Part shown: piece after piece, positions 1-64,000 of the stretch | Layout of the letters: every line of letters starts with the position of its first letter | Position numbering within the stretch: position 1 is the first letter of the stretch | From: Candidatus Omnitrophota bacterium | GTDB lineage: Bacteria; Omnitrophota; Gorgyraeia; Gygaellales; Profunditerraquicolaceae | Assembly (NCBI GenBank): GCA_030650425.1 | Contig: JAUSED010000005.1 | Coordinates: 142,932-206,931 of the forward strand | Reading direction: 5' to 3' | Length of the DNA stretch: 64,000 nucleotides | The notes under the pieces: generated by a model | What the model was told of the DNA's origin: nothing | Databases searched by the model: none | The model's input: the letters and a program-made list of their open reading frames with translations, nothing else | Made by a program: the position numbers and the translations under genes

Positions 1-64
1 AATATGCGGTTCTGCTCATTACGGTTATGCCAAGTTTGGTTCCGATCTTGATGGAAATGTATTC

Positions 65-3000
65 TTGAGAATGCCAGAATCGGAAGAAGGCATCGGGACC
101 GCGAATTTTATTATAACCAGCCTCTCATTTTTAATACAGGAATTGGTTGGAAAAGATAAATTTGCAGGCTGCGAGTTTTTGATCCGCTTTGTTAATGAAG
201 GAGATAATTTCGCAAAAACCTTCTTTTTCGGCGAATCTTCTAATGTAGAAAACCACCGCAATCTAATAATCCGTTATTCCGCCTCGCCGCTGGCCGATGA
301 GGAAAATAGAAACGACCTTTCAATCATAAGGCATAAAGAAAGCAAGGGTCTTGTTGAAATGATTCTAATGCGGTCATTAGAAAAAGGCCTTCTAAGCAAG
401 GAGGAGGTAAGATCATTCTTTGGTTATCTGCTTGAGATCTATAAACAGATAACTCTGGAAGCTCCTAAGGTTTTCGAAGTAATCAGCCTGTTGATTGATC
501 AAGATGCTATGATTCGGAATAATATTGATGTGCTCAAGGGTAGAATTCTTGATCTGATAAAAAATGAAGTTTGGGGGATTTATGGGAGATTTCACGCGTT
601 TAAATTTTTAAAAACAATTCTTACAAAAACGAAGTTTTTAACCAAAAATAATATTCTGGGAGCAATAGACTTTGTCAATAAGATTATTCTGCAGCACGGA
701 AGTGAAGTGTATAAAGTTTTTGAATCACTTGAGGACCTTTTTATCGCGGCACAGTTCTCTACAATGTCCGGCGGTGTCCTTGATTTTGAACGCTTAGATA
801 GACTCGCGAATGTTGGAAAGAGCAAGCTTTGGAAAGTTTACGCATCCTTAGCCAAAGCGCAGATTATCCCGCAAGAAAACACTAAGGATGTTGAAAACTT
901 ATTAACCGAAGCAATCCCTAAGCATATATATATACCCGGATACCCGCCTTATGTTCCTGAAGAAGCTTATGACGCCCTGATTGAATGGCAGGAAGCAGGG
1001 GCCTTAACTACTTCTAATATAGGGAGAATTGCGCAGATATTCAGGAATGTGGGAGACAGCGCGCATCAAGCAAAGATTGACGCAGGCCAGACTGGATTAT
1101 TCTTGGGTGCTTTCGGCCGTTTACGCGCCGTTAATGCGGCGAATCTTAATGAAATTGAGCGCGTCTTTATTTATTTTATAGAACAAGACTTGCAAAGGAA
1201 AGATAAAGGCCAGCTTCTTGAAAGTATAACAAACCTTATGGATGCAATAGATAGGCTGGTGGATCGTAAAGATGTGGATAGAAGCCTTGTGATGCCTGTT
1301 TATTTCAGCCAGCTTGAAGTTGTTAAAGATATTCTATGGCTGCATAAATTTTATCGAGATGGAAAATTTGGCGGTCTATTAGTTAAAAGTATTAAGGAAT
1401 ATAAAACAGGACAGAATCCTCAGGCAGAACTTTATGAAAATGTTCAACAGGATTTAATATATAGGCTTCAAGAATCTAAGTGGGTGCCGATTGATGGATT
1501 AAAAGTTTTGACTGTGCGCAGAATATTAATGAGCAGCCGCTTGGATTATGCTTTAGATAACTTTGGGCCAATACATCAAATATATCTTAACAACGGTCTT
1601 GACGGAAGGAAGACAGGAAATTCTCTGGATGACCGAGAGATTATGCGAGCTTGGGTCAGAATTGTGGAGCTGGCTTCTTTTGGAAAAGTTGAAGGCAGCG
1701 CTTTAATTTTTCGCATTGGCGATTCGGAAAGGCTAATCGTGAATTTCGTGAACGGCCAACCGCTGGAAGCGGTATATCCGGAAACTGTTAACGCCTCATT
1801 AAATCAAGCTATTCAGCTAAGGAAGAAATTGCTGATTAAGCGATTAGCAGGGGAGAACGAAGGATTTGAAAGCACTGCCTTGACCCGTTATTTGATACAG
1901 CTTGAGTTGTTACATCTGTCCGGTATTTTAAAAGGCCGCATTTTCTACCCTTCGATGGGTAACGATTATCTGCCCGCTTATTTCGGTACAGTTTTCGCGA
2001 CCAATCTGTATTCTGGATTGGGTGAGGACCTAGAGACGTACCTTGATGGTAAGAATTACGAAAAAGGCATGTTTTTATATGATTATTCGACACTAGCTCA
2101 GATTAAAGCAGACGTGGCTTTGGAGCCGGGATTTTCTCAGACATGGCAGGAGCAAGATACGGATATCCATGTCTTCTGGAAGAATAACTTTGATTTTAAC
2201 GCGTATCTGCCGCAAGCCGCAGCAGAAGGGCCTATGGACACAATAATCATTAAAGGAGTAACCTCTTGGTTAGGGTATTACATGGAAGAAAAAGCTACCT
2301 TGGGAATGACAATTGAACAGGCTATGCAGGGATTTTTTGGGCAGCTTAAGGAGTATTTAATAAAACCCGGCACAGCCATTGTTATTCTTGATTCCGAAGA
2401 TTTATGGATAGAAGATTTTCTCAAAACAACATACGGTTATCAATCTATAAATAAACTGTCCCAATTCAGGGCATTAGCCGAAGATCTTAAGCGCATACCC
2501 GTACGAGAAGAACGCCAATATCTCGGGAGAGTCAATACGCATGTGGGGCTTGTGCCAATAAAAATTCTTATAGCACCACAGTGGGATAATGGGAATAGTT
2601 CCATTAACAAAGTTGTAGAGCAAAAAGTTTCCTCGCCGCTGCAAAGAAACCAAGACGCTTTATCTAGCCCATTATCTAACAAGAAGTTGAGCAGAGGGGA
2701 CAGCGTCCGATTCAACAGCAGTGTAGACAGTTTATCCAGCCCATTATCCAGTAGGGAGTTACAAAACACTTCCGCCGCCTCGCCGGTTTCGAGAAAGAAA
2801 GAATTACAGAGGTTACTGCGGCAAGAAATCGCATTAATCAGCATAGGCGGGGCCTTTGTGGATATATTCTTCAATCAGGACGGGTCGGTATCAGAAAAAG
2901 CAGGCGGTTGCGAAGGTAATCTTGTAGTCAACTTTACAAGGATGGATAACAGAGCAAAAGCGCTTTTGGTTAGCAATCTGGGGGCTGATAAACACGGACT

Positions 3001-6000
3001 GTTTTTACGCGATTTGTATGGAAGAATCGGCATGAATTTGGCAGGGCTCTTTTATGAAAAAGGCCTGCCCACAGGCACTGTTGAAGTGAGGCGGGAATTT
3101 GACGGTCGCGGTAATGAAATTTCCCATAGATTTGATATAGACGATGGAGCATACCCTCAGCTTTCTGTTGGGAAAATTGTTTCATTAGAAAAAGTTTTTC
3201 AGAAGGCCAAATTCTTACATTTTGGTTTAACTGCATTATTTCCTGCAACCCCTGTTGCAAAGGCGGTAAAAAAGGCTGTTGAATATGCAGAGCAATATTC
3301 TCTTCTGGTTTATTTTGACCCTAATATCAGGATTTCTTCTTGGGTTAAGATGTTCGGTACTCATGAACTGGCGGCTAAGAAAATAATCGATACAGTCAAG
3401 GATACCCTCAGGTATGCGCATATTATTAAGATAAGCGATGAAGAGTTGTTTTTCTTGAACGGAACAGAAAATAACCATAGCGGCATAGAAGAAGAGATTT
3501 TTAAGTTTGTGAGTGAATACAAGGAGTTAAAGTGGGTTCTATTGCTTGTTACCTGCGGCGAAAGGGGAAGCGAGTATGTTTTTCGCGGCAGTGGCACTGA
3601 CAACAAGAGAGAAATTGCCGCGGGCCATATTGAGGTGTATAAAAAATGGCCTTTTATAAGCGCTGTAGGCGCCGGAGATTCATTCAATGCCGCGGTAATT
3701 TCACGTTTATATCAGCTGCTTAAAGAGAAAGAGCTAAGCCGTATGACAGAAAAAGAATTGATGGATATCTTGAACTTTGCTTCTAAGGTTGCGGCTAAGG
3801 TTGTATCACAGGAAGGCGCTGTGCTTGAAAGAGAATGGAGGGGTAGGAAAACATCCAGCCCTCTTGACCTAAACGAGCTTATAAATGATCAGCTCAATGA
3901 TGTTCTGTTTAAGGCGCAAACGTTAGCAGCATCCGGAGACCATATAACTGCCCTATGGTTTTTAATGAATACGGCTAATCTCAGCATTTTAATTAACAGC
4001 TATAAGGGCAATCCGAAAAATATCGAGAGAATCAAAACCGCCCTTGAATTAGCAAAAAACTTGAAAAAAGCCCAAGAAGAAGCCAATGGGATTCTAAGCA
4101 GAGGCGCTCAGGATGCAATCAATAAAAGAATCGCCTTGAATAGAGAGCGCGTAGAAAAACTTCTGATTCCGGTTACGGATATCAAAGACATCCGTCAATA
4201 TCTACCGTATTTCGGGACATATGCCGTGGCGGGCATGCGTATCGAGAAAGTAGTGCATGTTTACGCGCCTTCTGTTATTGACGATATCAGCGCGGTAATT
4301 TTTAGATACAGGCGGCCGAAAGTCGACAAGAATATTCTTCACTACGCGATTTTTGTATTGGATAAGCCTAAAGCTCCAAGCCACCAGTTAATCGCGCGAG
4401 CTTTTGTGGAGAAGAATTATCAATACCACAACGGAGGCTCTGTTAGCACAACTACTTTTGATAAAAAAAGGAATAGGCAGAACAAAATAGAGGTTAAGTC
4501 GAGCATGGAAAAAGGAATTGCGTTGTTTGTCTATGCAATGTTTCGCTATGGAGGAGAGGTATGGTTATCAGATATTTCCCGGTCTGATTCAGCTACGCGT
4601 ATGTATCAACGTATTAAAGAACGCATCGAGGAAGATTTATACCCGGGGTTATTGATTGAGTATTTTCTTTCTCCAAGAAGGTGGCGTATAAGTATTAATT
4701 CGAATAGCGAATGGCTGCCTCCTATAATTATTACTGAGATTCCTTATTCCCCAAATGATTTAGCCAGCAGCCCAGTGGTTCAAAAAAATATAGAGATAGC
4801 AGAAAGCGCCGCCTCGCCGGCGTCCCCAATTTCTTTTGGGAATAATTCTATAAAAGTAGAAGTTAATGATTTGATTAGAGCTATAGAAACCGCTCTTGGT
4901 TTTGAGGGGGAAATTGAATTTGACGCAGTTAAGGCCGCCATTAAAAGCGCAGATAGGCTTTCTGAGTTAGGCGTATTAGCTACAGAAGCTTTGCCCGTGT
5001 TAATTAAAGCCGCGAAAGAACAGCGTTTTGACGACGATGGTGTATTTTGCCGCGACCATTTTATCGCAGCCTTAATACGGATATCTCCTGTTGAGGAAAG
5101 AGTAGAGAATTGTTTGGCAGAAATTATTTTAAGTGACCCCAATGAATATTCAAGAAGCGCAGCTGCAAGGCAGTTAGTAGAAGGGCTACAAATTCCTTTT
5201 AATAGTTTGGCGAGATCTGCTTTAGAGAAAGGCGTTCAGGAGAAAAATTGGCGGATTTCTAACCCATGCAAAAAAGCTTTAGGCTTGCGTTCCAGTTCGC
5301 CTTTCAACTCAGGCCGTGACAAGCTTAATCCGTTTGTGATACTAACAAAAAGTAAGTTACGGGAGTTATCTATAACTAACCCTATGGCTTGGCATTACTT
5401 GCAAGCTAAGCGTATTGAGGACGGAATAGATGTTTATGTGAAGAATATTAGCAAAGCACCCGAATTTGCCAAAAGGTTTAATGAAATATTCAAGGAGGTT
5501 GAAGCAAAAAAAGATGAATTGCAGAAGCTTGGGTTAAGAGAACAAATAAGCGAGATTTATGAAATAATGTTAAGGGCTTTTCCTAGGTTAGTATATGAAA
5601 AAGGCTATTGTGTGTTTACCGCGGCTGGAATGGCAAGATCCCTGAGAAATATTGGGCACAAGGATATCGCAATATACAGAATAATAGCATTAACTCAATC
5701 GTTTGTAATTAAAGAAGCTGGAGAAGAAAGCGAGTATATTTATATCGACCATAGGGCAGAGCAATTTATTATAAGAGAACCTATAATAGAATCTATAATG
5801 GAACCTAGAGGTATGAAAGAGTTGTTGTGTTTAAGTTTACCTAGTATAGATAAAATTTCCAGTTCGCCGCTGAAAGAAATAGTTGGAGCGACGGTGGTGA
5901 CGCGAGGCGCCGCCTCGCCGGTTTTGGGAAAAATAGAACTATTTCTAATTTTAAATAGATTTGATTTGAATTTCGCGAATACTACTAAAATGCTTTATAT

Positions 6001-9000
6001 TACGGGTTACAAGCGTGGATTTGTTCTTGAAGGCAGTGGCAGCGATAAGCGAGTCTACAACCGCGGCATTATATGTTCTTTTAAAACGAGCAGCAATTCT
6101 TACAATGGAGCTAGTTATATTCAGGACAGCAAATATTTTTATGAAATTAAGAATATTTTCTTCTTGGGCAGGAGTCAGTGTAGGATACACCAAGAGTTCG
6201 TATTCGGTGAGGACAGAGATACTGGCTTTAATTCTTTTATTCTCGAGCTCCTCAATAAAAGCGGTAACGCTTTTATCTCCTCGCAGGTGATCAATAATAA
6301 TATTGGTGTCGATAAGGTATCGCATAGATTAAGAGCTAATTCTTTTAAGAACACCGGTTTTCCATTCCCTGCGGATTTTATTTTCAAAGGCAATTCCTTT
6401 GGGGGCTTTACTCAAGATACCCGAGCTTCTCCTGATGAGATTAATAGTAGTAGAAATAGCGGCTTTTTTAAAAGAAAGTGGTATAGTTATCATCCACTTG
6501 ATATCTTCGATCTTTTCCTCAAGGGTTTCCAGCAATTCCATAGTTTTATTATCCATCAAATACCTCCTGCTTTAGTAACCGAGATAAATATATCACATAG
6601 GCATAAAGGAGTCAATATTTATCTAGGAAGCTGTTTCCGTCCACCTGACGCCTCCGCCGCCTCACCGGTGGCGAGTGTAGTCAGTACGCAATATGACAGT
6701 GTAGTATGGGCGGAGAAGGTGGAAGAGGTATCCGGAAATCCGGTAGAGCGCTTAGCGCAGATTATCCAGATTGCGGCGCAGAATGATATACAAGCTATAA
6801 GAACCGGGCTTATCGGGCTGCTTAATCTATTAAGAAAACACAACCGGCTCTATCGCTATCAAAGCGCAAGGCTGCTTTCCCAATTAGCTAAAATAGAGTT
6901 TTATGAGAAAATACTGCGCTCTATCGGCGGAGGAAAACTGATTGGCTTAATTCATTTGATCCCCCTTGAAGAAAGATTTGCATTTGAGGTCCCCGATTTT
7001 ATCGTTCTTCCTCCCGAGCTCAGCAAAGAAGCGGAAGAACGGATTTTTGATTTACTGGAGGAAGGCGTTTATATCTTAAGGAGCAGTTCATTCTTTGAAG
7101 ATACAGAAGGTTTTCCGATACGCGGCGCGTATGAGTCGGTATTTTTTGTCAAAAACCCCCAACAAAATGAATATCGCAAGGGATATGATTTAGAAGTTTT
7201 TAGGAACGTGAGGGTAAAAGTAAACAGAAGCTTTAGAGACTTTAAATACGCTGAAGATAGGCTATGCTTATTGTTAGAGCGGGTTCCGGGCCATACGGTG
7301 ACACTTAAGATTGGTTATGCTAATCGCAGCTGCTATTTTCCGTCGTTTTCAGGTGTTACTAAATATAATCCCTATAAACTAAGCCACATAGTATCGGAAA
7401 TAAATCCCGGTTTGAATACCCCCACGGTTAAAGGAGGATATCACCGGTTCGTCGATAAGGATACTGAAAGCGGAGAAATAAAGGTTCCAGAAGTTTCCCG
7501 GACTTTGCGGCTTTATGGGACTGGGGATGTAATAGATATTTCACGTAACAAGTTAATCAGCGCAGACATAGTGAATAACACCTTGTCATTATGGGTAGAT
7601 GATTCAGATAGTTATAAAGATACATCTTTGATTAAAGGCGTCCATGAAAAATTAAGCGCTATTATCTTGAGCTTAAAAGAAGATTCAGGCTATAGGGAAT
7701 TAGAGTGGTCGTTTGATTCCGGAAAGCTTTATGTCTATCAGAATACGCCAAGTAAAATATGCCGTTCTTTGTCAAGAATAAAGGTAGATATACCAGTTGT
7801 CCCTGAAGAGCGCCTGATTGTCTCTTGCGCCGGTGTCTTTGGCCACGGCGAATTCACCGGCCCCTTAGTTTGGGTTAAAGACAGAGATGAAATTATGTTG
7901 AAACGAGAGGAATGCAAGCGCATAGCCAGAGAGTTTCCCCGAGGGTATATTTTAATAGGCAGCCGTTATTTGTTTATGGATCCAGACATGGAATACGCAA
8001 CCAGCCAATATTTTGATTCAGCTTTAGGCAGACTCAAAGGCTGGGTAGACACAAGCGGCTTGCCGCTTTCCATTTGCGCGCATTACGCGGAGGGATTAGT
8101 TGACAAGAATATTATAGTTATTTCTCAGTCAGCTATCGATTACACTAAACTGGAGCGCTTCTGTGATCAGCAATTAAAAACCGGTATTTTCGATGATTAT
8201 TATGAGATACGTTATAGCGAGGCTTTATTCCGCATCGCCGCCAATGCTCTGCAAGATAGGGGCATACTGTATCTGGCCAGCTCTCCTGGCCCCGCCGCTT
8301 CGCCGCTTAACAACGATGATCAATTTAATGCCAACATGCCAAAATCAAGAGAAGATGGCGAATTAAAGGGGTATTTCGTCCTGGCGGTACAAAACACCAG
8401 AAATGTAGACACTTTACGTAACTCATCGACTATCAGCGAGTTATGTAACAAATACGATAAGGACAATATTACACAAACCAATACCGCCGCCTCGCCGGTT
8501 TCGGAAAATAGGAAGGGACAATTCTATCGTAACTGTTCATCGGCCATGGAGATAGACAGAAACGGTCTGAAGGATTTCGACGGGTTAAAAGTTATAGATA
8601 ATGAGGAAGGGATTTTTCTGGTTTCGAATCGTCTTGGTGTCAGAATCAAAGCTCAACGAAAGTCAATCGAATTTGAATTTATTTCCTCTCCGCTGTTGTC
8701 AACCGATGTACGCCTGCGAAGTGTACAATGGGGTAGCTCTCCGGTAGAAAATAGTAATTTTGAAAAAGCATATTTTGGTATTTTAAGAGAAATTTTCGGC
8801 AGTGAAAATAAAAAAATATGTTTCCATAGCACTGTAATCTTGGCTTTATATCTTGAAAGAAGCAGGCATAAAATAAAGATACTACCTTCCAAAGAAATTC
8901 CCCCTGTTCCTTGTTTCAGTGAGACATACAGCGAGATAAAAATAGGAGTTTTTGTAAATAAAATAACGGGTAGTTATTCTTTACAGCATTGGTTAGAATT

Positions 9001-12000
9001 TACCAGTTTAGGGAGAAGATTTTATTTAGATGCGGTCTATAATTCATTATGGGGCAATGGCCGAGACAGGATTATTTACGAAGAGATATATCCATGCTTG
9101 TTAGAAAATAAATACAGTCTTTACCCAATCCACGATATGGAAAAATTTTTACATAGCGGTGATTCTCAAATAAGAGAGCTAATGGTTGCAAAAGGAGAGG
9201 CTATATTGCGAGATGAGTGGAGGGTGTTTGGAACAGGTGAGATAGCGCTTCTAGATTTTCTGCCTCGATTATCGAACGGAGTAAATATCGCAAAAGCTGT
9301 TAGAAAGCTTATCGATGCATCTGTATCTTTGGAAGAGAATGCCAATGGTTTTATTCTAAATAAGGAAACTTACAATGCCTCGCCGCTGGCTTCTTGTAAC
9401 TTGGAAAAAATAGAGACGGTTAACTTTTTGAGTTATAGGCGAAAGATGTCTTTACGGCAGAAAGTGCTAAATGAGAATCGAGCTGCTTCACCCATGGGTA
9501 TTCCTAATAAGGTCATAACGAAAGAGCGGTTTGATGACCTCCTTAAAATTAAAAATTATGCTAATCCTCACGGTGAATATAAGAAGGTCTGGTATCCAGC
9601 TTCTGCTTCTGATGTGGGATTAGCCCTGTATGTTACTGATGGAGACAAATTTATCCTTTCAAATTTTGAGCATTTTGGAAATATGGATGATTTCAAAAAG
9701 TTTCCTGATGATGAGAAAGAAAAGCATTATTTCTTAAGGCGCACACGTAGCTGGCTTGAAGAAGTTCACTATGAAAACAGAATAAGCGCGCAGATTTTCT
9801 CTGAGTTAGAAGCGTTGGGCATAGATTACAATGATGTAGAAAAGTCAAAGATTAATGATGCCACTTTTAAATTGGTATTTAATTGGCGGCATCCTTTAGG
9901 CAATAGAACTAAGGAAAGAGTTATCGAATATAGAAATATACCCGTTCAAAGGCCGCCGTATTATCCGGAAGAGAAAGTAGATATCATAATAATTAAAGCA
10001 TTAAACGGATTCAATTTAGATCCAGAGGGCCTGTTTTTTATTTTAAATCCAGATGGGCTTATAATCAGCGATTTCTGTTTCAGCGATGTTTGGTATGAAA
10101 GAGTAAAAAATAGTCCTATTGCATTGAAGCTTAACAATAAATTTGGGTATAGTGCTAGGCATATCTGGTGGGCATTAGGAGAGGCGATTGAACTAGCAAG
10201 AGGCGAGGATGTATTTTTGTACAAGAACACCCCCGCCGCCTCGCCGGTTTCGGATGAAATAGGAGGACAGCCCCGTAGTAAGAGCAATTTTGACAATGAA
10301 TTTGCAGGGGCTGACCCTAAAGCTTTTTCAGGAGTAGTTATTTATGCGGGAGGATTATTTTCTTTTATAAGAGAGGACGGCGAAAAGGTCCACCGCAATA
10401 ATAATAAAAGCAATAATATAAAGAAGTGTCCAGTTATCCATAATGGGTTATTTCTTTCCCTTGATTACCCGGAGGAATATAACAAGGGCCAAGAGCCCCG
10501 CCAGGATATAGAAAGCCAGAAAGTTCATCGTTATTCTTTTCCCAATCCTACAAGAAATGTAAGCCATGGGATTTTACCCGAAGCAGTCGGGACAAATACG
10601 CCTACCACTAAGGACCCAAGCAATATCTTTGCTCCGTCCAGAAAGAAGTCAGATAGAGTGTCTCATTCTTGGCCAGATAACATACACCCCTATTCTATTG
10701 TCTTCAGGAATTTTGTCAAGAGTTTCCCCTTACGGAAATCCGCCGCCTCGCCGGTGGAAAATCGATATACGGATACATGGCTCAATGGATTACCTCTATT
10801 GCAGATCTTGGGAATCTTTGGAGGGATTAAGCGGCAACCGTTCTACTTCGATATGAAGGGCCGTATCGTACAGGCATACGGATGGGATGGCTTGCTAGAT
10901 GCTGTCTTGACGGCTAGGGATTCAGGGGGCGATACGTCCAGATACATAGAGAATAATGACTATATCAAATATATTGACTATTTAATCAGAGAAAGCCGCT
11001 GGGATACAAGCGCCGCTGATAATTTTAGCAAGTTACTGTTGAGTATAAAGGGCGAAGACGCATTCATAACTTTTAGTCAGGAAGTTCTGTCGGGGCTTTT
11101 GACGATAGTGGAAAAACATATTGAGGCCTATGTTGAAAGTCGTCATCTTTTCCGCGCACCGCAGGAGACCGTGGTCCAGCGGCCGGAATCTTATCGTACG
11201 GTGAAAAATATTTATAGAACGGAAACAGTTTCCTTCACAGAATGGAAACAGCTTTCATCTCTTTTGATGGCGGTATCAGAATCTAATCGTATTGGCGCGC
11301 TTATCCTATTGCTCGGGAACCAATGGGCGGCTAATTCCGCCTCGCCGGTGACGCTTGATGAAAGAAGAAACGTATTATTCCTTATCCCTATGGAGATGAT
11401 ACGCAGTGCTGGTAATAATAAGGAGGTTTCCGTTAAGTTGGGCTGGCCGTATGGACTTAAGGGCTTCCAGCAATACTCTATGTACTTTATCCATGGTTTC
11501 GGGAGTAATCCGCAAGATAATAATACCAGTATGATTTCCCAGTGGATAGAGCGCAATATTGGAAAAGTCCCGGTCTCGCGTAAGCAAAACAGCCTTGCGG
11601 GATTTGGCGATTGCTATAACCCTGCCATTAACCGCTTCAGCTTGTTTCAGTTCTTTGAGAGTAACGCAGTCAAAGCCTGCTTTGCGCAGCAGGTTTTCGG
11701 TTTCTTTCCAGACACAATGGTCAAGCAGGAACATAAGATTACAGGTTTAATGGGAATGTTGAAGTTCCTCCGCGAAATGAATTTCTTCTTCATCGAGGAA
11801 TTGATTGGCAAAGGCTATGCAGGCAAATATGTCTTCTACTTTCAGATCAGGATAGAATTTGTCAGAACAGATATCTTTAGGGGAATATCCGCTAGCCAAA
11901 AGCTCCATAACCATAGAAACAGCTATACGGGTGCCCTTAATATGGGGTTTACCATGGAGTACGTGTGGATCAATAGAAATTCTTTCCAGCAACCTTTTGT

Positions 12001-15000
12001 TCATCGATTAATTCTCCTGTTAGTAGTATTTAACATCTTTGGTAAGGAAAGTCAAGGTGAATTTATAATTAAACGCGAAGATCCGGAAGGCCCGGGGGAT
12101 CTACAGGATCTGGATCCGGGGGCATATGACTTAATTCTAAATAAGTATCGTGTCTCCGGAATTGCCACCTCTTGGGGATTAAGAGATATCCGAAGCGCAG
12201 ACATTATACAAGATATCTATTATGCATTAAAAATAATAGAAGATTTAGGCCGTAGATTAGGGTTATCAGGCAAGATGATTGATGGGGCACATAAGGTTTT
12301 TGCGCAAGTAATCTTTGCAGCCAGCCCGTTGGCCGCCGCCTCGCCGTCCTCGAGCCGTGTCTTAAGAGATGGCTCGAGGACCCCGAGCGAAGTGAGGGGG
12401 CAGGTGGATGAAAATCAGGCTAGCTCGCCGGTTAGAGAAGAGGAAGCTGCTGTCAGACTAGAAATTGCCAAAAAGCTTTGTCATAGCTTAAATAACGCTG
12501 TCAGTGGTTTTTATGCTTGGTTAACTTATTTGGAGCGGAAAACCCCTCATTTTGATAGAGGAAAAGGAAATACCCTTCTTGGGAAGATTAACGATTACAA
12601 TGAGCTGGTAAGCGAATCGGAGGAATTACTACAAAATCCGGATAAATTAAAGGAAACAGTTAATAAATTGGATACCCTAGTAAACGAAATTATAGAAATA
12701 TTGCCCAAGTTACGTAACTTTTATGATAACCAGGAGTTAACAGGAAGCATTGCATTAATTGGAGAAATAATTTCGGATGAATTACCAGAAAAACCGGTAA
12801 ATTTAAGCGAGGTTTTGCCCTGGATATTTCGCAGCGGGACGTTTTATCATGATTTTATGATAATAGATTACAAAAACTGCCTTGGGAAAGACGCATTTGT
12901 TTTTGTCAGCAAAGATAAACTATGGATTGTATTCGATAATTTATTGATGAATTCCATACAGGCTTTCCAGAAGTTTGATGTTATAAATAAAGAAGATAGA
13001 AGGGTTACGGTGGAGTTGGGTGAAGAAAGAGATTATTATACGGTTGTTTATTCCGATAACGGCCCGGGGATACCCGAAGATTTATTAAGCAACATCTTTG
13101 ATCCCTACGTAACAACTAAGGTCGGAGAACCCATATCGGGGTTGGGGCTTGCCATATGTAAGGAGATAGTCGCTAAGGCAAACGGCAGCATTACTGTAAA
13201 AAGCAAACAAGGGGAGGGCGCTACTTTTACTGTTTATCTGCCTAAAGAAACAAATGTTTTCGGAAAAGAAGGCGCCGCCTCGCCGCTGGCTGGTGAAGAA
13301 AATATAGGCCGGGAATTACAAGAGGCATTTGATAAAGCCGCATTGGATTTATTGTATTGGTTTTGCGGCATTAAATATCTTCCTTATGATTGGAAAATTC
13401 GTGCTTATATAAGGCCTTTAAGGCGAGGGGATTTACAGTTTTTGCTTGAAGAAAACTTCCCTACATTACTTTTTGATTTAAGGATAAATTGGTTTGAAGA
13501 AGTGATTGGCTATCGTCTTTACCCGGAAAGCGCAGGAATAAGAGAAAAAGAGATTATGCGGGGATTAAGAAAAGAGGTTTTTGATTGGTTCTTAAATAAT
13601 AGGCCGGCTGTTTTGGAAGAAGAGTTTGAAGGAATAAAAATAAAAGAATTTATTGAAGCGGCTATGACATCGACAGAGCAGCATTTACAATACTTAGGCC
13701 AAATGCTTGAGTTTATCAAAGGAGGCAAGCGGCAATCATTCGCTCCTTTTATGCAAAAAACGTTTAAAGAATTTCTTGAGAGAAGGATTAAAATTCTTAG
13801 ATGCCTGCGTCATATTGATCCAGCGTTTGTAATACACAAACTGCCTTTGTATGAGGAAAGAGTTAAAGAGATAGAAAATGAAGATATTGAGAGCGAATTA
13901 GAAGAGGCAAGAAAAGCGGGCAAAGAGGTTAAGGTTATAATAAAAGAAATCGCCAGGTATGAAGATACAGGCAGGCCATCTAGTCTTAGGGTTGAATATG
14001 AAGGCGAGATTGGCTTTGTGCGCATAAGAAACAGCGGTTTTAGCTCCTGGGCGCTTTCTCAACACCCTAAAGCTATTATTGGGGAAGAGGTTTACGCAAG
14101 GGTAATTGCTGTTAGGCCGCTTGAGTTTGGATTAATCAAAGAAAAAATCGATATTCCAAGAGTAGATACGAGGATTGTTTACAGGACAGACGCGGCTGGA
14201 ACAGGAGATAATAGGTTTAAGGAAGCCTTTAATAAGGCCGCGGAACAAAAAGCCAAAAAAGCTAAAAAAGGCCCATCCTCGGGTTCTCCGCTTGAGGAAG
14301 AATTCAATTTTTTGCGGCTACCGGTTAAACAAATAACAAATAAATGGCTGGAGTATATAAGAACAAGTTTTAGTGAAGACGAAGCCGCAAGTTCAAAGAT
14401 GAAGGGCGCGCTTAATGATTTAATTCAGCAGCTCGAAGCTTTAGGCGCAGAGCCTTTTGATAAGACAACAGAAGTAAGTATAGGTGATTTATATATAGAT
14501 ACCCTCTCCGGCACTATTACAAAAATAACAGATGTGAGAATAGGGCTTACCTGCGAGACGGATAGAATATACCCTATGCGCAAAGAGAAAAGAGAGCTGG
14601 CTATGACGGGTGGTAAGTTCTTATTAAGAAGAAGCGGTGTTTCTAGAGAGCAGGCAGAGTTAGCCTATCGGTCTCAAAGAGCAGAGAAAATTATCAAGGA
14701 TATCGAATTCGCTGTAGCAGTTAGTAACCACAAAATGGCTGTCGATTTTATAGAGGAATTAAGAAGGGATTATTCTGATATTGTTAGCTGTGCTAAATTA
14801 TCTGAACTGGATAGGAAAGTCGGCACTGTTCATCCAGACACACCTACTCCCGCTGCGCACAAGGCTTCTTCGTCAATTAAGAACAGCCTTACACTTTACA
14901 CATTAAACATTGCACAAACCATTCCCGTCGCCTCGCCGGTAGCGAAAATAAGATTGCTGGGAGATTATCCTTTAGCTAAAAATTCTTCCGGCAGCATTGT

Positions 15001-18000
15001 TTCGGTTAATCTTGAGGCAATTTTTAAGAATTTGGTATCGCGGGTAATCAGAATCGTGCCTGGTGAGGATAAAGCCAATGAAAGTAATATGGTATCAAAT
15101 GGGTCTAATGGATATTCTTCTTGTAATTTATTAGCCCGCAACAACTCGATTTCATCGGGGATTAGCACTTCAAGGAGCTCAGTTAGTTTATTGGCATCTT
15201 TGTTAATCTCTTTGGCAGGGTATTCTTTCTTGCGGCGGAGTAGAAACCTTATTTCTAATAGCGTAGTTAAAGAAATACAGCCTTTGATTTCCTTTGTTTC
15301 GACGCGGTTGATAATTTCAAAAGGGGCCTTCCAGAGATTCTTATTAGTAGCGGTTTCTGTTTCTTTGAGCAGCCAGTTAGCAATGACATCCGTATCAAGC
15401 AATACCGTTTTAATCTCTTTCATTGGGTTGGCAATAAATTTATTTTACCTTACCGCAGAGACTAAGGCGTTGGCCTTTGATAAAACCAGTGGAGGTTTTT
15501 CCTGCAGGAATAACCCCCTTGTACTTACCAAGCAATTCTCCAGCGGTGTTCGTCTTGCTAATTTTGGAAGTTTGCGCTTCCGTTCCCAGTACCCTCAGAG
15601 CTTCTCTCAGTGTAGTCATATCTCATCACCTCTAACAAAGGTTAACATAATCTCAAGACGCCGTCAAGATAATTCCGCCGCCGCCTCGCCGGTTTCAAAA
15701 GAAGCAGAAACAACTAAAACATTACTTTCCTTCCCAATTGCCGACTTGGATAAAGTTTTAAAGCTGGGCATAAAGTTGTTTGATTTTGGGTGTGGGCCTA
15801 TTGCCGGATGCCGCGGAGAATGGGGTTCTACTATTGTAAAACATTATCCCTATATAAACTATTATGGTATAGATGCGCAATTTTGTCTTGAGCGGCAATT
15901 GCGCCTGCCTTTTAGAAGACTCTTAAGTCTATTGGGAATACGCTTGGCAAGAGAGAGGATGAAATTTGAAATACAGTCCTATTTTGAACCGTTGCCGCAA
16001 GAATGGGGTAAGGCCGACATTATCATCTTAAATTCTCCTGAAATCACAGAGGATTATTTGGCGCGTATTAATAAGGGAGAGGTGGCGAAGGCGTTCTTTA
16101 AAAATCTCAAAGAAGGGGGAATAGGTTTGATTCTTTTTGAATCACATCTTTATTCATCGATAAATTCACTAATTACATATATATCTAGAGAGGCTGTGGC
16201 AGGCGGCCGAATGTATAAATCTTTCTCTATGGAATTTGGCGAAGAGAACATTAACCAAACAAATATCCCTAAGAATTACTATCCTGAGAAATTGACTGCC
16301 TATAGAAATTGGCAATTTGCCCAGAGAAATAACCGTCCTGATTTTGAGATTAGTTTTATCCAGGTTAGGAAATCGCTAGTAAATGGTAACGCTCCCCAAA
16401 GGGACACCTCTGCTACTCAAGGCGCCGCCTGCACTGAGCGAGCGCAAGCGAGTCGAGGCGCCTCGCCGCTAGTCTTGGAAGATAAGGTAAATGAAGAGTT
16501 AATAATATTATACGTGTTAAAAGATGAAGTATCGTCGCTTAGCGATAAACAAAAATATAACTTCGTTAAAAACAGGCTTTCCCTTGAGAAGAGAATAAGT
16601 TTATCTATCCCCGCCGCCTCGCCGGTGCAAGACAAAAACAGAATGTTATATGGAGGAAAACAGGCAAATTTATTAGGTCAGAAATATCTTGAAGGTATTT
16701 CCTTAGGCGAAGGCGTTACCATTGAAGTTATGGCTGCCGAAGAAGAGAATATTTTTACAACCGATGATTTTATAGATTTTCTTGTATTTAACAACGAATT
16801 AGTCAGTCAGATAGAGCATGTTTTGAAAGAATCCGGCAAGATTATGGAAGAAGAAATTCAAGGTTTGTTGTCGCAATTCGAGTTTCCTAAATCGCTCGAA
16901 GAGAAAGCGAATATTATCCAAAGCCATTTTGCTAAAGATGTTCTGCTTCTTGCCCGCGGTTCAGGGCAGAAAGAGGGCTCCAAAGAAGCAAGCCGCTCAG
17001 GAGTTTCTTTAAGTAAAAAAATTGACACTGAAACCTCTCTTTTTGAAGTCCTCCAGGAAATCTATCTACACGAACTAAAACAGGTATATCTTAAAGAGAG
17101 GCAGTCAATTTTGAAAAATCTTCTGGCGGTGACAGTTGTGCCGTACATAGATTTTGATTGCGGCATCATTGGCTCTTATTCCAAGAAAGATAACTCAACG
17201 ATTATTGATGTTGTCGTTGGCTCTTTAGAGACGGCCGTAGACCCCGCGAAACTGGGTTTAACCACTAACGAACGCCAGGTGCACGCCACAGCCCTGACTA
17301 TCAAGGTTCAAGATGGCAGGATTTTTGTTGCTAAAGAATATAACCTTAGGCCGCAGGAGATTATATATAAAGGTAAACACTATTTTCGCGAAAAGGCGAC
17401 CAAAGAGATATGGGAAGCAATGACAGATGTAATAGATGCAGAAAACGTGAAATGTATTCGCTGCCCGTTAAATAAAGACGAAATTTTAACCATTGATAAG
17501 CTAACGCGCCTGGCGGCTGAAGAATCCGATGCAGATATTTTATGGGAAATAGGCAAGATCGGCCGTATCCACGAACCTGCTTATGAGCTTTATATCCTTC
17601 AGGCAGATCCTTTAGTGCCTGTCGGATTTTATCAGCCTATCCCTGATAATTTAGAAAACATTATGGCGCGAAGTTATATTTCCCACGGTAATATACGCCT
17701 TGAGCGGGCAGTTGTGATGCTGGTAGAGGCGGGAGCTAAGGCAAGTTTTGTGGAAGCGGCCGCAGAAATCTTGGCTGAGGCAAGGATTCCTTTTATTAAA
17801 GTTCAGCGTCAGGCAGCCTGCCTTGATTTAAGCTTAGCGCACCGGGCAGCCGTAGAATGGGCAAATGTTTTGATTGATCCTGCGGCGCCATCCAAGTGGC
17901 CGCATACGCAGGTAAATTTGAGGGATTTTATTCGTGAGCATAATCATTCATTGTTTTTTGCCGATGGCAGGGTTTCCCAATTGGCTTTTGCCGGCGGCAG

Positions 18001-21000
18001 GGCTTTTCAGGAGCCGCTTCGGCGCTTAAACTATTGGCGGTTCGGAGGTGGCGTCTATCTAAGCGAAGAGTTGGTCGGTTTTATAGCTAATGACAGAGAA
18101 GCGATTATGTTCGGCCCAGCGCAGGATAAGAAGGTAACGGATTGTTATAGCAGAAACGGCCTTAGCCATTATTTTGGCAGCCATATTACCTTTTTAAGCT
18201 ATTTATTTGATGACGAGCTTAGAAATGGCTTTCTTTCTTTTGAGCCTACGGACAAAGAGCAAATGGATATAGTTTTTGGATACGCGATGGATTATTTGCT
18301 GCAAAGGTGCAAGAAAAGAGAGCCTCTTATGCCGGCATTGGAAGAATTACTTTCTAAGATACGGTTTGAGGAAAAGCAGAGGCTTAAAGAGGCAGGCGGT
18401 TATTATTCCTCCTGGGATAAAGAAAAAATACAAACCCTCATTGCAGAACATCCGCAGGCAGAAGCGCAATTATCCGCGTTAAAAGAAGAGATCAATTGGC
18501 TTAGGCGTCTTATTGCCCTTCCATTTTATCCAAATTACAGCCAGAGCCATATTACCAGAGCAGTGTTAAAGATTTTTGATGGCACCCGCGGTTTTGAGTG
18601 GAGATTTGGCGAAGAAATACAAGAAGCACATCCAAGGCCGCAAGGGCCGTTGAGGATTTTAATTGTTGATAGAACCCTTATAACGAGTCTCTACCTTAAG
18701 TCTTTTATTGAGGCGAATTTTAGTAAAGCAACAGTTGAAGCAATATATAATTGTTATGACGCGGCTGAAAAAATACCGTTTTTTGTACCGGATATTATCA
18801 TCTTAGATGGTAGGACCTCACACGATGATTATGGGCACGAATTAATGAGGAAGTATAACCAATTATCAAACGCGCCGCGGCTGATTTTAATTAGCGCCTG
18901 GGGTTTAGGCGACCTCTACCATGATACACAAGAATTGCGGAACGCTTATGCAAAAATACAGGTCTTAGGTTTTTACTCCCGCAGTGAAAACGAAGAAAAA
19001 ATTATCCCCTGGTTTAAACAAGTAGAAGATGAGATCAAACCAGCAAAAGAAGAAAGCCAAACCGCTGAAAAGAAGAAAGTAACTATATCTAAGGTGCTTT
19101 TTATTCATTATTCTAGCGAATTATTGAGAAATATTAGACTATATACTAAAAAGGCGCCTTTTGAAATCCTGACAGCTGATACAGAGGTAATGGCGGTTGG
19201 CATGATTAAAAAGCATCGTCCTGATATATTAGTCTATGACGTTAATTTTACACTTGAATCCCAAGCGCCTATAATCGGAGAATATATTAGGGTAAAAGGA
19301 GAAAGCGCTTATGTGATTCCTTGGTCAGCTGCGGAGTATTCCTTGAATGAAATCCGTCAGAGGCCAGGATGGAAAAAAATATGCGCACAGATAAAATTCC
19401 TTGATCCTGTGGTGATAAATTCAGATGCCGCGTTTTCGCGCTCCGGAGAAGGCGTAGATTATGTTATGGATGAAATCTTTAGGATAGTTTCAGGCCTGAC
19501 CGGGATTTCATCCAGCCCCTTAGCCAGCCCCGCCGCCTCGCCGGTCAGAGAAGAGGAAGCTGCTGTCAGATTAGAAATTGCCAAAAAGCTTTGTCATAGT
19601 TTAAATAACGCCGCCAGTGGTTTTTATGCTTGGTTAACTTATTTGGAGCGGAAAACCCCTCATTTTGATAGAGGAAAAGGAGATACCCTTCTTGGGAAGA
19701 TTAACGATTACAATGAGCTGGTAAGCGAATCGGAGGAATTACTACAAAATCCGGATAAATTAAAAGAAACAGTTAATAAATTGGATACCCTAGTAAACGA
19801 AATTAAAGAAATATTGCCCAAGCTACGTAACTTTTATGATAGTCAGGAGTTACTAGGGAGCATTGTATTAATTGGAGAAATAATTTCGGATGAATTACCA
19901 GAAAAACCGGTAAATTTAAGCGAGGTTTTGCCTTGGATATTTCGCAGCGGGACCTACTATCATGATTTTATGAAAATAGATTACAAAAACTGCCTTGGGA
20001 AAGACGCATTTGTTTTTGTCAGCAAAGATAAACTCTGGATTGTATTCGATAATTTATTGATGAATTCCATACAGGCTTTCCGAAAGTTTCATACTCTAAA
20101 GAAGGAAGATAGAAGGGTTACGGTGGAGCTGGGTGAAGAGAGAGATTATTATACGGTTGTTTATTCCGATAACGGCCCGGGGATACCCGAAGATTTATTA
20201 AGCAATATCTTTGATCCCTACGTAACAACTAAGGTCGGCGAACCCATATCGGGGTTGGGGCTTGCCATATGTAAGGAGATAGTCGTTAAGGCAAACGGCA
20301 GCATTACTGTAAAAAGCAAACAAGGGGAGGGCGCTACTTTTACTGTTTATCTGCCTAAAGAAACAAATGTTTTCGGAAAAGAAGGCGCCGCCTCGCCGCT
20401 GGCTGGCGAAGAAAATATAGGCCGGGAATTACAAGAGGCATTTGATAAAGCCGCGGAACAAAAAGCCAAAAAACCTAAAAAAGGCCCATCCTCGGGTTCT
20501 CCTATAGAAGATATCACCGCCTCCCCAAGAGGCGGAGCGGATAAATCCCCAAGAATTCTTGATCCTGACTATAAAAAATCTTCGCGTTTTATTGAAATCG
20601 ACCCGGAATATTTTCTGCCTGACACTCAATCCGGATTTTGGCTAATCGGGAAAAATGCTAAAGACATTTTTACAACTTGCACCGATATTGTATTCTTAAC
20701 TAAAGAAGAAAGAATATTCCTCGCTCATCTTCAGATTAATCCCAAACACCTTGAGAGCACAAACGAAAGGCAAAGCAAAGAACTGTTAGAGCGGCTGGTA
20801 GAGGACTGGAAAACCTATGGAGATAAGGACGAAAAAGGCCAAGGAGTCAGCACTTTTAATCCTCGAGAAATATTTAACGCGACAACTAAAGCGCTGTTAC
20901 TGAATAAATATCCCGCAAGAGAACCTTTTACTAATTGTTTAAGAGATTTTTTATTAGAGAAGGGGCTGGGTAAAGATAATATAAAAATAGATTTTGCAGC

Positions 21001-24000
21001 GCATCCAGCTGAGGATACGCAGATAGAATCTGTCAGTGTTTACCTGTGGCCTAAAGATAGACTTATAGAGACTGCCTTTGGCATATATGATTTACATTCT
21101 CCCGAGAGAAATAAGATTTTTGAGGTACATCGCTATCTTCGCGCCGAATTTAACTATCCGATTGTCTACGATTTACGCAATAATATTACAGCCGGCCCCG
21201 CCGCCTCGCCGGTGGATTCGAATGAAAAATCACTCTCGCCATTATATAAATCCTTCATTACCATTAATAAAGGAAAGTTAGAGAAACTCTCGGATTTACT
21301 TATTCAGCCAGATAAAGATATGCGGGATTTTGCGTTTGCCGCGCTTAAACTCTGCAAGAGAATGCCTAAAGAAGCCAAAGATATAATTAAAGAAGTAATC
21401 ACCAAAGTCCGCTTTGAGCAAATGATTGAGTTCTTTATGAAAGAGCCATCCGAATATGCCTTTAATTGCATTAAGTTATTTATAGATTTAAACCCCGCAG
21501 CAGCCCGTGAAAGTATCGGTAAAAAACACCTTTTAGAATTTATATCAATGATTAAAAGAAGGCATCCTGCCTGGATAATTTTATATAGATGTCTTGTGGA
21601 GTCTGGAAGATTAAATCCTGTTGAAATTGACGAAGAGGTCTTAAGAAATTTAATGAATTTAGAGGAAATGCCAAAAGAGCCTCTAAGCGGAGTAATACAA
21701 TATTCTATTCTAATAGCAGTTGAAGATTGCCTTAAATTATTTTCTTCTTTAAATAAGAGCGCTGTGACTCATAACCTTTTAGGGGAATTATTTTCTAGAG
21801 TGTCACCGGTTAATTTAATAGAAGAGCCTGATAAAGCAGCGCGCGCTGAAAATTTTCTTAAAATACTAGCGCCTTTCAATATTGAAAGCGCAAAATCATT
21901 TATTACGGGTCCGCTTCTAGAAAAGATGGCGAAATTGCGTAGAGGGCCTTTTAGGTTTTTTATCTCCATTAACCCTCAAGCAATCACCAAAAGTGTTGTG
22001 GTTGTTTTAGAATCTTACTTTGATCCTAAATACAATGATCATTCTGGCGCAATATCACTCTTATCTAAAGCTCACGCCTTGAATCCTGATGTGTGCAAAA
22101 AGGTTATTAAGGAAGATCTCTTAATACAACTGATGCGCCTGTTTTTTCAGAAAACACACATTTTTTCTTTAAGATACGCTTCTCTTATTAGAGAGTTAAC
22201 AAAATCCCTAAAATTAGAAGTCAAAAATATAACCGTGGTTTCCGATTTTCTTGGTGGGCTTTTGGAACTGTTATTGCGTCAGCTTAGCGGAGTAGGCGGG
22301 ACAGGTTACAAATATGATACAGAGAAAATTATTTCTTATATTAAGTTTTTTGCTCCTCTTTATCCAGAAGCAGTGGCTGACTTAAACCCTAAAGATAAGA
22401 CTATTAAATACCTTAAGGGGTGGCGTCGTATTCTTAATATAGATGAGGCGTATGAATTTCGCATTCTTAAGATTATAGAAGAAACTTTCGGCAGTACATG
22501 GCAGCCTGTTTTTAGAAAGGTAAAAGTAAATTGGTGGAATGGAGAGAAAGTTATACAACCAAAAGCTGGTAAAGCGCCTACAATTTCCTTTGAAGTTAAT
22601 GTAGACAAAGAAAATGTGACTGCGCCAAGCAAGCAATTAAAGGCTAGATTATGGGCCTGTGATAATAGTAAGCAAGAGCCAGTATGGCGTTTCTATAATG
22701 GCCGCCAGACAGATTTTACAGGGCAAGACACAGCTAAATTTGAAGTTTTACTCCCCAGAGGTTTTTTTGGAGAAGGGACAATGCAATATAGCACGGACAG
22801 CGGTAAAACCTGGCATTGGGCTAATATGGGCTTTGGCGACAACCTTACAGTATTACCAGCGCCTTCCGCCGCCTCGCCGGTTGCTAAAATAGCTTACAGC
22901 ATAAAGCATGTATCACATAAAAACTTCCTTCTTCTAAATCCAACATTATTGATTATTGCTGGTTTATTGCCATTAATCGCATTGCCCCTCCTTAATACAG
23001 GAATAATTGCGGTTATAATATCCGCAGGACTAACATTCCTAGGAGCTACAATCTTATCTTATTGGGTCATAAGACTATTCTTCTATCGGGGCTTAAGCCT
23101 CTCAACGAAGAAAATATTTTTATTAATATTTAGAATAGTTCAAATTTTTGAGATTGTATTTGGAATTAATCTATTGGCAATCATCGTATTGAATCTTTTG
23201 GGGATTAGATCCCCAAGATCTATTATCTTTTCAGAACTCTATCATTGGACATATGCCATCTTGACTTTTTACGAAATAGTTAACCATTACATTTATAGAG
23301 GATTAGGTAGTACTTTTAAATTTTATAATGACCTTTGGAATAATATCATAAGATTATTCCTTAAAGATAAGATTGATTTTAGTAAACCGGTAGGGGGTGC
23401 GATTGGAATTCAATTAAATAAGTTAAAAAGAGTGTTAGATATGGGAAAAGATTCTCAATCAAAAGAGCACAGTAACTCAAGTCCATTGGCTGTAACCTTT
23501 AGTCAGCTCAGAGCCCATAGTTCAGAATTCATAGATACGAGACTATCAACTATGAACAATGAAGAATTAGCTAAACATGCCGCCTCGCCGGTTTCGGGGT
23601 TCCTTGTATTGTTAGATGATAAGCAAGCCCGTTGCTTAGCAGATGAAGTGAATAGGACTTTAGGGGGAAATATTTTATCTTGGTGTCAGTCAGTAATAAT
23701 GGATGACTATTTTTGTGAGTTTGAATCCGGCCAACGTATATCTACGGATAATAAAGTGTCACAGGTTATTCGTTTTGGGCCATTGGTATTTGTTGTGATT
23801 TCTAGGACGCCCTCTAAAATAATAAATAATCTTTTGAAACAAGATATTGCTGAACTTAAAAAAAGGCTGGGAAAGGTTTATTCAGAGAATAAAACAAATA
23901 TTTTCTTTATAACTCCGTCTTACTATGACGTGTCGCCGTTGAGTAAATTTACTATGCCGGTTATCGCTGCTATGTTTAATTACAGGAATGAATTCAAGGA

Positions 24001-27000
24001 TACCGTCGTATTTGATGAAGGCGCCGGAGACGGCCTCTTATCCAGAATAGCTTTAAGATTGGGAGCGCGGAAGGTGGTTATGATTGACAATAAGCGCTGG
24101 CTATTAAATCTAGCGAGATTGTTCCTAAAAGAAGACGGTTGGGGCAAGATAGAAGAGAGGGAAGGCAAATTTGTTATTTTAGAGAGAGATTTAAGAGCCA
24201 TTTCTAGGTTGAAGATAGAGCTCAAGAGCTACCTTCGCGATAATAAACGCCTTGTGGTTATTAAAAACATCGGTCCTTACGAGTTTTATGGCAATGGCGA
24301 GACGGAACAAGCGGCTATAGATTTAGTAATTGGCTTGCCTGAACTTAAGCTGGTGATTAATGGAGGATATATAGGCAAAAACAATCTGGACAATTCCGGC
24401 CTTCATCAACGAGCTCTTACTGAGGTTCAGGAGGAATTTGTAAAAGAAGGCTTTAAAGTCCGAAGGTATGATTATAATATTGCGGCTATATTGGCAGCAA
24501 AACGGGAAAACCCTCATATTGGATCTAGCCCCTTGAATAATAAAAGGGACGCCCTTGGAGGCTCGCCAATTTCTACCCCCCTTAGGTTAGGCACAATAAT
24601 TCAGGTAGAGTTTATCAATGGGGCTTTAGCTGCTGTTGTCTCAAGCAGTATTTTAGTAAAGCCGGTTAACGAAGCTATTTTGTGCTATTCAGAGACGTTT
24701 GGCGCAAGCTCTACGCTTGAAGATAACTACACAGGACTTTTCCCGCCTCAGGGAGGGAATAAAAAAGATATAGACGCTTTATCCAGCCCATTGTCTGGCA
24801 AGGAAACGCAGGTTAAATCTACCGCCGCCTCGCCGGTGAAGCACAGTACAATTCAGGAAGCTGAAAACAAATGGCAGTGTGAGTTAGAGGAAATAAATGC
24901 TGCCCATTTTTCGAAAGAAGGAGGTTTTATTGAACATCACGGGCTGCCTCATTCACAAAGGATGTGGGAAAGCGCCAAAAGGCATTTCGGCGGGCATAGG
25001 ATTGATTTCGAAGTGCTTATCGCAGCTATTTATCTGCACGATATTGCCGTGGAGATAGTGAAAATAGCGCATGGCGCTGAAGCCGCTAAAATGGTAGAGA
25101 ATATTTTGCAAAATATAGGTTTCCCCAAAGATAAAATCCGTTATGTTTACGAGGCTATTCTTCAGCACGATGATTATAAGGCGGTAAGAGAATCTATGGA
25201 AAGTAAGATTATTTTTGCTCTAGACACAGAAGATGCTTATTTTGAAAAAGGGGCAAGATACTTGCCTATTTACCGTTTTAGAGGCATACCCGAAAAAGAA
25301 ATGTATCCCGCGATTATAGAAAATATCAAACTGCGTTTTAATTTGGTTACAGATGAGTTAGCCGAATTTAAAGTTCATCTTAAACTGCTGAAGGACGAGG
25401 CGATAGAAGAAATGGAAAGAAATGCAAATGCAGACGCTTTACATAACTTACCGCATATCAGCAAGTTAGGAGAGAAATCTCTAAGCGACCAAGACCCCGC
25501 CGCCTCGCCGGTTTCAAAGGGAAGAGAATCGTCCCCTAATTTTACGCAGAAAAAAGATACGCGGTGGTTATATTTGGAAGGAGAAGAATTTAAGCCTATA
25601 GGCGAAATATATAGAATGTTAAATAAGATTTACTATTCATTAAGGGCAGGTGGTATTTATACAGATTTTAAGACTTCTATCTCTAAAGATAGCCTTATCG
25701 CTCAAGTTTATGCCCAGCAATTATATAAGAGACTTATTGCAATAGGCAAAGTTCCTCCAATTATATATATCCATGAGTGGGGCGGGGCGGACGGAAAGTT
25801 CGCAGTTGATTTCTTAGACTCTTTTAAGAAGTTAGACATCGAGAATAGTTATTATCCACGTATATATTATATCTTAAGCGATTTTTCCTTGGCAATGTTG
25901 AGCATCGCTCGTAATAATCTCAGCCTTAGCTGCCATAGAGATCGATTAGCATATGTTCAATTTGACGCTAACGAAGAGCTGCCATGGAAAAAAGGCAGCG
26001 CCATGCTTATTCAGTTTCATGAACTTTATGATGATTTGGGCGGAGTAGAGAAAATAGTAAAAATAGGCAATGAGTTTTATCGAACAGGGGGAAGGTTGCG
26101 CCTGTCAGAAGATGATAATTTTAAAAAGCATGATGGAGCGGATGTAAACGCCGAGACTTTTTTCAACGGATATTGGAAACGCGGGCTTACGGGATTAAGT
26201 GAATTGGAGCCGTCTTTCCTGAAGGAAATTACAATTGAAGAAAAATATGATCCGATTGACTTAAGTACATATCCTTATGCAGGATTTCTAAAAAATTGGA
26301 CAGAGGGTATACATTCAGCGGTTTTTCCTTTGAATATAGGAGCGTTACAAAATCTCGAACGCGCTCTCGAGGTACTTGATTTAGAACGCGGCGCCTATAT
26401 CAATTTTTCTGATTACGCGTTTGTTTCCAAGAAAGGCCTAGTAGAAAGTTCACAAAAAGGTACTTTCATGGGAACCCTTGAATGCGGCCAGCCTACAAGC
26501 CAGATTAATTTAGCTTTCTTTATCTATATGTTAGCAGGAAGTAATCTAAAAATATCTTGCGAAAGACAGGAGAAATTTTTGAGCAGGCGTCTTGGTAGGG
26601 AAGTAAGAGAAAGAGATGTTTTGATAAAGGAGATTTTAAGTTTTTATCTATCAGAGAGAGATAGATTCGGCTATGATCTTGATTTTCAAGAGCAACTTTT
26701 CAAAGGAATTGAAATTCCAGATTTGTTTAGAGTTGATATATTGGATAACGGAGATTCGTCTGCTGAGGAACCCGAGGATCTAAGAAGAGGCATTTTTAGA
26801 AGTCTGGTAGCGCAATGCATAAACAATCATATGGACAATTTGATTAATGATTGGTTAGATAAAGACGAATTATTGGAGGAGTTGCTTAACGACCCGTCAT
26901 TGCAGTTTCTATTAGGGCGGATAGGGAGTGTTGATCCAGAAACCGCCGTTACTATTTTCACTAACAATTTATTTAAGATTAGAATACCGGAAGGGCCGAG

Positions 27001-28369: not shown

Positions 28370-28407
28370 GAGAGATATTAATTATTAAAATATTTAATAT
28401 AATTATT

Positions 28408-28436
28408 GAATATTTTGCAAATTGAGGCATAATAGT
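28408..28436 (+). promoter_or_regulatory. Candidate promoter for the PilZ genes (TTGAAT-17-CATAAT)
   Basis: AT-rich intergenic region. Motif spacing is plausible. Confidence 0.3.
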
Positions 28437-28500
28437 GTTAAGTTTACTTGTATCAGCGGGTTAGGAACGTAAGAATGTTTAGCAAAAGCTTGGAGGTGGG

Positions 28501-28857
28501 ATGGAAGAACAGCGTTGCGCGGCGCGCTGGAAGATTAATCAGGAAGCAGATTTGTGCGTTGATGAAGGAATTAAATCCATTCCTTGCGTAGTGGAAGATA
28601 TAAGCTCCCGCGGCATGCGTGTTTCTTTGGGAAAGGATCTCTTCCCTGATGTTTTCGCAAATTTTAACCTTACTCTTAGCGATGATTTTACATTTAACGC
28701 CGGAGCTCAAGTGGCTTGGGCTGAGAAAATCTATGAAAAAAATGTTTACGGGCTTAGTTTTAGCCGCATAGAAGAATCGACGAAAAACAGGATATGCCGA
28801 TATGTCCAAGATAATTTTCCTACTGAAATGACCAAACAAGCGTGGAGCGGAATATAA
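28501..28857 (+). CDS. PilZ domain protein
   Basis: QRCAARW (RxxxR) and EDISSRG (DxSxxG) motifs. GGAGGTGGG SD. Confidence 0.7.
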   Translation: MEEQRCAARWKINQEADLCVDEGIKSIPCVVEDISSRGMRVSLGKDLFPDVFANFNLTLSDDFTFNAGAQVAWAEKIYEKNVYGLSFSRIEESTKNRICRYVQDNFPTEMTKQAWSGI

Positions 28858-29517
28858 ATGTACGAACGCAGAAAATTAGCAAGATGGTTAGTTAACCAGC
28901 AGGCTAAAATTAGATTAGAAAAGAAAGATTGCGCGGTGCCTTGCTACATCAAAGAGATCAATTTTAGCGGAATGCAGATTGTTTTGGCTCCTAGACTGGC
29001 GGCTAGCCGCTATATTAAATTCGAGCTGGCCTTATCTAACGAGTTTATGCTGAAGTCAGAGGTATGGGTAGCTTGGCACAAAGAAATCGAGGGCCGGAAT
29101 GTCTATGGGCTATATTTTAATAAATTAACGCAAGCGGATCGGGACGGAATTTATGAATTTCTTTTTAATAGGATTCCGGACAAATCTTTAGAAGGAGGTG
29201 AAAAGATGGAAGATCACAGGATATTCCAGAGGTTTAACGTTAGGTTCCCGGCTAAACTCTTAGATTTAACTAACGGAAACGAGTTCTCTGCTGAAACCTG
29301 CGATATCAGCGCCAAGGGTATCGGGTTTGTGCTCAAGGATGACTTGCCCGCCAACACACCGCTAGAGGCTTGGTTGGAGGTTCCGGATAACCGTGAGCCT
29401 CTTTATGCCCGGGGTTTGGCTGTCTGGTCCCGGCAGGATGCTGACTTTGGATATCGTATTGGAATGGATTTGGAAAGAGCGGATCTGATGGGTCTGTCCA
29501 GAATTTTAAGAGTTTAA
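28858..29517 (+). CDS. Tandem PilZ domain protein
   Basis: Two RxxxR / DxSxxG pairs (ERRKLAR, HRIFQRF...CDISAKG). ATG abuts the previous stop. Confidence 0.7.
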   Translation: MYERRKLARWLVNQQAKIRLEKKDCAVPCYIKEINFSGMQIVLAPRLAASRYIKFELALSNEFMLKSEVWVAWHKEIEGRNVYGLYFNKLTQADRDGIYEFLFNRIPDKSLEGGEKMEDHRIFQRFNVRFPAKLLDLTNGNEFSAETCDISAKGIGFVLKDDLPANTPLEAWLEVPDNREPLYARGLAVWSRQDADFGYRIGMDLERADLMGLSRILRV

Positions 29518-29545
29518 AAAAGAGTTTAAAAAAAGAGCTTAAAAG
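29509..29545 (+). repeat. Three tandem 12-13 nt repeats, AGAG(T/C)TTAAAA(A)
   Basis: Overlap the PilZ stop codon. Lie just upstream of the SBP promoter. Confidence 0.6.
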
Positions 29546-29548
29546 CCC

Positions 29549-29577
29549 TTGACCTTGCCTAAAAAATATGTTAAATT
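29549..29577 (+). promoter_or_regulatory. Candidate sigma70 promoter for the sugar ABC operon (TTGACC-17-TAAATT)
   Basis: Sequence motifs only. Confidence 0.4.
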
Positions 29578-29645
29578 TTATATTCCTCCCCCTATAATAG
29601 GTAAGGAATAAAATCCAATATTATTATATAGGAAGAAAGGTTAGG

Positions 29646-30950
29646 ATGATAACTATGCGCTACGGAAAATTTTTATCGATTTTGGTAATCGCGTCTTTAT
29701 TCCTTTTCGCCGGCTGCTCCTCTAAGCCTTATTCTGGAAAATCCATTACCGTCTGGCACTGGATGACTGACCGCGAGCCGGCATTCAATGAATTGGCCAA
29801 GAGATATGAAGCCAAGACCGGGATAAAAGTAAATTTTGAGCTCTATGCTCCGTCGGATGCCTATTCACAGAAAGTGCGCGCGGCCGCGCAAGGAGCCAAC
29901 CTGCCGGATATCTTCGGGATACTCGGCGAGAAAAGGGATTTTTCCTCATTTATCAAAGCAGGCTTTATTCTTAACCTTACTCCTTATATGCTCGAGGATA
30001 ACGCGAAGTGGAAGAATAGTTTTTTTTCCAAGGCCTTAGCGGTAAATGAATTTAACGATGGTAACAGCTATGCTGTCGCGCCGGGTATTTACGGCGTTCC
30101 CATTGATATTATGACCATTCAAATGGTTTATAATAAGTCTTTATTCAAGGAATTAGGGTTTAATCCTAACCGTCCTCCGCAGACATTTGAGGAATTATTA
30201 GCAGTCGGCAAGAAGCTTAAGGCCGCTAATTTAGAGGGGTTAGTTTCCGGATGGGGCGAGATTTGGATGATTGATTGCTTAGCCAATAATTATGCCTTTA
30301 ATATCATGGGTAAAGATAAGGTGATCGCCACGATAAAGGGTGAGGTGCCTTATACTGATGCGGATTGGATTAAAGTCCTTTCTTTATTTAAGCAGATGCA
30401 GGAATCGGGGTTATTGGCGAGCGGCATCGTTACGATGGTGAATAAAACCGCCGAACAGTTATTCGCCAATGAAAAGGCGGTTTTTGCTTTTAACGGCTCC
30501 TGGAGCGTAAATGTTTATAAAGGAATGAACCCGAAACTTGAATACGGAGCTTTCCTTCCGCCAAAGGCTTCCGATAAATATCCGATGGCTATCTGGGGAG
30601 GCGCGGGCTCGTCATTTATGATTAATGCCCGTTCAAAAAATAAAGAAGAAGCGGTTAAATTTTTGAGCTGGCTTACGGAAACGCCCCAGCAGGCATACTT
30701 GGCGGAGGCTACGAATAATCTGCCGGCAAACAAGGATAGTATAAATAAAATTTCCGACGTCATGGCAAGTTTTGCCAAGGCGATGGATTATGCCACGCAT
30801 CCGAATGTGTGGGGAGTCTCGGAATTTTCCCCGGTAATTGAGGCGTTTGATAAAGGGATTCAATCCATAATCATCGGAGAGAAGACACCGGAACAAGTGG
30901 CGGCGGAAGTGCAGAAAATCAAAGAAAGAGAATTGGCCAAGAAAAGATGA
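29646..30950 (+). CDS. ABC transporter substrate-binding lipoprotein (carbohydrate, family 1 SBP)
   Basis: Lipobox LFAGCSS and overall extracellular solute-binding protein family 1 similarity. GGAAGAAAGG SD. Confidence 0.8.
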   Translation: MITMRYGKFLSILVIASLFLFAGCSSKPYSGKSITVWHWMTDREPAFNELAKRYEAKTGIKVNFELYAPSDAYSQKVRAAAQGANLPDIFGILGEKRDFSSFIKAGFILNLTPYMLEDNAKWKNSFFSKALAVNEFNDGNSYAVAPGIYGVPIDIMTIQMVYNKSLFKELGFNPNRPPQTFEELLAVGKKLKAANLEGLVSGWGEIWMIDCLANNYAFNIMGKDKVIATIKGEVPYTDADWIKVLSLFKQMQESGLLASGIVTMVNKTAEQLFANEKAVFAFNGSWSVNVYKGMNPKLEYGAFLPPKASDKYPMAIWGGAGSSFMINARSKNKEEAVKFLSWLTETPQQAYLAEATNNLPANKDSINKISDVMASFAKAMDYATHPNVWGVSEFSPVIEAFDKGIQSIIIGEKTPEQVAAEVQKIKERELAKKR

Positions 30951-31819
30951 AGTTTAAATCTACCTTAGAAAATTATGTTTTCGTAGCTCCCGCGGTAATC
31001 ATCTTCGCTATATTTTACATCATCCCTTTTATCTCGGTTTTTCAGCTGGCGTTTTTTGATTGGGACGGGATACTCCCGACCAAGATTTTTGTGGGTTTAA
31101 GCAATTTCAAAGAGATTATCGCGGATAAAGTCTGGTGGCAGTCTGTCTGGCAATCCGGTTACATTACTTTAATCGCGCTTACCTTTCAGAACGCCGTCGC
31201 TTTCTTATTGGCGTGGGCCTGCGACCGCGAGATCCGCATGAAAAATTTTTATCGCCTGATATTTTTTATCCCTCCGGTTTTATCAGAAGTAGTGGTGGGC
31301 CTTGTCTGGCAGTGGATTCTAAACGGGAATTACGGGATCTTGAATTATTGGCTTACGCAATTTGGACTGGCTAATTTAGCGCATAATTGGCTTTCTGACC
31401 CGGACACCGCCTTAACTACGGTGGCCATCGTGCATTGCTGGAAAGGCTTTGGTTGGGGGTTCTTATTATTTTTAGCCGGCTTGCAGACTATACCGCGTGA
31501 ACTTTATGAAGCGGCGCGCGTGGACGGAGCGAACAGCTGGAATGCTTTTAAGAAAGTTACCATTCCTTTGATGATACCGGTAGTAGTCTTGGTAGCGATA
31601 CTGACGATCCTAGGGACAATGCAGGTTTTTGTCTTGATTTATACGATGACCGGAGGCGGGCCCGGGTATCATACGGAGGTCCCGGTATTAAGGATCTTAG
31701 CTTCTATGCGCGGCTCGTCGCGTTTCGGCTACGCCTGCGCGCAGGGGATAACCTTCGGCGTGATTTTATGTATGGTTTCTTTTACGCAGTATCTGGTGAA
31801 TAAAAGGGCAAAGGCTTAA
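30947..31819 (+). CDS. ABC sugar permease (MalF/UgpA-like)
   Basis: Multi-TM protein with an EAA-type loop (ELYEAARVDGANSWNAF). 4-nt overlap with the SBP gene. Confidence 0.8.
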   Translation: MKFKSTLENYVFVAPAVIIFAIFYIIPFISVFQLAFFDWDGILPTKIFVGLSNFKEIIADKVWWQSVWQSGYITLIALTFQNAVAFLLAWACDREIRMKNFYRLIFFIPPVLSEVVVGLVWQWILNGNYGILNYWLTQFGLANLAHNWLSDPDTALTTVAIVHCWKGFGWGFLLFLAGLQTIPRELYEAARVDGANSWNAFKKVTIPLMIPVVVLVAILTILGTMQVFVLIYTMTGGGPGYHTEVPVLRILASMRGSSRFGYACAQGITFGVILCMVSFTQYLVNKRAKA

Positions 31820-31821
31820 GC

Positions 31822-32670
31822 ATGCGTTCGACTATTTATTACAAAGCAAAAAAGACAAGCGAAAATATTATCATTCACCTATTCATGCTTACGGTGGCGG
31901 TGACTTGCATTTTTCCTTTGCTCTGGATGGTCTCTTCCAGCTTGAAGACCCAAGAAACAATTTTTAAGGATATGTCCATCATTCCCAAAGCGCTGCATTT
32001 TGAGAATTATTATCAGGCCTGGATTCAGGGCGGCTTTGGCCGCTATTTCCTGAACAGCCTAATTTATACGGTAGCAGTAGTCATTGGCATAATTATTATT
32101 TCCTCGCTGGCTGCTTACGCCTTTAGCCGCCTTAAATTCCCCGGGAAAAATATCATTTTTTTTATCTTTATCGCGGCGATGATGATTCCAATACAGGGAA
32201 GTTTCGTCGCCCTCTACGTGCTTTTAAATAAATTACATTTAAGGAACACGCCTGTGGGGTATATTTTGTGTATGATCAACGTGGGTTTATCAACCAGTAT
32301 CTTCCTGCTGAAAACTTTTTTTGACAAGATGCCTAAAGAATTGGAAGATGCCGCGCGTATAGACGGTTGTTCGAAATTCGGTATCTGGTGGAACGTAGCT
32401 CTGCCTTTAGCCAAGCCAGTATTGGCTGTCGTGGTAGTATTTAACGCGTTGAATGTCTGGAATGAATTTATTCTCGCTCTGCTTATTTTTGATTCCCGGC
32501 CGCTGATGCCGCTGCAGGTGGCCTTAATCACCTTTCAGGGAGAATTTGTCACCCGCTATCCGCTTTTAATGGCCGGCTTAACTATATCGATAATACCTAT
32601 ATTATTACTCTATGTTTTGATGCAGAAGTATATTGTTAAGGGAGTAACTCAAGGAGCGGTGGTAGGATGA
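31822..32670 (+). CDS. ABC sugar permease (MalG/UgpE-like)
   Basis: EAA loop LEDAARIDGCSKFGIWWNVALP. Confidence 0.8.
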   Translation: MRSTIYYKAKKTSENIIIHLFMLTVAVTCIFPLLWMVSSSLKTQETIFKDMSIIPKALHFENYYQAWIQGGFGRYFLNSLIYTVAVVIGIIIISSLAAYAFSRLKFPGKNIIFFIFIAAMMIPIQGSFVALYVLLNKLHLRNTPVGYILCMINVGLSTSIFLLKTFFDKMPKELEDAARIDGCSKFGIWWNVALPLAKPVLAVVVVFNALNVWNEFILALLIFDSRPLMPLQVALITFQGEFVTRYPLLMAGLTISIIPILLLYVLMQKYIVKGVTQGAVVG

Positions 32671-34922
32671 AAAAGTTTATTGCGTTAATTGGGTTCGTTG
32701 CGTTAATTGGGTTGACAAATGTTTATTGCCAGGATAAACCTTCTTCAGGTGAATTAATCAACAAATCCTGGGCTGCGCATGGAAAAAGGGATATTGAAGC
32801 GACCTTTAAATCTACGCAACAACTGATTGATTTATACAAAGATGAAGCGGATAAGCAAGAAGCGGGTTTAAAGGCGCTGCCTAAGGCCAAGCATGAAATC
32901 GAAGAAGTGCAGGCGTTGAATGACGTGGCTACCGCTTATTTTATTCAGGCTGAGTCTTATATGCGTCAGGATAAGCCAGCCGAAGCCAAGAAAATATTTA
33001 AATTGATCATTAGCCAATATCCTTTTGCTCAGGCTTGGGACCCGCGGGGATGGTTTTGGTCGATAAAACTGGCAAGCGAGCAGAGCATTAAGAAGATGGA
33101 GACCGGTTCAATCGAAGTCGAGCAGAAGAAAAAAGTGAGCCAGCTTCCTACGAAAATTGTCCTTTATGATCCCGGAAGCGAAGAAGTTGTAGATTACGAA
33201 AAATACGGAGAATTTAAGAACGTAGGAACCAAGGATTACAAATATAGCGTTAAAGATCAGGAAGGCCTGATGGCTGCCGTAGGAGAAGGAATCTATCCTA
33301 ACACCAGCGCGGTAAGATGGGATCCGGAGTTTAAGAAGGCGCAAAAAGAAAAGCGGCTTGACGGAGACCTTTGGGATTTTTCGCATTCGCCGGATTTGGA
33401 AGCGGCATTCTTGAAATGGGCCACGGCCAGTGAGCCGCAAGGGGTTAGGTTGTTTTATACCGCGCTAAGCTTAGAAAAATCCGGGTTGATTAAACACGCG
33501 CTCAAATGCTATTACGCGATCGTCGCGCATTATCCCGGCAGCTATGGCTGGACCTATTGGCATACGCCTTGGTACGTGGGCCAGGCCGCGATTGCCAAGA
33601 TAAATTTTATCCTGCGCAATAATCCTCAGATAGGCTATAGGCTTGAAGGCGCGGATATCAGGATCATCAATGGTTATGATAATGAAGTGGCTAATGACAT
33701 AGCGATAGTCAACCCGGGGAAATTTGTTAAGGTTAGTTTACTGGATAAATTTAATCTTACTTCGCGGAGCGGCCCATCTGATATTGTCGAGCGATCCGGG
33801 AATGGAAGAGTGTACACCGTTAAATACGAAGGCGGAGACTGGCAGCTTATGGTTAGCGGTAAGCCTTATATAATCAAAGGTATGAATTACAGCCCGACTA
33901 AGGTAGGCCAATCTCCAGATGAAGGAACGCTCACCAGCTGGATGGAGGATGATTTTAATCATAACGCTAAGGCCGATGGCCCTTACGACGCCTATTTAGA
34001 TACGGACCCGAAAAAAACACCAGTGGGTGATTTTAAACTTATGCGGGATGCCGGAGTAAATACTATTCGGCTTTATCACCATCCGCATAAGGTAGTTAAA
34101 GAAGTCCTGCGTGATATGTATAAGGCCTATGGTATTCGCGTGATCATGGGGGATTTTCTGGGTAAATACGCGCTTGGTTCAGGCGCGGCCTGGAATCCCG
34201 GGACCGATTATAATAATGAAGAGCAGAAGAAAAATATGATCGAATCGGTAAAACAAATGGTCAATGAATATAAGGATGAGCCGTTTATATTATTCTGGCT
34301 CTTGGGTAATGAGAATGTTTATGGTTATGCCTGTAACGCCGATACCGAGCCGGACGCCTTTTTTAAATTTGCCAATGAAGTAGCCAAGATCATCAAATCT
34401 ATTGATCCGAACCATCCGGTGGCCATCTGCAGCGGGGATATTTTGTTTATGGATAAATTCGGAAAAGACGCTCCGGATATCGATATCTTTGGAACCAATG
34501 CTTATCGCGGGGATTATGGATTCGGCCGTCTATGGAGGGGCGCAAGGGAAGAGGCGGGTAAACCTGTCTTTATTACTGAATTCGGTTGTCCTTCCTACGC
34601 AGAAGGAAAAACTACCCAAGAGGCGGAAGAGGCGCAAGCAGCGTATCATAAAGCTTCTTGGGAAGATATCGAAGAGAATATGGCTTTTAAATCAGGAACG
34701 GGAAACGCGATCGGCGGGGTAGTTTTTGAATGGCTCGATGAGTGGTGGAAGGCCTATGAGCCGGCGATCCATGATACCAAGGGTTTGTGGGCAGGCCCGT
34801 TCCCCGACGGTTTTATGCATGAGGAGTGGCTTGGGCTTTGCGGACAGGGGAACGGCAAAGATAGCCCGTTCTTACGCCATTTACGTAAGGCTTATTATAC
34901 GTATCAAAGGCTTTGGAAATAA
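32667..34922 (+). CDS. Secreted TPR-like plus clan GH-A (GH5/GH72-like) glycoside hydrolase
   Basis: Signal peptide. YIIKGMNY, LLGNENV (acid/base NE) and FITEFGC (nucleophile E) motifs. Paralogue of 36306-37541. Confidence 0.6.
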   Translation: MKKFIALIGFVALIGLTNVYCQDKPSSGELINKSWAAHGKRDIEATFKSTQQLIDLYKDEADKQEAGLKALPKAKHEIEEVQALNDVATAYFIQAESYMRQDKPAEAKKIFKLIISQYPFAQAWDPRGWFWSIKLASEQSIKKMETGSIEVEQKKKVSQLPTKIVLYDPGSEEVVDYEKYGEFKNVGTKDYKYSVKDQEGLMAAVGEGIYPNTSAVRWDPEFKKAQKEKRLDGDLWDFSHSPDLEAAFLKWATASEPQGVRLFYTALSLEKSGLIKHALKCYYAIVAHYPGSYGWTYWHTPWYVGQAAIAKINFILRNNPQIGYRLEGADIRIINGYDNEVANDIAIVNPGKFVKVSLLDKFNLTSRSGPSDIVERSGNGRVYTVKYEGGDWQLMVSGKPYIIKGMNYSPTKVGQSPDEGTLTSWMEDDFNHNAKADGPYDAYLDTDPKKTPVGDFKLMRDAGVNTIRLYHHPHKVVKEVLRDMYKAYGIRVIMGDFLGKYALGSGAAWNPGTDYNNEEQKKNMIESVKQMVNEYKDEPFILFWLLGNENVYGYACNADTEPDAFFKFANEVAKIIKSIDPNHPVAICSGDILFMDKFGKDAPDIDIFGTNAYRGDYGFGRLWRGAREEAGKPVFITEFGCPSYAEGKTTQEAEEAQAAYHKASWEDIEENMAFKSGTGNAIGGVVFEWLDEWWKAYEPAIHDTKGLWAGPFPDGFMHEEWLGLCGQGNGKDSPFLRHLRKAYYTYQRLWK

Positions 34923-34994
34923 TTTTCGTGGAGGAGAAAGGAGCGAGTCGGCACCTGTAACTTAAAACCTATAACCTAAAACCCAAAAAGGAGG

Positions 34995-36161
34995 GTGTTT
35001 ATGAAAAAGTTAGTGATGTTTTTAGCAGTCTTGGCTTTAGCTATGCCGATCATAGCTATGGCTGAAGAAAAAGCAACAGAAGCGACGACAGCGCCAAAGG
35101 AATTTGTGGTTTATAGCGATAAAGGCGCAAGGATTAACCACTACATTCCTTCGGGATGGATGGGTGATTATGGCGACATTAAGATGAATGACCAAGCAGC
35201 GGATAATCCCCATAGCGGCGCAACCAGCATTCAGTTTGTCTACAACGCGAAAAAATCCCAGAATCAAGGTTGGGCAGGCGTTTATTGGCAGAACCCGGCG
35301 AATAACTGGGGAAACAAAAAAGGCGGTTTTGATTTAAGCGGGATGAATAAACTAACCTTTTGGGCCCGCGGCGCCAAAGGCGGCGAGGTGATTCAAAAGG
35401 TTATGATCGGCGGAATCAAAGGCACCTATCCGGATACATCAGTTGTGGAGATGGGCCCGATTGAGTTGACTGACGCCTGGAAAGAATACACCGTTAATCT
35501 TAGCGGGAAAGACCTTTCCTATATTAATGGCGGATTTGGCTGGACCACGACCGCGGATTTAAATCCCGATGGAGCGACTTTCTACATTGACGATATTAAA
35601 TTTGAGTCGGATCCCGCGTTAAAACCTGAAGGCAAAAAGCAGGAAGCTGTTCCGTTTTATGTTTATTCCGATCGCTCTTCAGCGAAGAATCATTTTATTC
35701 CTTCGGGTTGGATGGGCGATTACGGTGACATAAAATATGACGGTTCCTCAAAGGAAGACCCCTATTTAGGGGATACCTGCATAAAGATAGCCTACAATGG
35801 CCAGAAGGCGCAAAGCGCCGGCTGGGCAGGGATATTCTGGCAGAACCCGGCGAATAACTGGGGGACGATTGATGGCGGATTTGATTTATCCAAAGCAACC
35901 AAGCTCTCCTTCTGGGCCCGCGGGGCCAAAGGCGGCGAACGCGTCGAAGAGTTTAAAGTCGGCGGGATCATGGGTGAGTTCTCTGATTCTGATAGCGCGG
36001 TTATCGGCCCGGTTATGTTAGAGAAGGAATGGAAGCAATACAGCATCGATCTTAAGGGTAAGGATATGTCTTATATTATCGGCGGTTTCTGCTGGTCGGC
36101 GAATGTCGATAATAATCCCGAAGGAGCTACTTTCTATCTGGATGAGATTAAGTACGAATAA
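34995..36161 (+). CDS. Secreted protein with two tandem roughly 180-aa carbohydrate-binding-module-like repeats
   Basis: Signal peptide. Internal duplication (YSDKGARINHYIPSGWMGDYGDIK / YSDRSSAKNHFIPSGWMGDYGDIK; GWAGVYWQNPANNWG twice). Confidence 0.55.
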   Translation: MFMKKLVMFLAVLALAMPIIAMAEEKATEATTAPKEFVVYSDKGARINHYIPSGWMGDYGDIKMNDQAADNPHSGATSIQFVYNAKKSQNQGWAGVYWQNPANNWGNKKGGFDLSGMNKLTFWARGAKGGEVIQKVMIGGIKGTYPDTSVVEMGPIELTDAWKEYTVNLSGKDLSYINGGFGWTTTADLNPDGATFYIDDIKFESDPALKPEGKKQEAVPFYVYSDRSSAKNHFIPSGWMGDYGDIKYDGSSKEDPYLGDTCIKIAYNGQKAQSAGWAGIFWQNPANNWGTIDGGFDLSKATKLSFWARGAKGGERVEEFKVGGIMGEFSDSDSAVIGPVMLEKEWKQYSIDLKGKDMSYIIGGFCWSANVDNNPEGATFYLDEIKYE

Positions 36162-36192
36162 GAGTAACATTTGAGGTTTAGTTTTACGTCAT

Positions 36193-36284
36193 TGCGAGCA
36201 GGAAAAGGTGACAGTCACGGAGAAAAGGTAACAGTCACGAAATACGTGACTGTTACCTTTTCTTCACCTTTCCTGGCTCGCGAT
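36193..36284. repeat. Nested palindromic element containing AAAAGGTAACAGTCACG-AAATAC-GTGACTGTTACCTTTT (perfect 17-bp stem) plus an outer GCGAGCAGGAAAAGGTGA/TCACCTTTCCTGGCTCGC stem
   Basis: Intergenic. Related to the element at 54557-54595. Probable terminator or REP-like element. Confidence 0.7.
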
Positions 36285-36305
36285 GGCTCAAACATTTAAA
36301 CATTT

Positions 36306-37541
36306 GTGAAAAAATATTACCTTTTTGCTATTCTATTGATTTTCTCCATTACCGGAACTTCTTGCAAGCATCCTCCCAAAGTTTTTATTAAACAATTAAG
36401 GAATAACCATTACCAGCTTATGGCCGATGGCCAGCCTTACATTGTAAAAGGCGTCTGTTACAATCCTATCCCTATCGCTAAAAATCATGAATATGACTGG
36501 TGGTCTGATCCTAAAAAGCCCTGGCTCGTCGATGGCAAGCTGATGCGGGAGATGGGGGTTAACACGATCAGGCTTTATCAGGTGAATGAAAATATGGAAG
36601 GGGTAAAAACAGTAATCCGGGATTTGTATGAAAAATACGGGATCCGTACGATTATCGGAGACTGGCTGGGTTTTTGGGAATACCCGTGTCCGTTTTACGG
36701 AGACGCGAAATTCCGGGAAAGGATAAAGAAACAGGTTCTGGATTTGGTCACCGCGCTTAAGGATGAACCGGGCATACTCCTTTGGATACTGGGGAATGAA
36801 AATAATTATTCTTGCATCGGTACGGTGAATCGCTGGTCAAGCGAAGAGATCGATAAAGAGCCGGATCCGCAGAAACAAAAGGCTATGCGCGCCAAGACTT
36901 ACTATTCTTTTGTTAATGATATCGCTAAGTCCATCCATAAGCTTGACCCTAATCATCCGGTAGCTTTGGGTAACGGAGAATTAGTCGCTTTGGAGTACGC
37001 CAATACAGCCGCGCAAGACGTGGATTTAGTGGCTTGCATTATCTATCGCGGCAAAACCTTTGGCAATCTCTTCAGGTCATTGCGGGCGACTTTTGATAAA
37101 CCTATTCTTTTATCAGAATTCGGCGCGGATGCTTACGACGCATATTTAAAAAAAGAAGACCAGAACACGCAGGCATTTTTCTTAGAGTCGCAGTGGCGCC
37201 AGATTTACGAAAATCTTGCCGGCCAAAAGAACGGAGCAGGCAATTGTCTTGGCGGCACAATCTTCGAATGGACTGATGAATGGTGGAAGCATAATCCGGA
37301 TAATCCCGAAGGCTGGAGCGCGCACGATACCGAAGCAGGCTGGTCAAGCGGCAGTTATTACTTTGATATCAAAGCTCCCGGGAATATGAATATGAATGAA
37401 GAGTGGTTTGGGATGGCGGCTTTATCTAAGGACGCGTCCGGTTCTTTGGATATACGCGTTCCGCGCAAGGCTTATTATGTGGTCAGAGAATTCTGGAAGA
37501 AACCGGATTTAAATAACAAGAAAAAGAAGGTGAAAAAATGA
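36306..37541 (+). CDS. Clan GH-A (GH5/GH72-like) glycoside hydrolase lipoprotein
   Basis: GTG start. Lipobox ITGTSC. YIVKGVCYNP, ILGNENNYS, LLSEFGADAY and IFEWTDEWWK motifs shared with 32667-34922. Confidence 0.6.
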   Translation: MKKYYLFAILLIFSITGTSCKHPPKVFIKQLRNNHYQLMADGQPYIVKGVCYNPIPIAKNHEYDWWSDPKKPWLVDGKLMREMGVNTIRLYQVNENMEGVKTVIRDLYEKYGIRTIIGDWLGFWEYPCPFYGDAKFRERIKKQVLDLVTALKDEPGILLWILGNENNYSCIGTVNRWSSEEIDKEPDPQKQKAMRAKTYYSFVNDIAKSIHKLDPNHPVALGNGELVALEYANTAAQDVDLVACIIYRGKTFGNLFRSLRATFDKPILLSEFGADAYDAYLKKEDQNTQAFFLESQWRQIYENLAGQKNGAGNCLGGTIFEWTDEWWKHNPDNPEGWSAHDTEAGWSSGSYYFDIKAPGNMNMNEEWFGMAALSKDASGSLDIRVPRKAYYVVREFWKKPDLNNKKKKVKK

Positions 37542-39130
37542 TACGCAAAGATTCAATACTTTATTTATATATAATTTGTATTTTGGCATTATTCCATAAT
37601 TTATGCTTCGCAAAAACTCCTGAAGAATTAACCAAGTGTATCTGCGAAGGGAAGGCCGGTGAGCTCGCCTGCCTTGAAGAATTAAAGAATACTTCTTTCG
37701 AAAATAATAAATATGCTGATTTCGCGGAATTATTGAAAGGCCTTTGTCCTGAGAATAAAGCAATTGAGCCGGCAATCGATTATTATCTAGCCTTGACCCG
37801 TTCCTCCCAGCTTAAATATTTGGAAGATACCAAGAGTTGGGATGAGTATTTCGCTAAAGGCAATGATTACCGCGATGATCTTGTAAAAAGCGCGCAAAAA
37901 GCAATAAGCCTGACCACGACCAGGAACGCGCTTAATATTAATTCAAAACTTTTGTTATATCAATTTTACAAAGACCAGATGTCAGCTTCCAGCGATACTA
38001 TTTTAGCTGATTTAATCTGGTCGGTTGGTGAATACAGCCAGTCAGGTAATGATATCAATACGATTAAGGTGGTAGCGGATAAGCTGGTTGGCTATAATGA
38101 AAAAGGAAAAGCAAAAGAGCTATATAAGATTTATGCCCGGAAGCTGGCCGGTTCAGAGGTAAAAGACGCGGAGTTAAAAAATATCGCGGCCGGCTTTTAC
38201 AAAGAGGGAAATCTCGAGCTATCCGAAAGTATTTATGATATTTACATTGAAAGAATTTCTACAAGGCCGGCTAAAGGGAAATTACCTCCGGAGTTAATCA
38301 ATATTGCCAAAGATTTTACTTATAGGGACGCCGGCTCGAGCGACCCGTTTTATGCCGAAAAGGTCTTTAAAAAGATAGAAGAAATAGGAGGGAAAAAAGC
38401 TTTTGACGAGAGCTTAATCTATTTGCGCGGCTTCAACTTAGAGAAAGTCAAGGCCTTTGCTCAGGCCAGAGAGATCTATATCGATTTACTAAAAACTTTT
38501 CCCGTCACCCTTCATGCGGATGAGCTTACTTATAAAATCGGCGTTATTTCTATTTATGTGTTAAGGGATCTTAAATCAGGGAGGGATTATTTTGAGCAGC
38601 TTGTTCAAAAGCCCGTTGTTTCATCTTATGTTTTGGCTGGTTTATACCAGTTAGGCTTATTAAAACAGTGGGAAGAGGCCTTAGCCCAAGCCAAAGAATA
38701 TTATAATCTAATATTGGCGAAAGCCGGCGAGACCGATCCGGAAAGAGCGGCCCTTACCCGGGAAAGATTGAATGAGCTAGAGCAGAATAAGCCTCTCGAC
38801 TATAACGTAAAACTAGGGCTGGATACAGCCTTAAAAGAAGAATTCGTCAATTTAGATATGAGTAAATTAAGCCTGAAATCCAGCGACTACCTGCCGGAGA
38901 AAGACAAAGAGGTTAATATTTCCTCTACCTCATCTTTAGGCCCCACCGGCTGCCTGCAGGTGGAATTACAGTATTTGTGGTCAGGCGATTTGGGAAGCGC
39001 AAAGCCTCTATCGACCCAATCTGAATTCCCAACCACTTATAAAACAGCGGGTACCAAGGTTATGGTTATGGTTTTAGTCGCGCCAGAAGGGATCATTGAA
39101 CGCGGCATTGACCTGATTGACGCGCATTAA
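37538..39130 (+). CDS. Secreted alpha-helical repeat (TPR-like) protein, function unknown
   Basis: Signal peptide. ATGA overlap with the upstream gene. Confidence 0.5.
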   Translation: MIRKDSILYLYIICILALFHNLCFAKTPEELTKCICEGKAGELACLEELKNTSFENNKYADFAELLKGLCPENKAIEPAIDYYLALTRSSQLKYLEDTKSWDEYFAKGNDYRDDLVKSAQKAISLTTTRNALNINSKLLLYQFYKDQMSASSDTILADLIWSVGEYSQSGNDINTIKVVADKLVGYNEKGKAKELYKIYARKLAGSEVKDAELKNIAAGFYKEGNLELSESIYDIYIERISTRPAKGKLPPELINIAKDFTYRDAGSSDPFYAEKVFKKIEEIGGKKAFDESLIYLRGFNLEKVKAFAQAREIYIDLLKTFPVTLHADELTYKIGVISIYVLRDLKSGRDYFEQLVQKPVVSSYVLAGLYQLGLLKQWEEALAQAKEYYNLILAKAGETDPERAALTRERLNELEQNKPLDYNVKLGLDTALKEEFVNLDMSKLSLKSSDYLPEKDKEVNISSTSSLGPTGCLQVELQYLWSGDLGSAKPLSTQSEFPTTYKTAGTKVMVMVLVAPEGIIERGIDLIDAH

Positions 39131-39134
39131 ACGC

Positions 39135-39163
39135 TTGACTTATAATCTGATTGGTTGTATAAA
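39135..39163 (+). promoter_or_regulatory. Sigma70 promoter for the ROK regulator (TTGACT-17-TATAAA)
   Basis: Sequence motifs about 38 nt upstream of the start. Confidence 0.5.
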
Positions 39164-39200
39164 TAAATGATAATAATCATAGAGAAAAGGATTTTGACTG

Positions 39201-40433
39201 ATGCGTGACGTTGACTTACAAAAGGAAATCTTAAGCGAAAAAGAAAAACGTAATATTGAGATTCTGGATATTTTAAGGAAGCGCGGGCCGATCAGCCGGC
39301 CGGATATTTCGCGGGATATGGGGATAAATGTAGTAACCATATCCAGCTGCATTGATGAATTCATCAAACATAACCTGGTCTTTGAAAAAGAGCTGGATGT
39401 TTCCGAGGGAGGGAGGAGGCCTGTCCTGTTAGATTTAAATCCTCGGGCGGGCTTTGTCGTCGGGGTAGGATTGAACCTGATGAATATGGTCGGGCTGTTG
39501 GTGGATTTTAAAGGGAATATTATTACCAAGACGCAGAATCCCCGTCCCCGGACTTCGGTGAAAGAGATCTCTGAGAGTGTTTTAGATATAGTGCGCGAAA
39601 TATTACGGCGCTCAAAAGAATATACCGCCAATATCCACGGTATCGGAGTTGGGATAGCCGGCTTGGTTAATAAAAAGAACGGGATGATCCACTGGCCGCA
39701 GAAGACCGATCACTATTATACCTACGCTTCGATAGATGTGCCGTTAAGGGGGTTGATGGAAAAAGAATTTAATCTGCCTACCCTGGTTGAGAATGACGCT
39801 ACCAGCGCTTGTTTCGGAGAACATTGGTTGAATCTGGGGCAGGATTATAAAAATGTTCTCTATATGTTTTCCGGAGTCGGATGCGGCATCATGATTAACG
39901 GAGAGATTTACCGCGGGGCGCAAGGGTTTGCCGGAGAAACCTCTATTTATAATTATAAAGAGCAGGATGATTTTAATTGTAAGGCCGGTGCTCCTTGTTT
40001 TTTAAAACGCTGGGATATAGATTTAGGAATTGTCGAAGAGGTAAAGAAGGATTTACTGCAAGACCGGGAAAAAGCTGAGGAGTTTTCTAAGTTGACGCGG
40101 ATGCCTTTAGAGAGTATAGATTTAAAAAATGTTCTTACCGCTGCCAGAATGCAGAATAGCATAGCCTCTGGCGCTTTAGAGAGGGCTGCCAAAAGACTGG
40201 GAATTAAAATCGCTGGTTTAGTGAACCTGCTTAATCCCGAAGTGGTGGTTATCGGCGGAGGATTAGAAGAGGCAGGGGATGAGTTTTTAAGGAAGGTAAC
40301 TTCCACGGTAAAAGATTGGTCATTTAGGGAGTCGGTCGAAGATTTAAAGGTAATCTACTCCCAGTTAAGGGAAAATGCGGTTGCTTTAGGGGCGGCAAGC
40401 TTGGTCATGCAGAGGATTTTTGCGCAGGTTTAA
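39201..40433 (+). CDS. ROK-family transcriptional regulator (NagC/XylR-like)
   Basis: N-terminal wHTH (ILDILRKRGPISRPDISRDMGIN) plus ROK sugar-kinase fold (GIGVGIAGLVN, ENDATSACFGEHW). Confidence 0.8.
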   Translation: MRDVDLQKEILSEKEKRNIEILDILRKRGPISRPDISRDMGINVVTISSCIDEFIKHNLVFEKELDVSEGGRRPVLLDLNPRAGFVVGVGLNLMNMVGLLVDFKGNIITKTQNPRPRTSVKEISESVLDIVREILRRSKEYTANIHGIGVGIAGLVNKKNGMIHWPQKTDHYYTYASIDVPLRGLMEKEFNLPTLVENDATSACFGEHWLNLGQDYKNVLYMFSGVGCGIMINGEIYRGAQGFAGETSIYNYKEQDDFNCKAGAPCFLKRWDIDLGIVEEVKKDLLQDREKAEEFSKLTRMPLESIDLKNVLTAARMQNSIASGALERAAKRLGIKIAGLVNLLNPEVVVIGGGLEEAGDEFLRKVTSTVKDWSFRESVEDLKVIYSQLRENAVALGAASLVMQRIFAQV

Positions 40434-40440
40434 GTTAATC

Positions 40441-40460
40441 CGCCCCGCCTTTGGCGGGGC
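40441..40460 (+). terminator. Short GC hairpin GCCCCGCC-tttg-GCGGGGC after the ROK gene
   Basis: 7-bp GC stem with no clear U-tract. Confidence 0.35.
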
Positions 40461-40502
40461 TAATTCGTCCCGACTTTACGCAGGGACTCATTAGGAGGAT
40501 CA

Positions 40503-41675
40503 ATGGAACAGAAGGCAAAGTTTATTATCATCGGACTTGCCATATTTACGTTAGCCTGTCTTTTTCTTTTTGTCCAGGCATTTAACGCCAAGCAAGATTT
40601 AACGCGCGAGAGGGATGACCTAAAAACTGAGAATACCACCCTTAATAGCAAAGTGGATAAGCTGACTGTTTCTTTGCGCAGCTATGAGAGTAGGATCACT
40701 TCGTTGACTAAAGACCTTGAAGAAGCCTCCCACCAGAAAGAAGACTTAGAAAAAAAATATGCTGAGGTAAGCAAGGCCAAAGATGATCTGGTAAAGAAAT
40801 TAACAGAGCAGGCCAGCCGAATAGAATCTTCATCTCAGGCTATCGTTCAAGAATCCCCCCTCCCTCTGAGTAATGACGCTTATTGGGCGGAGGTGTTAAA
40901 AAGAAAGGGTGAGCTGGAATTACAGTTATCCGGTTTACGGGATGATTTTAAATCATTGCAGATAACCAATGAGCAGGCGCAAAGGGAGAAGAGCAACCTT
41001 GAGCTAGACTTTAATAACTTGAAACGCGAGAACGCGGACCTGAAGCGGCAGATTGATTACAATCAGAAAATATCTGACAGCATTGCCCAAGAATTAGTCA
41101 GGGAGAAGAACGATAAGGCCCAGATTCAGGGCGGTTATAAGACGGTGAGAAATGAAAATGCCTCCTTGAGCCGGGGGTTGCGGAGCCTTACTGTACGCAA
41201 GGTCAGTTTGGAGCAAAAGATTCAAGAGCTTCAGAGAAGCAAGGGAGAACTAGAGCACAGGCTTTCTGAAATGGAGACGATGTTAACCCAAGGAGTGGCG
41301 CAGATAAGCGGGATTCAACAGCGGATCGATGATATCAAGGGCCAAAGCAAAAACGCGGAAGATACAAAAACAGGGAAAAAGGAATCAGTAGAACTTCCGG
41401 CGATCGTGGTCAGGCCGCAGATTGAGGCGGCCAATAGGCCGGGAAATATCGATAGTAGTTCAATGGGAAAAGTTTTGGCGGTAAATAGAGATAATAATTT
41501 CGTAATTATAAATTTGGGCCAGGACACAGGCTTAAAAGCAGGAGATAGCCTTAAGGTTTATAGGGGAGAAAGGGCTATTGCCGGTATCGAAGCGATTCAA
41601 GTAAGGCAAGATATCGCTGCCTGTGATATCAAGAAAGAAGCCGATCCGATTAAAATCGGCGACTCGGTTAAATAA
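40503..41675 (+). CDS. Membrane-anchored coiled-coil protein with C-terminal small beta domain, unknown function
   Basis: N-terminal TM helix followed by long heptad-rich charged region. GGAGGATCA SD. Confidence 0.5.
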   Translation: MEQKAKFIIIGLAIFTLACLFLFVQAFNAKQDLTRERDDLKTENTTLNSKVDKLTVSLRSYESRITSLTKDLEEASHQKEDLEKKYAEVSKAKDDLVKKLTEQASRIESSSQAIVQESPLPLSNDAYWAEVLKRKGELELQLSGLRDDFKSLQITNEQAQREKSNLELDFNNLKRENADLKRQIDYNQKISDSIAQELVREKNDKAQIQGGYKTVRNENASLSRGLRSLTVRKVSLEQKIQELQRSKGELEHRLSEMETMLTQGVAQISGIQQRIDDIKGQSKNAEDTKTGKKESVELPAIVVRPQIEAANRPGNIDSSSMGKVLAVNRDNNFVIINLGQDTGLKAGDSLKVYRGERAIAGIEAIQVRQDIAACDIKKEADPIKIGDSVK

Positions 41676-41698
41676 TTCCAAACCGTTTTCCTTTATAA

Positions 41699-42724
41699 AT
41701 GACACGCACTAAAAAATCCCCCTCCAAGAATAAATCAATTGATGATGTCGCCCGCCTCGCCGGAGTTTCTATTACTACCGTTTCACGCGTAATCAATAAG
41801 GTAGGCGCGGTAAAAGAAAAAAACCGGGCCAAGGTAATGGATGCCGTCAAAGAATTAAAATTCGAGCCTTCGATATTCGCCCAACGTTTGGCTACGGGTA
41901 AGAGTAATGTCGTTGCCTTGCTCATTCCCCGCTATGAAGGAGTGTTTTATTCATTTTACGCCCTGGAATTAATCCGGGCAACCGGAACGCTTTGTGAGGC
42001 CTTTAAGCTGGATCTCTTGCTGCATTTAACCGATAGCCGCCCAAAGAGCGGGCTTAACTTAAGAGGGGTGGGCGGGGTAATCTTTTCGGATATTATCGGT
42101 ACCCGCTATCAAGTCGAAGAAGCCTTAAAGATGGGGTTGCCCTGCGTAGTGATCAATAATTACGTCGATGATTTACCGGTGAGTTGTGTCGCTATTGATA
42201 ATTTAGGCGGAGCTAAAAGCGCGGTTAATTATTTGGTTAGCTTAGGCCATAAAAGAATAGCGCATATAAGCGGTGACGTGACTACGCAGGCCGCGGAAAA
42301 AAGGCTGGAAGGTTACCTTGAAGCGCTCAAGGAAAACCGGATTGCGCTAAATGAAGGTTACATCTTGAAAACAGATTATTCGCGGGGACAGGCGCGTCAG
42401 GCTTCGGAAAAATTATTTAGAATGCCCGAACCTCCCACTGCCGTGTTTGTAGCCTCTGATTCTATGGCCCTTGAGGTAATGGCAGTGGCCAGAGAATTAG
42501 GAAAAAATATCCCCGCGGATTTATCGATTGTGGGTTTTGACGACAACCCATCCGGGTTATATGGCCCGGTGGCTTTAACCACCATAAGGCAGCCGCTCCT
42601 TAAGATGGCCGAAGAAGGAGTTAAGGAATTAAATCGTTTAATGAATGCTAAAAAAGGGACAGCGGTTAAAAAGATTACTCTTCCGACGGAACTAGTGGTG
42701 CGCGAATCCTGCCGGACACTTTAA
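41699..42724 (+). CDS. LacI-family transcriptional regulator
   Basis: HTH SIDDVARLAGVSITTVSRVINK plus periplasmic-binding-like fold. Confidence 0.85.
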   Translation: MTRTKKSPSKNKSIDDVARLAGVSITTVSRVINKVGAVKEKNRAKVMDAVKELKFEPSIFAQRLATGKSNVVALLIPRYEGVFYSFYALELIRATGTLCEAFKLDLLLHLTDSRPKSGLNLRGVGGVIFSDIIGTRYQVEEALKMGLPCVVINNYVDDLPVSCVAIDNLGGAKSAVNYLVSLGHKRIAHISGDVTTQAAEKRLEGYLEALKENRIALNEGYILKTDYSRGQARQASEKLFRMPEPPTAVFVASDSMALEVMAVARELGKNIPADLSIVGFDDNPSGLYGPVALTTIRQPLLKMAEEGVKELNRLMNAKKGTAVKKITLPTELVVRESCRTL

Positions 42725-42789
42725 ATAAGTTTTAACACAATCCATTGTATAAATTAAATATCGACTACACAATATATTGTAATTTTTTG

Positions 42790-42819
42790 TTGACAAGTAG
42801 CAGGAACGCGTGATAGAAT
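42790..42819 (+). promoter_or_regulatory. Sigma70 promoter for nrdJ (TTGACA-18-TAGAAT)
   Basis: Consensus -35, good -10, about 40-nt leader. Confidence 0.55.
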
Positions 42820-42862
42820 TTCCTGTCGAAAGTAAACCGGACTTTTAATAAGGAGCAGTCAG

Positions 42863-45175
42863 ATGAATGTAAAATTATCCGATAACGCGTTAAAGGTATT
42901 ACAGAGAAGATACCTTAAAAAAGATGAAGCGGGTAAGGTTATTGAAACTCCTGAAGAAATGTTCAGGCGCGTTGCTTCGGCAATAGCCGTAGCGGATAAG
43001 CTCTATGGTAAGAACGAAAAGGAGATTAAAGATTTAGAAGATCATTTTTATCGGATGATGACGGCGTTGGAATTCCTCCCTAATTCTCCCTGCCTGATGA
43101 ATGCCGGTAAAGAGATGGCTCAGTTGAGCGCTTGTTTTGTCCTTCCTATTGAAGACTCAATGGAATCTATTTTTGAAAGCTTAAAAATCACGGCGATGAT
43201 CCATAAATCCGGCGGCGGTACGGGATTTTCTTTTTCCCGCCTTCGCCCGAAGAACGCCGTGGTTAAGACTACTGGAGGGATTGCTTCCGGCCCGATATCT
43301 TTCATGCGCGTATATGATGCAGCGACAGAGGCGGTGAAACAGGGAGGAAGCAGACGCGGTGCGAATATGGGAATTTTAAGGGTAGACCATCCTGACATAT
43401 TGGAATTCATAACCTGCAAGGAGAACGATAAACACATTACAAATTTTAATATCTCGGTGACCATTACAGATGACTTTATAAATAAACTGGAAAAGAACGA
43501 AGATTATGATTTGATTGACCCGCGCACGCAGAAGGTTGTAAGAAGGCTTAATACAAAAACAGTCTTTGATTTAGTAGTTAAGCAGGCGCATAAGAATGGC
43601 GAGCCAGGAGTTATCTTTATTGACCGGATGAATGAATTTAATCCGACGCCTAAGTTAGGAAAGTTTGAAGCGACCAATCCGTGCGGTGAGCAAAATCTTT
43701 TGCCTTATGAAAGCTGCGACCTGGGTTCTATAAATTTAGCGCGGCTGTATAAAAAGATTAATAATAGGTATGAGATTGACTGGGATAAGTTAAAGGAAGT
43801 TACGCATCTGGCCGTGCATTTTCTGGATAATCTAATCGACGTAAACAAGTTCCCTATGCCTCAGATCGAGAAGGCAACCAAGGCGACCCGTAAAATCGGA
43901 CTTGGCGTAATGGGTTGGGCAAGTTTATTGATCCGCCTGAATATACCTTATAATAGCGATGAGGCAGTGGCTTTGGCAGAAAAGGTAATGTCGTTTATCT
44001 TGAAAGAATCAACCAAGAAATCTCTGGAGCTAGGTAAATCTAAAGGCACATTCCCGGCATTTAAGGGGAGTATCTATGATAAAAAAGATGGGCTAACCAA
44101 GATGCGTAATGCTACCTTAACCACTATCGCGCCTACCGGTACGATCAGTATCATTGCCGGGCCTTGTTCTTCGGGTATTGAACCTTTGTTTGCCATATCT
44201 TATTACCGCAATGTTATGGATAACGATAAATTAGTCGAGGTCGAGCCGTTATTTGAGGAAGTAGCTAAAGATAGGGGTTTCTATAGCCGCGAGTTGATGG
44301 AAAAGATCGCCGAGAGCGGCTCGCTTCAGCATATCGAAGGCGTGCCCGAAGACGTAAAGAGGATCTTTGTCACCGCGCATGACATAGCTCCCGAATGGCA
44401 CGTGCGTATGCAGGCTGCTTTTCAGAAATATGTGCATAATGCCACCTCCAAGACGATCAACTTTCCTCACGATGCTACGGTGGAAGATGTACGTAAGGCT
44501 TATTTATTGGCTTATCAATTAGACTGCAAAGGGATAACCGTTTATCGCGACAAATCCCGTGAAGAGCAAGTTTTAAATATCGGCAGCTCTGGCCAGAAAA
44601 AGGAGGCATTAGTCCAAAACGCCCCTCTATCGGATTTTAAAAAAGAGATCGCTCCCCGTCCGCGTCCGGAAGTAATCATCGGGACGACGACCAAGGTAGC
44701 CACGGGCTGCGGTAATCTTTACGTTACCATAAATGTGGATGAAGAAGGCAATCCCTTTGAATTATTTACCCAAATGGGTAAGGCAGGTGGTTGCGCCGCT
44801 TCTCAACTTGAGGCGTTGGGCCGTTTGGTTTCGTTGAGTTTTCGCGCCGGGGTCGAGGTTAAATCGATTATGGAACAATTACGTAATATTCGCTGCCCTT
44901 CACCCTCGTGGGAAAAGGGACAGCGTATATTTTCTTGCGCTGATGCCATTGCCCGCGTGGTGGAAAGAAGATTAGTGAATAATCAAGCAGCCAAAGCAGC
45001 TTTAGAGAGTACGCCTGTGGCGATGAAACACGCGCATAACGATGAACCGGCTATTACTGACATAAGTAGTGGCTCGCGAGGGGATATTGTGGGAGTTTGT
45101 CCTGATTGCGGGGGCGCGCTGCGTCATGAAGAAGGCTGTATGAAATGTCATGCGTGTGGATTCTCTAAGTGCTAG
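42863..45175 (+). CDS. nrdJ: Adenosylcobalamin-dependent (class II) ribonucleotide reductase
   Basis: NPCGEQ active-site motif. Length and C-terminal Cys-rich tail CPDCGG...CMKCHACG. Confidence 0.9.
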   Translation: MNVKLSDNALKVLQRRYLKKDEAGKVIETPEEMFRRVASAIAVADKLYGKNEKEIKDLEDHFYRMMTALEFLPNSPCLMNAGKEMAQLSACFVLPIEDSMESIFESLKITAMIHKSGGGTGFSFSRLRPKNAVVKTTGGIASGPISFMRVYDAATEAVKQGGSRRGANMGILRVDHPDILEFITCKENDKHITNFNISVTITDDFINKLEKNEDYDLIDPRTQKVVRRLNTKTVFDLVVKQAHKNGEPGVIFIDRMNEFNPTPKLGKFEATNPCGEQNLLPYESCDLGSINLARLYKKINNRYEIDWDKLKEVTHLAVHFLDNLIDVNKFPMPQIEKATKATRKIGLGVMGWASLLIRLNIPYNSDEAVALAEKVMSFILKESTKKSLELGKSKGTFPAFKGSIYDKKDGLTKMRNATLTTIAPTGTISIIAGPCSSGIEPLFAISYYRNVMDNDKLVEVEPLFEEVAKDRGFYSRELMEKIAESGSLQHIEGVPEDVKRIFVTAHDIAPEWHVRMQAAFQKYVHNATSKTINFPHDATVEDVRKAYLLAYQLDCKGITVYRDKSREEQVLNIGSSGQKKEALVQNAPLSDFKKEIAPRPRPEVIIGTTTKVATGCGNLYVTINVDEEGNPFELFTQMGKAGGCAASQLEALGRLVSLSFRAGVEVKSIMEQLRNIRCPSPSWEKGQRIFSCADAIARVVERRLVNNQAAKAALESTPVAMKHAHNDEPAITDISSGSRGDIVGVCPDCGGALRHEEGCMKCHACGFSKC

Positions 45176-45225
45176 CGTATAGCGTAGAGCGGATAGCGGA
45201 TAGAAAAAACTAAACGCTATACGCT
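45173..45225. repeat. Perfect 13-bp inverted repeat TAGCGTATAGCGT...ACGCTATACGCTA with 27-nt loop, between nrdJ and apgM
   Basis: Overlaps the nrdJ stop. Possible terminator or regulatory hairpin. Confidence 0.6.
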
Positions 45226-45239
45226 AAACGCTAAAAATT

Positions 45240-46523
45240 ATGAAAAAGATACTCTATATAGTTTTAGATGGCCTAGGCGATCTGCCTATTAAAGAACTTA
45301 ACAATAAGACTCCGCTTGAGGCAGCGGTTACTCCGAATATGGATCGGCTGGCGCAAAAAGGGAAAACCGGGATTGTTTATCCCGTAGGAAAGGGAATCGC
45401 GCCTGAATCGGATATCGCGGTAATCAGTTTGCTTGGGTACGACGCGCATAAATATTATACTGGACGCGGCCCGTTAGAATCATTTGCCGAAGGCCTAGCC
45501 GTAAATGACGGAGATGTGGCTTTTCGGGTAAATTTTGCCACGGTTAGCGAAGACGGAAAAACCATTAGAGACAGGCGCGTAGGCAGAAATCTTACCAGCG
45601 AAGAAGCGGCTGGTTTAGCCAAAGAGATTAATGCCAAGGTTACTTTATCCAGCGCTACCTTTGAATTTAAGAGTACGATCGGCCATCGGGGTATTCTGGT
45701 GATTAGAGGGATGCACCAGAAATTATCCGGTTGGATTACTAATACTGACCCAGCGTATGATCGGGAGGGAGTATTCGGCGTAGCCAAAGAAAAATTTGAT
45801 AACTTAGCAGCAGTATCCGAACCTATGCCGGGATACGAAAATTCTCAGGAAGCTAAAGAAGCATCCAAACTGCTTAATGAATTTACCGAAAAATCGATTA
45901 AAGTTTTAAACGAGTCGGCAATCAATAAAAAGAGGGTTAGTGAGGCTAAGATGCCCGGTAATTTGATTCTCTCCCGCGATGCCGGAGACCATCTGCCAAA
46001 ATTTCCCCCTATTTCAAGTGTTTTCAATTTAAAATTCGGTTCATTTGTCGTGATGCCGGTGGAAAAAGGTATCGCCTTGCTTACCGGAATCGATATTATC
46101 GATGTGCCGCAGTCAAGCGGGCATCTGGATGTAGATTATCCTGTCTGGGCTAAGATCGCGCTGGAGTCCATCCAGAAATATGACGGAATTTATGTGCACA
46201 TTAAAGGCCCGGATGAACCGGCGCACGACGGAGATTTCCAAAAGAAGAAAGAGAGTATTGAGGCGATCGATAAATATTTTTTTACCAGCCTATTAAGTAA
46301 ATTAGACCTTGCTAATACGATTATCGCCATCACCGCGGATCACTCTACTGTCTGCAGCGTAAGAGCGCACACCGCTGACCCTGTTCCTTTGCTTGTTTGC
46401 GGCGGGAACATCAAAGCCGACGGCTCAATGAGTTTTTCCGAAAGGGCGGCTAAGCTTGGTTCGATCGGAGAAATGCTTGGCCGCGAAATCCTGCCTTACC
46501 TTGTAAAACTCGCTAAAGAATAA
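45240..46523 (+). CDS. apgM: 2,3-bisphosphoglycerate-independent phosphoglycerate mutase, archaeal type
   Basis: N-terminal MKKILYIVLDGLGD and overall ApgM layout. Confidence 0.8.
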   Translation: MKKILYIVLDGLGDLPIKELNNKTPLEAAVTPNMDRLAQKGKTGIVYPVGKGIAPESDIAVISLLGYDAHKYYTGRGPLESFAEGLAVNDGDVAFRVNFATVSEDGKTIRDRRVGRNLTSEEAAGLAKEINAKVTLSSATFEFKSTIGHRGILVIRGMHQKLSGWITNTDPAYDREGVFGVAKEKFDNLAAVSEPMPGYENSQEAKEASKLLNEFTEKSIKVLNESAINKKRVSEAKMPGNLILSRDAGDHLPKFPPISSVFNLKFGSFVVMPVEKGIALLTGIDIIDVPQSSGHLDVDYPVWAKIALESIQKYDGIYVHIKGPDEPAHDGDFQKKKESIEAIDKYFFTSLLSKLDLANTIIAITADHSTVCSVRAHTADPVPLLVCGGNIKADGSMSFSERAAKLGSIGEMLGREILPYLVKLAKE

Positions 46524-46526
46524 AAT

Positions 46527-46630
46527 ATAGGGACCGTTTCTATTTTTTCATAATAGGGGACACTTTCCTACACGCGTTTACTATCTGCTGGAAAGTGTCC
46601 CCTGAAAGAAGAAAAATAGAACCGTCCCCT
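46527..46630. repeat. Nested palindromic element: outer GGGACCGTTTCTATTTTT/AAAAATAGAACCGTCCCC around inner GGGGACACTTTCC/GGAAAGTGTCCCC
   Basis: Member of the GGGGACACTTTCC family. Fills the apgM-mnmG intergenic space. Confidence 0.7.
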
Positions 46631-46632
46631 TT

Positions 46633-48489
46633 ATGCCTAATATTTTTATGGATACTTACGATGTTATAGTTATCGGCGCTGGGCACGCGGGTATTGAGGC
46701 TGCTTTAGCTTCGGCTCGCTTAGGCTGCAAGACGCTTATGTTGACGATGGATATTCATTCCATCGGCCGGATGAGTTGTAATCCGGCAATCGGCGGAGTA
46801 GGGAAGGGACAATTAGTTAAGGAAGTCGATGCCTTGGGCGGTCAAATGGGCCTGGCAGCAGATGCCTGCGGCATCCAATTCAGGATACTTAATGCCTCTA
46901 AAGGCCGGGCAGTACAGTCATCGCGCGCTCAGATTGATATGCATAGATATAACCAGTATATGCAAGAACTGGTTATGCATACTGCTAACCTGGAAATTAA
47001 GGAAGCGGAAGTTAAAAGATTAATCGTTCAAGAAGATCGCGTAAGGGGGGTACTTACTTCTAGGGGGGAAGAGATAGAAGCCAGCACGGTAATTATTGCG
47101 CCCGGGACTTTTTTAGATGGATTAATTCATGTAGGTTTAAAACACTTTAGCGCGGGGCGCCTTAACGAGCCTGCTGCCAGCGGCTTAGGCGATCACCTAA
47201 AGGCATTAGGGTTTGGAGTCTTAAGGTTTAAAACCGGGACCTGCCCGCGTTTGGATAAAAATACGATTAATTATTCCAAGTTGATTATCCAGTATGGCGA
47301 TACAAACCCTAAGCCTTTTTCTTTTGCGACGGATAAGCTTAGCCAAAAACAAATCCCCTGTCATCTAACTTATACCAATCAAGAGACGCATAAAATAATT
47401 TTAGAGAATCTGGATAGATCGCCGCTTTATACCGGCCTAATCAAGGCCACCGGCGTGCGCTACTGTCCTTCCATCGAGGATAAGATCGTCAGGTTCAAAG
47501 ACAAAGAGAGGCATCAGATATTTTTAGAGCCGCAGGGACTGGATACGCATGAAGTTTATCCCAACGGAATTTCTACAAGTTTACCTGAAGATCTCCAGCT
47601 TAAAATAATCCATTCCATCGAGGGGCTCCAAAACGCGAAAGTCATCCGTTATGGTTACGGGATAGAATACAGTATGGTAGAACCTACGCAGTTATATCCT
47701 ACGTTGGAAACAAAGAGGATTAAAAATTTATATCTGGCCGGCCAGATTAACGGGACTACCGGTTACGAAGAAGCAGCTGCTCAAGGTTTAGTCGCCGGGA
47801 TTAACGCGGTTTTAAAAGTTAAAAATAAAGAACCGCTGGTTTTGGACCGCTCTTCCAGTTATATCGGAGTCTTAATCGATGACCTGACCACTAAAGGCAC
47901 GAATGAGCCTTACCGGATGTTTACTTCGCGCGTGGAATACCGCCTGATTTTACGCGAAGATAACGCGGATACGCGTTTAAGTAAGCTTGGCGCAGCGATA
48001 GGATTATTGAGCGAGGAACGTTACGCATTAACCCAGAAAAAAATAAAAGAGATTGAAAGAGGGATAAAATTACTGAAAAACACCAGAATAAAACCTACTA
48101 CGGAGGTTAACGCAGTATTGAGCCGGTTGAATTCTTCTTTGCTGAAAAGAGAGGCAACTTTGGAAGAACTACTCAAGCGGCCGCAGATTGGTTTAGCGGA
48201 TATTCGCAGTTTGGCTAAATTTACTATTGCGCAAGAGGTGGAAATCGAGGTAAAATATAGCGGATTTATCCAGCGCCAGCTCAAGGACGTAGAAAAATTT
48301 AAAAACCTGGAGAAAATAAAGATTCCTGTTTTAATTGATTATGCAATTATTCCCAGCCTCTCGCGCGAGATTAAAGAGAAACTGGGGAAATTTAAACCGC
48401 TTAATTTAGGGCAGGCTTCCCGCATATCCGGGGTAACTCCGGTAGCAATCTCAATTTTAATGATTTATTTAAGGAAACTCAATGGATAA
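46633..48489 (+). CDS. mnmG: tRNA uridine 5-carboxymethylaminomethyl modification enzyme MnmG (GidA)
   Basis: YDVIVIGAGHAGIEAALASAR FAD motif, 618 aa. Confidence 0.9.
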   Translation: MPNIFMDTYDVIVIGAGHAGIEAALASARLGCKTLMLTMDIHSIGRMSCNPAIGGVGKGQLVKEVDALGGQMGLAADACGIQFRILNASKGRAVQSSRAQIDMHRYNQYMQELVMHTANLEIKEAEVKRLIVQEDRVRGVLTSRGEEIEASTVIIAPGTFLDGLIHVGLKHFSAGRLNEPAASGLGDHLKALGFGVLRFKTGTCPRLDKNTINYSKLIIQYGDTNPKPFSFATDKLSQKQIPCHLTYTNQETHKIILENLDRSPLYTGLIKATGVRYCPSIEDKIVRFKDKERHQIFLEPQGLDTHEVYPNGISTSLPEDLQLKIIHSIEGLQNAKVIRYGYGIEYSMVEPTQLYPTLETKRIKNLYLAGQINGTTGYEEAAAQGLVAGINAVLKVKNKEPLVLDRSSSYIGVLIDDLTTKGTNEPYRMFTSRVEYRLILREDNADTRLSKLGAAIGLLSEERYALTQKKIKEIERGIKLLKNTRIKPTTEVNAVLSRLNSSLLKREATLEELLKRPQIGLADIRSLAKFTIAQEVEIEVKYSGFIQRQLKDVEKFKNLEKIKIPVLIDYAIIPSLSREIKEKLGKFKPLNLGQASRISGVTPVAISILMIYLRKLNG

Positions 48490-49150
48490 AAATAAGAATT
48501 ACGTTGGTTTAAAGAAATTCGCCCAGAGCCAAGGAATAGATTTATTCGGCGTGGCGGATATTCAAAGCGTAAAAAATGATTTTAAGTTATCGGAAAACTT
48601 GCTTTCTGAGTTGGATAAAGCGCTTTGTTTAGGGATGAGGCTTGCGCAAAGTATTTTAGCTGAAATTTCAAACGCGCCCACGCGGCTTTATTTCCACCAT
48701 TACCGGACAGTGAACGCGGCTTTAGATCAAGCAGCCTTAAAGACCGCTAACTTTATACAAAATAAGGGATTTAGGGCGCTTCCGATTCCCGCCTCGATCA
48801 TCCTGGATTGGGAAAATCAAACAGCGCACCTCTCGCATAAGAAGCTTGGGGTTTTCGCCGGTCTTGGCTGGATAGGAAGGAATAATCTGCTGGTGAATAA
48901 AAAAATAGGGAGCCAATTCAGGCTGGCCACGATCCTGACGGATATGCCTCTAAAGCTTGACCAGCCGGTTAAAGAAGATTGCGGAAACTGCCGTTTATGT
49001 GTTAATATATGTCCTGCGCAGGCAATTAAAGATAAGCCGGCTGATTTTGGCCACATTAAGTGTTTTGATAAACTGAAAGAATTCCAGAAGAATAAATTGG
49101 TGGATCAGTATATCTGCGGTGTCTGCGTCAATGTCTGTAAGAGTAAATAA
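48482..49150 (+). CDS. 4Fe-4S cluster protein, epoxyqueuosine reductase (QueG)-like, short form
   Basis: CGNCRLCVNICPAQAI ferredoxin motif and QueG-like N-terminus. Overlaps mnmG by 8 nt. Confidence 0.45.
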   Translation: MDKNKNYVGLKKFAQSQGIDLFGVADIQSVKNDFKLSENLLSELDKALCLGMRLAQSILAEISNAPTRLYFHHYRTVNAALDQAALKTANFIQNKGFRALPIPASIILDWENQTAHLSHKKLGVFAGLGWIGRNNLLVNKKIGSQFRLATILTDMPLKLDQPVKEDCGNCRLCVNICPAQAIKDKPADFGHIKCFDKLKEFQKNKLVDQYICGVCVNVCKSK

Positions 49151-49153
49151 TCT

Positions 49154-49624
49154 ATGGCTGATTTATATCTGACTAAAAAAGGGCATCAAAAGTTAGTTGA
49201 AGAGCTGGAGTATTTAAAGACAACTAAGCGCAGGCAGCTTTCTAAAGCTATAGGCGAGGCTCGGGCCCACGGTGATATATCCGAGAATGCCGAGTATGAC
49301 GCGGCCAAGGATGCCCAAGGGATGAATGAAAAAAGGATCGCCGAGCTGGAGCAGAAGCTTTCTTCGGCCCGCATTCTCGATGAGAATATCTCTTCGGATG
49401 AGGTTTTAATCGGCGCGAAGGTTAAACTCAAGGATTTAGCTACGGGTGAAGAATTAGAATACACACTTGTTTCGGGTGAAGAAGCAAATTACGAGGAGAA
49501 CAAGATTTCCATTGCTTCTCCTATTGGCAGCGCCCTGCTGAACCATAAGATTAACGAAGTAGTCGAGATTAAGATTCCCGCCGGCATGATCAAGTATAAA
49601 ATCCTCAAAATATCCAGAGATTAA
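49154..49624 (+). CDS. greA: Transcription elongation factor GreA
   Basis: GDISENAEYDAAKD motif, 156 aa. Confidence 0.9.
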   Translation: MADLYLTKKGHQKLVEELEYLKTTKRRQLSKAIGEARAHGDISENAEYDAAKDAQGMNEKRIAELEQKLSSARILDENISSDEVLIGAKVKLKDLATGEELEYTLVSGEEANYEENKISIASPIGSALLNHKINEVVEIKIPAGMIKYKILKISRD

Positions 49625-49711
49625 ACCTTGACCCCCCTATCAATTTGCGGTAAGATTACTTATTAATTATAAATTGTCGGTAGTTAATCCTTTTAGAGAA
49701 AGTGAGGGAAA

Positions 49712-50197
49712 ATGGAAGAGATATTGGAGATATTGGAAAAAGACGGCCGGATTACTCCCGAAGAAATAGCCAAGATGCTCAAGAAGAAGCCGGAAGAGGT
49801 GAAAGCGGCGATTAAGAAATACGAAAAAGAGGGCGTGATCTTAAAGTATAAGGCGGTAATCAATAAAGATTTAGTGAAAAGCGAGGATTCCAGCGTCCGG
49901 GCGCTCATCGAAGTGAGTATTATCCCGCAGAAAGACGCTGGCTTTGATAAGCTTGCCGAGAGGATTTATTCGTTTCCTGAGGTTTCCAGCTGTTATCTTA
50001 TTTCAGGCACCTATGACCTTTTGGTGATTGTGGAAGGCAGGAATATCCATACGGTTTCCAGTTTTGTCGCCGAGAAACTCTCCTGTTTGGAAAATGTCCG
50101 CAGGACAACCACGCATTTCTTGCTCAAAAAATATAAGGAAGACGGCGTGATTCTGAAGCAAAAAGAAGAGAATAAGAGGATAGCGATATCGTATTGA
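49712..50197 (+). CDS. Lrp/AsnC-family transcriptional regulator
   Basis: N-terminal HTH ILEILEKDGRITPEEIAKML plus RAM-like C-terminus. GAGGG SD. Confidence 0.7.
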   Translation: MEEILEILEKDGRITPEEIAKMLKKKPEEVKAAIKKYEKEGVILKYKAVINKDLVKSEDSSVRALIEVSIIPQKDAGFDKLAERIYSFPEVSSCYLISGTYDLLVIVEGRNIHTVSSFVAEKLSCLENVRRTTTHFLLKKYKEDGVILKQKEENKRIAISY

Positions 50198-50210
50198 AAA
50201 CCAATCAACA

Positions 50211-50296
50211 GTAGGGGCGCTTTCCACTAAACAGAAGGGGACACTTTCCTTTTGAGGCTTTTATTAGAGCCCTGACGGAAAGTGTCCCCTACTAAG
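50211..50296. repeat. Palindromic element with GTAGGGG-degenerate arm, GGGGACACTTTCC arm, 27-nt loop and GGAAAGTGTCCCCTAC arm
   Basis: Immediately 3' of the lrp stop. Same arm sequence as 46555 and 57297. Confidence 0.7.
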
Positions 50297-50322
50297 GTTT
50301 AGAAAGTATCCTCTAGAATATT

Positions 50323-51477
50323 ATGCAAAATATTATTTCTAAAAAAGTAGAACGCATACAGCCATCGGGTATCCGGGCATTTTTTGATTTAGTGCTCGGG
50401 ATGAAGGAGGTTATCTCTTTAGGTGTTGGAGAACCGGATTTTGTCACGCCTTGGGCTATCCGCGAGGCGGGCATCTATTCGCTGGAACAGGGCCTTACCA
50501 GCTATACCTCAAATAAGGGCTTATATAAGTTACGCCTAGGGCTCTCCCGCTATCTAAAGACGAAATATAATCTTGACTATTCTCCCGATGACGAAATATT
50601 GATCACTGTGGGAGTAAGCGAAGGCGTAGACTTAGCCTTAAGGACGATCATCAACCCGCAAGATAAAATAATTATTCCTCAACCGAGCTACGTCTCTTAT
50701 GGCCCGGTCACAGAATTAGCCGGAGGCATACCTATATATATCGATACCACAAAAGATAATTTCAAGCTTACTCCTGAAAAACTAGAAAAGGTGATTGATA
50801 AGAGAACTAGGGGCATCATCTTAAATTACCCGACTAACCCTACCGGAGTTTCGTATCGCTATAAGGAGTTGGAGGCTTTGAATAAAATCATATTAAAACA
50901 TAAGCTCATTTGTTTCTCAGATGAAGTTTATGGTGACCTGACCTATGATTTTAACCACGTTTCTTTCCCTACCTTGCCGGGCGCAAAGAGGAATACCGTC
51001 TATCTTAACGGATTTTCTAAGACCTTCGCGATGACCGGATGGCGCGTGGGATTTGCCTGCGGCCCGAAAGAGATTATCGCGGGGATGACTAAAATCCATC
51101 AATACACGATTATGTGCGTTCCTATAACCAGTCAAATGGCTGCGGCTGAAGCGCTGGTGAGCGGAAAAAAATCCGTAGAAGAAATGAAACGGGAATACCG
51201 CCGTCGCCGCGAGTTTGTGGTGGAAGAGCTTAACCAAGCGGGGCTAACCTGTAATAAGCCGGATGGCGCGTTTTACGCGTTCCCATCCATCAAGAAAACC
51301 GGATTAAGCTCTTTAGAGTTTTCTCAAAATTTACTTAAAGAAGAGAAGGTCGCCGTGGTTCCGGGAACTGCCTTTGGTTCCTGCGGGGAAGGTTATTTAA
51401 GGATTTCTTACGCTTCCAGTATGGATAATCTGAAAGAGGCGTTGCGTAGGATCAAGAAGTTTTTAGATAAGAGTTAA
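50323..51477 (+). CDS. Pyridoxal-phosphate-dependent aminotransferase, class I/II
   Basis: GFSKTFAMTGWRVG PLP-lysine motif, 384 aa. Confidence 0.8.
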   Translation: MQNIISKKVERIQPSGIRAFFDLVLGMKEVISLGVGEPDFVTPWAIREAGIYSLEQGLTSYTSNKGLYKLRLGLSRYLKTKYNLDYSPDDEILITVGVSEGVDLALRTIINPQDKIIIPQPSYVSYGPVTELAGGIPIYIDTTKDNFKLTPEKLEKVIDKRTRGIILNYPTNPTGVSYRYKELEALNKIILKHKLICFSDEVYGDLTYDFNHVSFPTLPGAKRNTVYLNGFSKTFAMTGWRVGFACGPKEIIAGMTKIHQYTIMCVPITSQMAAAEALVSGKKSVEEMKREYRRRREFVVEELNQAGLTCNKPDGAFYAFPSIKKTGLSSLEFSQNLLKEEKVAVVPGTAFGSCGEGYLRISYASSMDNLKEALRRIKKFLDKS

Positions 51478-51479
51478 TA

Positions 51480-52205
51480 ATGGCTAAAACCAAGACAGAT
51501 CATTATGAGGTTTACATCAAGCAGATCGAGGCGCTGGCCAAGGTAGCTAACCTGATTAATTCGGGGATGTATCTTGAAGAACTGCTGCGTTTGATCGTGC
51601 AGGTAACTGCCGAGATCATGAACTCCAAGATTTCTTCGCTGATGCTGCTTGACCCGGCTAAAAATGAATTGGTAGTTAGGGCAACGCAATCCATTTCCGA
51701 GGCCTATAACAAAAAACCGAATATAAAGCTAGGCGAAGGGATTGCCGGTATTGTTGCTCAAGAGAACAAGCCGCTCTGCGTTTTGGATGTCCGAGAAGAC
51801 AGCCGTTATTTAAACCGCGATATTGCTAAAAAAGAAAGACTTTATTCACTGGCCTGCGTGCCGCTTGCGGTTAAGGGGAGGGTTATCGGTGTATTAAACT
51901 GTTATACTTCCAAAAAGCATATATTCTCTAAACATGAACTAGATCTGCTTAGCGCGCTGGCAAATCAGGCTGCGATTGCTATTGAAAACGCCGAGCTGGA
52001 TTTACGGGCGCGCTCTGCCGAAGAGGCTTTGACTACCCGTAAACTAGTTGAACGGGCAAAAGAGATCTTATCGCAAGAGGCGAATATTTTGCCTGCGGAG
52101 GCGTACAGGTTGATTCAGAAGCAGAGTATGGACTCGCGTAAGTCCATGCGCGAGGTGGCTGAGGCGATTATTTTAGCCAAGGATATTAGGGCTAAGAAAC
52201 CATAA
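51480..52205 (+). CDS. GAF plus ANTAR domain RNA-binding antiterminator-type regulator
   Basis: N-terminal GAF fold and C-terminal ANTAR (ALTTRKLVERAKEILS...MREVAEAIIL). Confidence 0.75.
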   Translation: MAKTKTDHYEVYIKQIEALAKVANLINSGMYLEELLRLIVQVTAEIMNSKISSLMLLDPAKNELVVRATQSISEAYNKKPNIKLGEGIAGIVAQENKPLCVLDVREDSRYLNRDIAKKERLYSLACVPLAVKGRVIGVLNCYTSKKHIFSKHELDLLSALANQAAIAIENAELDLRARSAEEALTTRKLVERAKEILSQEANILPAEAYRLIQKQSMDSRKSMREVAEAIILAKDIRAKKP

Positions 52206-52268
52206 TAGGATAACGGATGATGGATTATGGATTGTGGATAAATGAATTCGTAATTTCGTAATTTAGTA

Positions 52269-52296
52269 TTGACAAGTATTAAGTTTGTGGTATACT
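52269..52296 (+). promoter_or_regulatory. Sigma70 promoter (TTGACA-16-TATACT) for the porin-amt-glnK operon
   Basis: Shares the TTGACAAGTA -35 context with the nrdJ promoter. Confidence 0.55.
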
Positions 52297-52299
52297 TTA

Positions 52300-52437
52300 A
52301 TTGTTACAGAGATGTAGCAGTAAGACGTTGAGGTCTTCTGGGTAAGCAAGGTTACCGGAAGGCCTCGTTCATTTTATAGGACTAAGGCGTCCTTTTCCCC
52401 CAAAGAAGGGGCAGAGGGCGTTTTTTTTGCGCCTTTT
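52300..52437 (+). promoter_or_regulatory. Structured roughly 140-nt leader with small hexaloop hairpin (AGAC-gttgag-GTCT at 52323-52336) and GC-rich segment followed by a T8 run at 52421-52428. Candidate attenuator or ANTAR target.
   Basis: Leader lies between the promoter and the porin start. Sits next to the GAF-ANTAR gene. Confidence 0.35.
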
Positions 52438-52457
52438 TACTTAAGGGAGGCAGTAAG

Positions 52458-53252
52458 ATGAAATCAAAAGTTTTGTTTTCTCTGTTTTCTGTTCTTTGTT
52501 TTCTCCCCGCTTTTTGTTACGCCACGCCCTCAACCCTTATCTGGACGCCGTCAACGGATATCCAGCCGTATGGGAAAATACATTTAACGGTCGATAACTA
52601 TACTCCGGTAAGAAGCAGAGATCATAATGATAATCAGCTCTACGTGCAGCAGGTTTACGGCCCAACCTTTAGTTTGTTGTCGGATAAGCCGGAGGATAAT
52701 CTTTTAGGTAAACTTTGGAACCCTTTGGCTAAAATAATGGCGGAGACGGGTTTTGACTATAAAAAGGGGCTCGGTCCAACGTTAGATAAATGGCCGGTCT
52801 ATTTTCATTTTAAGGCCGGCGTTCCGGAGGACGCCTATTTTAAGTATATGCCGGCATTTGCAGTTGGAGCGTATGATCTGGGCTATAAACATAATTTTAC
52901 CAATAATAATGTCTGGTATCTACGAGGGGCAAAAACAATAAGTGCAGGTAAAGTTAATCTGGGAAGGTTTTCCGTAGGATACTTTAACGGAAACGGCAGA
53001 TTATTGCGCGACAAAAATAATGAACGCGATAATAGCGGCCTGATGCTTGCCTGGGACAGGACAATGTGCGAGATAAGCGATAAGTTATGGCTCAGCGTGG
53101 ATTATCAGGGTACGCAGTCAGCCTACGGAGCGCTGAATTATGGCTTATCCTGGAAGTTTACCAAGAATATCTCCGCGATTTTAGCTTACGATGTATATAA
53201 TAATCCAAATTTAAAGAACACGGTCACTTTCCAATTAGACGTCGATTTTTAA
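52458..53252 (+). CDS. Outer-membrane beta-barrel (porin-like) protein
   Basis: Signal peptide, alternating amphipathic strands, C-terminal ...VDF aromatic residue. Confidence 0.55.
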   Translation: MKSKVLFSLFSVLCFLPAFCYATPSTLIWTPSTDIQPYGKIHLTVDNYTPVRSRDHNDNQLYVQQVYGPTFSLLSDKPEDNLLGKLWNPLAKIMAETGFDYKKGLGPTLDKWPVYFHFKAGVPEDAYFKYMPAFAVGAYDLGYKHNFTNNNVWYLRGAKTISAGKVNLGRFSVGYFNGNGRLLRDKNNERDNSGLMLAWDRTMCEISDKLWLSVDYQGTQSAYGALNYGLSWKFTKNISAILAYDVYNNPNLKNTVTFQLDVDF

Positions 53253-53324
53253 AAAGAGGAGAAGGCACCCGGCGCTGATTTGCATTGCGCCGGTGCTGTG
53301 TTCGTACACAAGGAGGGAAGTAAA

Positions 53325-54554
53325 ATGATTAATGCGGGAGATACAGCGTGGGTTTTGATCTCATCGGCACTGGTTTTACTGATGACCCCGGCCTTGGCGT
53401 TTTTTTACGGCGGGATGGTCAGGCGTAAGAACGTCCTAAGCGTTCTGATGCAATGTTTCATTATCATGTGTGTTTTAAGTATTCATTGGGTTTTGATCGG
53501 TTATAGTATATCTTTTGCTCCGGCAAAAGGGTTTTGGGGAGGCTTGCAATGGTTGGGATTGCGTGGCGTGGGTTTAGAGCCGTATACGGATTACGCAGGC
53601 ACGATTCCGCATCAGGCGTTTATGATCTTTCAGGGGATGTTCGCGATTATTACACCGGCGCTGATTATCGGCGCTTTTGCCGAGAGAATGAAATTTTCAG
53701 CGTTTTTGGTTTTTACTCTTTTATGGGCAACTTTTGTTTATGGGCCTTTAGCACATTGGGTCTGGGGTATGGGAGGATGGCTGCGCAATATCGGAGCGCT
53801 GGATTTTGCCGGCGGGACAGTCGTACATATTAATGCCGGTATCGCGGCGTTAGTTACAGCGATAATCTTAGGAAAGAGGACCACCTTAAACAATCATATT
53901 CCCTCTCCGCACAATATGCCTTTTGTGGTTTTAGGCACAGGGCTCTTGTGGTTTGGCTGGTTTGGATTTAATGCCGGAAGCGCTTTGGCCGCAAATGGCC
54001 TGGCAGTAAATGCTTTTGTAGTGACCAATACTGCCGCCGCAGCCGCGGGCCTAAGCTGGGCTTTAATCGAATGGATACATAACGGAAAGCCTACGATATT
54101 CGGCGTATGTTCAGGAGCTGTCGCGGGCTTAGTCGCGATTACCCCTGCCGCGGGATTTGTCAACGCGATTTCCGCGATCGTCATTGGATTATTGGTAAGC
54201 GTATTCTGTTTTATCGCGGTTACCGTAGTTAAACCTAAATTCGGCTATGATGATTCTCTGGATGCGTTTGGCGTGCACTGTGTAGGCGGTATATGGGGGG
54301 CACTCGCCACTGGTTTATTTGCTTCTAAGGCAGTGAATGCCGCTGGAGCAGACGGCCTGTTTTTTGGTAATCCCAAACAGTTTTTGGTGCAACTTCTGGC
54401 CGTAGGCGTAACCATTGTTTATACTGGGATAGTTACTCTGGTTATTTATAAAATAGTTGATTTATTCATTGGTGTGAGGGTGGATGAAAAATCTGAAGCG
54501 ATGGGCCTTGATCTTACCCAGCACCACGAAAGGGCATATACGGTATTAGAATAG
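53325..54554 (+). CDS. amt: Ammonium transporter Amt
   Basis: AAGGAGGGAAG SD before the ATG at 53325 (the track's 53280 start is upstream of the SD). 11-TM Amt family sequence. Confidence 0.85.
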
Positions 54555-54556
54555 AG

Positions 54557-54595
54557 AAAAGGTGACAGTCACGAATTTCGTGACTGTCACCTTTT
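54557..54595. repeat. Perfect palindrome AAAAGGTGACAGTCACGAA-t-TTCGTGACTGTCACCTTTT between amt and glnK
   Basis: 19-bp arms. Same family as 36224-36262. Confidence 0.75.
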
Positions 54596-54609
54596 CCAGG
54601 GGAGGAAAG

Positions 54610-54951
54610 ATGAAACTTATCATTGCGATCATCCAGCCGCACAGATTAGAAGAAGTAAAGGAGGAGTTATATAAGGCAGAAATTAATTTGATTACCGTAA
54701 GTGAGGTTTTGGGCCATGGCCGCCAGAAAGGCGTTACCGAATTCTACCGCGGGCACAAAGAAACAGGAAACCTGTTAAGGAAGATTCGTCTAGAAATTGC
54801 CGTAAATGATAATTTTACTGAACCGACGATTAAGGCAATTATGAAAGGGGCGAAGACCGGTTCCACCGGTGATGGGAAGATCTTTGTTCTAGACCTAAAA
54901 GACTGCGTGCGTATCCGTACCGAAGAACGCGGCGCAACGGCTATTGGGTAA
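54610..54951 (+). CDS. glnK: Nitrogen regulatory protein P-II
   Basis: [10 protein letters not shown]...GDGKIFV. GGGGAGGAAAG SD. 113 aa. Confidence 0.85.
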
Positions 54952-55051
54952 ATATGGTTACCAAAGCTAATCTTTTTTTACTTGTATGATTGACGATAGA
55001 TTGAAAGCTAGGGAAGCAAAAAGAATGCCTCTGTTATTTTTTTAGGGATTG

Positions 55052-55060
55052 TGTTATAAT
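55052..55060 (+). promoter_or_regulatory. Extended -10 (TGtTATAAT) candidate promoter for glnN
   Basis: About 30 nt upstream of the GGAGGAAGAA SD and ATG at 55091. Confidence 0.4.
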
Positions 55061-55090
55061 ACAACCATTAAAATAGGCAAGGAGGAAGAA

Positions 55091-57283
55091 ATGAGTATAA
55101 GACAAAAAGTACTGTTTAAGATTAGAAGTATTGAGTTGGCCAAAATCGAAACGCCTAAGAAAGTATCTGCTTATTTCGGCGAGAATACCTTTAGTATGGA
55201 GGCTATGCAGAAGCATATTTCCAAGGATACTTTTGAAGCTTTTAAGACCTGGATGTCTGAAGGCAAGACGATTACTTTAGAGCAGGCGAATGAAATTGCC
55301 AACGCGATGAAGGATTGGGCGATGGCTAAAGGCGCCAGCTATTATACTCACTGGTTTCAGCCGATGACCGGCCTGACCGCGGAGAAACACGATAGTTTTA
55401 TCTCGATTACCGGACCGGGGAAAGTAATTGAAAAGTTTTCCGGAAATAAATTAATTCAAGGTGAACCTGATGCCTCCAGTTTTCCTTCAGGCGGGATCCG
55501 CGCTACCTTTGAAGCGCGTGGTTATACTGCCTGGGATCCTTCCAGCCCCGCGTTTATCATCGAGAGTAAACTCGGTAAAACCCTGTGTATCCCGACCATC
55601 TTTATTTCTTATCACGGCGAGGCCTTGGACAAGAAGTTGCCGCTTTTACGTTCTGACGAGGCATTAAATAAAGCAGCTTTGGGATTATTAAAGCTTTTCG
55701 GTCATAAAGATATCAAGAAAGTATTTTCCACCTGCGGCCCGGAGCAGGAATATTTCCTGATCGATAAGAATTACTATAATCTGCGCCAAGATTTAGTGAT
55801 GACCGGCAGGACTTTAATCGGGGCGCCTTCGCCTAAGGGCCAGCAGTTGGAAGACCAGTATTTTGGAACGATCAAAGAGCGGGTGGTCAATTTTATGTTT
55901 GAGGTAGCCGAGGAAGCATATAAGTTAGGCATACCTGTAATGACCCGGCATAATGAAGTCGCTCCGCACCAGTATGAATTTGCCCCTATTTTCGAAGAGT
56001 CAAATATAGCCGCGGACCACAATCAGCTTTTAATGGAGCTGATGAAGAAAGTTGCTTTAAGGCATGATATGGTCTGTCTTTTACATGAGAAACCCTTTGC
56101 CGGAATAAACGGCAGCGGAAAACACTTGAATTGGTCACTTGCCGATGACAAGGGGAACAATTTGCTTAATCCGGGTCAAACTCCGGAAGACAATTTACAG
56201 TTTCTGGCGGTGTTAGCCGCGGTTTTACGCGCGGTGCACACGCATGCCGATCTCTTGCGCGCCTCAGTGGCGATGGCGGGGAATGAACATCGTTTAGGTG
56301 CCAATGAAGCTCCGCCGGCAATTATCAGCGTATTCTTGGGAGAACAGCTGACCGGGATCCTGAATATGATTGAAAAAGGGGCAAAGTCCAAAGTTTCTAA
56401 GGGCGATATTATCGATTTGGGGATCGGCCGGCTCCCTAAATTTAACAAAGATACGACTGACCGGAACCGCACCTCGCCTTTTGCCTTTACCGGAGCAAAG
56501 TTTGAATTCCGCGCGGTGGGTTCCTCCCAGAATATTTCCACGCCTATCACGGTAATTAATACGGTTATTGCCGAAAGCCTTGATTATGTCGCTGGGAAGA
56601 TTAAAGCAGAATCCAACGGGAAGGATTTTAATGCCGCGGCCCTCAAGGTTATCTCTGAAATAGTTAAAGAAACAAAAGATATTCGTTTTGAAGGGAATAA
56701 TTACGCTGAGGAATGGATAAAAGAGGCAAAGAAGCGCAAGCTTCCTAATGTGGCTTCTACTTATGAGGCCTTGGAAGCTTTAACTAAAGAAAAGAATATT
56801 TCGCTTTTTGAGAAATATAAAGTCTTTTCCAAAGAAGAACTGATTGCCCGTTACCATATTTGGATTCACATGTACAACTTGACGCTTGAGATCGAGGCAA
56901 ATACCTTAAAAGAAATGGTTAATGCTTCGGTTGTCCCGGCGGGTTACGAGTATGAAAAGCTGCTGGCCGGTACTTTACATGAGTTAAACAACCTTAAGAA
57001 ATCAGCCGGCCTTAAGCTGGACTTAGCCGCGTTAAAAGACAAGAAGGAGCATCTTGCTGAGATTGTTGCCAAAATTTACTATGTCAGGCGTAATACCTTA
57101 GAGATGGATAAGCTGTTGGATAAAGCTAAAGAATTAAGCAATGAAAAACGCGCTGAAATTTACTTTAAAGAATTAAAGCCTTTGATGGAGCATATCAGAA
57201 AGCACGTGGATCAACTGGAGTGCGTAGTTTCTGATGACGCTTGGGATTTACCTAAATATCGCGAGATGCTGTTTATAAAATAA
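55091..57283 (+). CDS. glnN: Glutamine synthetase type III
   Basis: About 730 aa, GSIII-length. Start chosen at the SD-preceded ATG. Confidence 0.8.
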   Translation: MSIRQKVLFKIRSIELAKIETPKKVSAYFGENTFSMEAMQKHISKDTFEAFKTWMSEGKTITLEQANEIANAMKDWAMAKGASYYTHWFQPMTGLTAEKHDSFISITGPGKVIEKFSGNKLIQGEPDASSFPSGGIRATFEARGYTAWDPSSPAFIIESKLGKTLCIPTIFISYHGEALDKKLPLLRSDEALNKAALGLLKLFGHKDIKKVFSTCGPEQEYFLIDKNYYNLRQDLVMTGRTLIGAPSPKGQQLEDQYFGTIKERVVNFMFEVAEEAYKLGIPVMTRHNEVAPHQYEFAPIFEESNIAADHNQLLMELMKKVALRHDMVCLLHEKPFAGINGSGKHLNWSLADDKGNNLLNPGQTPEDNLQFLAVLAAVLRAVHTHADLLRASVAMAGNEHRLGANEAPPAIISVFLGEQLTGILNMIEKGAKSKVSKGDIIDLGIGRLPKFNKDTTDRNRTSPFAFTGAKFEFRAVGSSQNISTPITVINTVIAESLDYVAGKIKAESNGKDFNAAALKVISEIVKETKDIRFEGNNYAEEWIKEAKKRKLPNVASTYEALEALTKEKNISLFEKYKVFSKEELIARYHIWIHMYNLTLEIEANTLKEMVNASVVPAGYEYEKLLAGTLHELNNLKKSAGLKLDLAALKDKKEHLAEIVAKIYYVRRNTLEMDKLLDKAKELSNEKRAEIYFKELKPLMEHIRKHVDQLECVVSDDAWDLPKYREMLFIK

Positions 57284-57296
57284 GATAGTGAATCTC

Positions 57297-57345
57297 AAGG
57301 GGACACTTTCCAACAAGTAGTTAACGCTCGTAGGAAAATGTCCCC
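57297..57345. repeat. Palindromic element AAGGGGACACTTTCC-21 nt loop-GGAAAATGTCCCCT
   Basis: Immediately 3' of the glnN stop. Loop shared with the copy at 28211-28257. Confidence 0.7.
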
Positions 57346-57353
57346 TACTGCTA

Positions 57354-57390
57354 AAACCCTCTGTGAAATTTCTTGCAGAGGGTTTTTCTT
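57354..57390 (+). terminator. Rho-independent terminator AAACCCTCTG-tgaaatttcttg-CAGAGGGTTTTTCTT
   Basis: 10-bp GC stem followed by a U-tract. Confidence 0.7.
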
Positions 57391-57410
57391 AGGTGTATTA
57401 TATATGCTCC

Positions 57411-60400
57411 ATGAATAATAGAGAAAAGTTAGAGAAATTTGGATTATACGATCCGCGTTTCGAGCATGATTCTTGCGGAGTGGGTTTTATTTGCAATGTC
57501 AAGGGAGTAAAATCCCATGAGATTGTCGCTTCCGGCATAGAGATACTTAAACGGCTGGCGCACCGCGGGGCTACCGGCGCTGATCCAAAGACAGGCGATG
57601 GTGCCGGCATACTCATACAGATGCCGCATGAATTTATGCTTAAGGCCGCAGGAGAAAATAATATTTCTCTGCCGCCAAAAGGCGCGTACGGCACAGGTCT
57701 AATTTTCCTTCCGCAGCTTGAGCCTGAGCGTAAGCTTTGTAAAGATATCTTTAGCAAGATTATCAAACAGGAGAAACAGCAATTACTTGGCTGGCGCAAA
57801 GTTCCTGTTGATAATACTGTTATAGGCAAGACAGCTCAGGAAACTCAGCCGGTGATTGAGCAGGTATTTATAGGGATTGCTTCGTCGTCCCGCCAAGGCG
57901 GGACTCCTCGCAATGACAACGATAATCTGGAATTTGAGAGAAAACTTTATTTAATCCGTAAGCAGGTTGAAAATAAAATCCGGGCATCCGCCTTAAAACA
58001 AAAATCCTTCTTCTATATTACGAATCTTTCCAGCCGCACTCTTTCCTATAAGGGTTTGCTGATGCCTGAACAGGTGGATAGTTTCTTCCCGGACTTAAAA
58101 GATCAAGATATGCGGAGTTGCTTGAGCCTAGTGCACTCGCGCTATTCCACGAATACCTTTCCTACCTGGGATTTATCCCAGCCATTTAGGTTTCTGGCGC
58201 ATAACGGAGAGATCAATACCCTGCGCGGAAATATTAATTGGATGACCGCTAGAGAGAGCCTGCTTAAAAGTAAGCATCTCGGAGACCTGAAGAAAATATT
58301 CCCGGTAATTGTCCCCGGAGGAAGCGATTCAGCCAGCATTGATAATGTTTTTGAGCTGCTTTATTTATCCGGGAGGAGCCTCCCGCACGCCATGATGATG
58401 CTTATCCCCGGCGCATGGGAGGAGAACCAGCTGCTTGATGAGAAGATAAGAGGGTTTTACCGCTTCCATACCTGTCTTATGGAGCCTTGGGACGGCCCGG
58501 CGGCAATCGCCTTTACCGACGGAACAAAGATCGGAGCGCTTTTAGACAGGAATGGCCTGCGTCCCGCGCGTTACTTGGTAACGAAGAACGATTTGGTAAT
58601 TATGGCTTCCGAGGTCGGGGTATTAGATATAAAACCGGCGGATATAGTTTATTCCGGAAGATTAGAGCCCGGAAAAATGTTTTTTATCGATACCGCGGCC
58701 GGTAAAATTATCGATGACGCTCAGGTTAAAAAAGAAGTATCCGTGATAAAGCCTTATCCGCGGTGGCTGAAAGATAATATTATAGAATTAGATAAGTTAT
58801 CAGAAAACAGAAGACAGAAAAAAGAAGACAGAAAAGGCTATAAAGGTTATCCGAAGCAAGATAGCTTAATCTTGCTGAAAGTATTCGGTTACACCCGCGA
58901 AGACTTGAAGTTTATCCTTAAGCCTATGGCCCGGGACGCTCAGGAACCGATTGGCTCAATGGGTAATGATGCTCCGCACGCGCTTTTATCCAGCAAGCCG
59001 CAGCTGCTCTTTAACTATTTTAAGCAGCTTTTCGCGCAGGTAACCAATCCGGCAATCGACCCTATCCGCGAAGAGCTGGTGATGAGCCTGCATACGTACC
59101 TGGGGCCGGAGAAAAACATCCTTGATGAAACTCCCGGGCACTGCCGCAAATTATTTATCAGGCATCCTGTCTTAAGTAACGCGGAGTTAGAGACGATCCG
59201 TAAAATAAAGAAGGCCGGATTTAAGACTAAAACAATATCGTTGCTTTTTGCAACCAAAGAGAAGGATGCTTTAGCCAAAGCAATCGCAAGGATCCGCAAG
59301 GAAACGGCTAAAGCCATAAAAGATAAATATACCTTTGTAATTTTATCCGATCGGGGGGTGGATCAAGAACATGCGGCTATCCCCAGTTTATTAGCCAGCG
59401 CGGCCCTGCACCATTATTTAGTGCGCCACTCACTGCGCACGCAGATTAGCCTGATTCTGGAGACTGCCGAGCCGCGCGAAGTGCATCACTTCGCCTTATT
59501 ATTCGCTTATGGCGCTGACTGCGTCAACCCTTATTTAGCATACGCGGCAGTGGAGAGCTTAGTGGATGATCAGGAATTGAGCATAGATAAACAGAGCGCG
59601 CTTAAACATTACCTTAAGGCGATTGATAAAGGGATTTTAAAGATCCTTTCTAAAATGGGTATTTCTACTTTACAGAGTTATCGCGGGGCGCAAATTTTTG
59701 AAGCCTTGGGGTTGAATCAAGATATGATTAACGAATATTTTAGCGGCACGGTTTCGCGGATTGGCGGAGCAGGCCTAGAGGTTATTGCTCAAGAAACCTT
59801 AATGCGCCATGAGCATGCCTTTAGCGAAACTGGCGATGGAGAGGGCCTTTTAGCCGCGGGAGGGATCTATCAATGGAAGCGCGACGGAGAATTCCATCTC
59901 TGGAATCCGGAGAGTATCGCGGCCTTACAGGATGCGGCGCGCAATAATGACGCCAAGCGCTATCAGGAATTTTCGCGGCTGATTAATGATCAGTCTGGCC
60001 AACCGGTTACCTTAAGGAGCCTTTTTAAATTTAAGCACTCTACTCCCATCCCGCTGGAAGAAGTAGAGCCGCTGGAAGAAATTATCAAACGTTTTGCCAC
60101 AGGCGCGATGAGTTTTGGCTCGATTTCCCGCGCTACGCACGAAACCATTGCCATCGCGATGAACCGCTTAGGAGGCAAGTCCAATACCGGAGAAGGGGGA
60201 GAAGATCCGGCGCGCTTTAGCCCGCTTCCTAACGGCGATTCCAAAAGAAGCGCGATCAAGCAGGTTGCCTCCGGCCGTTTTGGGGTGACCACAAATTATC
60301 TGGTGAATAGCGATGAAATACAAATTAAGATCGCTCAAGGGGCCAAACCCGGCGAGGGAGGGCAATTACCCGGGCATAAGGTAAGCGTAACTATCGCTAA

Positions 60401-61991
60401 GACCCGCTACACTACGCCCGGGGTTACTTTGATTTCTCCTCCGCCGCATCATGATATTTATTCGATCGAAGATCTGGCCCAGCTGATCTTCGATTTAAAA
60501 AACACTAATCCCGGAGCGCGGATTAGCGTGAAATTAGTCTCGGAAATCGGCGTGGGGACGATTGCCGCGGGCGTGGCAAAAGGCCATGCGGATATGATTT
60601 TAATTTCCGGCGGAGATGGAGGCACAGGGGCCTCACCGTTAAGCTCGATTAAACACGCGGGCTTGCCTTGGGAGTTAGGTATCGCTGAAACTAATCAAAC
60701 CTTAGTCCTAAATGATTTGCGCAGCCGCGTCCGTCTGCAGGCTGACGGCCAGATGCGCACAGGCAGGGATGTGGCTGTCGCCGCGCTCTTAGGCGCGGAA
60801 GAATTCGGATTTTGCACGGCGGTATTAATTACCTTAGGCTGTGTAATGCTGCGGCACTGTAATCTGAATACCTGTTCGGTGGGGATTGCCACGCAGGATG
60901 AAATGCTGGAAAAAAGATTTCAGGGCAAGCCCGAATATATTGAGAATTATTTTCGTTTTGTAGCCCAAGAGTTACGCCAGATTATGAGCGGGCTGGGCAT
61001 TAGAAGAATCGATGAACTGATCGGCCGTACTGATCTTTTAGAGCCGAATACGGCTATTCTTCCCTGGAAGGCAAAAGGAATGGATTTTTCACGCCTTTTC
61101 TACCGGCCGGCTTTAGCGGAAAATATCGGCAGGCATTGCTTGATTAAACAGAACCACGGTATTGATCAAGTTTTAGACCGTAAACTTATTGAGTTAGCCA
61201 AACCCAGCCTAAAGATGAGAGAATCAGTAAGGCATGAGCTTCCCATTAAGAATGTAAATCGTACTACCGGCGCGATGTTAAGCGGAGAAATTTGTAAGGC
61301 TTACGGAGAAGAAGGCTTGGCCGAAGATACGCTATATTTTAAATTTAAGGGTGTAGCCGGACAAAGCTTTGGCGCCTGGCTGGCCAAGGGTGTTACTTTT
61401 GAGCTGGAAGGCTTGAGTAATGATTATATAGGTAAAGGCATTTCAGGAGGTAAAATTATTGTTTATCCGGATAAAAATACGCATTATCAATCCGAAGAAA
61501 ATATTATTATCGGCAATACTACCTTTTATGGAGCGATCAGCGGCGAGGCATATATCCGCGGAGTAGCCGGAGAGAGATTCTGCATCAGGAATTCCGGGCT
61601 ATACGCGGTGGTAGAGGGAGTAGGCGACCATGCCTGTGAGTATATGACCGGAGGCCGGGTGGCCATCTTAGGCAAAACCGGCAGGAACTTTGGGGCAGGA
61701 ATGTCCGGAGGCATTGCTTATGTTTATGATCGTGATAGGCAGTTTAAATATAAATGCAATATGGGGATGGTAGAACTGGATAAACCTGACTCGCAAGACA
61801 GCGAAACAATTAAAAGGCTCCTTTCTAATCATTTCAAATACACGGCTAGCCCGTCGGCCAAAATAATTCTGGATAATTTAAGCCGGGAATTACCATATTT
61901 TGTTAAAGTTATGCCTTTGGAATACAAGAGGATCTTGGAAGAAAATAAAATGGCCAAGAAGTTGGATTTAGGGGAATATTCGGATGGGTGA
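57411..61991 (+). CDS. gltB: Glutamate synthase large subunit
   Basis: N-terminal glutaminase CGVGF, FMN and Cys-cluster regions, about 1526 aa. A GTG at 57393 is an alternative start. Confidence 0.9.
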   Translation: MNNREKLEKFGLYDPRFEHDSCGVGFICNVKGVKSHEIVASGIEILKRLAHRGATGADPKTGDGAGILIQMPHEFMLKAAGENNISLPPKGAYGTGLIFLPQLEPERKLCKDIFSKIIKQEKQQLLGWRKVPVDNTVIGKTAQETQPVIEQVFIGIASSSRQGGTPRNDNDNLEFERKLYLIRKQVENKIRASALKQKSFFYITNLSSRTLSYKGLLMPEQVDSFFPDLKDQDMRSCLSLVHSRYSTNTFPTWDLSQPFRFLAHNGEINTLRGNINWMTARESLLKSKHLGDLKKIFPVIVPGGSDSASIDNVFELLYLSGRSLPHAMMMLIPGAWEENQLLDEKIRGFYRFHTCLMEPWDGPAAIAFTDGTKIGALLDRNGLRPARYLVTKNDLVIMASEVGVLDIKPADIVYSGRLEPGKMFFIDTAAGKIIDDAQVKKEVSVIKPYPRWLKDNIIELDKLSENRRQKKEDRKGYKGYPKQDSLILLKVFGYTREDLKFILKPMARDAQEPIGSMGNDAPHALLSSKPQLLFNYFKQLFAQVTNPAIDPIREELVMSLHTYLGPEKNILDETPGHCRKLFIRHPVLSNAELETIRKIKKAGFKTKTISLLFATKEKDALAKAIARIRKETAKAIKDKYTFVILSDRGVDQEHAAIPSLLASAALHHYLVRHSLRTQISLILETAEPREVHHFALLFAYGADCVNPYLAYAAVESLVDDQELSIDKQSALKHYLKAIDKGILKILSKMGISTLQSYRGAQIFEALGLNQDMINEYFSGTVSRIGGAGLEVIAQETLMRHEHAFSETGDGEGLLAAGGIYQWKRDGEFHLWNPESIAALQDAARNNDAKRYQEFSRLINDQSGQPVTLRSLFKFKHSTPIPLEEVEPLEEIIKRFATGAMSFGSISRATHETIAIAMNRLGGKSNTGEGGEDPARFSPLPNGDSKRSAIKQVASGRFGVTTNYLVNSDEIQIKIAQGAKPGEGGQLPGHKVSVTIAKTRYTTPGVTLISPPPHHDIYSIEDLAQLIFDLKNTNPGARISVKLVSEIGVGTIAAGVAKGHADMILISGGDGGTGASPLSSIKHAGLPWELGIAETNQTLVLNDLRSRVRLQADGQMRTGRDVAVAALLGAEEFGFCTAVLITLGCVMLRHCNLNTCSVGIATQDEMLEKRFQGKPEYIENYFRFVAQELRQIMSGLGIRRIDELIGRTDLLEPNTAILPWKAKGMDFSRLFYRPALAENIGRHCLIKQNHGIDQVLDRKLIELAKPSLKMRESVRHELPIKNVNRTTGAMLSGEICKAYGEEGLAEDTLYFKFKGVAGQSFGAWLAKGVTFELEGLSNDYIGKGISGGKIIVYPDKNTHYQSEENIIIGNTTFYGAISGEAYIRGVAGERFCIRNSGLYAVVEGVGDHACEYMTGGRVAILGKTGRNFGAGMSGGIAYVYDRDRQFKYKCNMGMVELDKPDSQDSETIKRLLSNHFKYTASPSAKIILDNLSRELPYFVKVMPLEYKRILEENKMAKKLDLGEYSDG

Positions 61992-63426
61992 TCTCAAGGG
62001 TTTTTTAAAAGTTAAGCGCAAGAAGGGTGAAGTCCGCCCGGTATGCGAGCGGCTAAAAGACTTCGCTGATGTGGTGGTCTTGCCTAAACAAGAGCATTCT
62101 GTTGAACAGGCCTCGCGTTGTATGGATTGCGGCACGCCTTTTTGCCACTGGGGCTGTCCGGTGGGAAATTACATACCAGAGTGGAACGACGCGGTATTCA
62201 ACAAAAACTGGGAAAAGGCTTTTAGATTATTGTCCGCGACGAATAATCTTCCTGAGATAACCGGAAGGATCTGTCCGGCGACTTGCGAATATGCCTGCGT
62301 TTTGGGCATCAACGATGAGCCGGTAACCATTCGCGATAATGAGCTGGCGGTTATTGAATATGCCTTTAAACACGGGATTATTAGGCCTAACCCTCCTAAA
62401 AAACGCACCCATAAAAAAATAGCGGTGATCGGCTCAGGGCCCGCGGGCCTATCCTGCGCGGATCAATTAAATAAAGCCGGACATAAAGTAACTGTTTTTG
62501 AGCGCGACGATAAGATCGGCGGAATTATGCGCTACGGCATACCTGATTTTAAGCTGGAAAAAAAGGTTTTGGACCGGAGAATAGATCTACTCAAAAAAGA
62601 AGGGATCGAATTTAAGGTTTCGGCAAAGATAGGCCGGGATTATCCCATTATAAAATTAAAGGAAGATTTTAACGCTCTGGCGCTGGCTTGCGGTTCGCGG
62701 ATTCCCCGCGATTTGGCTATTGAGGGAAGGAATTTATCGGGCGTCTATTTTGCCATGGACTATCTTGTGCAATCAAATAGGCGGGTGGCCGGAGAAAAAA
62801 TACCTCCGGATAAGCTAATCGATGCTCAAGGCAAGAAAGTAGTGGTTATCGGTGGAGGGGATACCGGAGCTGATTGTATGGGCGTGGCCCACCGCCAAGG
62901 GGCTGCCTGTGTTTCTCAGATAGAGATTATGCCAAGGCCGCAAGAGTGCCGGACAAAAGATTTTCCCTGGCCTAAGTACCCACTCATCCTGAAGACATCG
63001 ACCAGCCATGAAGAGGGAGGGGAGCGTGACTGGGCCATCCTGACTAAGAAATTTATCGGTGAGTCTGGAAAGCTAAAGAAGATACTCTGCGTCAGGGTAG
63101 AATTTAAGCAGGACGCTAAAGGTTGCCCCGCAATGCAGGAAATTAAAGGAAGCGAGTTTGAAATCGAGGCGGACTTGGTGATCCTGGCCTTGGGTTTCCT
63201 GCATCCTGAGAAAAAAGGGTTAATCGAAGAATTGGGGCTGGAATTAGACCAGCGGGGCAATGTTAAAACCAACCCGGAGTTTATGACTTCAGCTAAAGGG
63301 ATATTCTCCTGCGGTGATATGCGCCGCGGCCAATCCCTGATTGCCTGGGCCATCGCCGAAGGCCGCAAAGCCGCGCATTTCGTTGATAAATACCTGATGG
63401 GCCGAACCTTCTTACCTAATATATAG
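61984..63426 (+). CDS. gltD: Glutamate synthase small subunit (NADPH-dependent beta chain)
   Basis: Two Cys clusters, FAD/NAD GxGxxG motifs (IAVIGSGPAG, VVVIGGGDTG). 8-nt overlap with gltB. Confidence 0.9.
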   Translation: MGDLKGFLKVKRKKGEVRPVCERLKDFADVVVLPKQEHSVEQASRCMDCGTPFCHWGCPVGNYIPEWNDAVFNKNWEKAFRLLSATNNLPEITGRICPATCEYACVLGINDEPVTIRDNELAVIEYAFKHGIIRPNPPKKRTHKKIAVIGSGPAGLSCADQLNKAGHKVTVFERDDKIGGIMRYGIPDFKLEKKVLDRRIDLLKKEGIEFKVSAKIGRDYPIIKLKEDFNALALACGSRIPRDLAIEGRNLSGVYFAMDYLVQSNRRVAGEKIPPDKLIDAQGKKVVVIGGGDTGADCMGVAHRQGAACVSQIEIMPRPQECRTKDFPWPKYPLILKTSTSHEEGGERDWAILTKKFIGESGKLKKILCVRVEFKQDAKGCPAMQEIKGSEFEIEADLVILALGFLHPEKKGLIEELGLELDQRGNVKTNPEFMTSAKGIFSCGDMRRGQSLIAWAIAEGRKAAHFVDKYLMGRTFLPNI

Positions 63427-63437
63427 CTAAAAAAAGT

Positions 63438-63465
63438 TTGCATAATTCTAAAGATAAGCTATAAT
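63438..63465 (+). promoter_or_regulatory. Sigma70 promoter TTGCAT-16-TATAAT
   Basis: Sits 33 nt upstream of the ATG at 63499. Confidence 0.5.
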
Positions 63466-63498
63466 CGCCTTAGATATACATTTAACATTTAGCGTCAT

Positions 63499-64000
63499 AT
63501 GGAGCGAAAACTTAAACCAATATATGTTCAGCAGCGCCTTCAGGCAAAAGGAGTCCGTTTGTTTTCTCCAGCGGACTTCAGAAGAGTCTTTGGCGTATCT
63601 TTGCGCGCGACGCAGGAGTTCATCAAGGATCATTGTGACGACCTTTTTTTAAAAATAAGAAACGGGCTTTATACGTTACGAATTGACCAGCCAAGAGAGG
63701 AAACTATCGCCAACAGGCTTTATGCGCCTAGTTACATTTCTTTTGAATACGCGCTTTCCCATTACGGTATCATTCCCGAATCCGTTTACACAATAACATC
63801 AGCGACAACGCGGATTACCCGACAGTTCGTTGTCAATAATAAGTCATTTACCTACTCCCACATTAAAAAACAGGCTTATCGCGGCTATAAAACAGAAAAA
63901 ATAGGCGGTATGACTGTTCTTATGGCCGAGCCGGAAAAGGCCCTCGTAGATTACCTTTATTTTGTCAGCCTTAAGCGAAAAACTCTTAATGAACGCCTCA
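63499..64000 (+). CDS. AbiEi-like (type IV TA / abortive-infection antitoxin family) protein; 3' partial, runs off the window
   Basis: Open frame with no stop to the window end (absent from the track for that reason). KIRNGLYTLR and ALVDYLYF resemble AbiEi N- and C-terminal motifs. Confidence 0.45.
   Translation, partial: MERKLKPIYVQQRLQAKGVRLFSPADFRRVFGVSLRATQEFIKDHCDDLFLKIRNGLYTLRIDQPREETIANRLYAPSYISFEYALSHYGIIPESVYTITSATTRITRQFVVNNKSFTYSHIKKQAYRGYKTEKIGGMTVLMAEPEKALVDYLYFVSLKRKTLNERL

Follow-up and report, generated by a model that had tools for sequence, protein, structure and literature searches.

Omnitrophota are already known for giant open reading frames (ORFs), which run from 10,000 to more than 100,000 codons. 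Among those published is a multi-enzyme class in which kinases, receivers and methyltransferases occur; GH2 genes flank the giants and ROK-family kinase domains lie inside the giant proteins (10.64898/2026.06.07.730766; 10.1101/2023.11.21.568195). Cleavage of the products is an open question in this literature too (10.1101/2023.11.21.568195; 10.64898/2026.06.07.730766), and the want of cleavage points prevented West-Roberts et al. from splitting giant proteins for analysis (10.1101/2023.11.21.568195). The locus described here lies at the start of a window of 64,000 nucleotides (the whole stretch of DNA that was analysed). It resembles the published giants ("Archaeovorins", multi-enzyme; 10.1101/2023.11.21.568195, 10.64898/2026.06.07.730766) in its phylum, its single very long ORF, its unrelated enzyme-type domains, its mostly "dark" sequence and the GH2-like gene found downstream. 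A separate ROK gene downstream also belongs to a family that the published giants have as an internal domain. The giants of the two papers measure at least 10,000–30,000 aa; the part of the ORF seen here has 9,455 codons, with the 5' end outside the window. Term searches of these papers (10.1101/2023.11.21.568195; 10.64898/2026.06.07.730766) returned no repeated junction or linker motif, no nucleotide-conserved seams and no opposite-strand genes, and no account of such seams, nor of toxin–antitoxin (TA) operons within giant genes or inteins, was found in the literature.

Sedentary chromosomal integrons share with this locus unrelated gene-sized units, a repeated site, one orientation and interspersed TA operons with a promoter. 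An integron has an IntI tyrosine recombinase beside the array, together with attI and Pc, its attC sites are 57–141-bp imperfect inverted repeats folding as hairpins, and chromosomal integron arrays typically include TA cassettes that bring their own promoters. Here, in contrast, the repeat is 11–16 nt long, unstructured and translated in frame, the units are fused in one ORF, IntI, attI and attC were not found, and the mobile TA unit ends off the repeat. Polymorphic toxins (CdiA VENN, Rhs PxxxxDPxGL) likewise have a short DNA-conserved motif where unrelated modules swap. However, their motif occurs once, ahead of a C-terminal toxin tip, and an immunity gene and orphan cassettes follow downstream, whereas about 30 seams follow one another here, and Rhs/YD and filamentous haemagglutinin repeats and toxin tips are absent. 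The analogy with Rhs or VENN swapping drawn in a first-pass annotation of the sequence is not retained: Pfam found no Rhs/YD, VENN-type or filamentous haemagglutinin family in any piece of the ORF, and swapping is not restricted to a C-terminal tip.

Viral and retroelement polyproteins also join many units in one chain, with a recurring Pro motif at unit boundaries, but the motif is nucleotide-conserved here, lies in a bacterial chromosome and comes with no protease found in the window. In-frame selfish DNA (Rickettsia palindromic elements, inteins with homing endonucleases, yeast mitochondrial GC clusters, "byps") similarly survives by sparing the host frame. It differs from the complete two-gene antisense operons found here, the compatibility of which is obtained by excluding three codons and not by splicing, bypassing or palindromic structure. 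VapBC and DUF433/DUF5615 TA systems resemble these operons by their antitoxin-then-toxin order, their PIN acidic residues and a promoter-like site (cassette A); unlike usual type II TA systems, the operons are antisense inside another ORF and an entire clade is recoded.

The giant gene and its modules

The + strand frame 2–28369 is already open at nt 2, the window edge, and runs for 9,455 codons without a stop (the ORF listing gives 65–28369 (+), 9,434 aa), while the remaining five frames contain 350–925 stops apiece over the same interval. The part seen here is the last 28 kb of the ORF. A codon log-likelihood scan detects a genuine coding signal in the giant frame along most of its length. 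Four downstream proteins are identical to NCBI MDO8662103/04/05/09 from "Candidatus Omnitrophota bacterium", on a 338-kb contig, and this match (NCBI series MDO86621xx) supports the Omnitrophota context named as possible in the first pass. Positions 28295–34331 recur with 0 mismatches in an independent Logan contig from SRR13727527, and this 6-kb contig was all that exact-protein look-ups for the 5' part of the gene or for orthologous 3' ends in related strains recovered. The DNA flanking the giant ORF (35 kb downstream) is ordinary chromosome, with a GH2-like gene, the ROK gene, PilZ, an ABC transporter and others. What the window contains is the 3' end, 28 kb long, of a natural giant gene from a Candidatus Omnitrophota bacterium; the gene belongs to the multi-enzyme kind known for the phylum.

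Twenty-nine junction clusters delimit about 30 modules of 48–961 aa each, the majority of which are read in the giant ORF's own frame. The domain content consists of PfkB, two HATPase_c, REC-like, MTase-like, HD-like and PPDK_N-like domains; the rest is orphan, with few internal repeats. PfkB and the two HATPase_c exceed the Pfam cut-offs. Among the unrelated folds named in the first pass, these and the transmembrane (TM) stretch are confirmed in per-piece Pfam searches and the translation, REC is borderline, and MTase and HD are sub-threshold but consistent. The gene and its modules are located as follows.

2–28369, +: 3' part of the giant ORF, stop codon 28367–28369, 5' end beyond the window (ORF listing, six-frame stop counts)
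2879–3823, +: PfkB carbohydrate-kinase module, full-length domain between seams (Pfam E 1.9e-19)
12424–13341, +: histidine-kinase (HK) core module, copy 1 (HATPase_c 12914–13249)
13342–14222, +: 881-nt segment in copy 1 only, bounded by an imperfect 20-nt direct repeat (EAFDKAA / EAFNKAA)
18656–18904, +: response-regulator receiver-like domain, borderline (REC 29.7 versus a cut-off of 30.2 bits)
19537–20454, +: HK core module, copy 2 (HATPase_c 20027–20362), 96.2% nt identity to copy 1
22883–23476, +: hydrophobic multi-helix (TM-like) module (translation; low codon log-likelihood)
23966–24151, +: class I SAM-methyltransferase-like motif region, sub-threshold but consistent
24950–25228, +: HD-hydrolase-like region, sub-threshold but consistent

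The 918-nt HK duplication begins exactly at TCGCCGGT. The homology of the two copies resumes after the 881-nt segment and ends at GSP(L/I) near 14289.

A homology search with aa 6968–9455 and with the translation of locus L051 gave no match, and the single match for aa 1–4139 (P0001) was rejected, as it aligns only to the read-through of an antisense TA cassette. Pfam assigned no piece of the window to a peptidase family, and a motif scan for the retropepsin signature D[TS]G[AS] was equally negative there. No recombinase or integrase was found inside the ORF or in the 35 kb downstream, the 5' side lying outside the window, and the 9,455-aa part has no dockerin, TSP3, C39 or S8 domain. Single-sequence AlphaFold2 models of modules with their seams had a mean pLDDT of 43.5 (HD-like) and 39.4 (PfkB), too poor to place the seams between folded domains.

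Nucleotide-conserved seams between modules

The module junctions are short polar linkers with one to four copies of [A/S]-[A/S]-S-P-[V/L]; around the seams, N, T, Q, R and E are enriched and F, Y, W, M and I depleted. The first pass had counted at least 27 copies of a core on the + strand, all in one frame, and the recount agrees: TCGCCG[GC]T occurs 28 times in the giant ORF, always on the + strand and in a single frame (0 on the − strand), ending in GGT in 19 cases and in GCT in nine. In the giant frame the seam encodes A/S-S-P-V/L, its commonest spelling being GCC GCC TCG CCG GTN (14–16 nt). The longer GCCTCGCCG[GC]T was found 21 times inside the ORF versus 0 (+) and 1 (−) outside, and CCGCCGCCTCGCCGGT with at most two mismatches gives 20 matches, all + and all within the ORF (0.01 in shuffled sequence). 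In the other 35 kb of the window, for which the first pass had given one look-alike, TCGCCG[GC]T occurs 2 (+) and 2 (−) times. The seams of the giant ORF are listed below.

278–291, +: core TCCGCCTCGCCGCT (SASPL), core alignment
2627–2640, +: core variant GTTTCCTCGCCGCT (VSSPL), core alignment
2735–2746, +: second seam family TCC AGC CCA TTA (SSPL), 27 nt upstream of a canonical core
2663, 3854, 4766, 12320, 19511, 24524, 24782: further copies of the second seam family
2774–2787, +: core GCCGCCTCGCCGGT (AASPV), motif scan and core alignment
5858–5871, +: core variant TCCAGTTCGCCGCT (SSSPL), core alignment
5909–5922, +: core GCCGCCTCGCCGGT, left flank of TA cassette A
6656–6669, +: core GCCGCCTCACCGGT (AASPV), right flank of TA cassette A
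8294–8307, +: core GCCGCTTCGCCGCT (AASPL), motif scan and core alignment
8486–8499, +: core GCCGCCTCGCCGGT, motif scan and core alignment
9374–9387, +: core variant AATGCCTCGCCGCT (NASPL), core alignment
10235–10248, +: core GCCGCCTCGCCGGT, motif scan and core alignment
10742–10755, +: core GCCGCCTCGCCGGT, motif scan and core alignment
11336–11349, +: core TCCGCCTCGCCGGT (SASPV), left flank of TA cassette C
12335–12348, +: core variant GCCGCCTCGCCGTC (AASPS) with AASPL ahead of it at 12320, bounding TA cassette C on the right
12419–12432, +: core variant GCTAGCTCGCCGGT (ASSPV), left breakpoint of HK copy 1 at the T of TCG, 12424
13274–13287, +: core GCCGCCTCGCCGCT (AASPL), within the duplicated unit
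14927–14940, +: core GTCGCCTCGCCGGT (VASPV), left flank of TA cassette B
15680–15693, +: core GCCGCCTCGCCGGT, right flank of TA cassette B
16457–16470, +: core GGCGCCTCGCCGCT (GASPL), core alignment
16613–16626, +: core GCCGCCTCGCCGGT, motif scan and core alignment
19532–19545, +: core GCCGCCTCGCCGGT, left breakpoint of HK copy 2 at 19537
20387–20400, +: core GCCGCCTCGCCGCT, motif scan and core alignment
21200–21213, +: core GCCGCCTCGCCGGT, motif scan and core alignment
22868–22881, +: core GCCGCCTCGCCGGT, motif scan and core alignment
23579–23592, +: core GCCGCCTCGCCGGT, motif scan and core alignment
24824–24837, +: core GCCGCCTCGCCGGT, motif scan and core alignment
25499–25512, +: core GCCGCCTCGCCGGT, motif scan and core alignment
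27080–27093, +: core TCCGCCTCGCCGGT (SASPV), core alignment
28046–28059, +: core variant GTTTCTTCGCCGCT (VSSPL), core alignment
28094–28107, +: core variant GTTAGTTCGCCGGT (VSSPV), core alignment
28145–28158, +: core variant GTCTCCTCGCCGGT (VSSPV), core alignment

The same codons do recur, far above background, as the first pass had seen: TCG makes up 28/41 motif Ser codons versus 10%, GCC 23/24 motif Ala codons versus 20% and CCG 32/41 motif Pro codons versus 23%. Its GC-rich core in DNA of about 40% GC is equally real (14/16 positions versus 36–43% in the surrounding DNA). In the alignment of the cores, conservation stops sharply at ~15–16 nt and the flanks hold no information; 12 copies are identical 16-mers, each beside wholly unrelated sequence. 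The peptide [AS]SP[LV] occurs 41 times in the 9,455 codons of the giant ORF versus once in 10,987 codons of neighbouring genes. The second nucleotide family, TCC AGC CCA TTR, also encodes S-S-P-L with other Ser and Pro codons, and the peptide itself is thus under selection as well; this and the lineage specificity of the seam were absent from the first pass.

The conserved 11–16 nt of the cores have no inverted symmetry, and no attC-like or other structure was found at the cores: the MFE is -19.7 kcal/mol in core-centred windows versus -17.9 in random ones, a gap due to GC content. Rfam and tRNA scans gave no match. A rare-codon or inhibitory-pair idea was rejected, TCG-CCG not being avoided nearby (2 observed versus 1.25 expected among 20 S-P pairs of neighbouring genes, a small sample) and GCC and CCG not being rare there.

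Seams of the same kind are present in other giant ORFs. The one in CP070797.1 has the same core (AASPV), an identity that is not counted here as cross-species nucleotide constraint. Elsewhere each core is different, in frame, strand-specific and far above shuffles: CCAGCTCGCCGG has 15 copies in locus L120, AAATCCCATCC seven in L121 and GCCGCGCCGGCGGGGC seven on the + strand of L001. Seam peptides are AASPV in the window and CP070797.1 and SSSPA, AAPAG and KSHP elsewhere, each lineage's core including an X-Pro codon pair (TCG-CCG, GCG-CCG or CAT-CCC). A 19-mer scan across genomes was dominated by chance matches in high-GC genomes, and among the matches listed only L051 is informative. A lineage-own, nucleotide-conserved, in-frame, proline-containing seam in each giant ORF appears to be a new feature.

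Antisense toxin–antitoxin operons recoded to the giant frame

Three of the modules do not code in the sense direction: they are intact TA operons on the − strand of the giant ORF, each between two seams (3/3). Their genes are as follows, with the number of TTA, CTA and TCA codons, which read in register on the − strand are stops on the sense strand.

5951–6325, −: cassette A toxin, VapC-type PIN, 124 aa, codon-aligned with the giant frame, TTA/CTA/TCA = 0
6329–6559, −: cassette A putative antitoxin, 76 aa, TTA/CTA/TCA = 0, homologous ORF in L001
6587–6615, −: predicted sigma-70-like promoter TTGACT-17-TATATT (with TG) upstream of antitoxin A, -35 box kept in five cassettes (promoter scan done on cassette A only)
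11375–11734, −: cassette C toxin-like DUF5615 (PIN-like), 119 aa, E 1.7e-19, TTA/CTA/TCA = 0
11747–12004, −: cassette C DUF433 partner, 85 aa, E 4.3e-22, TTA/CTA/TCA = 0
14965–15423, −: cassette B toxin, PIN, 152 aa, out of register (offset 2), TTA nine times, CTA four times, TCA three times, internal control
15440–15619, −: cassette B putative antitoxin, 59 aa, codon-aligned, TTA/CTA/TCA = 0

The antisense TA operons reported in the first pass are genuine (E-values: PIN 6e-15 and 1e-12, DUF5615 2e-19, DUF433 4e-22), and among 17 antisense or out-of-frame ORFs tested in the giant ORF, the TA genes alone match families. The VapC NCBIfam matches of the PIN toxins are weak, under the cut-off; their acidic residues are invariant (alignment A1). 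Small ORFs precede the PIN genes of cassettes A and B at 4 and 17 nt, in antitoxin-to-toxin order, and these putative antitoxins match no family. The DUF433 and DUF5615 genes of cassette C are adjacent, 13 nt apart. Cassettes A and B are accordingly classed, from their sequences, as predicted VapBC-like type II TA systems and cassette C as a DUF433/DUF5615 pair with a putative toxin.

The five codon-aligned antisense genes use none of TTA, CTA and TCA, with 52 Leu codons among them, whereas synonymous recodings would bring 3.5–8.2 sense stops into each (P(0) ≤0.013); the out-of-register PIN gene of cassette B uses them 16 times. The four closest PIN homologues (69–75% identity) are all antisense in open frames and all recoded, three of them in 20.4-kb loci open end to end. 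In contrast, the other 45 homologues analysed (at most 54% identity) are free-standing and use the three codons freely. Between the window and L001, the PIN proteins are 71% identical versus 32.5% for the sense read-through of the same DNA. Recoded antisense genes next to an unrecoded out-of-register one indicate that the giant reading frame is kept open by selection, and ribosomes must therefore traverse the whole gene. The first-pass argument that a frame beyond 9400 codons is no accident is supported by the 9,455 codons and the outcome of the recoding test.

Host-type seams lie on both sides of the antisense cassettes in the window (3/3), in L121 (2/2), in L120 and in L001. One relative of the TA cassettes lies within an intein (P0018), viral contigs hold distant PIN relatives only, and the embedded genes looked up were missing from the protein collection queried. 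Intact antisense TA operons between seams, recoded to the giant frame, appear to be a further new feature.

Possible origins and functions of the seams

The reading preferred here, in which confidence and doubt are evenly balanced, takes the seams for permissive signals within linkers (hinges or sites of processing) that are copied in module turnover. The process can be pictured as follows. The seam would first be a punctuation of the peptide, an X-Pro site in a disordered linker that would serve as a hinge and, probably, for processing; such processing would separate the modules and the meaningless peptides translated off the antisense cassettes. The linkers would be the only places where DNA gain, duplication and loss spare the modules, so turnover would take place there. 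With turnover confined to linkers, the seam would be recopied and its DNA homogenised within a lineage, with drift between lineages (AASPV, SSSPA, AAPAG, KSHP). The TA operons would be selfish residents adapted to the giant-ORF niche and may also guard the repeat-rich array against deletion, as in chromosomal integrons.

Turnover at seams is favoured by the HK duplication, with its left breakpoint in the core and its homology end at GSP(L/I); copy-and-paste in this turnover has that one breakpoint behind it. Peptide selection with occasional copying may be too weak to account for 12 identical 16-mers, and a function at the nucleotide or codon level could instead be the main reason for them. 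Neither the 9,455 aa nor the 35 kb downstream contain a protease domain, the hinge or cleavage role being one that we infer. A bolder proposal, advanced tentatively, is that the giant genes of Omnitrophota are actively built in-frame cassette arrays, the lineage seam being the substrate of a dedicated insertion/recombination system, of an X-Pro protease, or of both.

The cores could also be the sites of a dedicated lineage-specific recombination system, an in-frame analogue of integrons working by core-cassette-core insertion, which is considered unlikely. In the four lineages in which antisense cassettes were examined, each such cassette has direct repeats of the host-type core around it; the cores keep strictly to one strand, one of them holds the HK duplication breakpoint, and the TA cassettes recall chromosomal integron arrays. 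Of the seven cores in L121, four lie beside the two antisense cassettes, and one half of the locus contains all seven. However, no recombinase is present in the ORF or in the 35 kb downstream, and the conserved 11–16 nt have neither an attC-like structure nor inverted symmetry; read as integron-like, the cassette array proposed in the first pass would lack its defining parts, there being no integrase in those 35 kb and no such structure. Conserved cassettes moreover end off the cores, with unconserved spacers: a 660-nt TA unit common to L121 and L122 and a GT2 module duplicated in L121 both end 20–115 nt away, and the L122 copy and the second GT2 copy have no canonical core nearby, which shows that the core is not simply a cassette boundary. 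The suggestion that the linkers double as recombination handles stands for one duplication, with its left breakpoint in a core, but not for these two units. Such a system would also leave unexplained the same peptide in a second nucleotide family.

It is distinctly unlikely that the cores are read as codons or nucleic acid during expression, as a translational pause at the X-Pro pair or as an ops-like signal reloading an elongation or anti-termination factor. Their nucleotide and codon identity exceeds what the peptide needs, their frame and strand are fixed, and they are confined to the giant ORF, at module boundaries; an X-Pro codon pair exists in the cores of all lineages, and ribosomes must traverse the frame. 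Against this, TCG-CCG is not avoided in ordinary genes (2 versus 1.25 expected, 20 S-P pairs), GCC and CCG are not rare in the neighbouring ones, there is no RNA structure beyond the GC effect and no Rfam family, and degenerate seams retain the peptide, not the nucleotides.

Little probability is likewise given to the seam being only the protease site of a true polyprotein, the DNA identity reflecting recent common descent of the linkers. Two nucleotide families with a common peptide motif, polar linker-like flanks and X-Pro in the seams of all lineages are consistent with it, as is a retropepsin-like gene embedded between two seams of the L121 giant ORF, retropepsins being a class known for cutting X|Pro bonds. 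Yet no protease was found in the window, 12 identical 16-mers beside unrelated sequence are hard to obtain by descent alone, and a duplication breakpoint lies inside a core. Finally, an artefact (chimeric assembly, synthetic construct, adapter or linker), suggested by a 16-nt GC-rich repeat resembling a linker in AT-rich DNA and by the missing database homologues of most modules, has a negligible probability, given the same architecture in independent projects (an NCBI MAG, the complete chromosome CP070797.1, JGI contigs of 259 and 309 kb), a core sequence that varies by lineage, the genuine codon signal of the modules, an antisense recoding that is old and inherited since it is common to 69–75% identical homologues, and flanks of ordinary chromosome.

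How the Omnitrophota giants are built, expressed and processed is a question on which the seams bear. Lineage-specific seams provide an objective way to cut giant proteins into modules, which aids structure prediction and annotation, and they permit direct tests of processing at X|Pro termini. The recoded antisense TA operons are rare sequence-only evidence for selection on a giant frame, and they point to a new lifestyle of selfish genes, in which a whole PIN clade gave up three codons to reside in another gene, once in an intein. Standard gene callers do not see embedded antisense genes of this kind, and other long ORFs probably carry similar cargo that is being missed. If the giant genes are indeed cassette arrays, "one gene" would work as an operon-sized, rapidly re-shuffled polyprotein and would be a habitat for selfish operons recoded for the opposite strand.

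The giant ORF and its setting

The giant ORF (2-28369, + strand) runs from nt 2 for 9,455 codons without a stop to a terminator at 28367-28369, its 5' end not lying within the window, and the five remaining frames over the same DNA contain 350-925 stops. The first-pass annotation, which claimed a frame open for more than 9400 codons, was therefore correct. Scanned with codon log-likelihoods that were trained on adjacent genes, most of the ORF has a coding signal in its own frame. This signal speaks against a chimeric assembly, one of the doubts raised by that annotation, so that the ORF is a natural Omnitrophota giant gene; it is exceedingly improbable that its organisation is an artefact. Four proteins encoded downstream are exactly NCBI MDO8662103/04/05/09, MAG entries filed under Candidatus Omnitrophota bacterium and located on a 338,433-bp contig, and a Logan contig assembled independently from run SRR13727527 matches window 28295-34331 with 0 mismatches. 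The start of this contig (28295) falls within a 32-nt perfect palindrome (GTCGTAGGGGACATTTAAATGTCCCCTACGAC, 28293-28324) located inside the final 25 codons of the ORF.

The 35 kb downstream of the giant ORF are ordinary chromosome.

Genes within the 35 kb downstream of the giant ORF
two PilZ proteins
ABC sugar transporter
GH2-like enzyme
ROK, LacI
ribonucleotide reductase
MnmG, GreA, Amt
GS-III, GOGAT
51480-63426 (+), nitrogen-assimilation genes, taking in the Amt, GS-III and GOGAT named above: GAF-ANTAR regulator, ammonium transporter, type III glutamine synthetase, glutamate synthase large and small subunits

The nitrogen-assimilation neighbourhood, entirely on the + strand with a steadily positive GC skew, is likewise ordinary.

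Within the giant ORF, PfkB and two HATPase_c domains stand above Pfam cut-offs; the receiver domain has a borderline score, and the methyltransferase-like, HD-like and PPDK_N-like regions fall below threshold while remaining consistent. For the rest of the giant protein, no relatives were detectable among 5.8 billion proteins (queries aa 1-4139 and 6968-9455). Omnitrophota giant genes are already known as a kind of object: they include a "multi-enzyme" class with kinases, receiver domains, ROK-family kinases and methyltransferases, and often have GH2 genes nearby (10.1101/2023.11.21.568195; 10.64898/2026.06.07.730766). Neither the seam organisation nor recoded antisense operons were found in these key papers or in searches of a literature library.

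The seam repeat in the window and in other giant ORFs

With at most two mismatches, the 16-mer CCGCCGCCTCGCCGGT occurs in 20 copies, all on the + strand and all within the giant ORF (shuffles expect 0.01). For the shorter TCGCCG[GC]T the count is 28 in the ORF, all in a single frame, and 0 on its - strand (two copies on each strand in the other 35 kb), in line with the at least 27 same-strand, same-frame cores first reported. The cores form 29 junction clusters bounding about 30 modules of 48-961 aa, as many modules as had been proposed. Information content is confined to a block of about 15-16 nt and reaches background 1-2 bases beyond either edge. The recurrence of the same codons also holds: within [AS]SP[LV], TCG provides 28 of 41 Ser codons (background 10%), GCC 23 of 24 Ala codons (20%) and CCG 32 of 41 Pro codons (23%). 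This bias and the narrow block show that the seam is conserved as DNA, beyond the peptide alone.

A mini-domain or long linker recurs at ~8576-8854 (aa 2859-2951), ~27944-28198 (aa 9315-9399) and also 5861-5923, with 44-60% identity and two or three seam motifs each (pattern G-V-R-I-K-A-Q ... F-E-F-[IV]-SSPL-x3-VRL-x5-SSPV-E(R)-IVGATVV-x3-[AV][AS]SPV).

In the loci compared, each giant ORF has its own strand-specific, in-frame, nucleotide-conserved, proline-containing core, which makes the seam a lineage-specific feature.

Seam cores by locus (codons, peptide, copies)
Window: GCC GCC TCG CCG GTN, AASPV, 28 copies (counted as TCGCCG[GC]T)
CP070797.1 (L051): GCC GCC TCG CCG GTN, AASPV, 2 copies
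L120: CC AGC TCG CCG G, SSSPA/V, 15 copies with at most 1 mismatch (0.04 expected)
L001: GCC GCG CCG GCG GGG C, AAPAG, 7 copies, + strand
L121: AAA TCC CAT CC, KSHP, 7 copies (1.04 expected)

No protein similarity to the window was found in 8 kb of CP070797.1.

The seam peptide itself is selected, to judge from four features. The motif [AS]SP[LV] is 41-fold commoner in the giant ORF than in neighbouring genes; a second nucleotide family, TCC AGC CCA TTR (SSPL), often 10-17 aa ahead of the canonical core, spells a peptide of this kind in other codons; the flanks are polar, with few aromatic residues, and linker-like; and in L121 a degenerate K-R-H-P with different codons replaces KSHP at a paralogous linker. 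That the seam DNA is conserved too suggests either copying or a function exerted by the nucleic acid.

Antisense toxin-antitoxin operons

The codon scan also gives a coding signal on the opposite strand in three segments of the giant ORF. Each of the three is an intact two-gene operon with PIN or DUF5615 and a partner, which substantiates the antisense toxin-antitoxin (TA) operons of the first-pass annotation.

TA operons inside the giant ORF
5951-6325 (-), cassette A, PIN
6329-6559 (-), cassette A, 76-aa partner
11375-11734 (-), cassette C, DUF5615
11747-12004 (-), cassette C, DUF433
14965-15423 (-), cassette B, PIN
15440-15619 (-), cassette B, 59-aa partner

A promoter-like TTGACT-17-TATATT lies upstream of the cassette A antitoxin on the - strand. 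Codon alignment with the giant frame holds for five of the six genes, and in this register TTA, CTA and TCA, being reverse complements of stop codons, become stops on the sense strand. Not one of the three codons occurs in these five (among 52 Leu codons and the Ser codons of these genes), although TTA represents 34% of Leu codons in the giant ORF; random synonymous recodings yield 3.5-8.2 sense stops per gene (P(0) ≤0.013 each). The sixth gene, the cassette B PIN, is out of register, so that sense stops seldom arise from synonymous choice (P(0) = 0.37), and it uses TTA nine times, CTA four times and TCA three times. Set against this internal control, the aligned genes show that selection holds the giant frame open through functional opposite-strand genes. 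Gene callers retain the giant ORF and discard these genes. By exact look-up, the TA proteins at 5951-6325 and 11375-11734 (-) are missing from a 15-billion-protein collection in which neighbouring genes are present.

The sole database match of giant-protein aa 1-4139 is P0001, a 4,328-aa partial protein from another Omnitrophota MAG, and it is confined to aa 1980-2189, the sense read-through of cassette A. On the contig of P0001 (L001), homologues of the PIN and its antitoxin also lie antisense; they too are codon-aligned and use none of TTA, CTA and TCA. The two PIN proteins are 71% identical and the read-through peptides of the same DNA 32.5%, so that it is the antisense frame which is under selection. 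Scanning metagenomes with the PIN alignment gave 80 loci, of which 49 were analysed: the four closest homologues (69-75% identity) lie antisense within open frames and lack the three codons, whereas the 45 others (≤54%) are free-standing, face closed opposite frames and use these codons freely. The read-through peptide, used as query in a full HMMER search, gave six protein clusters at E ≤1e-10, with ORFs of up to 4,630 aa.

In L120, L121 and L122, a single frame stays open across all 20,372 nt of the locus; that of L121 is likewise multi-enzyme (PPDK_N/PEP-utilizers, PRK, GT2, NUDIX and others). L121 and L122 additionally hold an antisense retropepsin-like protease and a second PIN. They lie on one 309-kb contig (Ga0082335_1000071, 63-84 kb and 121-142 kb) with their TA units 58 kb apart, and could be parts of one ORF longer than 78 kb or of two giant ORFs.

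Proposed copying in linkers and the possible role of the seam

The shared TA cassette has the host's own core on both sides in the window, L120, L121 and L001. The L121 protease gene (1461-1916, +; clan AA aspartic protease, antisense in the giant ORF) likewise sits exactly between two KSHP cores (1140-1150 and 1956-1966). Many linkers contain the motif two or three times, so that a segment inserted there would end up core-flanked, no special mechanism being required. Four observations speak against a simple model in which the core is the cassette end: five TA cassettes are alignable only between the PIN stop and the -35 box and stop 20-115 nt before reaching the cores; only the 660-nt TA unit is common to L121 and L122; the L122 TA copy has no core nearby; and, of the two copies of a GT2 module in one L121 giant ORF (8355-9536 and 12120-13301, 93% over 1,182 nt), only one is surrounded by canonical cores, the other being that with K-R-H-P.

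The proposal that seams act as recombination handles fares unevenly. In its favour, a 918-nt histidine-kinase duplication (12424-13341 and 19537-20454, 96.2% identity) starts at precisely the T in TCGCCGGT, the sequences before that base being unrelated, and its homology, past an 881-nt extra segment of copy 1, stops at GSP(L/I); the early ends of the TA cassettes speak against it. The extra segment (13342-14222), absent from copy 2, lies between the two copies of an imperfect 20-nt direct repeat, GAGGCATTTGATAAAGCCGC / GAAGCCTTTAATAAGGCCGC (EAFDKAA / EAFNKAA); it was gained or lost at a repeat that is not a seam.

Taken as a whole, the reading given about an even chance is as follows. The seam would signal a permissive linker, its X-Pro acting as a hinge or as a site of processing, and its DNA would be homogenised because gain, duplication and loss of modules happen in linkers; ribosomes would translate through the entire giant frame, and the TA operons would be adapted residents. 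A dedicated integron-like recombination system acting at the cores is unlikely, as no attC-like structure was found at the cores and no recombinase in the window. Rather improbable is a codon- or RNA/DNA-level expression signal, since no avoidance of TCG-CCG was found in the ordinary neighbouring genes. Just as improbable is a seam that is solely a protease site and has no role as DNA, no protease having been found in the window. Retropepsins cut X-Pro bonds; the protease embedded in L121, together with the X-Pro of every seam type, might give only a lead for the processing hypothesis.

In the favoured reading, the TA operons may also stabilise the repeat-rich array. The antisense PIN-TA family also rides inside an intein. 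In P0018 (701 aa, from the read-through search), aa 55-392 match Pfam Intein_splicing (E 1e-12, above cut-off), and the cassette read-through (aa 113-310) lies inside this domain, at the position normally occupied by a homing endonuclease. At this location, the meaningless peptide would be removed by protein splicing.

Follow-up and report, generated by a model that had tools for sequence, protein, structure and literature searches.

How can a single bacterial reading frame hold dozens of unrelated gene-sized pieces, and what are the short, similar blocks that recur along it? The window analysed here is the whole stretch of DNA of 64 kb, and positions 2–28369 of its + strand form one mosaic ORF, which is already open at the window's first full codon and thus continues upstream. 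It has at least 9,455 codons in the window, running off the 5′ edge, and its total length is very probably above 10 kAA. This region is probably the 3′ part of a multi-enzyme giant ORF with junctions that work at two levels, as a DNA joint and as a peptide. The frame has zero stops over 28.3 kb, against 700 and 924 stops in the other two forward frames, and a host-like codon signature is present in it for most cassettes. It is hardly credible that the frame is spurious, a chimera of the assembly, or a graveyard of decayed genes, even though several cassettes give nonsense in the sense frame and no homologues of the 855-aa N-terminal module were found among 5.8 billion proteins, a set from which the query itself is also absent. 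The same architecture is seen in independent assemblies from other samples, and the nonsense cassettes are intact antisense genes purged of stop-generating codons.

The ORF consists of about 35 gene-sized unrelated cassettes joined in one frame by the peptide [AS]-S-P-[VL]. Pfam and NCBIfam searches recognized PfkB/fructokinase, HATPase_c twice (from a duplication), Response_reg (receiver domain), and HD phosphohydrolase, together with a weak methyltransferase match. Distinct Pfam families tile the ORF with none dominant, and the majority of cassettes have no Pfam hit. Each annotatable cassette corresponds to a whole stand-alone protein. The fructokinase model spans positions 7–293 of 302 within the cassette at aa 905–1263, the histidine-kinase models reach their natural C-termini 7–12 aa ahead of the junction at aa 4405, and stand-alone homologues (350–400 aa) of the cassette at aa 8480 start within about 0–25 aa of the junction. 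Sense cassettes have neither stops nor start codons at their beginnings, and a single frame runs through all of them. For the histidine-kinase cassette, the only homologues are ordinary short kinases with at most 45% identity, which are uninformative on modularity; a PDB sequence search with two large cassettes gave no match.

Giant genes of Omnitrophota include class 1 "multi-enzyme metabolic clusters" (Nielsen & Lui 2026, bioRxiv 10.64898/2026.06.07.730766). The ORF resembles this class as a single frame of tens of kb with many unrelated enzyme domains and largely unique sequences, and its content matches too (methyltransferase, HATPase_c, HD, receiver, sugar kinase, HEAT-like). Its junction core is also present in an Omnitrophota chromosome (L073, below), which makes for an indirect assignment of the window to that phylum. 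Such giant ORFs are reported to be single transcripts detected by proteomics, and the cleavage points of giant proteins are stated to be unknown (West-Roberts et al. 2023, bioRxiv 10.1101/2023.11.21.568195). A term search of the literature on Omnitrophota giant genes and lateral transfer gave no inter-module junction motif, junction-bounded exchange, or nested antisense genes.

The motif [AS]SP[VL] is present in 41 copies in the giant ORF, with 0.65 expected from composition, whereas the neighbouring proteins, 10,893 aa in all, contain it once. A 14-nt core, GCCGCCTCGCCGGT, has 25 hits at no more than two mismatches (0.3 expected), and all 25 are on the + strand, within the giant ORF, and in its reading frame. 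Twenty-two junctions (2777–28159, +) are of the type xSPV and have in anchored alignment the DNA consensus CGCC-GCC-TCG-CCG-GT; the first base of the [AS] codon is at 2777, 4766, 5912, 6659, 8489, 8735, 10238, 10745, 11339, 12422, 14930, 15683, 16616, 19535, 21203, 22871, 23582, 24827, 25502, 27083, 28097, and 28148. Conserved nucleotides span only about 16 nt in these junctions, between flanks that show no relationship. Twenty-seven further junctions (281–28060, +) are of the type xSP[L/I/M/F/A], with the same peptide coming from several unrelated codon sets and the first base at 281, 2630, 2663, 2735, 3854, 4811, 4820, 5294, 5861, 8297, 8684, 9377, 9485, 12320, 13277, 14282, 15623, 16460, 19511, 19523, 20390, 20495, 23477, 24524, 24560, 24782, and 28049. 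An xSPV junction usually opens a long cassette, while the other type typically closes one, with an ASPx or SSPV motif 11–36 aa further on. Codons at the junctions are strongly non-random (p 1e-10 to 1e-18): TCG accounts for 31/49 there versus 58/633 in the rest of the ORF, CCG for 34/49 versus 77/331, and GCC for 25/28 versus 116/576. The junction peptide is, however, also written as TCC-TCG-CCG-CTG, TCY-AGC-CCA-TTR, and TCA-TCA-CCT-CTA, and about one third of the junctions keep the peptide without the nucleotide core. That unrelated codon sets preserve one and the same peptide indicates a protein-level role that recombination alone does not explain. NPGP (2A/StopGo), VENN, and LPxTG have no occurrence in the giant ORF, DPxGL (Rhs demarcation) has one match, taken as chance, and no intein was found there by Pfam. 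As a separate candidate, an internal translation start at the junction was rejected, as Val is mostly encoded by GTT at this place and CTG is used in L142, a related giant ORF (below).

Besides the core, four pairs of longer repeats had been reported in a sequence-only reading as one graded family of junction elements. All of them lie essentially where that reading placed them and none is expected by chance, but each is of a different kind: one is a composite linker, one a diverged protein module, one a mini-cassette, and one a fragment of a segmental duplication. Conservation of the junction as a peptide across different codons had escaped that reading. The DALSSPLS block, GACGCTTTATCYAGCCCATTRTC, for which zero matches were found in 100 shuffles, is located at 2654–2676 and 24773–24795 (+) with 0 mismatches in either copy, and a third copy at 2726–2748, with two mismatches and encoding DSLSSPLS, had been overlooked. 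It belongs to a composite linker, SSPL-spacer-AASPV: the copy at 2726–2748 runs on into SSPL-SSRELQNTSA-ASPV (whole element 2726–2788, +), and that at 24773–24795 into SSPL-SGKETQVKSTA-ASPV (24773–24838, +).

The RIKAQ block is equally real, but its description as a near-identical repeat of about 110 bp was wrong, as the copies are 71.6% identical over 215 bp with seven gaps. It is a diverged protein module of about 90 aa, RIKAQ...FEF-SSPL...VRL...SSPV, with an internal copy at 8546–8755 and a C-terminal copy at 27912–28119 (both +) that share 44% identity over 93 aa at the protein level (E = 5e-15). A profile search of JGI metagenomes with this module gave no relatives. The IVGATVV pair was confirmed, with exact pattern matches at 5878–5898 and 28114–28134. 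The similarity extends from one junction motif to the next (5861–5922 and 28097–28158, both +; 82.5%), and the repeat is a 13-aa mini-cassette between two junctions, in the first copy SSPL-KEIVGATVVTRGA-ASPV and in the second SSPV-ERIVGATVVILGV-SSPV, the latter ending in the last junction of the array. The EQKAKK-KKGPSSGSP pair is present as well (14232–14289 versus 20445–20502, 96.6% identical), but it is not an independent short block, because in the second copy it is contiguous with a 918-bp duplication. Large duplications as the source of the repeats were considered, and the duplication accounts for this one pair. The longer families would consist of junction copies together with an adjacent spacer or small module carried along by rearrangements at the junctions; one longer repeat simply belongs to a two-cassette segmental duplication.

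The duplication comprises 12424–13341 and 19537–20454 (+), aligned without gaps at 96.2% identity, and contains the histidine-kinase cassette. Its 5′ breakpoint is inside the junction core, where identity begins at CTCGCCGGT, and the 3′ breakpoint is directly after GGTTCTCC, which encodes S-P of SSGSP[LI]. Copy 2 is contiguous through the EQKAKK-KKGPSSGSP block at 20435–20502 (thus 19537–20502, +), whereas in copy 1 the block, lying at 14222–14289 (+), is the displaced 3′ end of the duplication. Copy 1 has there an extra segment of 900 bp, or 300 codons (13322–14242, +), which is bracketed by imperfect direct repeats of 21 bp (13322–13342 and 14222–14242) encoding EAF[DN]KAA. The breakpoints of rearrangement thus fall in the S-P codons. 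Recombination at linkers, which the graded family had been taken to suggest, is supported by these breakpoints, by a shared toxin-antitoxin (TA) cassette that starts exactly at a junction, and by a junction-to-junction element repeated in L142 (both below); the notion of one element family was not upheld.

Several cassettes that are open in the sense direction carry their genes on the opposite strand, and three of them (cassettes 1–3) are intact antisense TA operons. Cassette 1 (5912–6658, −) lies between two AASPV cores and has a PIN toxin gene at 5951–6325 (−; Pfam PIN, 6e-15), an upstream small gene at 6329–6559 (−), an AGGAGG ribosome-binding site, and a promoter-like site at 6615–6587, TTGACT-17-TATATT with a TG extension. 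It has zero TTA, CTA, or TCA codons. Cassette 2 (11339–12319, −) encodes a DUF5615 toxin at 11375–11734 (−; 2e-19) paired with a DUF433 antitoxin at 11747–12004 (−; 4e-22). In cassette 3 (14930–15622, −), the antisense strand scores best for coding, and a PIN gene without recognized partner is at 14965–15423 (−; Pfam PIN, 1e-12), in another phase with respect to the sense frame. A candidate fourth antisense cassette at 10238–10744 (−) has a near-consensus promoter at 10719–10692 and a 39-aa hydrophobic ORF at 10567–10448. The promoter scan was overall at chance (22 sites found, 22.5 expected), and only two individually strong antisense sites were used.

In the three TA cassettes 30–53 sense-frame stops are expected and none is present, and the four codon-aligned TA genes have TTA, CTA, or TCA at 0 of 408 codons. 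Embedded copies of DUF433 have these codons at 0/426 positions, against 38/1,227 in free-living relatives (p = 1.5e-5). In the blocks shared with other giant ORFs (see below), substitutions pile up at third codon positions of the TA genes (13/11/40 and 5/5/28 at the first, second, and third positions), while the giant-sense translation is only 58% identical and yet stop-free in both lineages (P ~5e-6). The third-position excess in the DUF433/DUF5615 pair points to purifying selection on the embedded TA genes. The antisense TA operons are recoded so that the sense frame meets no stop, which shows indirectly that the ORF is translated from end to end or, at a minimum, that its frame must not be interrupted. 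The embedded genes are ordinary type II TA modules (PIN/VapC; DUF433-DUF5615) by Pfam, with promoter-like and ribosome-binding sequences, but differ in lying wholly inside the frame of another gene, on its opposite strand, and free of TTA, CTA, and TCA. To our knowledge, complete operons nested in a gene are seldom seen in nature as cleanly as in these stop-free antisense TA operons; selection is measurable on both strands, and they give genetic evidence that the giant frame has to stay open. No match was found for the TA block among plasmids and phages, or for the PIN protein of cassette 1 among viral contigs.

Cassette 2 recurs with 81–86% nt identity in two giant ORFs from other metagenomes, designated L142 and L143, where it begins at a junction and nothing else is in common. 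The block 11338–12060 is common to the window and L142, and 11376–12060 to the window and L143 (81–82% nt identity). When the 64-kb window and L142 (19.5 kb) were compared, the sole similarity was an ungapped block of 723 bp with 82% identity, starting at a junction in both. L142 and L143 share the cassette from the junction onward, and past the next junction, itself identical at 20/20 nt, there is no similarity. The 3′ end of the shared TA block is off-junction: the similarity tapers off 56 nt upstream of where the antitoxin gene starts, 92–260 nt short of the next junction. Syntenic PilZ genes downstream have only 31–56% protein identity, and the TA cassette is therefore younger than the divergence of the hosts. 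L142 has 32 junction motifs (0.53 expected) and six copies of a 117-nt SSPL-to-ASPL element, which are 94–100% identical (about 98%), have random flanks, and end exactly at the two motifs. The dominant core of L142 differs, ending in ..CCG-CTG. A hammerhead ribozyme in the 117-nt element, for which the string CUGACGAG was suggestive, was rejected, with no folding signal.

A third relative, L073, on the chromosome of an Omnitrophota MAG (CP070797.1), stays open along all of its 8 kb, and the junction peptide and the 20-nt core recur in it. A search with a 1,165-aa piece of L073 had no hits, and the protein database apparently lacks such giant proteins. In a 19-mer scan of species-representative genomes, only L073 was informative among the matches listed, the others being chance matches in GC-rich genomes; the 17-mer core had only single chance hits in viral contigs. 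In 14 other long mosaic proteins sharing one cassette the motif is absent, which makes the junction lineage-specific and not universal.

A junction acting at the protein level only, as a protease-cleavage site or linker peptide with nucleotide identity left by local duplications and codon preference, would agree with a peptide kept through unrelated codon sets, with the specificity of the motif to the giant ORF, and with spacers between two motifs that look like the spacer peptides of processed polyproteins; cleavage of giant proteins is also suspected in the literature. This is unlikely, since 17 of the 22 xSPV junctions share GCC-TCG-CCG-GT despite unrelated flanks, and the same 20-nt core was found in a genome of 36.7% GC that has no cassette in common. 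The duplication and the inter-genome TA cassette have breakpoints within the junction, and the 117-nt copies in L142 end exactly at the two motifs.

Somewhat less likely again is a junction acting at the DNA level only, that is, a core serving as the site of a dedicated site-specific recombinase with integron-like capture, the peptide being merely a harmless in-frame linker. Conservation sharply limited to 16 nt, unrelated flanks, and a single orientation are as expected from such a site, and so are the cassette shared between arrays and the mostly orphan and TA cassettes, both of which are typical of chromosomal integrons. On the other side, SSPL is written by AGC-CCA-TTR and by TCG-CCG-CTG, which are not interconvertible by synonymous single steps, so that the peptide itself must be selected; the core lacks structure and dyad symmetry (2/16 positions self-complementary), no integrase was found in the window, and the dominant core of L142 is different.

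The third alternative, an RNA or translation signal, would make the core a processing site, a pause at domain boundaries, or an anti-termination/processivity signal. In its favour are the fixed strand and frame of the core, its regular spacing over more than 28 kb of a single gene, and its GC-rich codons against a 40% GC background, but such a signal is very improbable. Folding z-scores of 0.0 and −0.76 for the L142 junction element gave no structure signal, and L142 and L073 had no Rfam match at E up to 1. Rare-codon pausing was rejected, as host genes make frequent use of the junction codons (CCG 42%, GCC 31%). Neither the third of junctions that keep the peptide without the core nor the breakpoints are explained by such a signal.

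The two-level junction is therefore kept as the preferred reading. The order in the array is cassette, SSPL, spacer of 7–35 aa, A-S-P-[V/L], and next cassette, making the junction directional. At the DNA level, as the breakpoints show, it is an in-frame joint for duplication, insertion, and deletion of cassettes and for their exchange between giant ORFs. Joints for gain, loss, and exchange of cassettes are the best reading of the junctions, with a putative recombination mechanism. A core of 12–16 nt is short for RecA-dependent recombination, no recombinase was seen within the 64-kb window, and no intI tyrosine recombinase, attI site, or other integrase was found in the 36 kb downstream of the giant ORF. 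At the protein level, x-[AS]-S-P-[VL] would be selected in its own right, its most plausible role being that of a linker between modules or of a site for proteolytic processing, and such sites would belong to a polyprotein translated end to end. In a translated polyprotein, the junctions probably serve as linkers or for processing, with cleavage predicted from the motif. No protease was recognized in the giant ORF by Pfam or NCBIfam, and the sole peptidase domain of L142 is an M23 module, an unlikely candidate. Selfish antisense TA operons ride along as cassettes, recoded so that the sense frame stays open.

Integrons are likewise linear arrays of heterogeneous, mostly orphan cassettes with a recurring site, TA cassettes, and cassettes common to different arrays, and all these features are present here. 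Integron cassettes are, however, separate promoterless genes, whereas here they are fused in one frame without starts and stops of their own, and attC sites (imperfect inverted repeats of 60–140 bp) are absent, the conserved stretch being about 16 nt and encoding a conserved peptide. Polyproteins of RNA viruses combine many functional proteins in one product whose modules are set off from each other by a short recurrent peptide, and Iyer et al. reportedly described in 2017 "polyvalent proteins" of phages and conjugative elements. With polyproteins the giant ORF shares a recurring short peptide at boundaries that match the natural termini of stand-alone homologues; it differs in being chromosomal and bacterial, with putative cleavage and a junction that is also conserved in nucleotides and coincides with recombination breakpoints. 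VENN of CdiA and PxxxxDPxGL of Rhs are demarcation motifs for module swapping, and Borrelia vls and Neisseria pilS are stop-free silent arrays. A short demarcation sequence, in-frame exchange, and arrays kept without stops are in common with these systems, but what is exchanged there are versions of a single protein, or toxin tips accompanied by immunity genes, while here the modules are unrelated whole enzymes. Shufflons and other invertible cassettes need inverted sites, in contrast to the single orientation of the core here.

Tentatively, and with more doubt than for the two-level junction as such, these features may represent an undescribed gene-cassette system, in which the array is one polyprotein, the bipartite junction is both recombination joint and processing or linker site, TA operons are specialized antisense passengers that are bounded by junctions and recoded to leave the opposite strand stop-free, and lineages have their own "dialects" (a Cys-hydrophobic motif in P0144). 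If so, SSPL-spacer-ASP[V/L] would let captured whole genes move between arrays and genomes, each module functioning independently. Giant bacterial genes of 10,000–147,000 codons are a recent puzzle in their origin, their cleavage, and its sites. The junction motif offers concrete candidate processing sites and a rule for splitting giant proteins into modules for structure prediction and annotation, and it suggests that giant genes grow and diversify by in-frame gain, loss, and exchange of cassettes.

After the last junction, the ORF tail (28159–28369, +) is probably non-coding. It has a dispersed repeat of 47 bp at 28210–28256 and a perfect palindrome of 32 bp at 28293–28324, which is the break point of a public short-read contig.

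The 3' part of the giant ORF occupies window positions 2–28369 (+) as one uninterrupted reading frame. No stop interrupts it from the window's first complete codon onward; the gene therefore extends further upstream, and its length of at least 9,455 codons is a minimum. Over this length, 700 and 924 stops interrupt the two other forward frames. Beyond its 3' end the genes are those of an ordinary chromosome; all share the strand of the ORF, and they code for PilZ proteins, an ABC sugar transporter, class II ribonucleotide reductase, MnmG, type III glutamine synthetase, and GOGAT. With a codon model trained on these downstream genes, most segments of the giant ORF scored as host-like coding sequence when read in its own frame. 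Few segments were recognized by Pfam and NCBIfam, namely a PfkB/fructokinase, two histidine-kinase cores, a receiver domain, an HD phosphohydrolase, and a methyltransferase (weak match). No homologue of the 855-aa N-terminal segment was found among 5.8 billion proteins. The fructokinase model is matched at positions 7–293 of 302 inside the cassette (a gene-sized segment of the ORF) at aa 905–1263, and the natural C-termini of the histidine-kinase models lie 7–12 aa before the junction at aa 4405. When the C-terminal 955 aa were searched exhaustively with HMMER, the cassette starting at aa 8480 was recovered in two forms: as stand-alone proteins of 350–400 aa, with N-termini about 0–25 aa from the junction, and inside other long proteins as one of their modules. 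Whole-protein cassettes are combined here as a mosaic in a single frame, and the gene type agrees with the class of Omnitrophota giant proteins termed "multi-enzyme metabolic cluster" (Nielsen & Lui 2026, 10.64898/2026.06.07.730766). The G+C content of the ORF (65–28369) is about 40% versus 44–47% in the neighbouring genes (28858–63426), with CCG used for 23% versus 42% of Pro and GCA for 26% versus 13% of Ala. This contrast would fit a foreign origin of the cassettes or an evolutionary regime of their own.

The cassettes are separated by the junction peptide x-[AS]-S-P-[VL], present in 41 copies in the giant ORF versus 0.65 expected from composition; in the 24 neighbouring proteins, 10,893 aa in total, [AS]SP[VL] occurs once. 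The commonest DNA form, GCCGCCTCGCCGGT, has 25 matches at two or fewer mismatches versus 0.3 expected, all on the + strand, within the giant ORF and in its frame. When junctions were aligned at the S-P codons, two classes were resolved. The 22 xSPV junctions, which usually open a long cassette, differ little in nucleotides (CGCC-GCC-TCG-CCG-GT), and conservation stops sharply at either side. The 27 xSP[L/I/M...] junctions usually close a cassette and keep the peptide with unrelated codon sets (GCC/TCC-TCG-CCG-CTG, TCY-AGC-CCA-TTR, and TCA-TCA-CCT-CTA). Motif pairs 6–36 aa apart are mostly in the order SSPx before ASPx (6 versus 1 in the window, 9 versus 5 in L142, a metagenome locus described below). 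The junctions use TCG for 63% of Ser, GCC for 89% of Ala, and CCG for 69% of Pro, versus 9%, 20%, and 23% in the rest of the ORF (Fisher p from 1e-10 to 1e-18), so that nucleotides and peptide alike are under constraint. As TCG and AGC serine codons are not connected by synonymous single steps, SSPL junctions of the AGC type point to selection acting on the peptide itself. As an element, the junction is specific, occurs far more often than expected, and is conserved at both the peptide and the DNA level.

In the sequence-only reading, four repeated blocks were taken for one graded junction family. The DALSSPLS repeat is real, with none expected by chance, but has three copies (2654–2676, 2726–2748, and 24773–24795) instead of two; two of them continue via a similar 10–11-aa spacer to an AASPV core, and the block is a composite SSPL-spacer-AASPV linker. 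The RIKAQ block is also repeated, but as a diverged protein module and not in near-identical form: identity between its copies is 71.6% in a 215-bp alignment with 7 gaps, and 44% over 93 aa at the protein level (E = 5e-15). One copy is internal and the other is at the extreme C-terminus; no relatives were found in JGI metagenomes. The IVGATVV copies (5861–5922 and 28097–28158) are present and 82.5% identical, with a 13-aa spacer between two junction motifs, and are best described as a mini-cassette. EQKAKK-KKGPSSGSP is not an independent short block, since its second copy directly continues a 918-bp duplication (12424–13341 and 19537–20454, 96.2% identity). Copy 1 has exactly 900 additional bp (300 codons) between the duplication and this block, flanked by 21-bp imperfect direct repeats (13322–13342 and 14222–14242) that encode EAF[DN]KAA. 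The additional segment in copy 1 of this histidine-kinase duplication is consistent with a deletion in copy 2 through recombination between the repeats, or with a target-duplicating insertion in copy 1. At the 5' edge of the duplication, identity starts within the junction core from CTCGCCGGT, and the sequences upstream are unrelated; at the 3' edge it stops directly behind GGTTCTCC, which is the S-P of SSGSP[L/I], a degenerate junction. The copied unit therefore comprised two cassettes and reached from one junction to another. No further internal paralogy was found in the giant ORF by tile-wise blastp.

Three cassettes have a non-coding score in the sense frame and carry intact toxin–antitoxin (TA) genes on the minus strand. 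Cassette 5912–6658 (-) encodes a PIN toxin (5951–6325, Pfam PIN 6e-15) and a small upstream gene (6329–6559); its AGGAGG ribosome-binding site and TTGACT-17-TATATT promoter-like site with TG extension are all inside the cassette, which has xSPV junctions at either end. Cassettes 11339–12319 (-), with a DUF5615 toxin (11375–11734) and a DUF433 antitoxin (11747–12004; Pfam 2e-19 and 4e-22), and 14930–15622 (-), with a PIN gene (14965–15423, Pfam 1e-12), start with an xSPV and end with an xSPL junction. From the antisense frames of host genes, stops are expected at 3.7–6.6% per codon, yet the sense frame has none across the 807 codons of the three cassettes, versus 30–53 expected (P from 1e-24 to 7e-14). 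TTA, CTA, and TCA, precisely those codons that give stops on the opposite strand, are absent from the 408 codons of the four codon-aligned TA genes, where host usage predicts about 18. A fourth "nonsense" cassette, 10238–10744 (-), has a near-consensus antisense promoter (TTGACA-16-TAGAAT, 10719–10692) and a candidate ORF at 10567–10448 (-) for a hydrophobic, Lys-tailed product of 39 aa (MAYISCRIGKRITMNFLAFYILAGLLALVIFLRVIKGKK), which by analogy is reminiscent of a type I toxin. The ASPL-SSPV spacer adjoining the antisense DUF433 operon contains a 48-nt imperfect inverted repeat (12340–12387; CCTCGAGCC...GGCTCGAGG).

In a tblastn-based metagenome scan with the embedded DUF433 antitoxin, 18 loci were compared. 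The nearest four, at 89, 86, 74, and 51% aa identity and from at least three samples, are all antisense within contig-filling open frames, while in 13 distant relatives from clearly ordinary contexts the antisense frame is open for just 31–111 aa. L145 (53% identity) is intermediate, with an antisense frame open over 273 of 475 possible codons and no stop-generating codons. Such codons number 0 of 426 in embedded DUF433 genes versus 38 of 1,227 in the other 14 loci, L145 included (p = 1.5e-5). The frame is held open by selection, even through antisense operons, in several lineages.

One of the embedding loci, L142 (Ga0315283_10001149), contains 32 [AS]SP[VL] motifs versus 0.53 expected in an ORF at least 6,250 aa long, and its dominant core is GCC-TCG-CCG-CTG (ASPL). 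It is a mosaic of enzymes (amino-acid kinase, GNATs, ATP-grasp, M23 peptidase, and methyltransferase) and ends ahead of PilZ genes syntenic with those of the window and 31–56% identical in protein. When the 19.5 kb of L142 are compared with the 64-kb window, the sole similarity is an ungapped 723-bp block of 82% identity, which comprises the two TA genes; its first bases are junction codons in both, and its 3' limit is not at a junction. Substitutions by TA codon position are 13/11/40 and 5/5/28, with an excess at third positions, and identity is 81% and 88% for the TA proteins. Translated in the giant sense frame, the block retains 58% identity, with no stop in either lineage (P about 5e-6 under host synonymous usage). 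Because third positions are unsaturated and flanking orthologues just 31–56% identical, the TA cassette is younger than the host split, and it has moved horizontally between giant ORFs. L142 and L143, a locus from Hainich groundwater, have this TA cassette in common from the junction on (86% over 733 nt), followed by about 70–78 divergent nt and an identical next junction (20/20 nt), beyond which they are unrelated. Breakpoints of rearrangement and exchange coincide with the junction. A 117-nt in-frame element of L142 (reverse-strand nt 3124–3240 and five more copies; SSPL-ADEGSRARLSRYKKAGEGVPSALIGASQARG-ASPL) runs from SSPL codons to ASPL codons in six copies of 94–100% identity with random flanks. 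Considered as a structured RNA, it neither showed a folding signal nor matched Rfam. Another composite, SSPL-VDTHDAMHTTLYESLP-ASPL, has two copies there.

A 19-mer of the junction core retrieved L073, 8 kb of the complete Omnitrophota chromosome CP070797.1 (36.7% GC), open over its full length in the core's frame. It has SSPL, AASPV, SASPV, SSPM, and ASPL motifs, two of them in the window's own nucleotides, and no cassette in common with the window. The [AS]SP[VL] motif is absent from 14 other long mosaic proteins with one common cassette; two of these have other recurrent inter-module motifs, so that lineage-specific junctions ("dialects") may be general. Among long mosaic proteins from the HMMER search that lack [AS]SP[VL], P0144 (7,631 aa) has a Cys-hydrophobic motif at 15 distinct sites (16 overlapping regex matches), e.g., FGCFFPLVFGMFG, and P0122 (6,657 aa) has five copies of ...GEDAQGRKKHPIFLKSL followed by a hydrophobic stretch.

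The giant ORF is presumably translated end to end. Such ORFs are reported to be single transcripts and to have been detected by proteomics, with cleavage points in giant proteins stated to be unknown (West-Roberts et al. 2023, 10.1101/2023.11.21.568195). The junction peptide is a candidate linker or proteolytic processing site, because of which a junction-bounded nonsense insert would be tolerated. The nucleotide core, which is short and non-palindromic, is probably favoured because it would mediate in-frame recombination; the available sequence showed neither a recombinase nor a processing protease. In its workings the system somewhat resembles integron arrays, processed polyproteins, and module swapping in polymorphic toxins, but it does not appear to have the defining features of any of them. 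By term search, Nielsen & Lui 2026, West-Roberts et al. 2023, and an Omnitrophota lateral-gene-transfer preprint mention neither junction motifs nor linkers nor antisense genes, and broader literature searches brought up nothing comparable.

The tail of the giant ORF contains a 47-bp dispersed repeat (28210–28256), also present in intergenic regions at 57298–57344 and, inverted, at 46554–46603. A perfect 32-bp palindrome at 28293–28324 is the exact break point of the strain's only public short-read contig (Logan SRR13727527; 100% identity, 6,037 bp). Intergenic palindromes at 36190–36285, 50227–50302, and 54556–54596, the last related to 36220–36262, are probably terminators or REP-like elements. 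The gene at 34995–36161 has an internal tandem duplication (35145–35599 and 35697–36151) of 65% nt identity.

Follow-up and report, generated by a model that had tools for sequence, protein, structure and literature searches.

The window, a stretch of 64,000 nt from an Omnitrophota bacterium, carries a pair of small genes of the DUF433 and DUF5615 families that lies antisense inside a giant, stop-free open reading frame (Table 1). We put at roughly 70% the probability that this pair is a self-contained VapBC-like cassette which is nested antisense in the giant gene, has been purged of stop codons in the giant frame and is read through by the giant gene. The cassette is junction-bounded and probably mobile, and probably represents an unconstrained spacer as far as the giant gene is concerned.

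Table 1. Features of the embedded cassette and of its surroundings (coordinates are those of the window)
Feature	Position	Strand	Basis or remark
Giant host ORF, stop-free, 9,434 codons	65..28369	+	ORF list; reads across cassette
Sister antisense cassette between junctions	5909..6656	-	75-aa ORF 6329-6556, PIN gene 5951-6325
Junction motif TCCGCCTCGCCGGTG (SASPV in giant frame)	11336..11350	+	cassette border downstream of toxin gene
Conserved cassette core (promoter, Shine-Dalgarno, DUF433, spacer, DUF5615, junction)	11337..12060	-	blastn and alignment
DUF5615/COG4634-type PIN-like putative toxin gene, 119 aa	11375..11734	-	Pfam
Intercistronic spacer, 12 nt	11735..11746	-	between DUF433 and DUF5615 genes
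DUF433/COG2442 putative antitoxin gene, 85 aa	11747..12004	-	Pfam
Shine-Dalgarno AGGAGA, 8 nt before DUF433 ATG	12013..12018	-	sequence reading
Promoter-like TTGACT-16 nt-TTAAAT	12028..12055	-	TTGACT 12050-12055, TTAAAT 12028-12033
Window-specific 280-nt stretch with palindrome cluster	12056..12334	+	between cassette core and next junction
Degenerate junction copy (AASPL)	12317-12331	+	precedes junction 12335..12349
Junction motif GCCGCCTCGCCGTCC (AASPS)	12335..12349	+	motif scan
36-nt near-palindrome/hairpin, 11-bp perfect arms	12346..12381		folding; outside conserved cassette
Sister antisense cassette between junctions	14932..15680	-	59-aa ORF 15440-15619, PIN gene 14965-15423

Profile searches strongly supported both families proposed by the initial annotation, with scores far above the Pfam cut-offs: the antitoxin ORF matches DUF433 (E 4.2e-22, 78.2 bits, cut-off 23.6) and the toxin ORF matches DUF5615 (E 1.7e-19, 70.2 bits, cut-off 23.8), both matches being full-length to their families. 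The toxin ORF also gave weaker matches to PIN_10 (24.9 bits, just below the cut-off) and to Mut7-C. Its residues D5, T52, D54 and D56 are invariant across 6 homologues; a sequence search found no relative in the PDB, and the structure model of the toxin (pLDDT 46.5) is too poor to confirm a PIN-like active site. The remaining layout was likewise found as annotated, namely a bicistron with its 12-nt gap, Shine-Dalgarno and promoter-like elements, adjoining a junction motif, with both genes codon-aligned antisense (offset 0) to the long plus frame. As the 12-nt spacer is a multiple of 3, the giant frame is kept; across the six copies compared below, the called genes leave a spacer of 12 nt everywhere except in L124, where it is 15 nt. 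Toxin-antitoxin function has been validated for DUF433-PIN pairs (PMC3834315; PMC5499597), and the present pair, judged from its sequence, is a bicistronic operon of the VapBC toxin-antitoxin type that is apparently functional.

The claim that the cassette has its own promoter gained support from conservation, since the promoter-like element is kept in five of six independent copies (window, L119, L120, L122 and L123; diverged in L124), but a strict consensus scanner rejected it because the -10 hexamer has no A at position 2. We consider TTGACT-16-TTAAAT a candidate promoter. The Shine-Dalgarno position carries an aligned AGGAGG or AGGAGA in the window, L119, L120 and L122, GGGAGG in L123 and a diverged sequence in L124.

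The giant ORF is built of modules separated by a junction motif of 14-16 nt, GCCGCCTCGCCGGT (AASPV), which occurs in this ORF in 26 copies that share a single strand and reading frame. Another Omnitrophota chromosome (L050) shares the motif together with an open 8-kb frame. The repeat is a linear in-frame motif in which no attC-like structure was found, and no recombinase or integrase was seen within the window. A domain search of the plus frame of the giant ORF detected only PfkB, HATPase_c (twice) and Response_reg, and homologues or domains were undetectable over most of positions 65-28369. Two sister cassettes, each with a PIN gene, are embedded in the same giant ORF with the same layout as the DUF433/DUF5615 cassette. 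The first of these is preceded by promoter-like TTGACT...TATATT and AGGAGG sequences, its PIN gene matches Pfam PIN (E 6e-15) as well as NCBIfam VapC models below their cut-offs, and only 0.095% of recodings of this cassette stay stop-free. In the second one, a promoter-like hexamer TTGACG adjoins the junction; a Shine-Dalgarno site is also present, and the PIN gene matches Pfam PIN with E 1.2e-12.

Metagenomes from four sources, groundwater among them, yielded five further independent copies of the DUF433/DUF5615 cassette (L119, L120, L122/L126, L123 and L124); blastn gives 70-82% nucleotide identity over the conserved core only, and the toxin proteins are 71-83% identical. L122 and L126 represent one sequence, and L126 is the only long independent contig found; five of the contigs compared measure just about 1 kb, and the giant ORF is indicated there by 309-446 stop-free codons and junction motifs. 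The antisense frame contains no stop across the whole of L119, L120, L122, L123 and L124, and in L126 it runs uninterrupted through at least 6,250 aa and includes 20 junction motifs. Both toxin-antitoxin ORFs are intact in all 6 copies, and gene order, the 12-nt gap, the Shine-Dalgarno sequence and the promoter-like site are kept in most of them. Homology of the window with the other copies begins at the junction downstream of the toxin gene, the equivalent of which, CCGGCGAGGCGG, lies 25-45 nt past the DUF5615 stop in 6 of 6 aligned copies. Wherever the contigs extend far enough, junction motifs flank the copies on either side, and the homology of L119 with L126 (827 nt, 90%) coincides precisely with the interval between two junctions. 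Past the junctions, the DNA is non-homologous between copies wherever flanks are comparable, and the giant ORF of the window has only the cassette in common with that of L126.

These differing surroundings bear on the alternative that the cassette controls the giant gene and is no addiction module, acting either by its promoter and an antisense RNA or by the PIN-like RNase or the DUF433 DNA-binding protein, with transcriptional interference, double-stranded RNA and cleavage of the giant mRNA as possible routes. Such control would fit a promoter pointing head-on into the giant gene, the PIN-type RNases encoded by all three embedded cassettes and the finding that the DUF433 antitoxin of VapBC10 is a transcriptional activator and not a repressor (PMC3834315). 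However, copies of the cassette occupy unrelated places in giant ORFs not otherwise related to each other, a pattern more in keeping with a mobile selfish module than with a dedicated regulator, and no conserved target sequence was found outside the cassette; we consider the regulatory explanation unlikely.

Comparison of the copies, which differ at synonymous sites by a pS of 0.16-0.70, gave dN/dS values of 0.02-0.11 for the DUF433 gene and 0.10-0.29 for the DUF5615 gene, and of 1.5-5.3 for the giant frame over the cassette. TTA, CTA and TCA are absent from the toxin-antitoxin genes (0 of 154 Leu and 0 of 75 Ser codons); among 25 ordinary window genes, TTA makes up 34% of Leu codons, and the other A-ending codons show normal usage in the cassette. 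The codon has changed in 14 of 23 conserved Leu columns, yet TTA and CTA are still missing. Among 20,000 synonymous recodings with host codon usage, the plus frame stayed open in none for DUF5615 and in 0.9% for DUF433. Every indel between copies has a length divisible by 3, even where the DNA does not code for toxin or antitoxin. These sequence patterns indicate that selection acts on both strands and keeps the giant frame stop-free: by purging the codons that stop the giant gene, it constrains both DNA strands at once.

If the plus frame were untranslated across the cassette, and the giant ORF in truth a non-coding array or a set of separate genes, its lack of stops would have to stem from a constraint on DNA or RNA or from a codon bias of the mobile cassette family. 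The large share of the giant ORF devoid of detectable homologues or domains would agree with this, as would plus-frame amino acids that are unconstrained over the cassette (dN/dS > 1) and a distinct cassette codon usage in which NCG codons are depleted. By contrast, the missing codons are only the three reverse complements of stops, the sole open antisense frame is the codon-aligned one (the other two contain 12-33 stops per contig), indels keep to multiples of 3 even where the toxin-antitoxin genes do not code, and the giant frame is continuous with in-frame junction motifs on both sides. No constraint other than translation is known to act on stop triplets in a single frame only, and we hold this explanation to be quite unlikely.

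Very improbable is the view that only the giant protein matters and that the toxin-antitoxin genes are decaying, unexpressed relics of an old insertion. No Shine-Dalgarno sequence is evident before the toxin ATG and no terminator 3' of the toxin gene, as relics would allow, whereas full-length ORFs intact in 6 copies, dN/dS of 0.02-0.29 at pS up to 0.7 and the promoter-like and Shine-Dalgarno sequences kept in most copies argue against decay.

Upstream of the cassette, the initial annotation had placed a palindrome cluster at 12061-12130 and an inverted repeat, both proposed as autoregulatory operators. CCCGGG (12091), GGATCC (12112) and CATATG (12123) do lie in that interval, accompanied by TTATAA, TAATTA and TCCGGA; the two GATATC sites (12185 and 12212) fall outside it. 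Palindromes are dense here (6 in 70 nt, where 1.1 would be expected; ten in 170 nt, spanning 12063-12227, a count equalled by only 0.15% of sequence windows). The inverted repeat is real and longer than the 9 bp described, with 11-bp arms GTCCTCGAGCC (12346-12356) and GGCTCGAGGAC (12371-12381), and folds at -40.9 kcal/mol (z = -5). It is located about 290 nt beyond the -35, past junction 12335, within an 84-nt mini-segment of its own that is bounded by this junction and the one at 12419. Since homology with all other copies stops at 12060, just upstream of the -35, the palindromes belong to window-specific DNA, for which protein, plasmid and local searches found no homologue; with both elements outside the conserved cassette, an operator role is unlikely. 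A cloning construct or assembly artefact, as polylinker-like restriction sites clustered at 12082-12128 might suggest, is almost certainly not the explanation, as none of 72,556 plasmid records shows similarity, no match to a polylinker was found, the cassette recurs naturally in metagenomes from four sources at the identities given above and the sites lie within an in-frame, stop-free stretch.

In the favoured reading of a nested, stop-purged cassette, a minus-strand sigma-70-like promoter would drive a DUF433 winged-helix antitoxin and then a DUF5615/COG4634 PIN-like nuclease toxin, the whole occupying one slot between two junction motifs of a giant multi-module gene such as is known from Omnitrophota. 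Because the giant gene must be translated across the cassette, in-frame stops would be removed by selection, so that TTA, CTA and TCA are never used in the toxin-antitoxin genes and indel lengths are divisible by 3. About 235 residues of unconstrained spacer peptide would be added to the giant protein. An embedded gene with its own in-frame stops fits the antisense orientation only, which would account for the antisense placement of all copies found. On the model of VapBC10 and VapBC45, the DUF433 and DUF5615 proteins would act as antitoxin and toxin, respectively, and we infer that the antitoxin binds the conserved interval from the -35 to the Shine-Dalgarno sequence, not the palindromes. The cassette may move by recombination at the junction repeats.

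VapBC10 (ssr2962/slr1767) of Synechocystis PCC 6803 is a type II PIN-COG2442 (DUF433) system whose antitoxin neutralises its partner toxin and also binds its own promoter (PMC3834315). It resembles the present operon in being bicistronic, with a small DUF433/COG2442 protein upstream of a PIN-type protein, but it is a free-standing chromosomal operon with a PIN-domain toxin, whereas the cassette described here is nested in another gene and encodes a putative toxin matching DUF5615/COG4634 of the Mut7-C group. The same two-family pairing is found in predicted DUF433-PIN_10/COG4634 toxin-antitoxin pairs, including VapB45 (Rv2018) of M. tuberculosis (Matelska et al. 2017, PMC5499597; Makarova et al. 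2009, PMC2701414); those pairs lie in defence islands or ordinary operons, none being reported antisense in a long ORF or purged of antisense stops. Giant Omnitrophota ORFs have proteomic support (10.1101/2023.11.21.568195), and 'Archaeovorin'-type giants similarly combine a very long ORF, mixed enzyme and signalling domains (kinase and HATPase_c among others) and much unannotatable sequence. To judge by the absence of the words antisense, nested, linker and opposite strand from both reports (10.1101/2023.11.21.568195; 10.64898/2026.06.07.730766), and of motif from the 2026 preprint as well, neither describes embedded genes or a junction motif. The present ORF, at 9,434 aa, is far under the 30,000-aa threshold of those papers.

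Rickettsia palindromic elements are reportedly selfish DNA inserted in-frame in protein-coding genes, and likewise appear as mobile DNA tolerated in ORFs because the frame stays open and a dispensable peptide is added. They are 100-150 bp long, palindromic and non-coding in their own right, whereas the present insert is an operon of about 725 bp with two opposite-strand genes under purifying selection. The toxin-antitoxin cassettes of Vibrio chromosomal (super)integrons, which are said to stabilise the array against deletion, are also small promoter-bearing modules, discrete between short repeats in a long repeat-rich array. Here, by contrast, a single uninterrupted frame that is translated takes the place of the 'array' and its cassettes have to avoid stops on the opposite strand, the 14-16-nt in-frame repeat lacks an attC-like structure and no integrase is nearby.

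By analogy with toxin-antitoxin cassettes of integron arrays, the cassette would owe its persistence to addiction, and as a side effect it may shield the repeat-rich giant gene against deletions. The second sister PIN cassette, for instance, would be lost if the kinase modules at 12424 and 19537, which are 97% identical, recombined with each other. The operon is of an ordinary type; its nesting antisense in a giant gene, with purging of stops, has not been described before.

The two minus-strand ORFs that the initial annotation had described as a toxin-antitoxin pair, the 12-nt gap that separates them, the AGGAGA Shine-Dalgarno sequence and the TTGACT-16-TTAAAT promoter-like sequence were all found where it had placed them (see the table), and Pfam profile searches assigned the two products to the families it had proposed. 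The first product matched PF04255 (DUF433) over positions 1-56 of the 56 of the profile (E = 4.2e-22, score 78.2 bits, threshold 23.6) and the second matched PF18480 (DUF5615) over positions 3-109 of 110 (E = 1.7e-19, score 70.2 bits, threshold 23.8). Further matches of the latter protein, to PIN_10 (24.9 bits) and Mut7-C (17.9 bits), fell short of the respective thresholds. The co-oriented layout, in which the 85-aa gene precedes the 119-aa gene, is kept in six independent copies, and the promoter-like and Shine-Dalgarno sequences lie upstream of the first gene (DUF433) only and not before DUF5615. The TTGACT-TTAAAT pair was not listed by a consensus promoter scanner because its -10 hexamer has no A at position 2. 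By these features, the cassette is a DUF433/DUF5615 bicistron of the VapBC type whose expression signals are conserved. We infer from family analogy that its two proteins have toxin and antitoxin activity (PMC3834315; PMC5499597); growth arrest by the toxin and its neutralisation in a complex with a labile antitoxin were demonstrated for VapBC10 alone (PMC3834315). Eight residues (D5, E11, E13, E28, E33, T52, D54 and D56) are invariant in six toxin homologues; PDB sequence searches returned no solved relative of the toxin, and the AlphaFold model built from the six sequences was unreliable (pLDDT 46.5).

Coordinates of the cassette genes, their expression signals and related features of the window
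Feature	Position	Strand	Remark
DUF433 putative antitoxin gene	11747-12004	-	85 aa, PF04255
DUF5615 PIN-like putative toxin gene	11375-11734	-	119 aa, PF18480
Shine-Dalgarno AGGAGA	12013-12018	-	8 nt from DUF433 ATG
Promoter-like TTGACT-16 nt-TTAAAT	12028-12055	-	sequence match
36-nt near-palindrome / hairpin	12346-12381		84-nt mini-segment between two junction motifs, past junction 12335
Sister antisense toxin-antitoxin-like cassette 1	5909-6656	-	small ORF then PIN gene
Sister antisense toxin-antitoxin-like cassette 2	14932-15680	-	small ORF then PIN gene

The whole cassette region lies inside a stop-free ORF of 9,434 codons on the + strand (65-28369, hereafter the giant ORF), to which both genes are codon-aligned antisense (offset 0), as had been annotated. 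In this register, any TTA, CTA or TCA in a cassette gene would read as a stop codon on the + strand. The cassette genes of the window have none of these three codons, whereas TTA alone makes up 34% of Leu codons in the 25 ordinary window genes used for comparison. When the proteins were recoded synonymously at host codon usage, 7.5 stops were expected for DUF5615 and 3.8 for DUF433, and the giant frame was still open in none of the 20,000 DUF5615 recodings and in 0.9% of the DUF433 ones. The codons GTA, ATA, GGA, AAA, GAA and CAA were used at or above host frequency in the cassette genes, showing that the absence of TTA, CTA and TCA does not reflect a general avoidance of A-ending codons. The cassette was flagged only in part by a codon-usage frame scorer, because the antisense constraint distorts its codon usage. 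Separately, NCG codons are depleted in the cassette genes of the window and its homologues compared to the ordinary window genes (CCG 6% vs 42%, GCG 16% vs 31%, TCG 0% vs 15%) and CGA is enriched (13% vs 1%), a pattern that points to a non-host codon usage.

A search with both proteins retrieved five DUF5615 relatives that are 71-83% identical and, for DUF433, a single unrelated high-GC protein. The relatives are encoded on contigs of only about 1 kb each (L119, L120, L122, L123 and L124), assembled from groundwater and other metagenomes (ENA, JGI and Logan). All five contigs carry the DUF433 gene, a short spacer and the DUF5615 gene in the same order, and both genes are devoid of TTA, CTA and TCA. 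The codon-aligned antisense frame is open from end to end in each of them (309-446 codons, no stop), and the other two antisense frames contain 12-33 stops. A scan of metagenomes further yielded a 20.9-kb contig, L126, in which the cassette is antisense within an ORF that stays open over 6,250 codons or more. This ORF has 20 junction motifs, the short same-frame repeats that separate the modules of the giant ORFs. As L122 is identical to part of L126, six independent copies are available, including that of the window.

Over these six copies, TTA or CTA was found at 0 of 154 Leu codons and TCA at 0 of 75 Ser codons, with the codon changed in 14 of the 23 columns that have Leu in every aligned sequence. 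The indels between copies are all multiples of 3, including those in the intercistronic spacer and in the stretch from the toxin stop to the junction, neither of which codes for toxin or antitoxin. Pairwise Nei-Gojobori estimates gave own-frame dN/dS values of 0.10-0.29 for DUF5615 and 0.02-0.11 for DUF433 (synonymous divergence pS 0.16-0.70), from which it follows that both proteins are subject to purifying selection. In the giant frame, this stretch of DNA gave values of 1.5-5.3, and the amino-acid sequence of the giant protein over the cassette is not under purifying selection. These results demonstrate that selection acts on both overlapping frames, at the protein level for the cassette genes and through stop avoidance and 3-nt indels for the giant frame. 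Most simply, this would mean that ribosomes have to translate the + strand across the cassette.

The giant ORF contains 26 copies of CTCGCCG, all on the + strand and in one frame, reading AASPV or similar (ASPL, SSPL), most of them within the longer form (C)CGCCGCCTCGCCGGT; the remaining 35.6 kb of the window holds one copy on the + strand and seven on the - strand. The motif may act as a recombination site, a linker or a processing site, and its conservation as DNA extends to other metagenomes and to a stretch of an Omnitrophota chromosome, L050 (CP070797.1, Candidatus Omnitrophota). The latter was the sole relevant match among those listed when a 19-nt junction pattern was scanned over one genome per species, the others being mostly chance matches in high-GC genomes. 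L050 has 36.7% GC, is open on one strand over its full 8 kb and carries AASPV, SASPV and SSPL motifs; no convincing antisense gene was found in these 8 kb. The shared motif and the open 8-kb frame of L050 would place the window in Omnitrophota. In the + frame of the giant ORF, domains were recognisable in a few stretches only (PfkB, two HATPase_c and one Response_reg), and the translation across the cassette includes SAGNNKEVSVKLGWPYGLK. Among 5.8 billion proteins, no relatives were found of the + frame modules 10745-12418 (E cut-off 1e-3) and 12425-13345 (E cut-off 1e-20, which was too strict for this kinase module), which would fit either an extreme divergence of the sense-coded modules or a poorly sampled lineage. 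Outside the giant ORF, the window consists of ordinary chromosomal DNA, with genes for an ABC sugar transporter, ribonucleotide reductase, MnmG, glutamine synthetase III, glutamate synthase and an ammonium transporter.

Several repeats were observed within the giant ORFs. A 62-nt "double junction" mini-segment (SSPL-KEIVGATVV...-AASPV) is present at 5861-5922 and 28097-28158 (+) with 79% identity, one copy being near the first PIN cassette and the other near the end of the giant ORF. In L126 (Ga0315283_10001149), an in-frame repeat of about 120 nt, which reads SSPLADEGSRARLSRYKKAGEGVPSALIGASQARGASPL, is found in near-identical form at six junctions at least between residues ~1043 and ~5935 of its giant ORF, and a second type, SSPLVDTHDAMHTTLYESLPASPLE, occurs twice; neither had an Rfam match. 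On the giant-gene strand, positions 11672-11697 within the antisense toxin gene hold a terminator-like hairpin and, after it, a T-run. The homologues have a weaker stem there, and such sites are as numerous as expected from shuffling, so that this one is probably due to chance.

The homology between L119 and L126 (827 nt, 90%) spans exactly from junction motif to junction motif and ends there, and the window segment common to all other copies, 11337-12060, extends from junction J11 (11336-11350) to just upstream of the -35 hexamer. CGGCGA, the reverse complement of the junction core, follows the toxin gene in all five short contigs and also lies upstream of the promoter in four of them, L123 ending before that point. 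When the 9,434-aa ORF of the window was compared by blastp with the 6,250-aa ORF of L126, the cassette region was the sole match, with 57% identity in the unconstrained frame. As judged from these alignments, the cassette is a junction-bounded unit placed in non-homologous flanks across contigs. Both sister cassettes of the same giant ORF are likewise arranged as a junction, a TTGAC(T/G) promoter-like hexamer, a Shine-Dalgarno sequence, a small ORF, a PIN gene and a junction; the one at 5909-6656 is also in codon-aligned antisense register, and just 0.095% of the recodings made of it remain stop-free. In L119, the slot adjoining the cassette is occupied by an antisense DUF7718 gene (987-1304 (+), E = 2.8e-30) that is stop-free in the long opposite frame. 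The remaining antisense ORFs of L126 gave no Pfam match.

The initial annotation had further proposed that palindromes and an inverted repeat upstream of the cassette serve as autoregulatory operators. The palindromes it had named are present: six-bp palindromes number 6 in 70 nt against 1.1 expected (the named ones and three others) and 10 in 170 nt, a density equalled by 0.15% of windows. The inverted repeat is also present, with perfect arms of 11 bp (12346-12356 / 12371-12381) and not of 9 bp, and is predicted to form a hairpin of -40.9 kcal/mol (z = -5). However, neither is conserved in the other cassette copies. The palindrome cluster belongs to a 280-nt stretch (12056-12334) that none of them has, their interval between promoter and upstream junction being occupied by different low-complexity sequence, and no homologue of this stretch was found in protein, plasmid or local searches. 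Since palindromes and hairpin are outside the conserved cassette, the operator role is unsupported. The conserved interval from the -35 hexamer to the Shine-Dalgarno sequence contains, as read from the alignment of the copies, a weak TTTG-N4-CAAA-type repeat alone; if the DUF433 protein binds its promoter like VapB10 (PMC3834315), this interval would be a likelier site than the palindromes. A match of the palindrome cluster to a vector polylinker, which the initial annotation had considered as a sign of a construct, was not obtained: plasmid searches (DNA 12040-12420 and the toxin protein) gave no match, and as natural homologues exist, a cloning construct is excluded. A scan of viral contigs was empty as well.

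The hairpin mini-segment is directly upstream of one of two histidine-kinase modules of the giant ORF, 12424-12723 and 19537-19836 (+), which are 97% identical over 300 nt. These modules share further stretches (14222-14298 / 20435-20511) and are duplicates 7.1 kb apart with one PIN cassette between them. Strong hairpins are few inside the giant ORF, another being found at junction 5914 (z = -3.1).

The cassette was also compared with integron gene cassettes. The attC sites of the latter are folding imperfect inverted repeats, whereas the junction described here is a direct motif of 14-16 nt on one strand. The mean MFE z-score of junction-centred 90-nt windows was -0.15, equal to that of controls, and Rfam at gathering thresholds gave no match in the window or in L126; an attC-like model of the junctions was thus rejected, as in general they show no structure in RNA or DNA. 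Integron cassettes also adjoin an intI integrase and an attI/Pc platform; among the ORFs scanned in the 64 kb of the window, none had an integrase or recombinase domain. Giant multi-domain ORFs, the "Archaeovorins", are a known feature of Omnitrophota (10.1101/2023.11.21.568195; 10.64898/2026.06.07.730766), and there is some proteomic support for them (10.1101/2023.11.21.568195). The ORF studied here, a single frame encoding PfkB, two HATPase_c and one Response_reg domain, is a candidate for this group; its 9,434 aa fall below the published threshold of 30,000 aa. Judged by their wording, neither of these two reports describes embedded antisense genes or the junction motif. Long antiparallel gene overlaps are rare and disputed in bacteria (10.1101/724807).

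Taken together, these observations lead us to propose, with a probability of roughly 40%, that the giant ORFs of this lineage are in-frame cassette arrays. Recombination at the conserved 14-16-nt junction (GCCGCCTCGCCGGT / AASPV) would pass their modules from genome to genome, among them entire operons that lie on the other strand and bring their own promoter. The sole rule would be that one frame stays open, and the toxin-antitoxin cassettes would be resident selfish or stabilising elements. For the cassette itself, the mechanism that we propose is that it would move by recombination at the junction repeats, and that translation of the giant frame through it would add about 235 residues of dispensable spacer to the giant protein. 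Antisense is the only orientation that spares the host frame the in-frame stops of the embedded gene itself, which would explain why all copies are antisense. The cassette would persist as an addiction module and may also shield the repeat-rich giant gene from deletions.

With an overlap of about 620 nt involving two genes, a different measurable selection on each strand and six independent sequences, the cassette provides a clean natural test case. The purging of stops where the peptide is unconstrained is indirect genetic evidence that the giant ORF is read as one frame. Antisense shadows within giant "proteins" may explain the implausible transmembrane and localisation predictions reported for them as well as their unannotatable stretches. 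The finding points to a modular, junction-based building and reshuffling of giant genes, in which toxin-antitoxin cassettes may have the role that they have in chromosomal integron arrays. If the array proposal is true, a sizeable part of the annotated "giant protein" would be read-through of antisense genes and not functional polypeptide.

Follow-up and report, generated by a model that had tools for sequence, protein, structure and literature searches.

A stop-avoiding PIN-type toxin–antitoxin-like gene pair antisense within a giant open reading frame of Omnitrophota

The third of three gene pairs lying antisense within a giant open reading frame (ORF) of a Candidatus Omnitrophota bacterium is probably an autonomous toxin–antitoxin (TA)-like module, constrained at both the codon and the amino-acid level in such a way that the host frame remains open. 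The host ORF extends from position 65 to position 28369 on the plus strand of the window (the whole stretch of DNA analysed, 64,000 nucleotides); it is modular, stop-free over about 28 kb and corresponds to 9,434 aa. The module would have the layout of a type II TA operon, with a promoter, a Shine-Dalgarno sequence and genes for a VapC-like PIN nuclease and, ahead of it, a partner of 59 aa, and would lie backwards where two modules of a giant multi-domain Omnitrophota gene meet. It would derive from a sub-lineage, adapted to life inside giant ORFs, of a widespread family of small-ORF and PIN pairs. The partner would have adapted by aligning its codons with the host frame and leaving TTA, CTA and TCA unused, and the PIN gene by its offset phase and the loss of most of its Tyr, His and Gln residues. 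No description of such an arrangement, i.e. a recoded antisense TA-like pair keeping a giant ORF open, was found in the literature searched.

The putative toxin gene (14965–15423, minus strand) starts with ATG and encodes a 152-aa VapC-like protein that matches the Pfam PIN domain (PF01850, E = 1.2e-12; PF13470, E = 2.5e-12; both exceed the gathering score). This protein has 156 homologues of about 150 aa, with up to 84% identity, and retains all the acidic residues that are invariant in the family (D10, D12, E57, D107, D110 and D129). It scores 24.9 bits against TIGR00305, the sole NCBIfam toxin model that it touches, for which the curated cut-off is 29.15. The gene is preceded, with a gap of 16 nt, by the putative antitoxin gene (15440–15619, minus strand), which also starts with ATG, encodes the 59-aa partner and is codon-aligned with the giant frame. 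Both ORFs had been pointed out in an earlier, sequence-only reading of the window and both are present. The HMM searches proposed by that reading identify the PIN gene but not the partner, which has no match in Pfam, NCBIfam or PDB and no recognisable DNA-binding or antitoxin domain. The AlphaFold model of the partner is weak (pLDDT 66.8) and contains two helices. A search among 1.84 billion representatives retrieved 15 matches at E ≤ 1e-3, 11 of which are 56–69 aa long, and a partner homologue is located upstream of the PIN gene in all 13 related loci, embedded or free-living, whose upstream DNA was examined. This conserved position suggests that the partner is an antitoxin, and the PIN protein would be a toxin that it neutralises.

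The Shine-Dalgarno sequence AGGTGA reported for the 59-aa ORF is indeed found at 15631–15626 (minus strand), 6 nt ahead of the partner ATG. GAGGTGA is common to five of the six aligned embedded cassettes (see below) and GGAGGTG is found in the copy L121. Further upstream, a putative sigma-70-type promoter (15667–15639, minus strand) consists of a –35 element TTGACG (15667–15662), a 17-nt spacer and a –10 element TAACCT (15644–15639) directly preceded by TGT. A generic promoter scan made no call at 15639–15667; TTGAC(G/C/T) and a TAAACT-like element with the same spacing are kept in six of six aligned embedded cassettes, a conservation consistent with a promoter belonging to the cassette itself. 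Among loci, substitutions in the partner gene are highest at its own third codon position, those in the PIN gene follow the order position 3 > position 1 > position 2, and the best coding score across the third cassette is on the minus strand. Taken together with the PIN family match and the syntenic partner, the minus-strand third-position substitutions and the coding score demonstrate that the gene pair is real.

The host reading frame is open across the cassette. The read-through segment (14930–15682, plus strand, 251 codons) contains no stop in the giant frame versus 6–24 stops in each of the other five frames; when these 753 nt are shuffled, 14.3 stops are obtained on average and the frame is stop-free in none of 20,000 shuffles. 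The complements of TTA, CTA and TCA are stops, which is relevant to the codon-aligned partner, and none of the 11 Leu/Ser codons of this gene is one of them (P about 0.017). The PIN gene, which is in another phase, provides an internal control: TTA is used nine times, CTA four times and TCA three times. Its third codon positions lie opposite the third positions of the host frame, so that only X-Tyr, X-His and X-Gln contexts can give host-frame stops. The PIN protein has three Tyr/His/Gln residues versus 5–13 (mostly 7–11) among 101 listed homologues that are more distant, and back-translation of distant PIN homologues gives a median probability of 0.014 for a stop-free host frame. Changes at otherwise conserved columns are Y to F, H to L and S-Y to E-Y. 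The openness opposite the PIN gene is therefore a matter of amino-acid composition, not of codon choice. The sequence-only reading described the PIN gene as offset relative to the plus-strand ORF and raised the possibility of a codon bias concerning plus-strand stops in this gene: the offset applies to the PIN gene alone and not to the codon-aligned 59-aa ORF, and it is the 59-aa gene and all four genes of the other two cassettes that avoid TTA, CTA and TCA, not the PIN gene itself.

The same small-ORF and PIN pair (60–84% identity) is found antisense in a stop-free frame on eight other contigs, seven of which carry distinct versions; two of the eight, including that of L121, belong to Omnitrophota MAGs. 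All nine embedded copies (the window copy, L119–L123 and L128–L130) have no host-frame stop, no TTA, CTA or TCA in the partner and the same relative phase. The free-living relatives L124–L126 and L131 (52–56% identity) have three to six stops opposite the PIN gene and four to eight TTA, CTA or TCA codons in the partner, and the chromosomal surroundings of free-living homologues are ordinary. The recoding is real and confined to the embedded copies. An all-against-all blastp of the giant frames indicates that the cassette alone is shared, except for L119 and L123 (about 85 aa beyond it) and L121 and L123 (about 35 aa beyond it), the flanks being unrelated wherever they are long enough for comparison. 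Three of the contigs are short (L119, 1.9 kb; L120, 1.7 kb; L122, 1.2 kb): for L119 and L122, "giant ORF" says no more than that the strand opposite the cassette is open from one end of the contig to the other, and for L120 the open frame begins just 78 codons before the cassette. In L123, the frame that is open across the cassette also encodes a Radical_SAM domain further downstream. Overall, the same cassette recurs in at least five unrelated giant-ORF contexts.

The cassette was correctly numbered as the third, since two more PIN-type pairs are antisense to the host ORF. The first (5951–6559, minus strand) includes a PIN gene (5951–6325; Pfam PIN, E = 6e-15) and an upstream 76-aa ORF (6329–6559); its sequence has no detectable similarity to that of the third cassette. 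The second (11375–12004, minus strand) includes a DUF5615 (PIN-like) gene (11375–11734) and a DUF433 gene (11747–12004), with Pfam E values of 1.7e-19 and 4.2e-22, and its best coding score is on the minus strand. Both genes of each pair are in codon register with the giant frame and lack TTA, CTA and TCA entirely (P(0) = 0.0018 and 0.0096 for the first pair, <0.0002 and 0.009 for the second). Along the host ORF, the codon-usage score is best for the giant frame everywhere except in the three antisense cassettes.

The host ORF encodes PfkB, HATPase_c (twice), Response_reg and methyltransferase domains in its frame and is otherwise mostly unannotated; Pfam detected neither a SecA_DEAD nor a C39 domain in it. 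The GC-rich repeat CCGCCGCCTCGCCGGT encodes at least 22 of its 41 [AS]-S-P-[VL] linker motifs. It could be proposed that these 28 kb are an array of separate genes or cassettes rather than one translated unit, stops being absent because this keeps ribosomes on a long transcript against Rho-dependent termination, or as a by-product of cassette joining. Gene callers do break these loci at the PIN gene, and the junction DNA is conserved far beyond peptide need (GCC-TCG-CCG at 20 of the 41 motifs, with a probability of 0.019 given A-S-P and the host codon usage), which hints at a role as nucleic acid. This proposal is nevertheless rather unlikely. Stop avoidance is defined by translation, so that ribosomes would cross the cassette in the plus frame under either version. 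Furthermore, unrelated codons also specify [AS]SP[VL] (Ser = AGC or TCN; 26 different 12-mers), indicating a constraint at the peptide level, the giant frame encodes bona fide domains on either side of the cassette, and published proteomics, in which peptides were mapped to one Omnitrophota giant ORF, backs the translation of that ORF. The stop avoidance thus argues for translation of the giant ORF across the cassette: as the host frame has no stop opposite the module, a ribosome on the giant mRNA would read about 251 filler codons and then the downstream domains.

As noted in the sequence-only reading, the unit fits between two copies of a 16-nt junction repeat, J14 on the left (14925–14940, plus strand, CCGTCGCCTCGCCGGT, encoding V-A-S-P-V in the giant frame) and J15 on the right (15678–15693, plus strand, CCGCCGCCTCGCCGGT, encoding A-A-S-P-V). 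They are separated by 737 nt, i.e. 753 nt or 251 codons from start to start, and homology among related cassettes stops at the junctions. An identical junction 19-mer is found, in frame, within a stop-free 8-kb stretch of the Ca. Omnitrophota chromosome CP070797.1. The same reading proposed that a dedicated, integron-like process captures cassettes constrained in size or shape between such repeats. The cassette is indeed bounded by direct junction repeats in L120, L122 and the window, it is shared by different arrays, and the first and third modules are near-identical in length (747 nt, from 5907 to 6654, versus 753 nt). However, this likeness arises because a promoter, a small ORF and a PIN gene sum to that length; repeat spacings range from 192 to 2919 nt and the second module reaches 999 nt (11334 to 12333), the actual constraints being a length that is a multiple of three and no stops in the host frame. 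In addition, the downstream 36 kb yielded neither an integrase nor a recombinase, an inverted-repeat structure like that of attC is absent from the 16-nt junction, and a different, TM-helix-like linker replaces AASPV on the flanks of the cassette in L119, L121 and L123, so that no single site is required. Dedicated capture is thus unlikely, and what stands of the proposal is that cassette movement is plausible, given the unrelated contexts. The repeated junction elements would be the sites of recombination through which the module moves; neither an empty site nor a target duplication was found for the cassette. It may persist as a selfish addiction element and/or as a stabiliser of the repeat-rich giant gene against deletion.

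Another possibility is true dual coding, in which the plus-strand translation would itself be a selected, functional portion of the giant protein, such as linker segments that span the membrane. This translation is Ser/Leu-rich and of low complexity and includes the hydrophobic stretches LLASLLISLAGYSFL and FLLVAVSVSLSSQLAM, and many predicted TM helices are reported for giant Omnitrophota proteins; yet a hydrophobic, Ser/Leu-rich sequence is the generic antisense translation of a Lys/Glu-rich gene. Dual coding is very unlikely, as the giant-frame translation is far less conserved among loci than the PIN protein (38–64% versus 60–84% identity) and, in the partner region, host codon position 1 is the most variable, contrary to what a coding sequence would show. 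In the read-through segment, selection appears to act on stop avoidance only. Although antisense shadows are frequent in long ORFs (2440–2874 and 4780–5142 here, both without family matches), the view of the pair as chance minus-strand frames opposite a true segment of the giant protein, with a spurious similarity to PIN, is effectively refuted by the Pfam match above the gathering score, the full-length homologues, some of them free-living, the conserved partner, promoter and Shine-Dalgarno sequence that point to real genes, the substitution pattern and coding score that follow the minus strand, and a plus-strand translation of the cassette that has no protein match in a database of 5.8 billion sequences.

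The preferred reading, a TA-like module embedded in a translated giant ORF, can be compared with several known systems. Like VapBC-type type II TA operons, the third cassette has a small gene first, then a PIN gene with a complete acidic active-site set, as well as its own Shine-Dalgarno sequence and putative promoter. Unlike them, its partner has no match among known antitoxin families or folds, and the pair lies antisense inside the ORF of another gene and is recoded in a way that leaves this ORF open. Giant ORFs of Omnitrophota ("multi-enzyme" or Archaeovorin-type) have been described (West-Roberts et al. 2023, bioRxiv 10.1101/2023.11.21.568195; Seymour et al. 2023, PMC10066038; Nielsen & Lui 2026, bioRxiv 10.64898/2026.06.07.730766), and these three papers do not mention antisense genes, TA modules within ORFs or the [AS]SP[VL] motif. 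The host ORF resembles them in its size (>20 kb), in its mixture of HATPase_c, response-regulator, methyltransferase and sugar-kinase domains and in being mostly unannotated, and its junction sequence is shared with the Omnitrophota chromosome mentioned above.

The Vibrio superintegron and other sedentary chromosomal integrons contain TA cassettes with their own promoters, which are believed to stabilise the array against deletion. Likewise, the host ORF has self-promoted TA modules interspersed in an array of repeat-separated units, and the third module, which sits in the interval between two duplicated histidine-kinase cassettes (97% identical, 7.1 kb apart), plausibly protects against recombination between repeats. 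Unlike in integrons, no integrase or attC-like site was found, the array is a single ORF that would be translated, and the TA module must preserve the frame of the opposite strand. Inteins, self-splicing introns and the in-frame Rickettsia palindromic elements are selfish elements that reside in genes without destroying them. Like them, the module would be a foreign, self-interested element within a coding sequence whose product can still be made. It differs from them in the way it would be tolerated: not by splicing or as a short in-frame peptide, but through read-through of the reverse complement of two functional genes, enabled by their stop-avoiding recoding.

The plus-strand ORF that hosts the gene pair (65–28369; 28,305 nt, 9,434 aa) contains no stop codon, against 347–924 in the other five frames of the stretch. 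It has the top codon-usage score in nearly every 300-nt window and carries the Pfam domains PfkB, HATPase_c (twice), Response_reg and Methyltransf_25. Judged from these sequence properties, the giant frame is genuinely coding. From 28.4 kb on, the genes are those of an ordinary chromosome (PilZ, sugar ABC transporter, ROK, LacI, RNR, GidA, GS-III and GOGAT). The convincing genes of the 64-kb window are all encoded by the plus strand, save three toxin-antitoxin (TA) pairs; the remaining ORFs of 120 aa or more on the minus strand lie across plus-strand genes or match no family.

The sequence-only reading had described, as the third of these pairs, an antisense 59-aa ORF and PIN gene preceded by AGGTGA and lying between two repeats, and all of this is present in the sequence. 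On the minus strand, a 152-aa ORF (14965–15423) encodes a putative toxin with a PIN domain. Its partner, a 59-aa ORF (15440–15619), lies 16 nt upstream on the same strand, with an AGGTGA SD 6 nt ahead of its ATG. Copies of a GC-rich 16-nt repeat, in plus-strand orientation, flank the pair (14925–14940 and 15678–15693, 753 nt from start to start). In the HMM search that had been proposed for both ORFs, the 152-aa protein exceeds the Pfam gathering scores of PF01850 (E 1.2e-12, 48.9 bits for a cut-off of 23.6) and PF13470 (E 2.5e-12, 48.1 bits for a cut-off of 27), and stays under the cut-off of NCBIfam TIGR00305, 'putative TA toxin, PIN family' (24.9 versus 29.15 bits). It has 156 homologues of about 150 aa, with identities of up to 84%, which are labelled VapC-family or PIN proteins and come from Omnitrophota, Nitrospirota and Thermodesulfovibrionia. 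An alignment of 22 sequences shows no variation at residues D10, D12, E57, D107, D110 and D129, and every family-invariant residue is kept. A profile of the PIN alignment retrieved nothing usable from PDB sequences, and PADLOC gave a marginal match for the PIN protein only (E 0.004) and none for the other five proteins.

The same HMM search did not recognise an antitoxin domain in the 59-aa partner, which has no Pfam or NCBIfam match at E ≤ 1 and no recognisable RHH, AbrB, HTH or Phd/YefM domain. It found no match in a word-indexed protein database, and its profile gave nothing usable against PDB sequences (best E 0.06). Its AlphaFold model, two helices with a pLDDT of 66.8, is too weak for a fold search. 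An exhaustive phmmer search returned 15 matches at E ≤ 1e-3, 11 of them 56–69 aa long. A homologous small ORF, with the consensus MTTLKEAL..ELLGKYKGIIP..K.S..FIK..R..LYGK, lies directly upstream of the PIN gene in 13 of the 13 related loci whose upstream DNA was examined, whether the pair is embedded, that is antisense in a stop-free frame, or free-living. From this synteny, the partner is a putative antitoxin.

Across six embedded loci (the window and L119–L123, contigs carrying the related pair), the partner shows 0.28, 0.28 and 0.50 substitutions per site at codon positions 1, 2 and 3, and the PIN gene 0.29, 0.16 and 0.49. As the variable position 3 of the partner faces position 1 of the giant frame, this pattern shows that selection there acts on the minus-strand protein. 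In all six aligned cassettes, a 17-nt spacer separates TTGAC(G/C/T) from a TAAACT-like hexamer with TGT in front of it, and five of the six have a GAGGTGA SD. A generic promoter scan did not call this putative conserved promoter; together with a terminator scan, it made no more calls than in shuffled sequences.

In a coding-potential scan, the minus strand ties with or beats the giant frame at three places only (about 6.1–6.7 kb, a weaker peak under the flag threshold of the scan, 11.5–12.1 kb and 14.9–15.5 kb). At each of them, the minus strand encodes a small ORF with a PIN-type gene behind it. The first pair consists of a 76-aa ORF (6329–6559) and a PIN gene (5951–6325), the second of DUF433 (11747–12004) and DUF5615 (11375–11734) genes. 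No sequence similarity is detectable between the first and third pairs. The sequence-only reading had suggested a size or shape constraint on the cassettes, which their sizes do not support; the real constraints are frame and stop-freeness. A HATPase_c histidine-kinase cassette is duplicated around the third pair (12424–13290 and 19537–20400, 7,113 nt apart; 97% identity over 300 nt plus further matching blocks), which thus sits in the 7.1-kb interval, and the first kinase copy begins shortly after the end of the DUF433/DUF5615 cassette. Recombination between the kinase copies would lead to the loss of the third cassette.

The partner is codon-aligned with the giant frame, where stops would come from its TTA, CTA and TCA codons. 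It contains none of these among its seven Leu and four Ser codons (P = 0.017, taking as reference the downstream genes, in which 34% of the Leu codons are TTA). The four genes of the first and second cassettes share this phase and lack all three codons as well (P = 0.0018, 0.0096, <0.0002 and 0.009). The PIN gene of the third cassette is offset by one base, so that its third positions face host third positions and host stops can arise only from X-Tyr, X-His and X-Gln contexts. This gene serves as an internal control: it contains TTA nine times, CTA four times and TCA three times. The avoidance in the partner is therefore phase-specific, and foreign codon usage as its cause is ruled out, the PIN gene beside it using these codons freely.

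Biased codon choice had been proposed as a check on the PIN gene itself; it is found in the partner but is not the mechanism in the PIN gene, as 82–89% of the synonymous versions of the latter are already stop-free in the host frame. The PIN protein has only three Tyr, His or Gln residues, versus 5–13 (mostly 7–11) in the 101 distant members listed, and it carries changes from R-Y to R-F, S-Y to E-Y and I-H to L-L at otherwise conserved columns. When back-translated, these 101 homologues have on average 2.8 stops, with a median chance of none of 1.4%. From these comparisons, the openness of the PIN gene is best attributed to amino-acid changes instead of codon choice.

The strand opposite the pair is also open in eight further contigs (L119–L123 and L128–L130), whose PIN proteins are 60–84% identical to that of the window, L128 and L129 encoding the same protein. 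It is open over the whole contig in L119, L121, L122, L123, L128, L129 and L130, for example over 11.3 kb in L123 (3,766 aa), over 7.7 kb in L121, a contig of an Omnitrophota MAG, and over 5.1 kb in L128; L119, L120 and L122 are each shorter than 2 kb. All embedded cases have one and the same relative phase, with no host-frame stop from the PIN gene and no TTA, CTA or TCA in the partner. Four relatives (L124, L125, L126 and L131) carry the pair, at 52–56% identity, in ordinary neighbourhoods, next to mreBCD-PBP2-rodA in L131. Read in the same phase, their PIN genes have 3–6 stops and their partners 4–8 TTA, CTA or TCA codons. A fifth free-living relative (L127, 52%), a truncated locus, was left out of this scoring. 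Taken as a whole, the best-supported reading of these sequence comparisons is a TA-like operon specialised in antisense residence inside giant genes, the host frame being kept open.

Two of these contigs show further arrangements. In L120 (781–1014), the open frame starts only 78 codons upstream of the cassette and adjoins a thiolase-like gene; the cassette can thus lie right at the beginning of an ORF of this type. In L128, a second pair (75-aa small ORF and 140-aa PIN gene, 4233–4875) lies right behind the first, antisense in the same stop-free giant frame; therefore, TA modules can be stacked. The other opposite-strand ORFs of L121, L123 and L050, a contig sharing the junction repeat described below, have no family match and look like shadow ORFs.

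In an all-against-all blastp of the giant-frame translations, the loci share the cassette only (about 215–260 aa). The exceptions are L119/L123, where the match extends for about 85 aa beyond it, and L121/L123, where it does so for about 35 aa. These differing contexts suggest that the cassette is mobile. AASPV/L junctions delimit it in the window, L120 and L122, and hydrophobic helix-like segments do so in L119, L121 and L123; in L121 and L123, these segments recur elsewhere in the same ORF. The repeated junction of L123, AAKAALVVIAVLAVIF[MI]PH[IV]LAML, is found at giant-frame aa 237–272, 515–543 and 1047–1075, and that of L121, VIIATAVMSLVLYALS, at aa 815–840 and 1247–1272. Both giant ORFs lack the AASPV motif, and their TA cassette lies between copies of the helix-like junction. 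Downstream of its cassette, the giant ORF of L123 also encodes a Radical_SAM domain in the same frame. Helix-like linker repeats of this kind may account for many of the 'transmembrane helices' that have been reported in giant proteins.

In the window, the junction repeat CCGCCGCCTCGCCGGT is present in at least 22 copies between 2.7 and 27.1 kb, all on the plus strand and in one frame, with spacings of 192–2919 nt that are all multiples of three. It encodes A-A-S-P-V in the giant frame. The giant ORF contains 41 copies of the motif [AS]SP[VL], for 0.65 expected, and the ordinary downstream genes a single one in 11,000 aa. Its spellings comprise 26 different 12-mers using both AGY and TCN serine codons; the constraint on it is therefore one on the peptide. 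The rare GC-rich spelling GCC-TCG-CCG is used in 20 of the 41 copies, far above the prediction from codon usage. The motif may serve as a linker, or as a site of cleavage or of ribosome pausing. Among the genome contigs listed as matching the junction 19-mer, only L050, an 8-kb stop-free stretch of the Ca. Omnitrophota chromosome CP070797.1, is informative: it carries the same 19-nt AASPVS junction in frame. The remaining listed matches are chance matches in GC-rich genomes. Two blocks recur beside junctions of the window, ...SSP[LV]-x-E-IVGATVV-...-SSPV (5861–5922 and 28097–28158) and GVRIKAQ...FEF[IV]SSPL (8632–8695 and 27997–28060); they may belong to a more complex junction element or form a small repeated fold.

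The plus-strand product of the cassette is of low complexity, poorly conserved between loci and without a match among 5.8 billion proteins; it looks like filler. In the plus frame at 14930–15682 and its equivalents in L119–L130, antisense translation gives hydrophobic, Ser/Leu-rich stretches, which could be taken for TM helices by topology predictors. The embedded loci are split at the PIN gene by gene callers, which probably explains why the arrangement went unnoticed; the lengths given in giant-protein catalogues are probably underestimates where such sites occur.

Stops matter to ribosomes only, so the recoding implies that premature termination is selected against and that the plus frame is translated across the cassette. 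Giant ORFs are well documented in Omnitrophota, and peptides have been mapped to one (West-Roberts et al. 2023, 10.1101/2023.11.21.568195; Seymour et al. 2023, PMC10066038; Nielsen & Lui 2026, 10.64898/2026.06.07.730766). The full texts of these main papers mention neither antisense genes, nor internal TA modules, nor the junction motif, and a literature search combining Omnitrophota, toxin-antitoxin and antisense found nothing. The cassette provides sequence-level evidence that selection keeps Omnitrophota giant ORFs open, even where 750 nt of foreign antisense DNA intervene, and bears on whether ORFs of 20–440 kb are translated as single units. The residence of a gene pair within another gene would here take a form not described before, two genes being recoded at synonymous sites and conserved amino-acid positions to give a translatable reverse complement. 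Splitting by gene callers would lead to underestimated lengths and counts of giant proteins, and antisense filler may be mistaken for transmembrane or 'dark' protein sequence.

A broader proposal, whose chances of being right or wrong seem evenly balanced, is that some Omnitrophota giant genes are modular arrays swapped at repeated junctions (AASPV-type in some lineages, TM-helix-like in others) and colonised by a guild of stop-free reversed TA modules, invisible to the host frame and drawn, in this gene, from at least three unrelated PIN-type families. If true, it would represent a new mode of selfish or stabilising element inside a gene, based on reverse-complement read-through instead of splicing; such sites would be points of fragmentation in published giant-protein catalogues, and antisense filler would make up some of the segments listed there as unannotated or 'transmembrane'.

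Among known systems, the integron cassette array fails on both integrase and attC: no tyrosine-recombinase integrase (IntI), or any other recombinase, was found among the 20 downstream genes scanned, and attC sites are imperfect inverted repeats of about 55–140 nt, whereas the window junction is a direct repeat of 16–22 nt in coding frame for which no paired inverted arm was found. The host resembles the Omnitrophota giant ORFs in being a single ORF of over 20 kb with a mixture of many unrelated enzyme or signalling domains; SecA_DEAD and/or an N-terminal C39 peptidase, reported for full-length giant genes, are absent at E ≤ 0.01 from all ten chunks covering 65–28369. The pair differs from VapBC-type TA systems in that its 59-aa partner lacks a recognisable antitoxin or DNA-binding domain; it resembles them in its PIN toxin with acidic active-site residues and in the small upstream gene on the same strand, separated by a 16-nt gap and kept with the toxin gene as a unit. 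The antisense operon suggests a testable model for the stabilisation of repeat-rich giant genes. By analogy with the TA loci of chromosomes and the TA cassettes of integrons, the module could maintain itself by addiction and could penalise deletions in a repeat-rich gene. Convergent transcription could also couple it to the giant gene.
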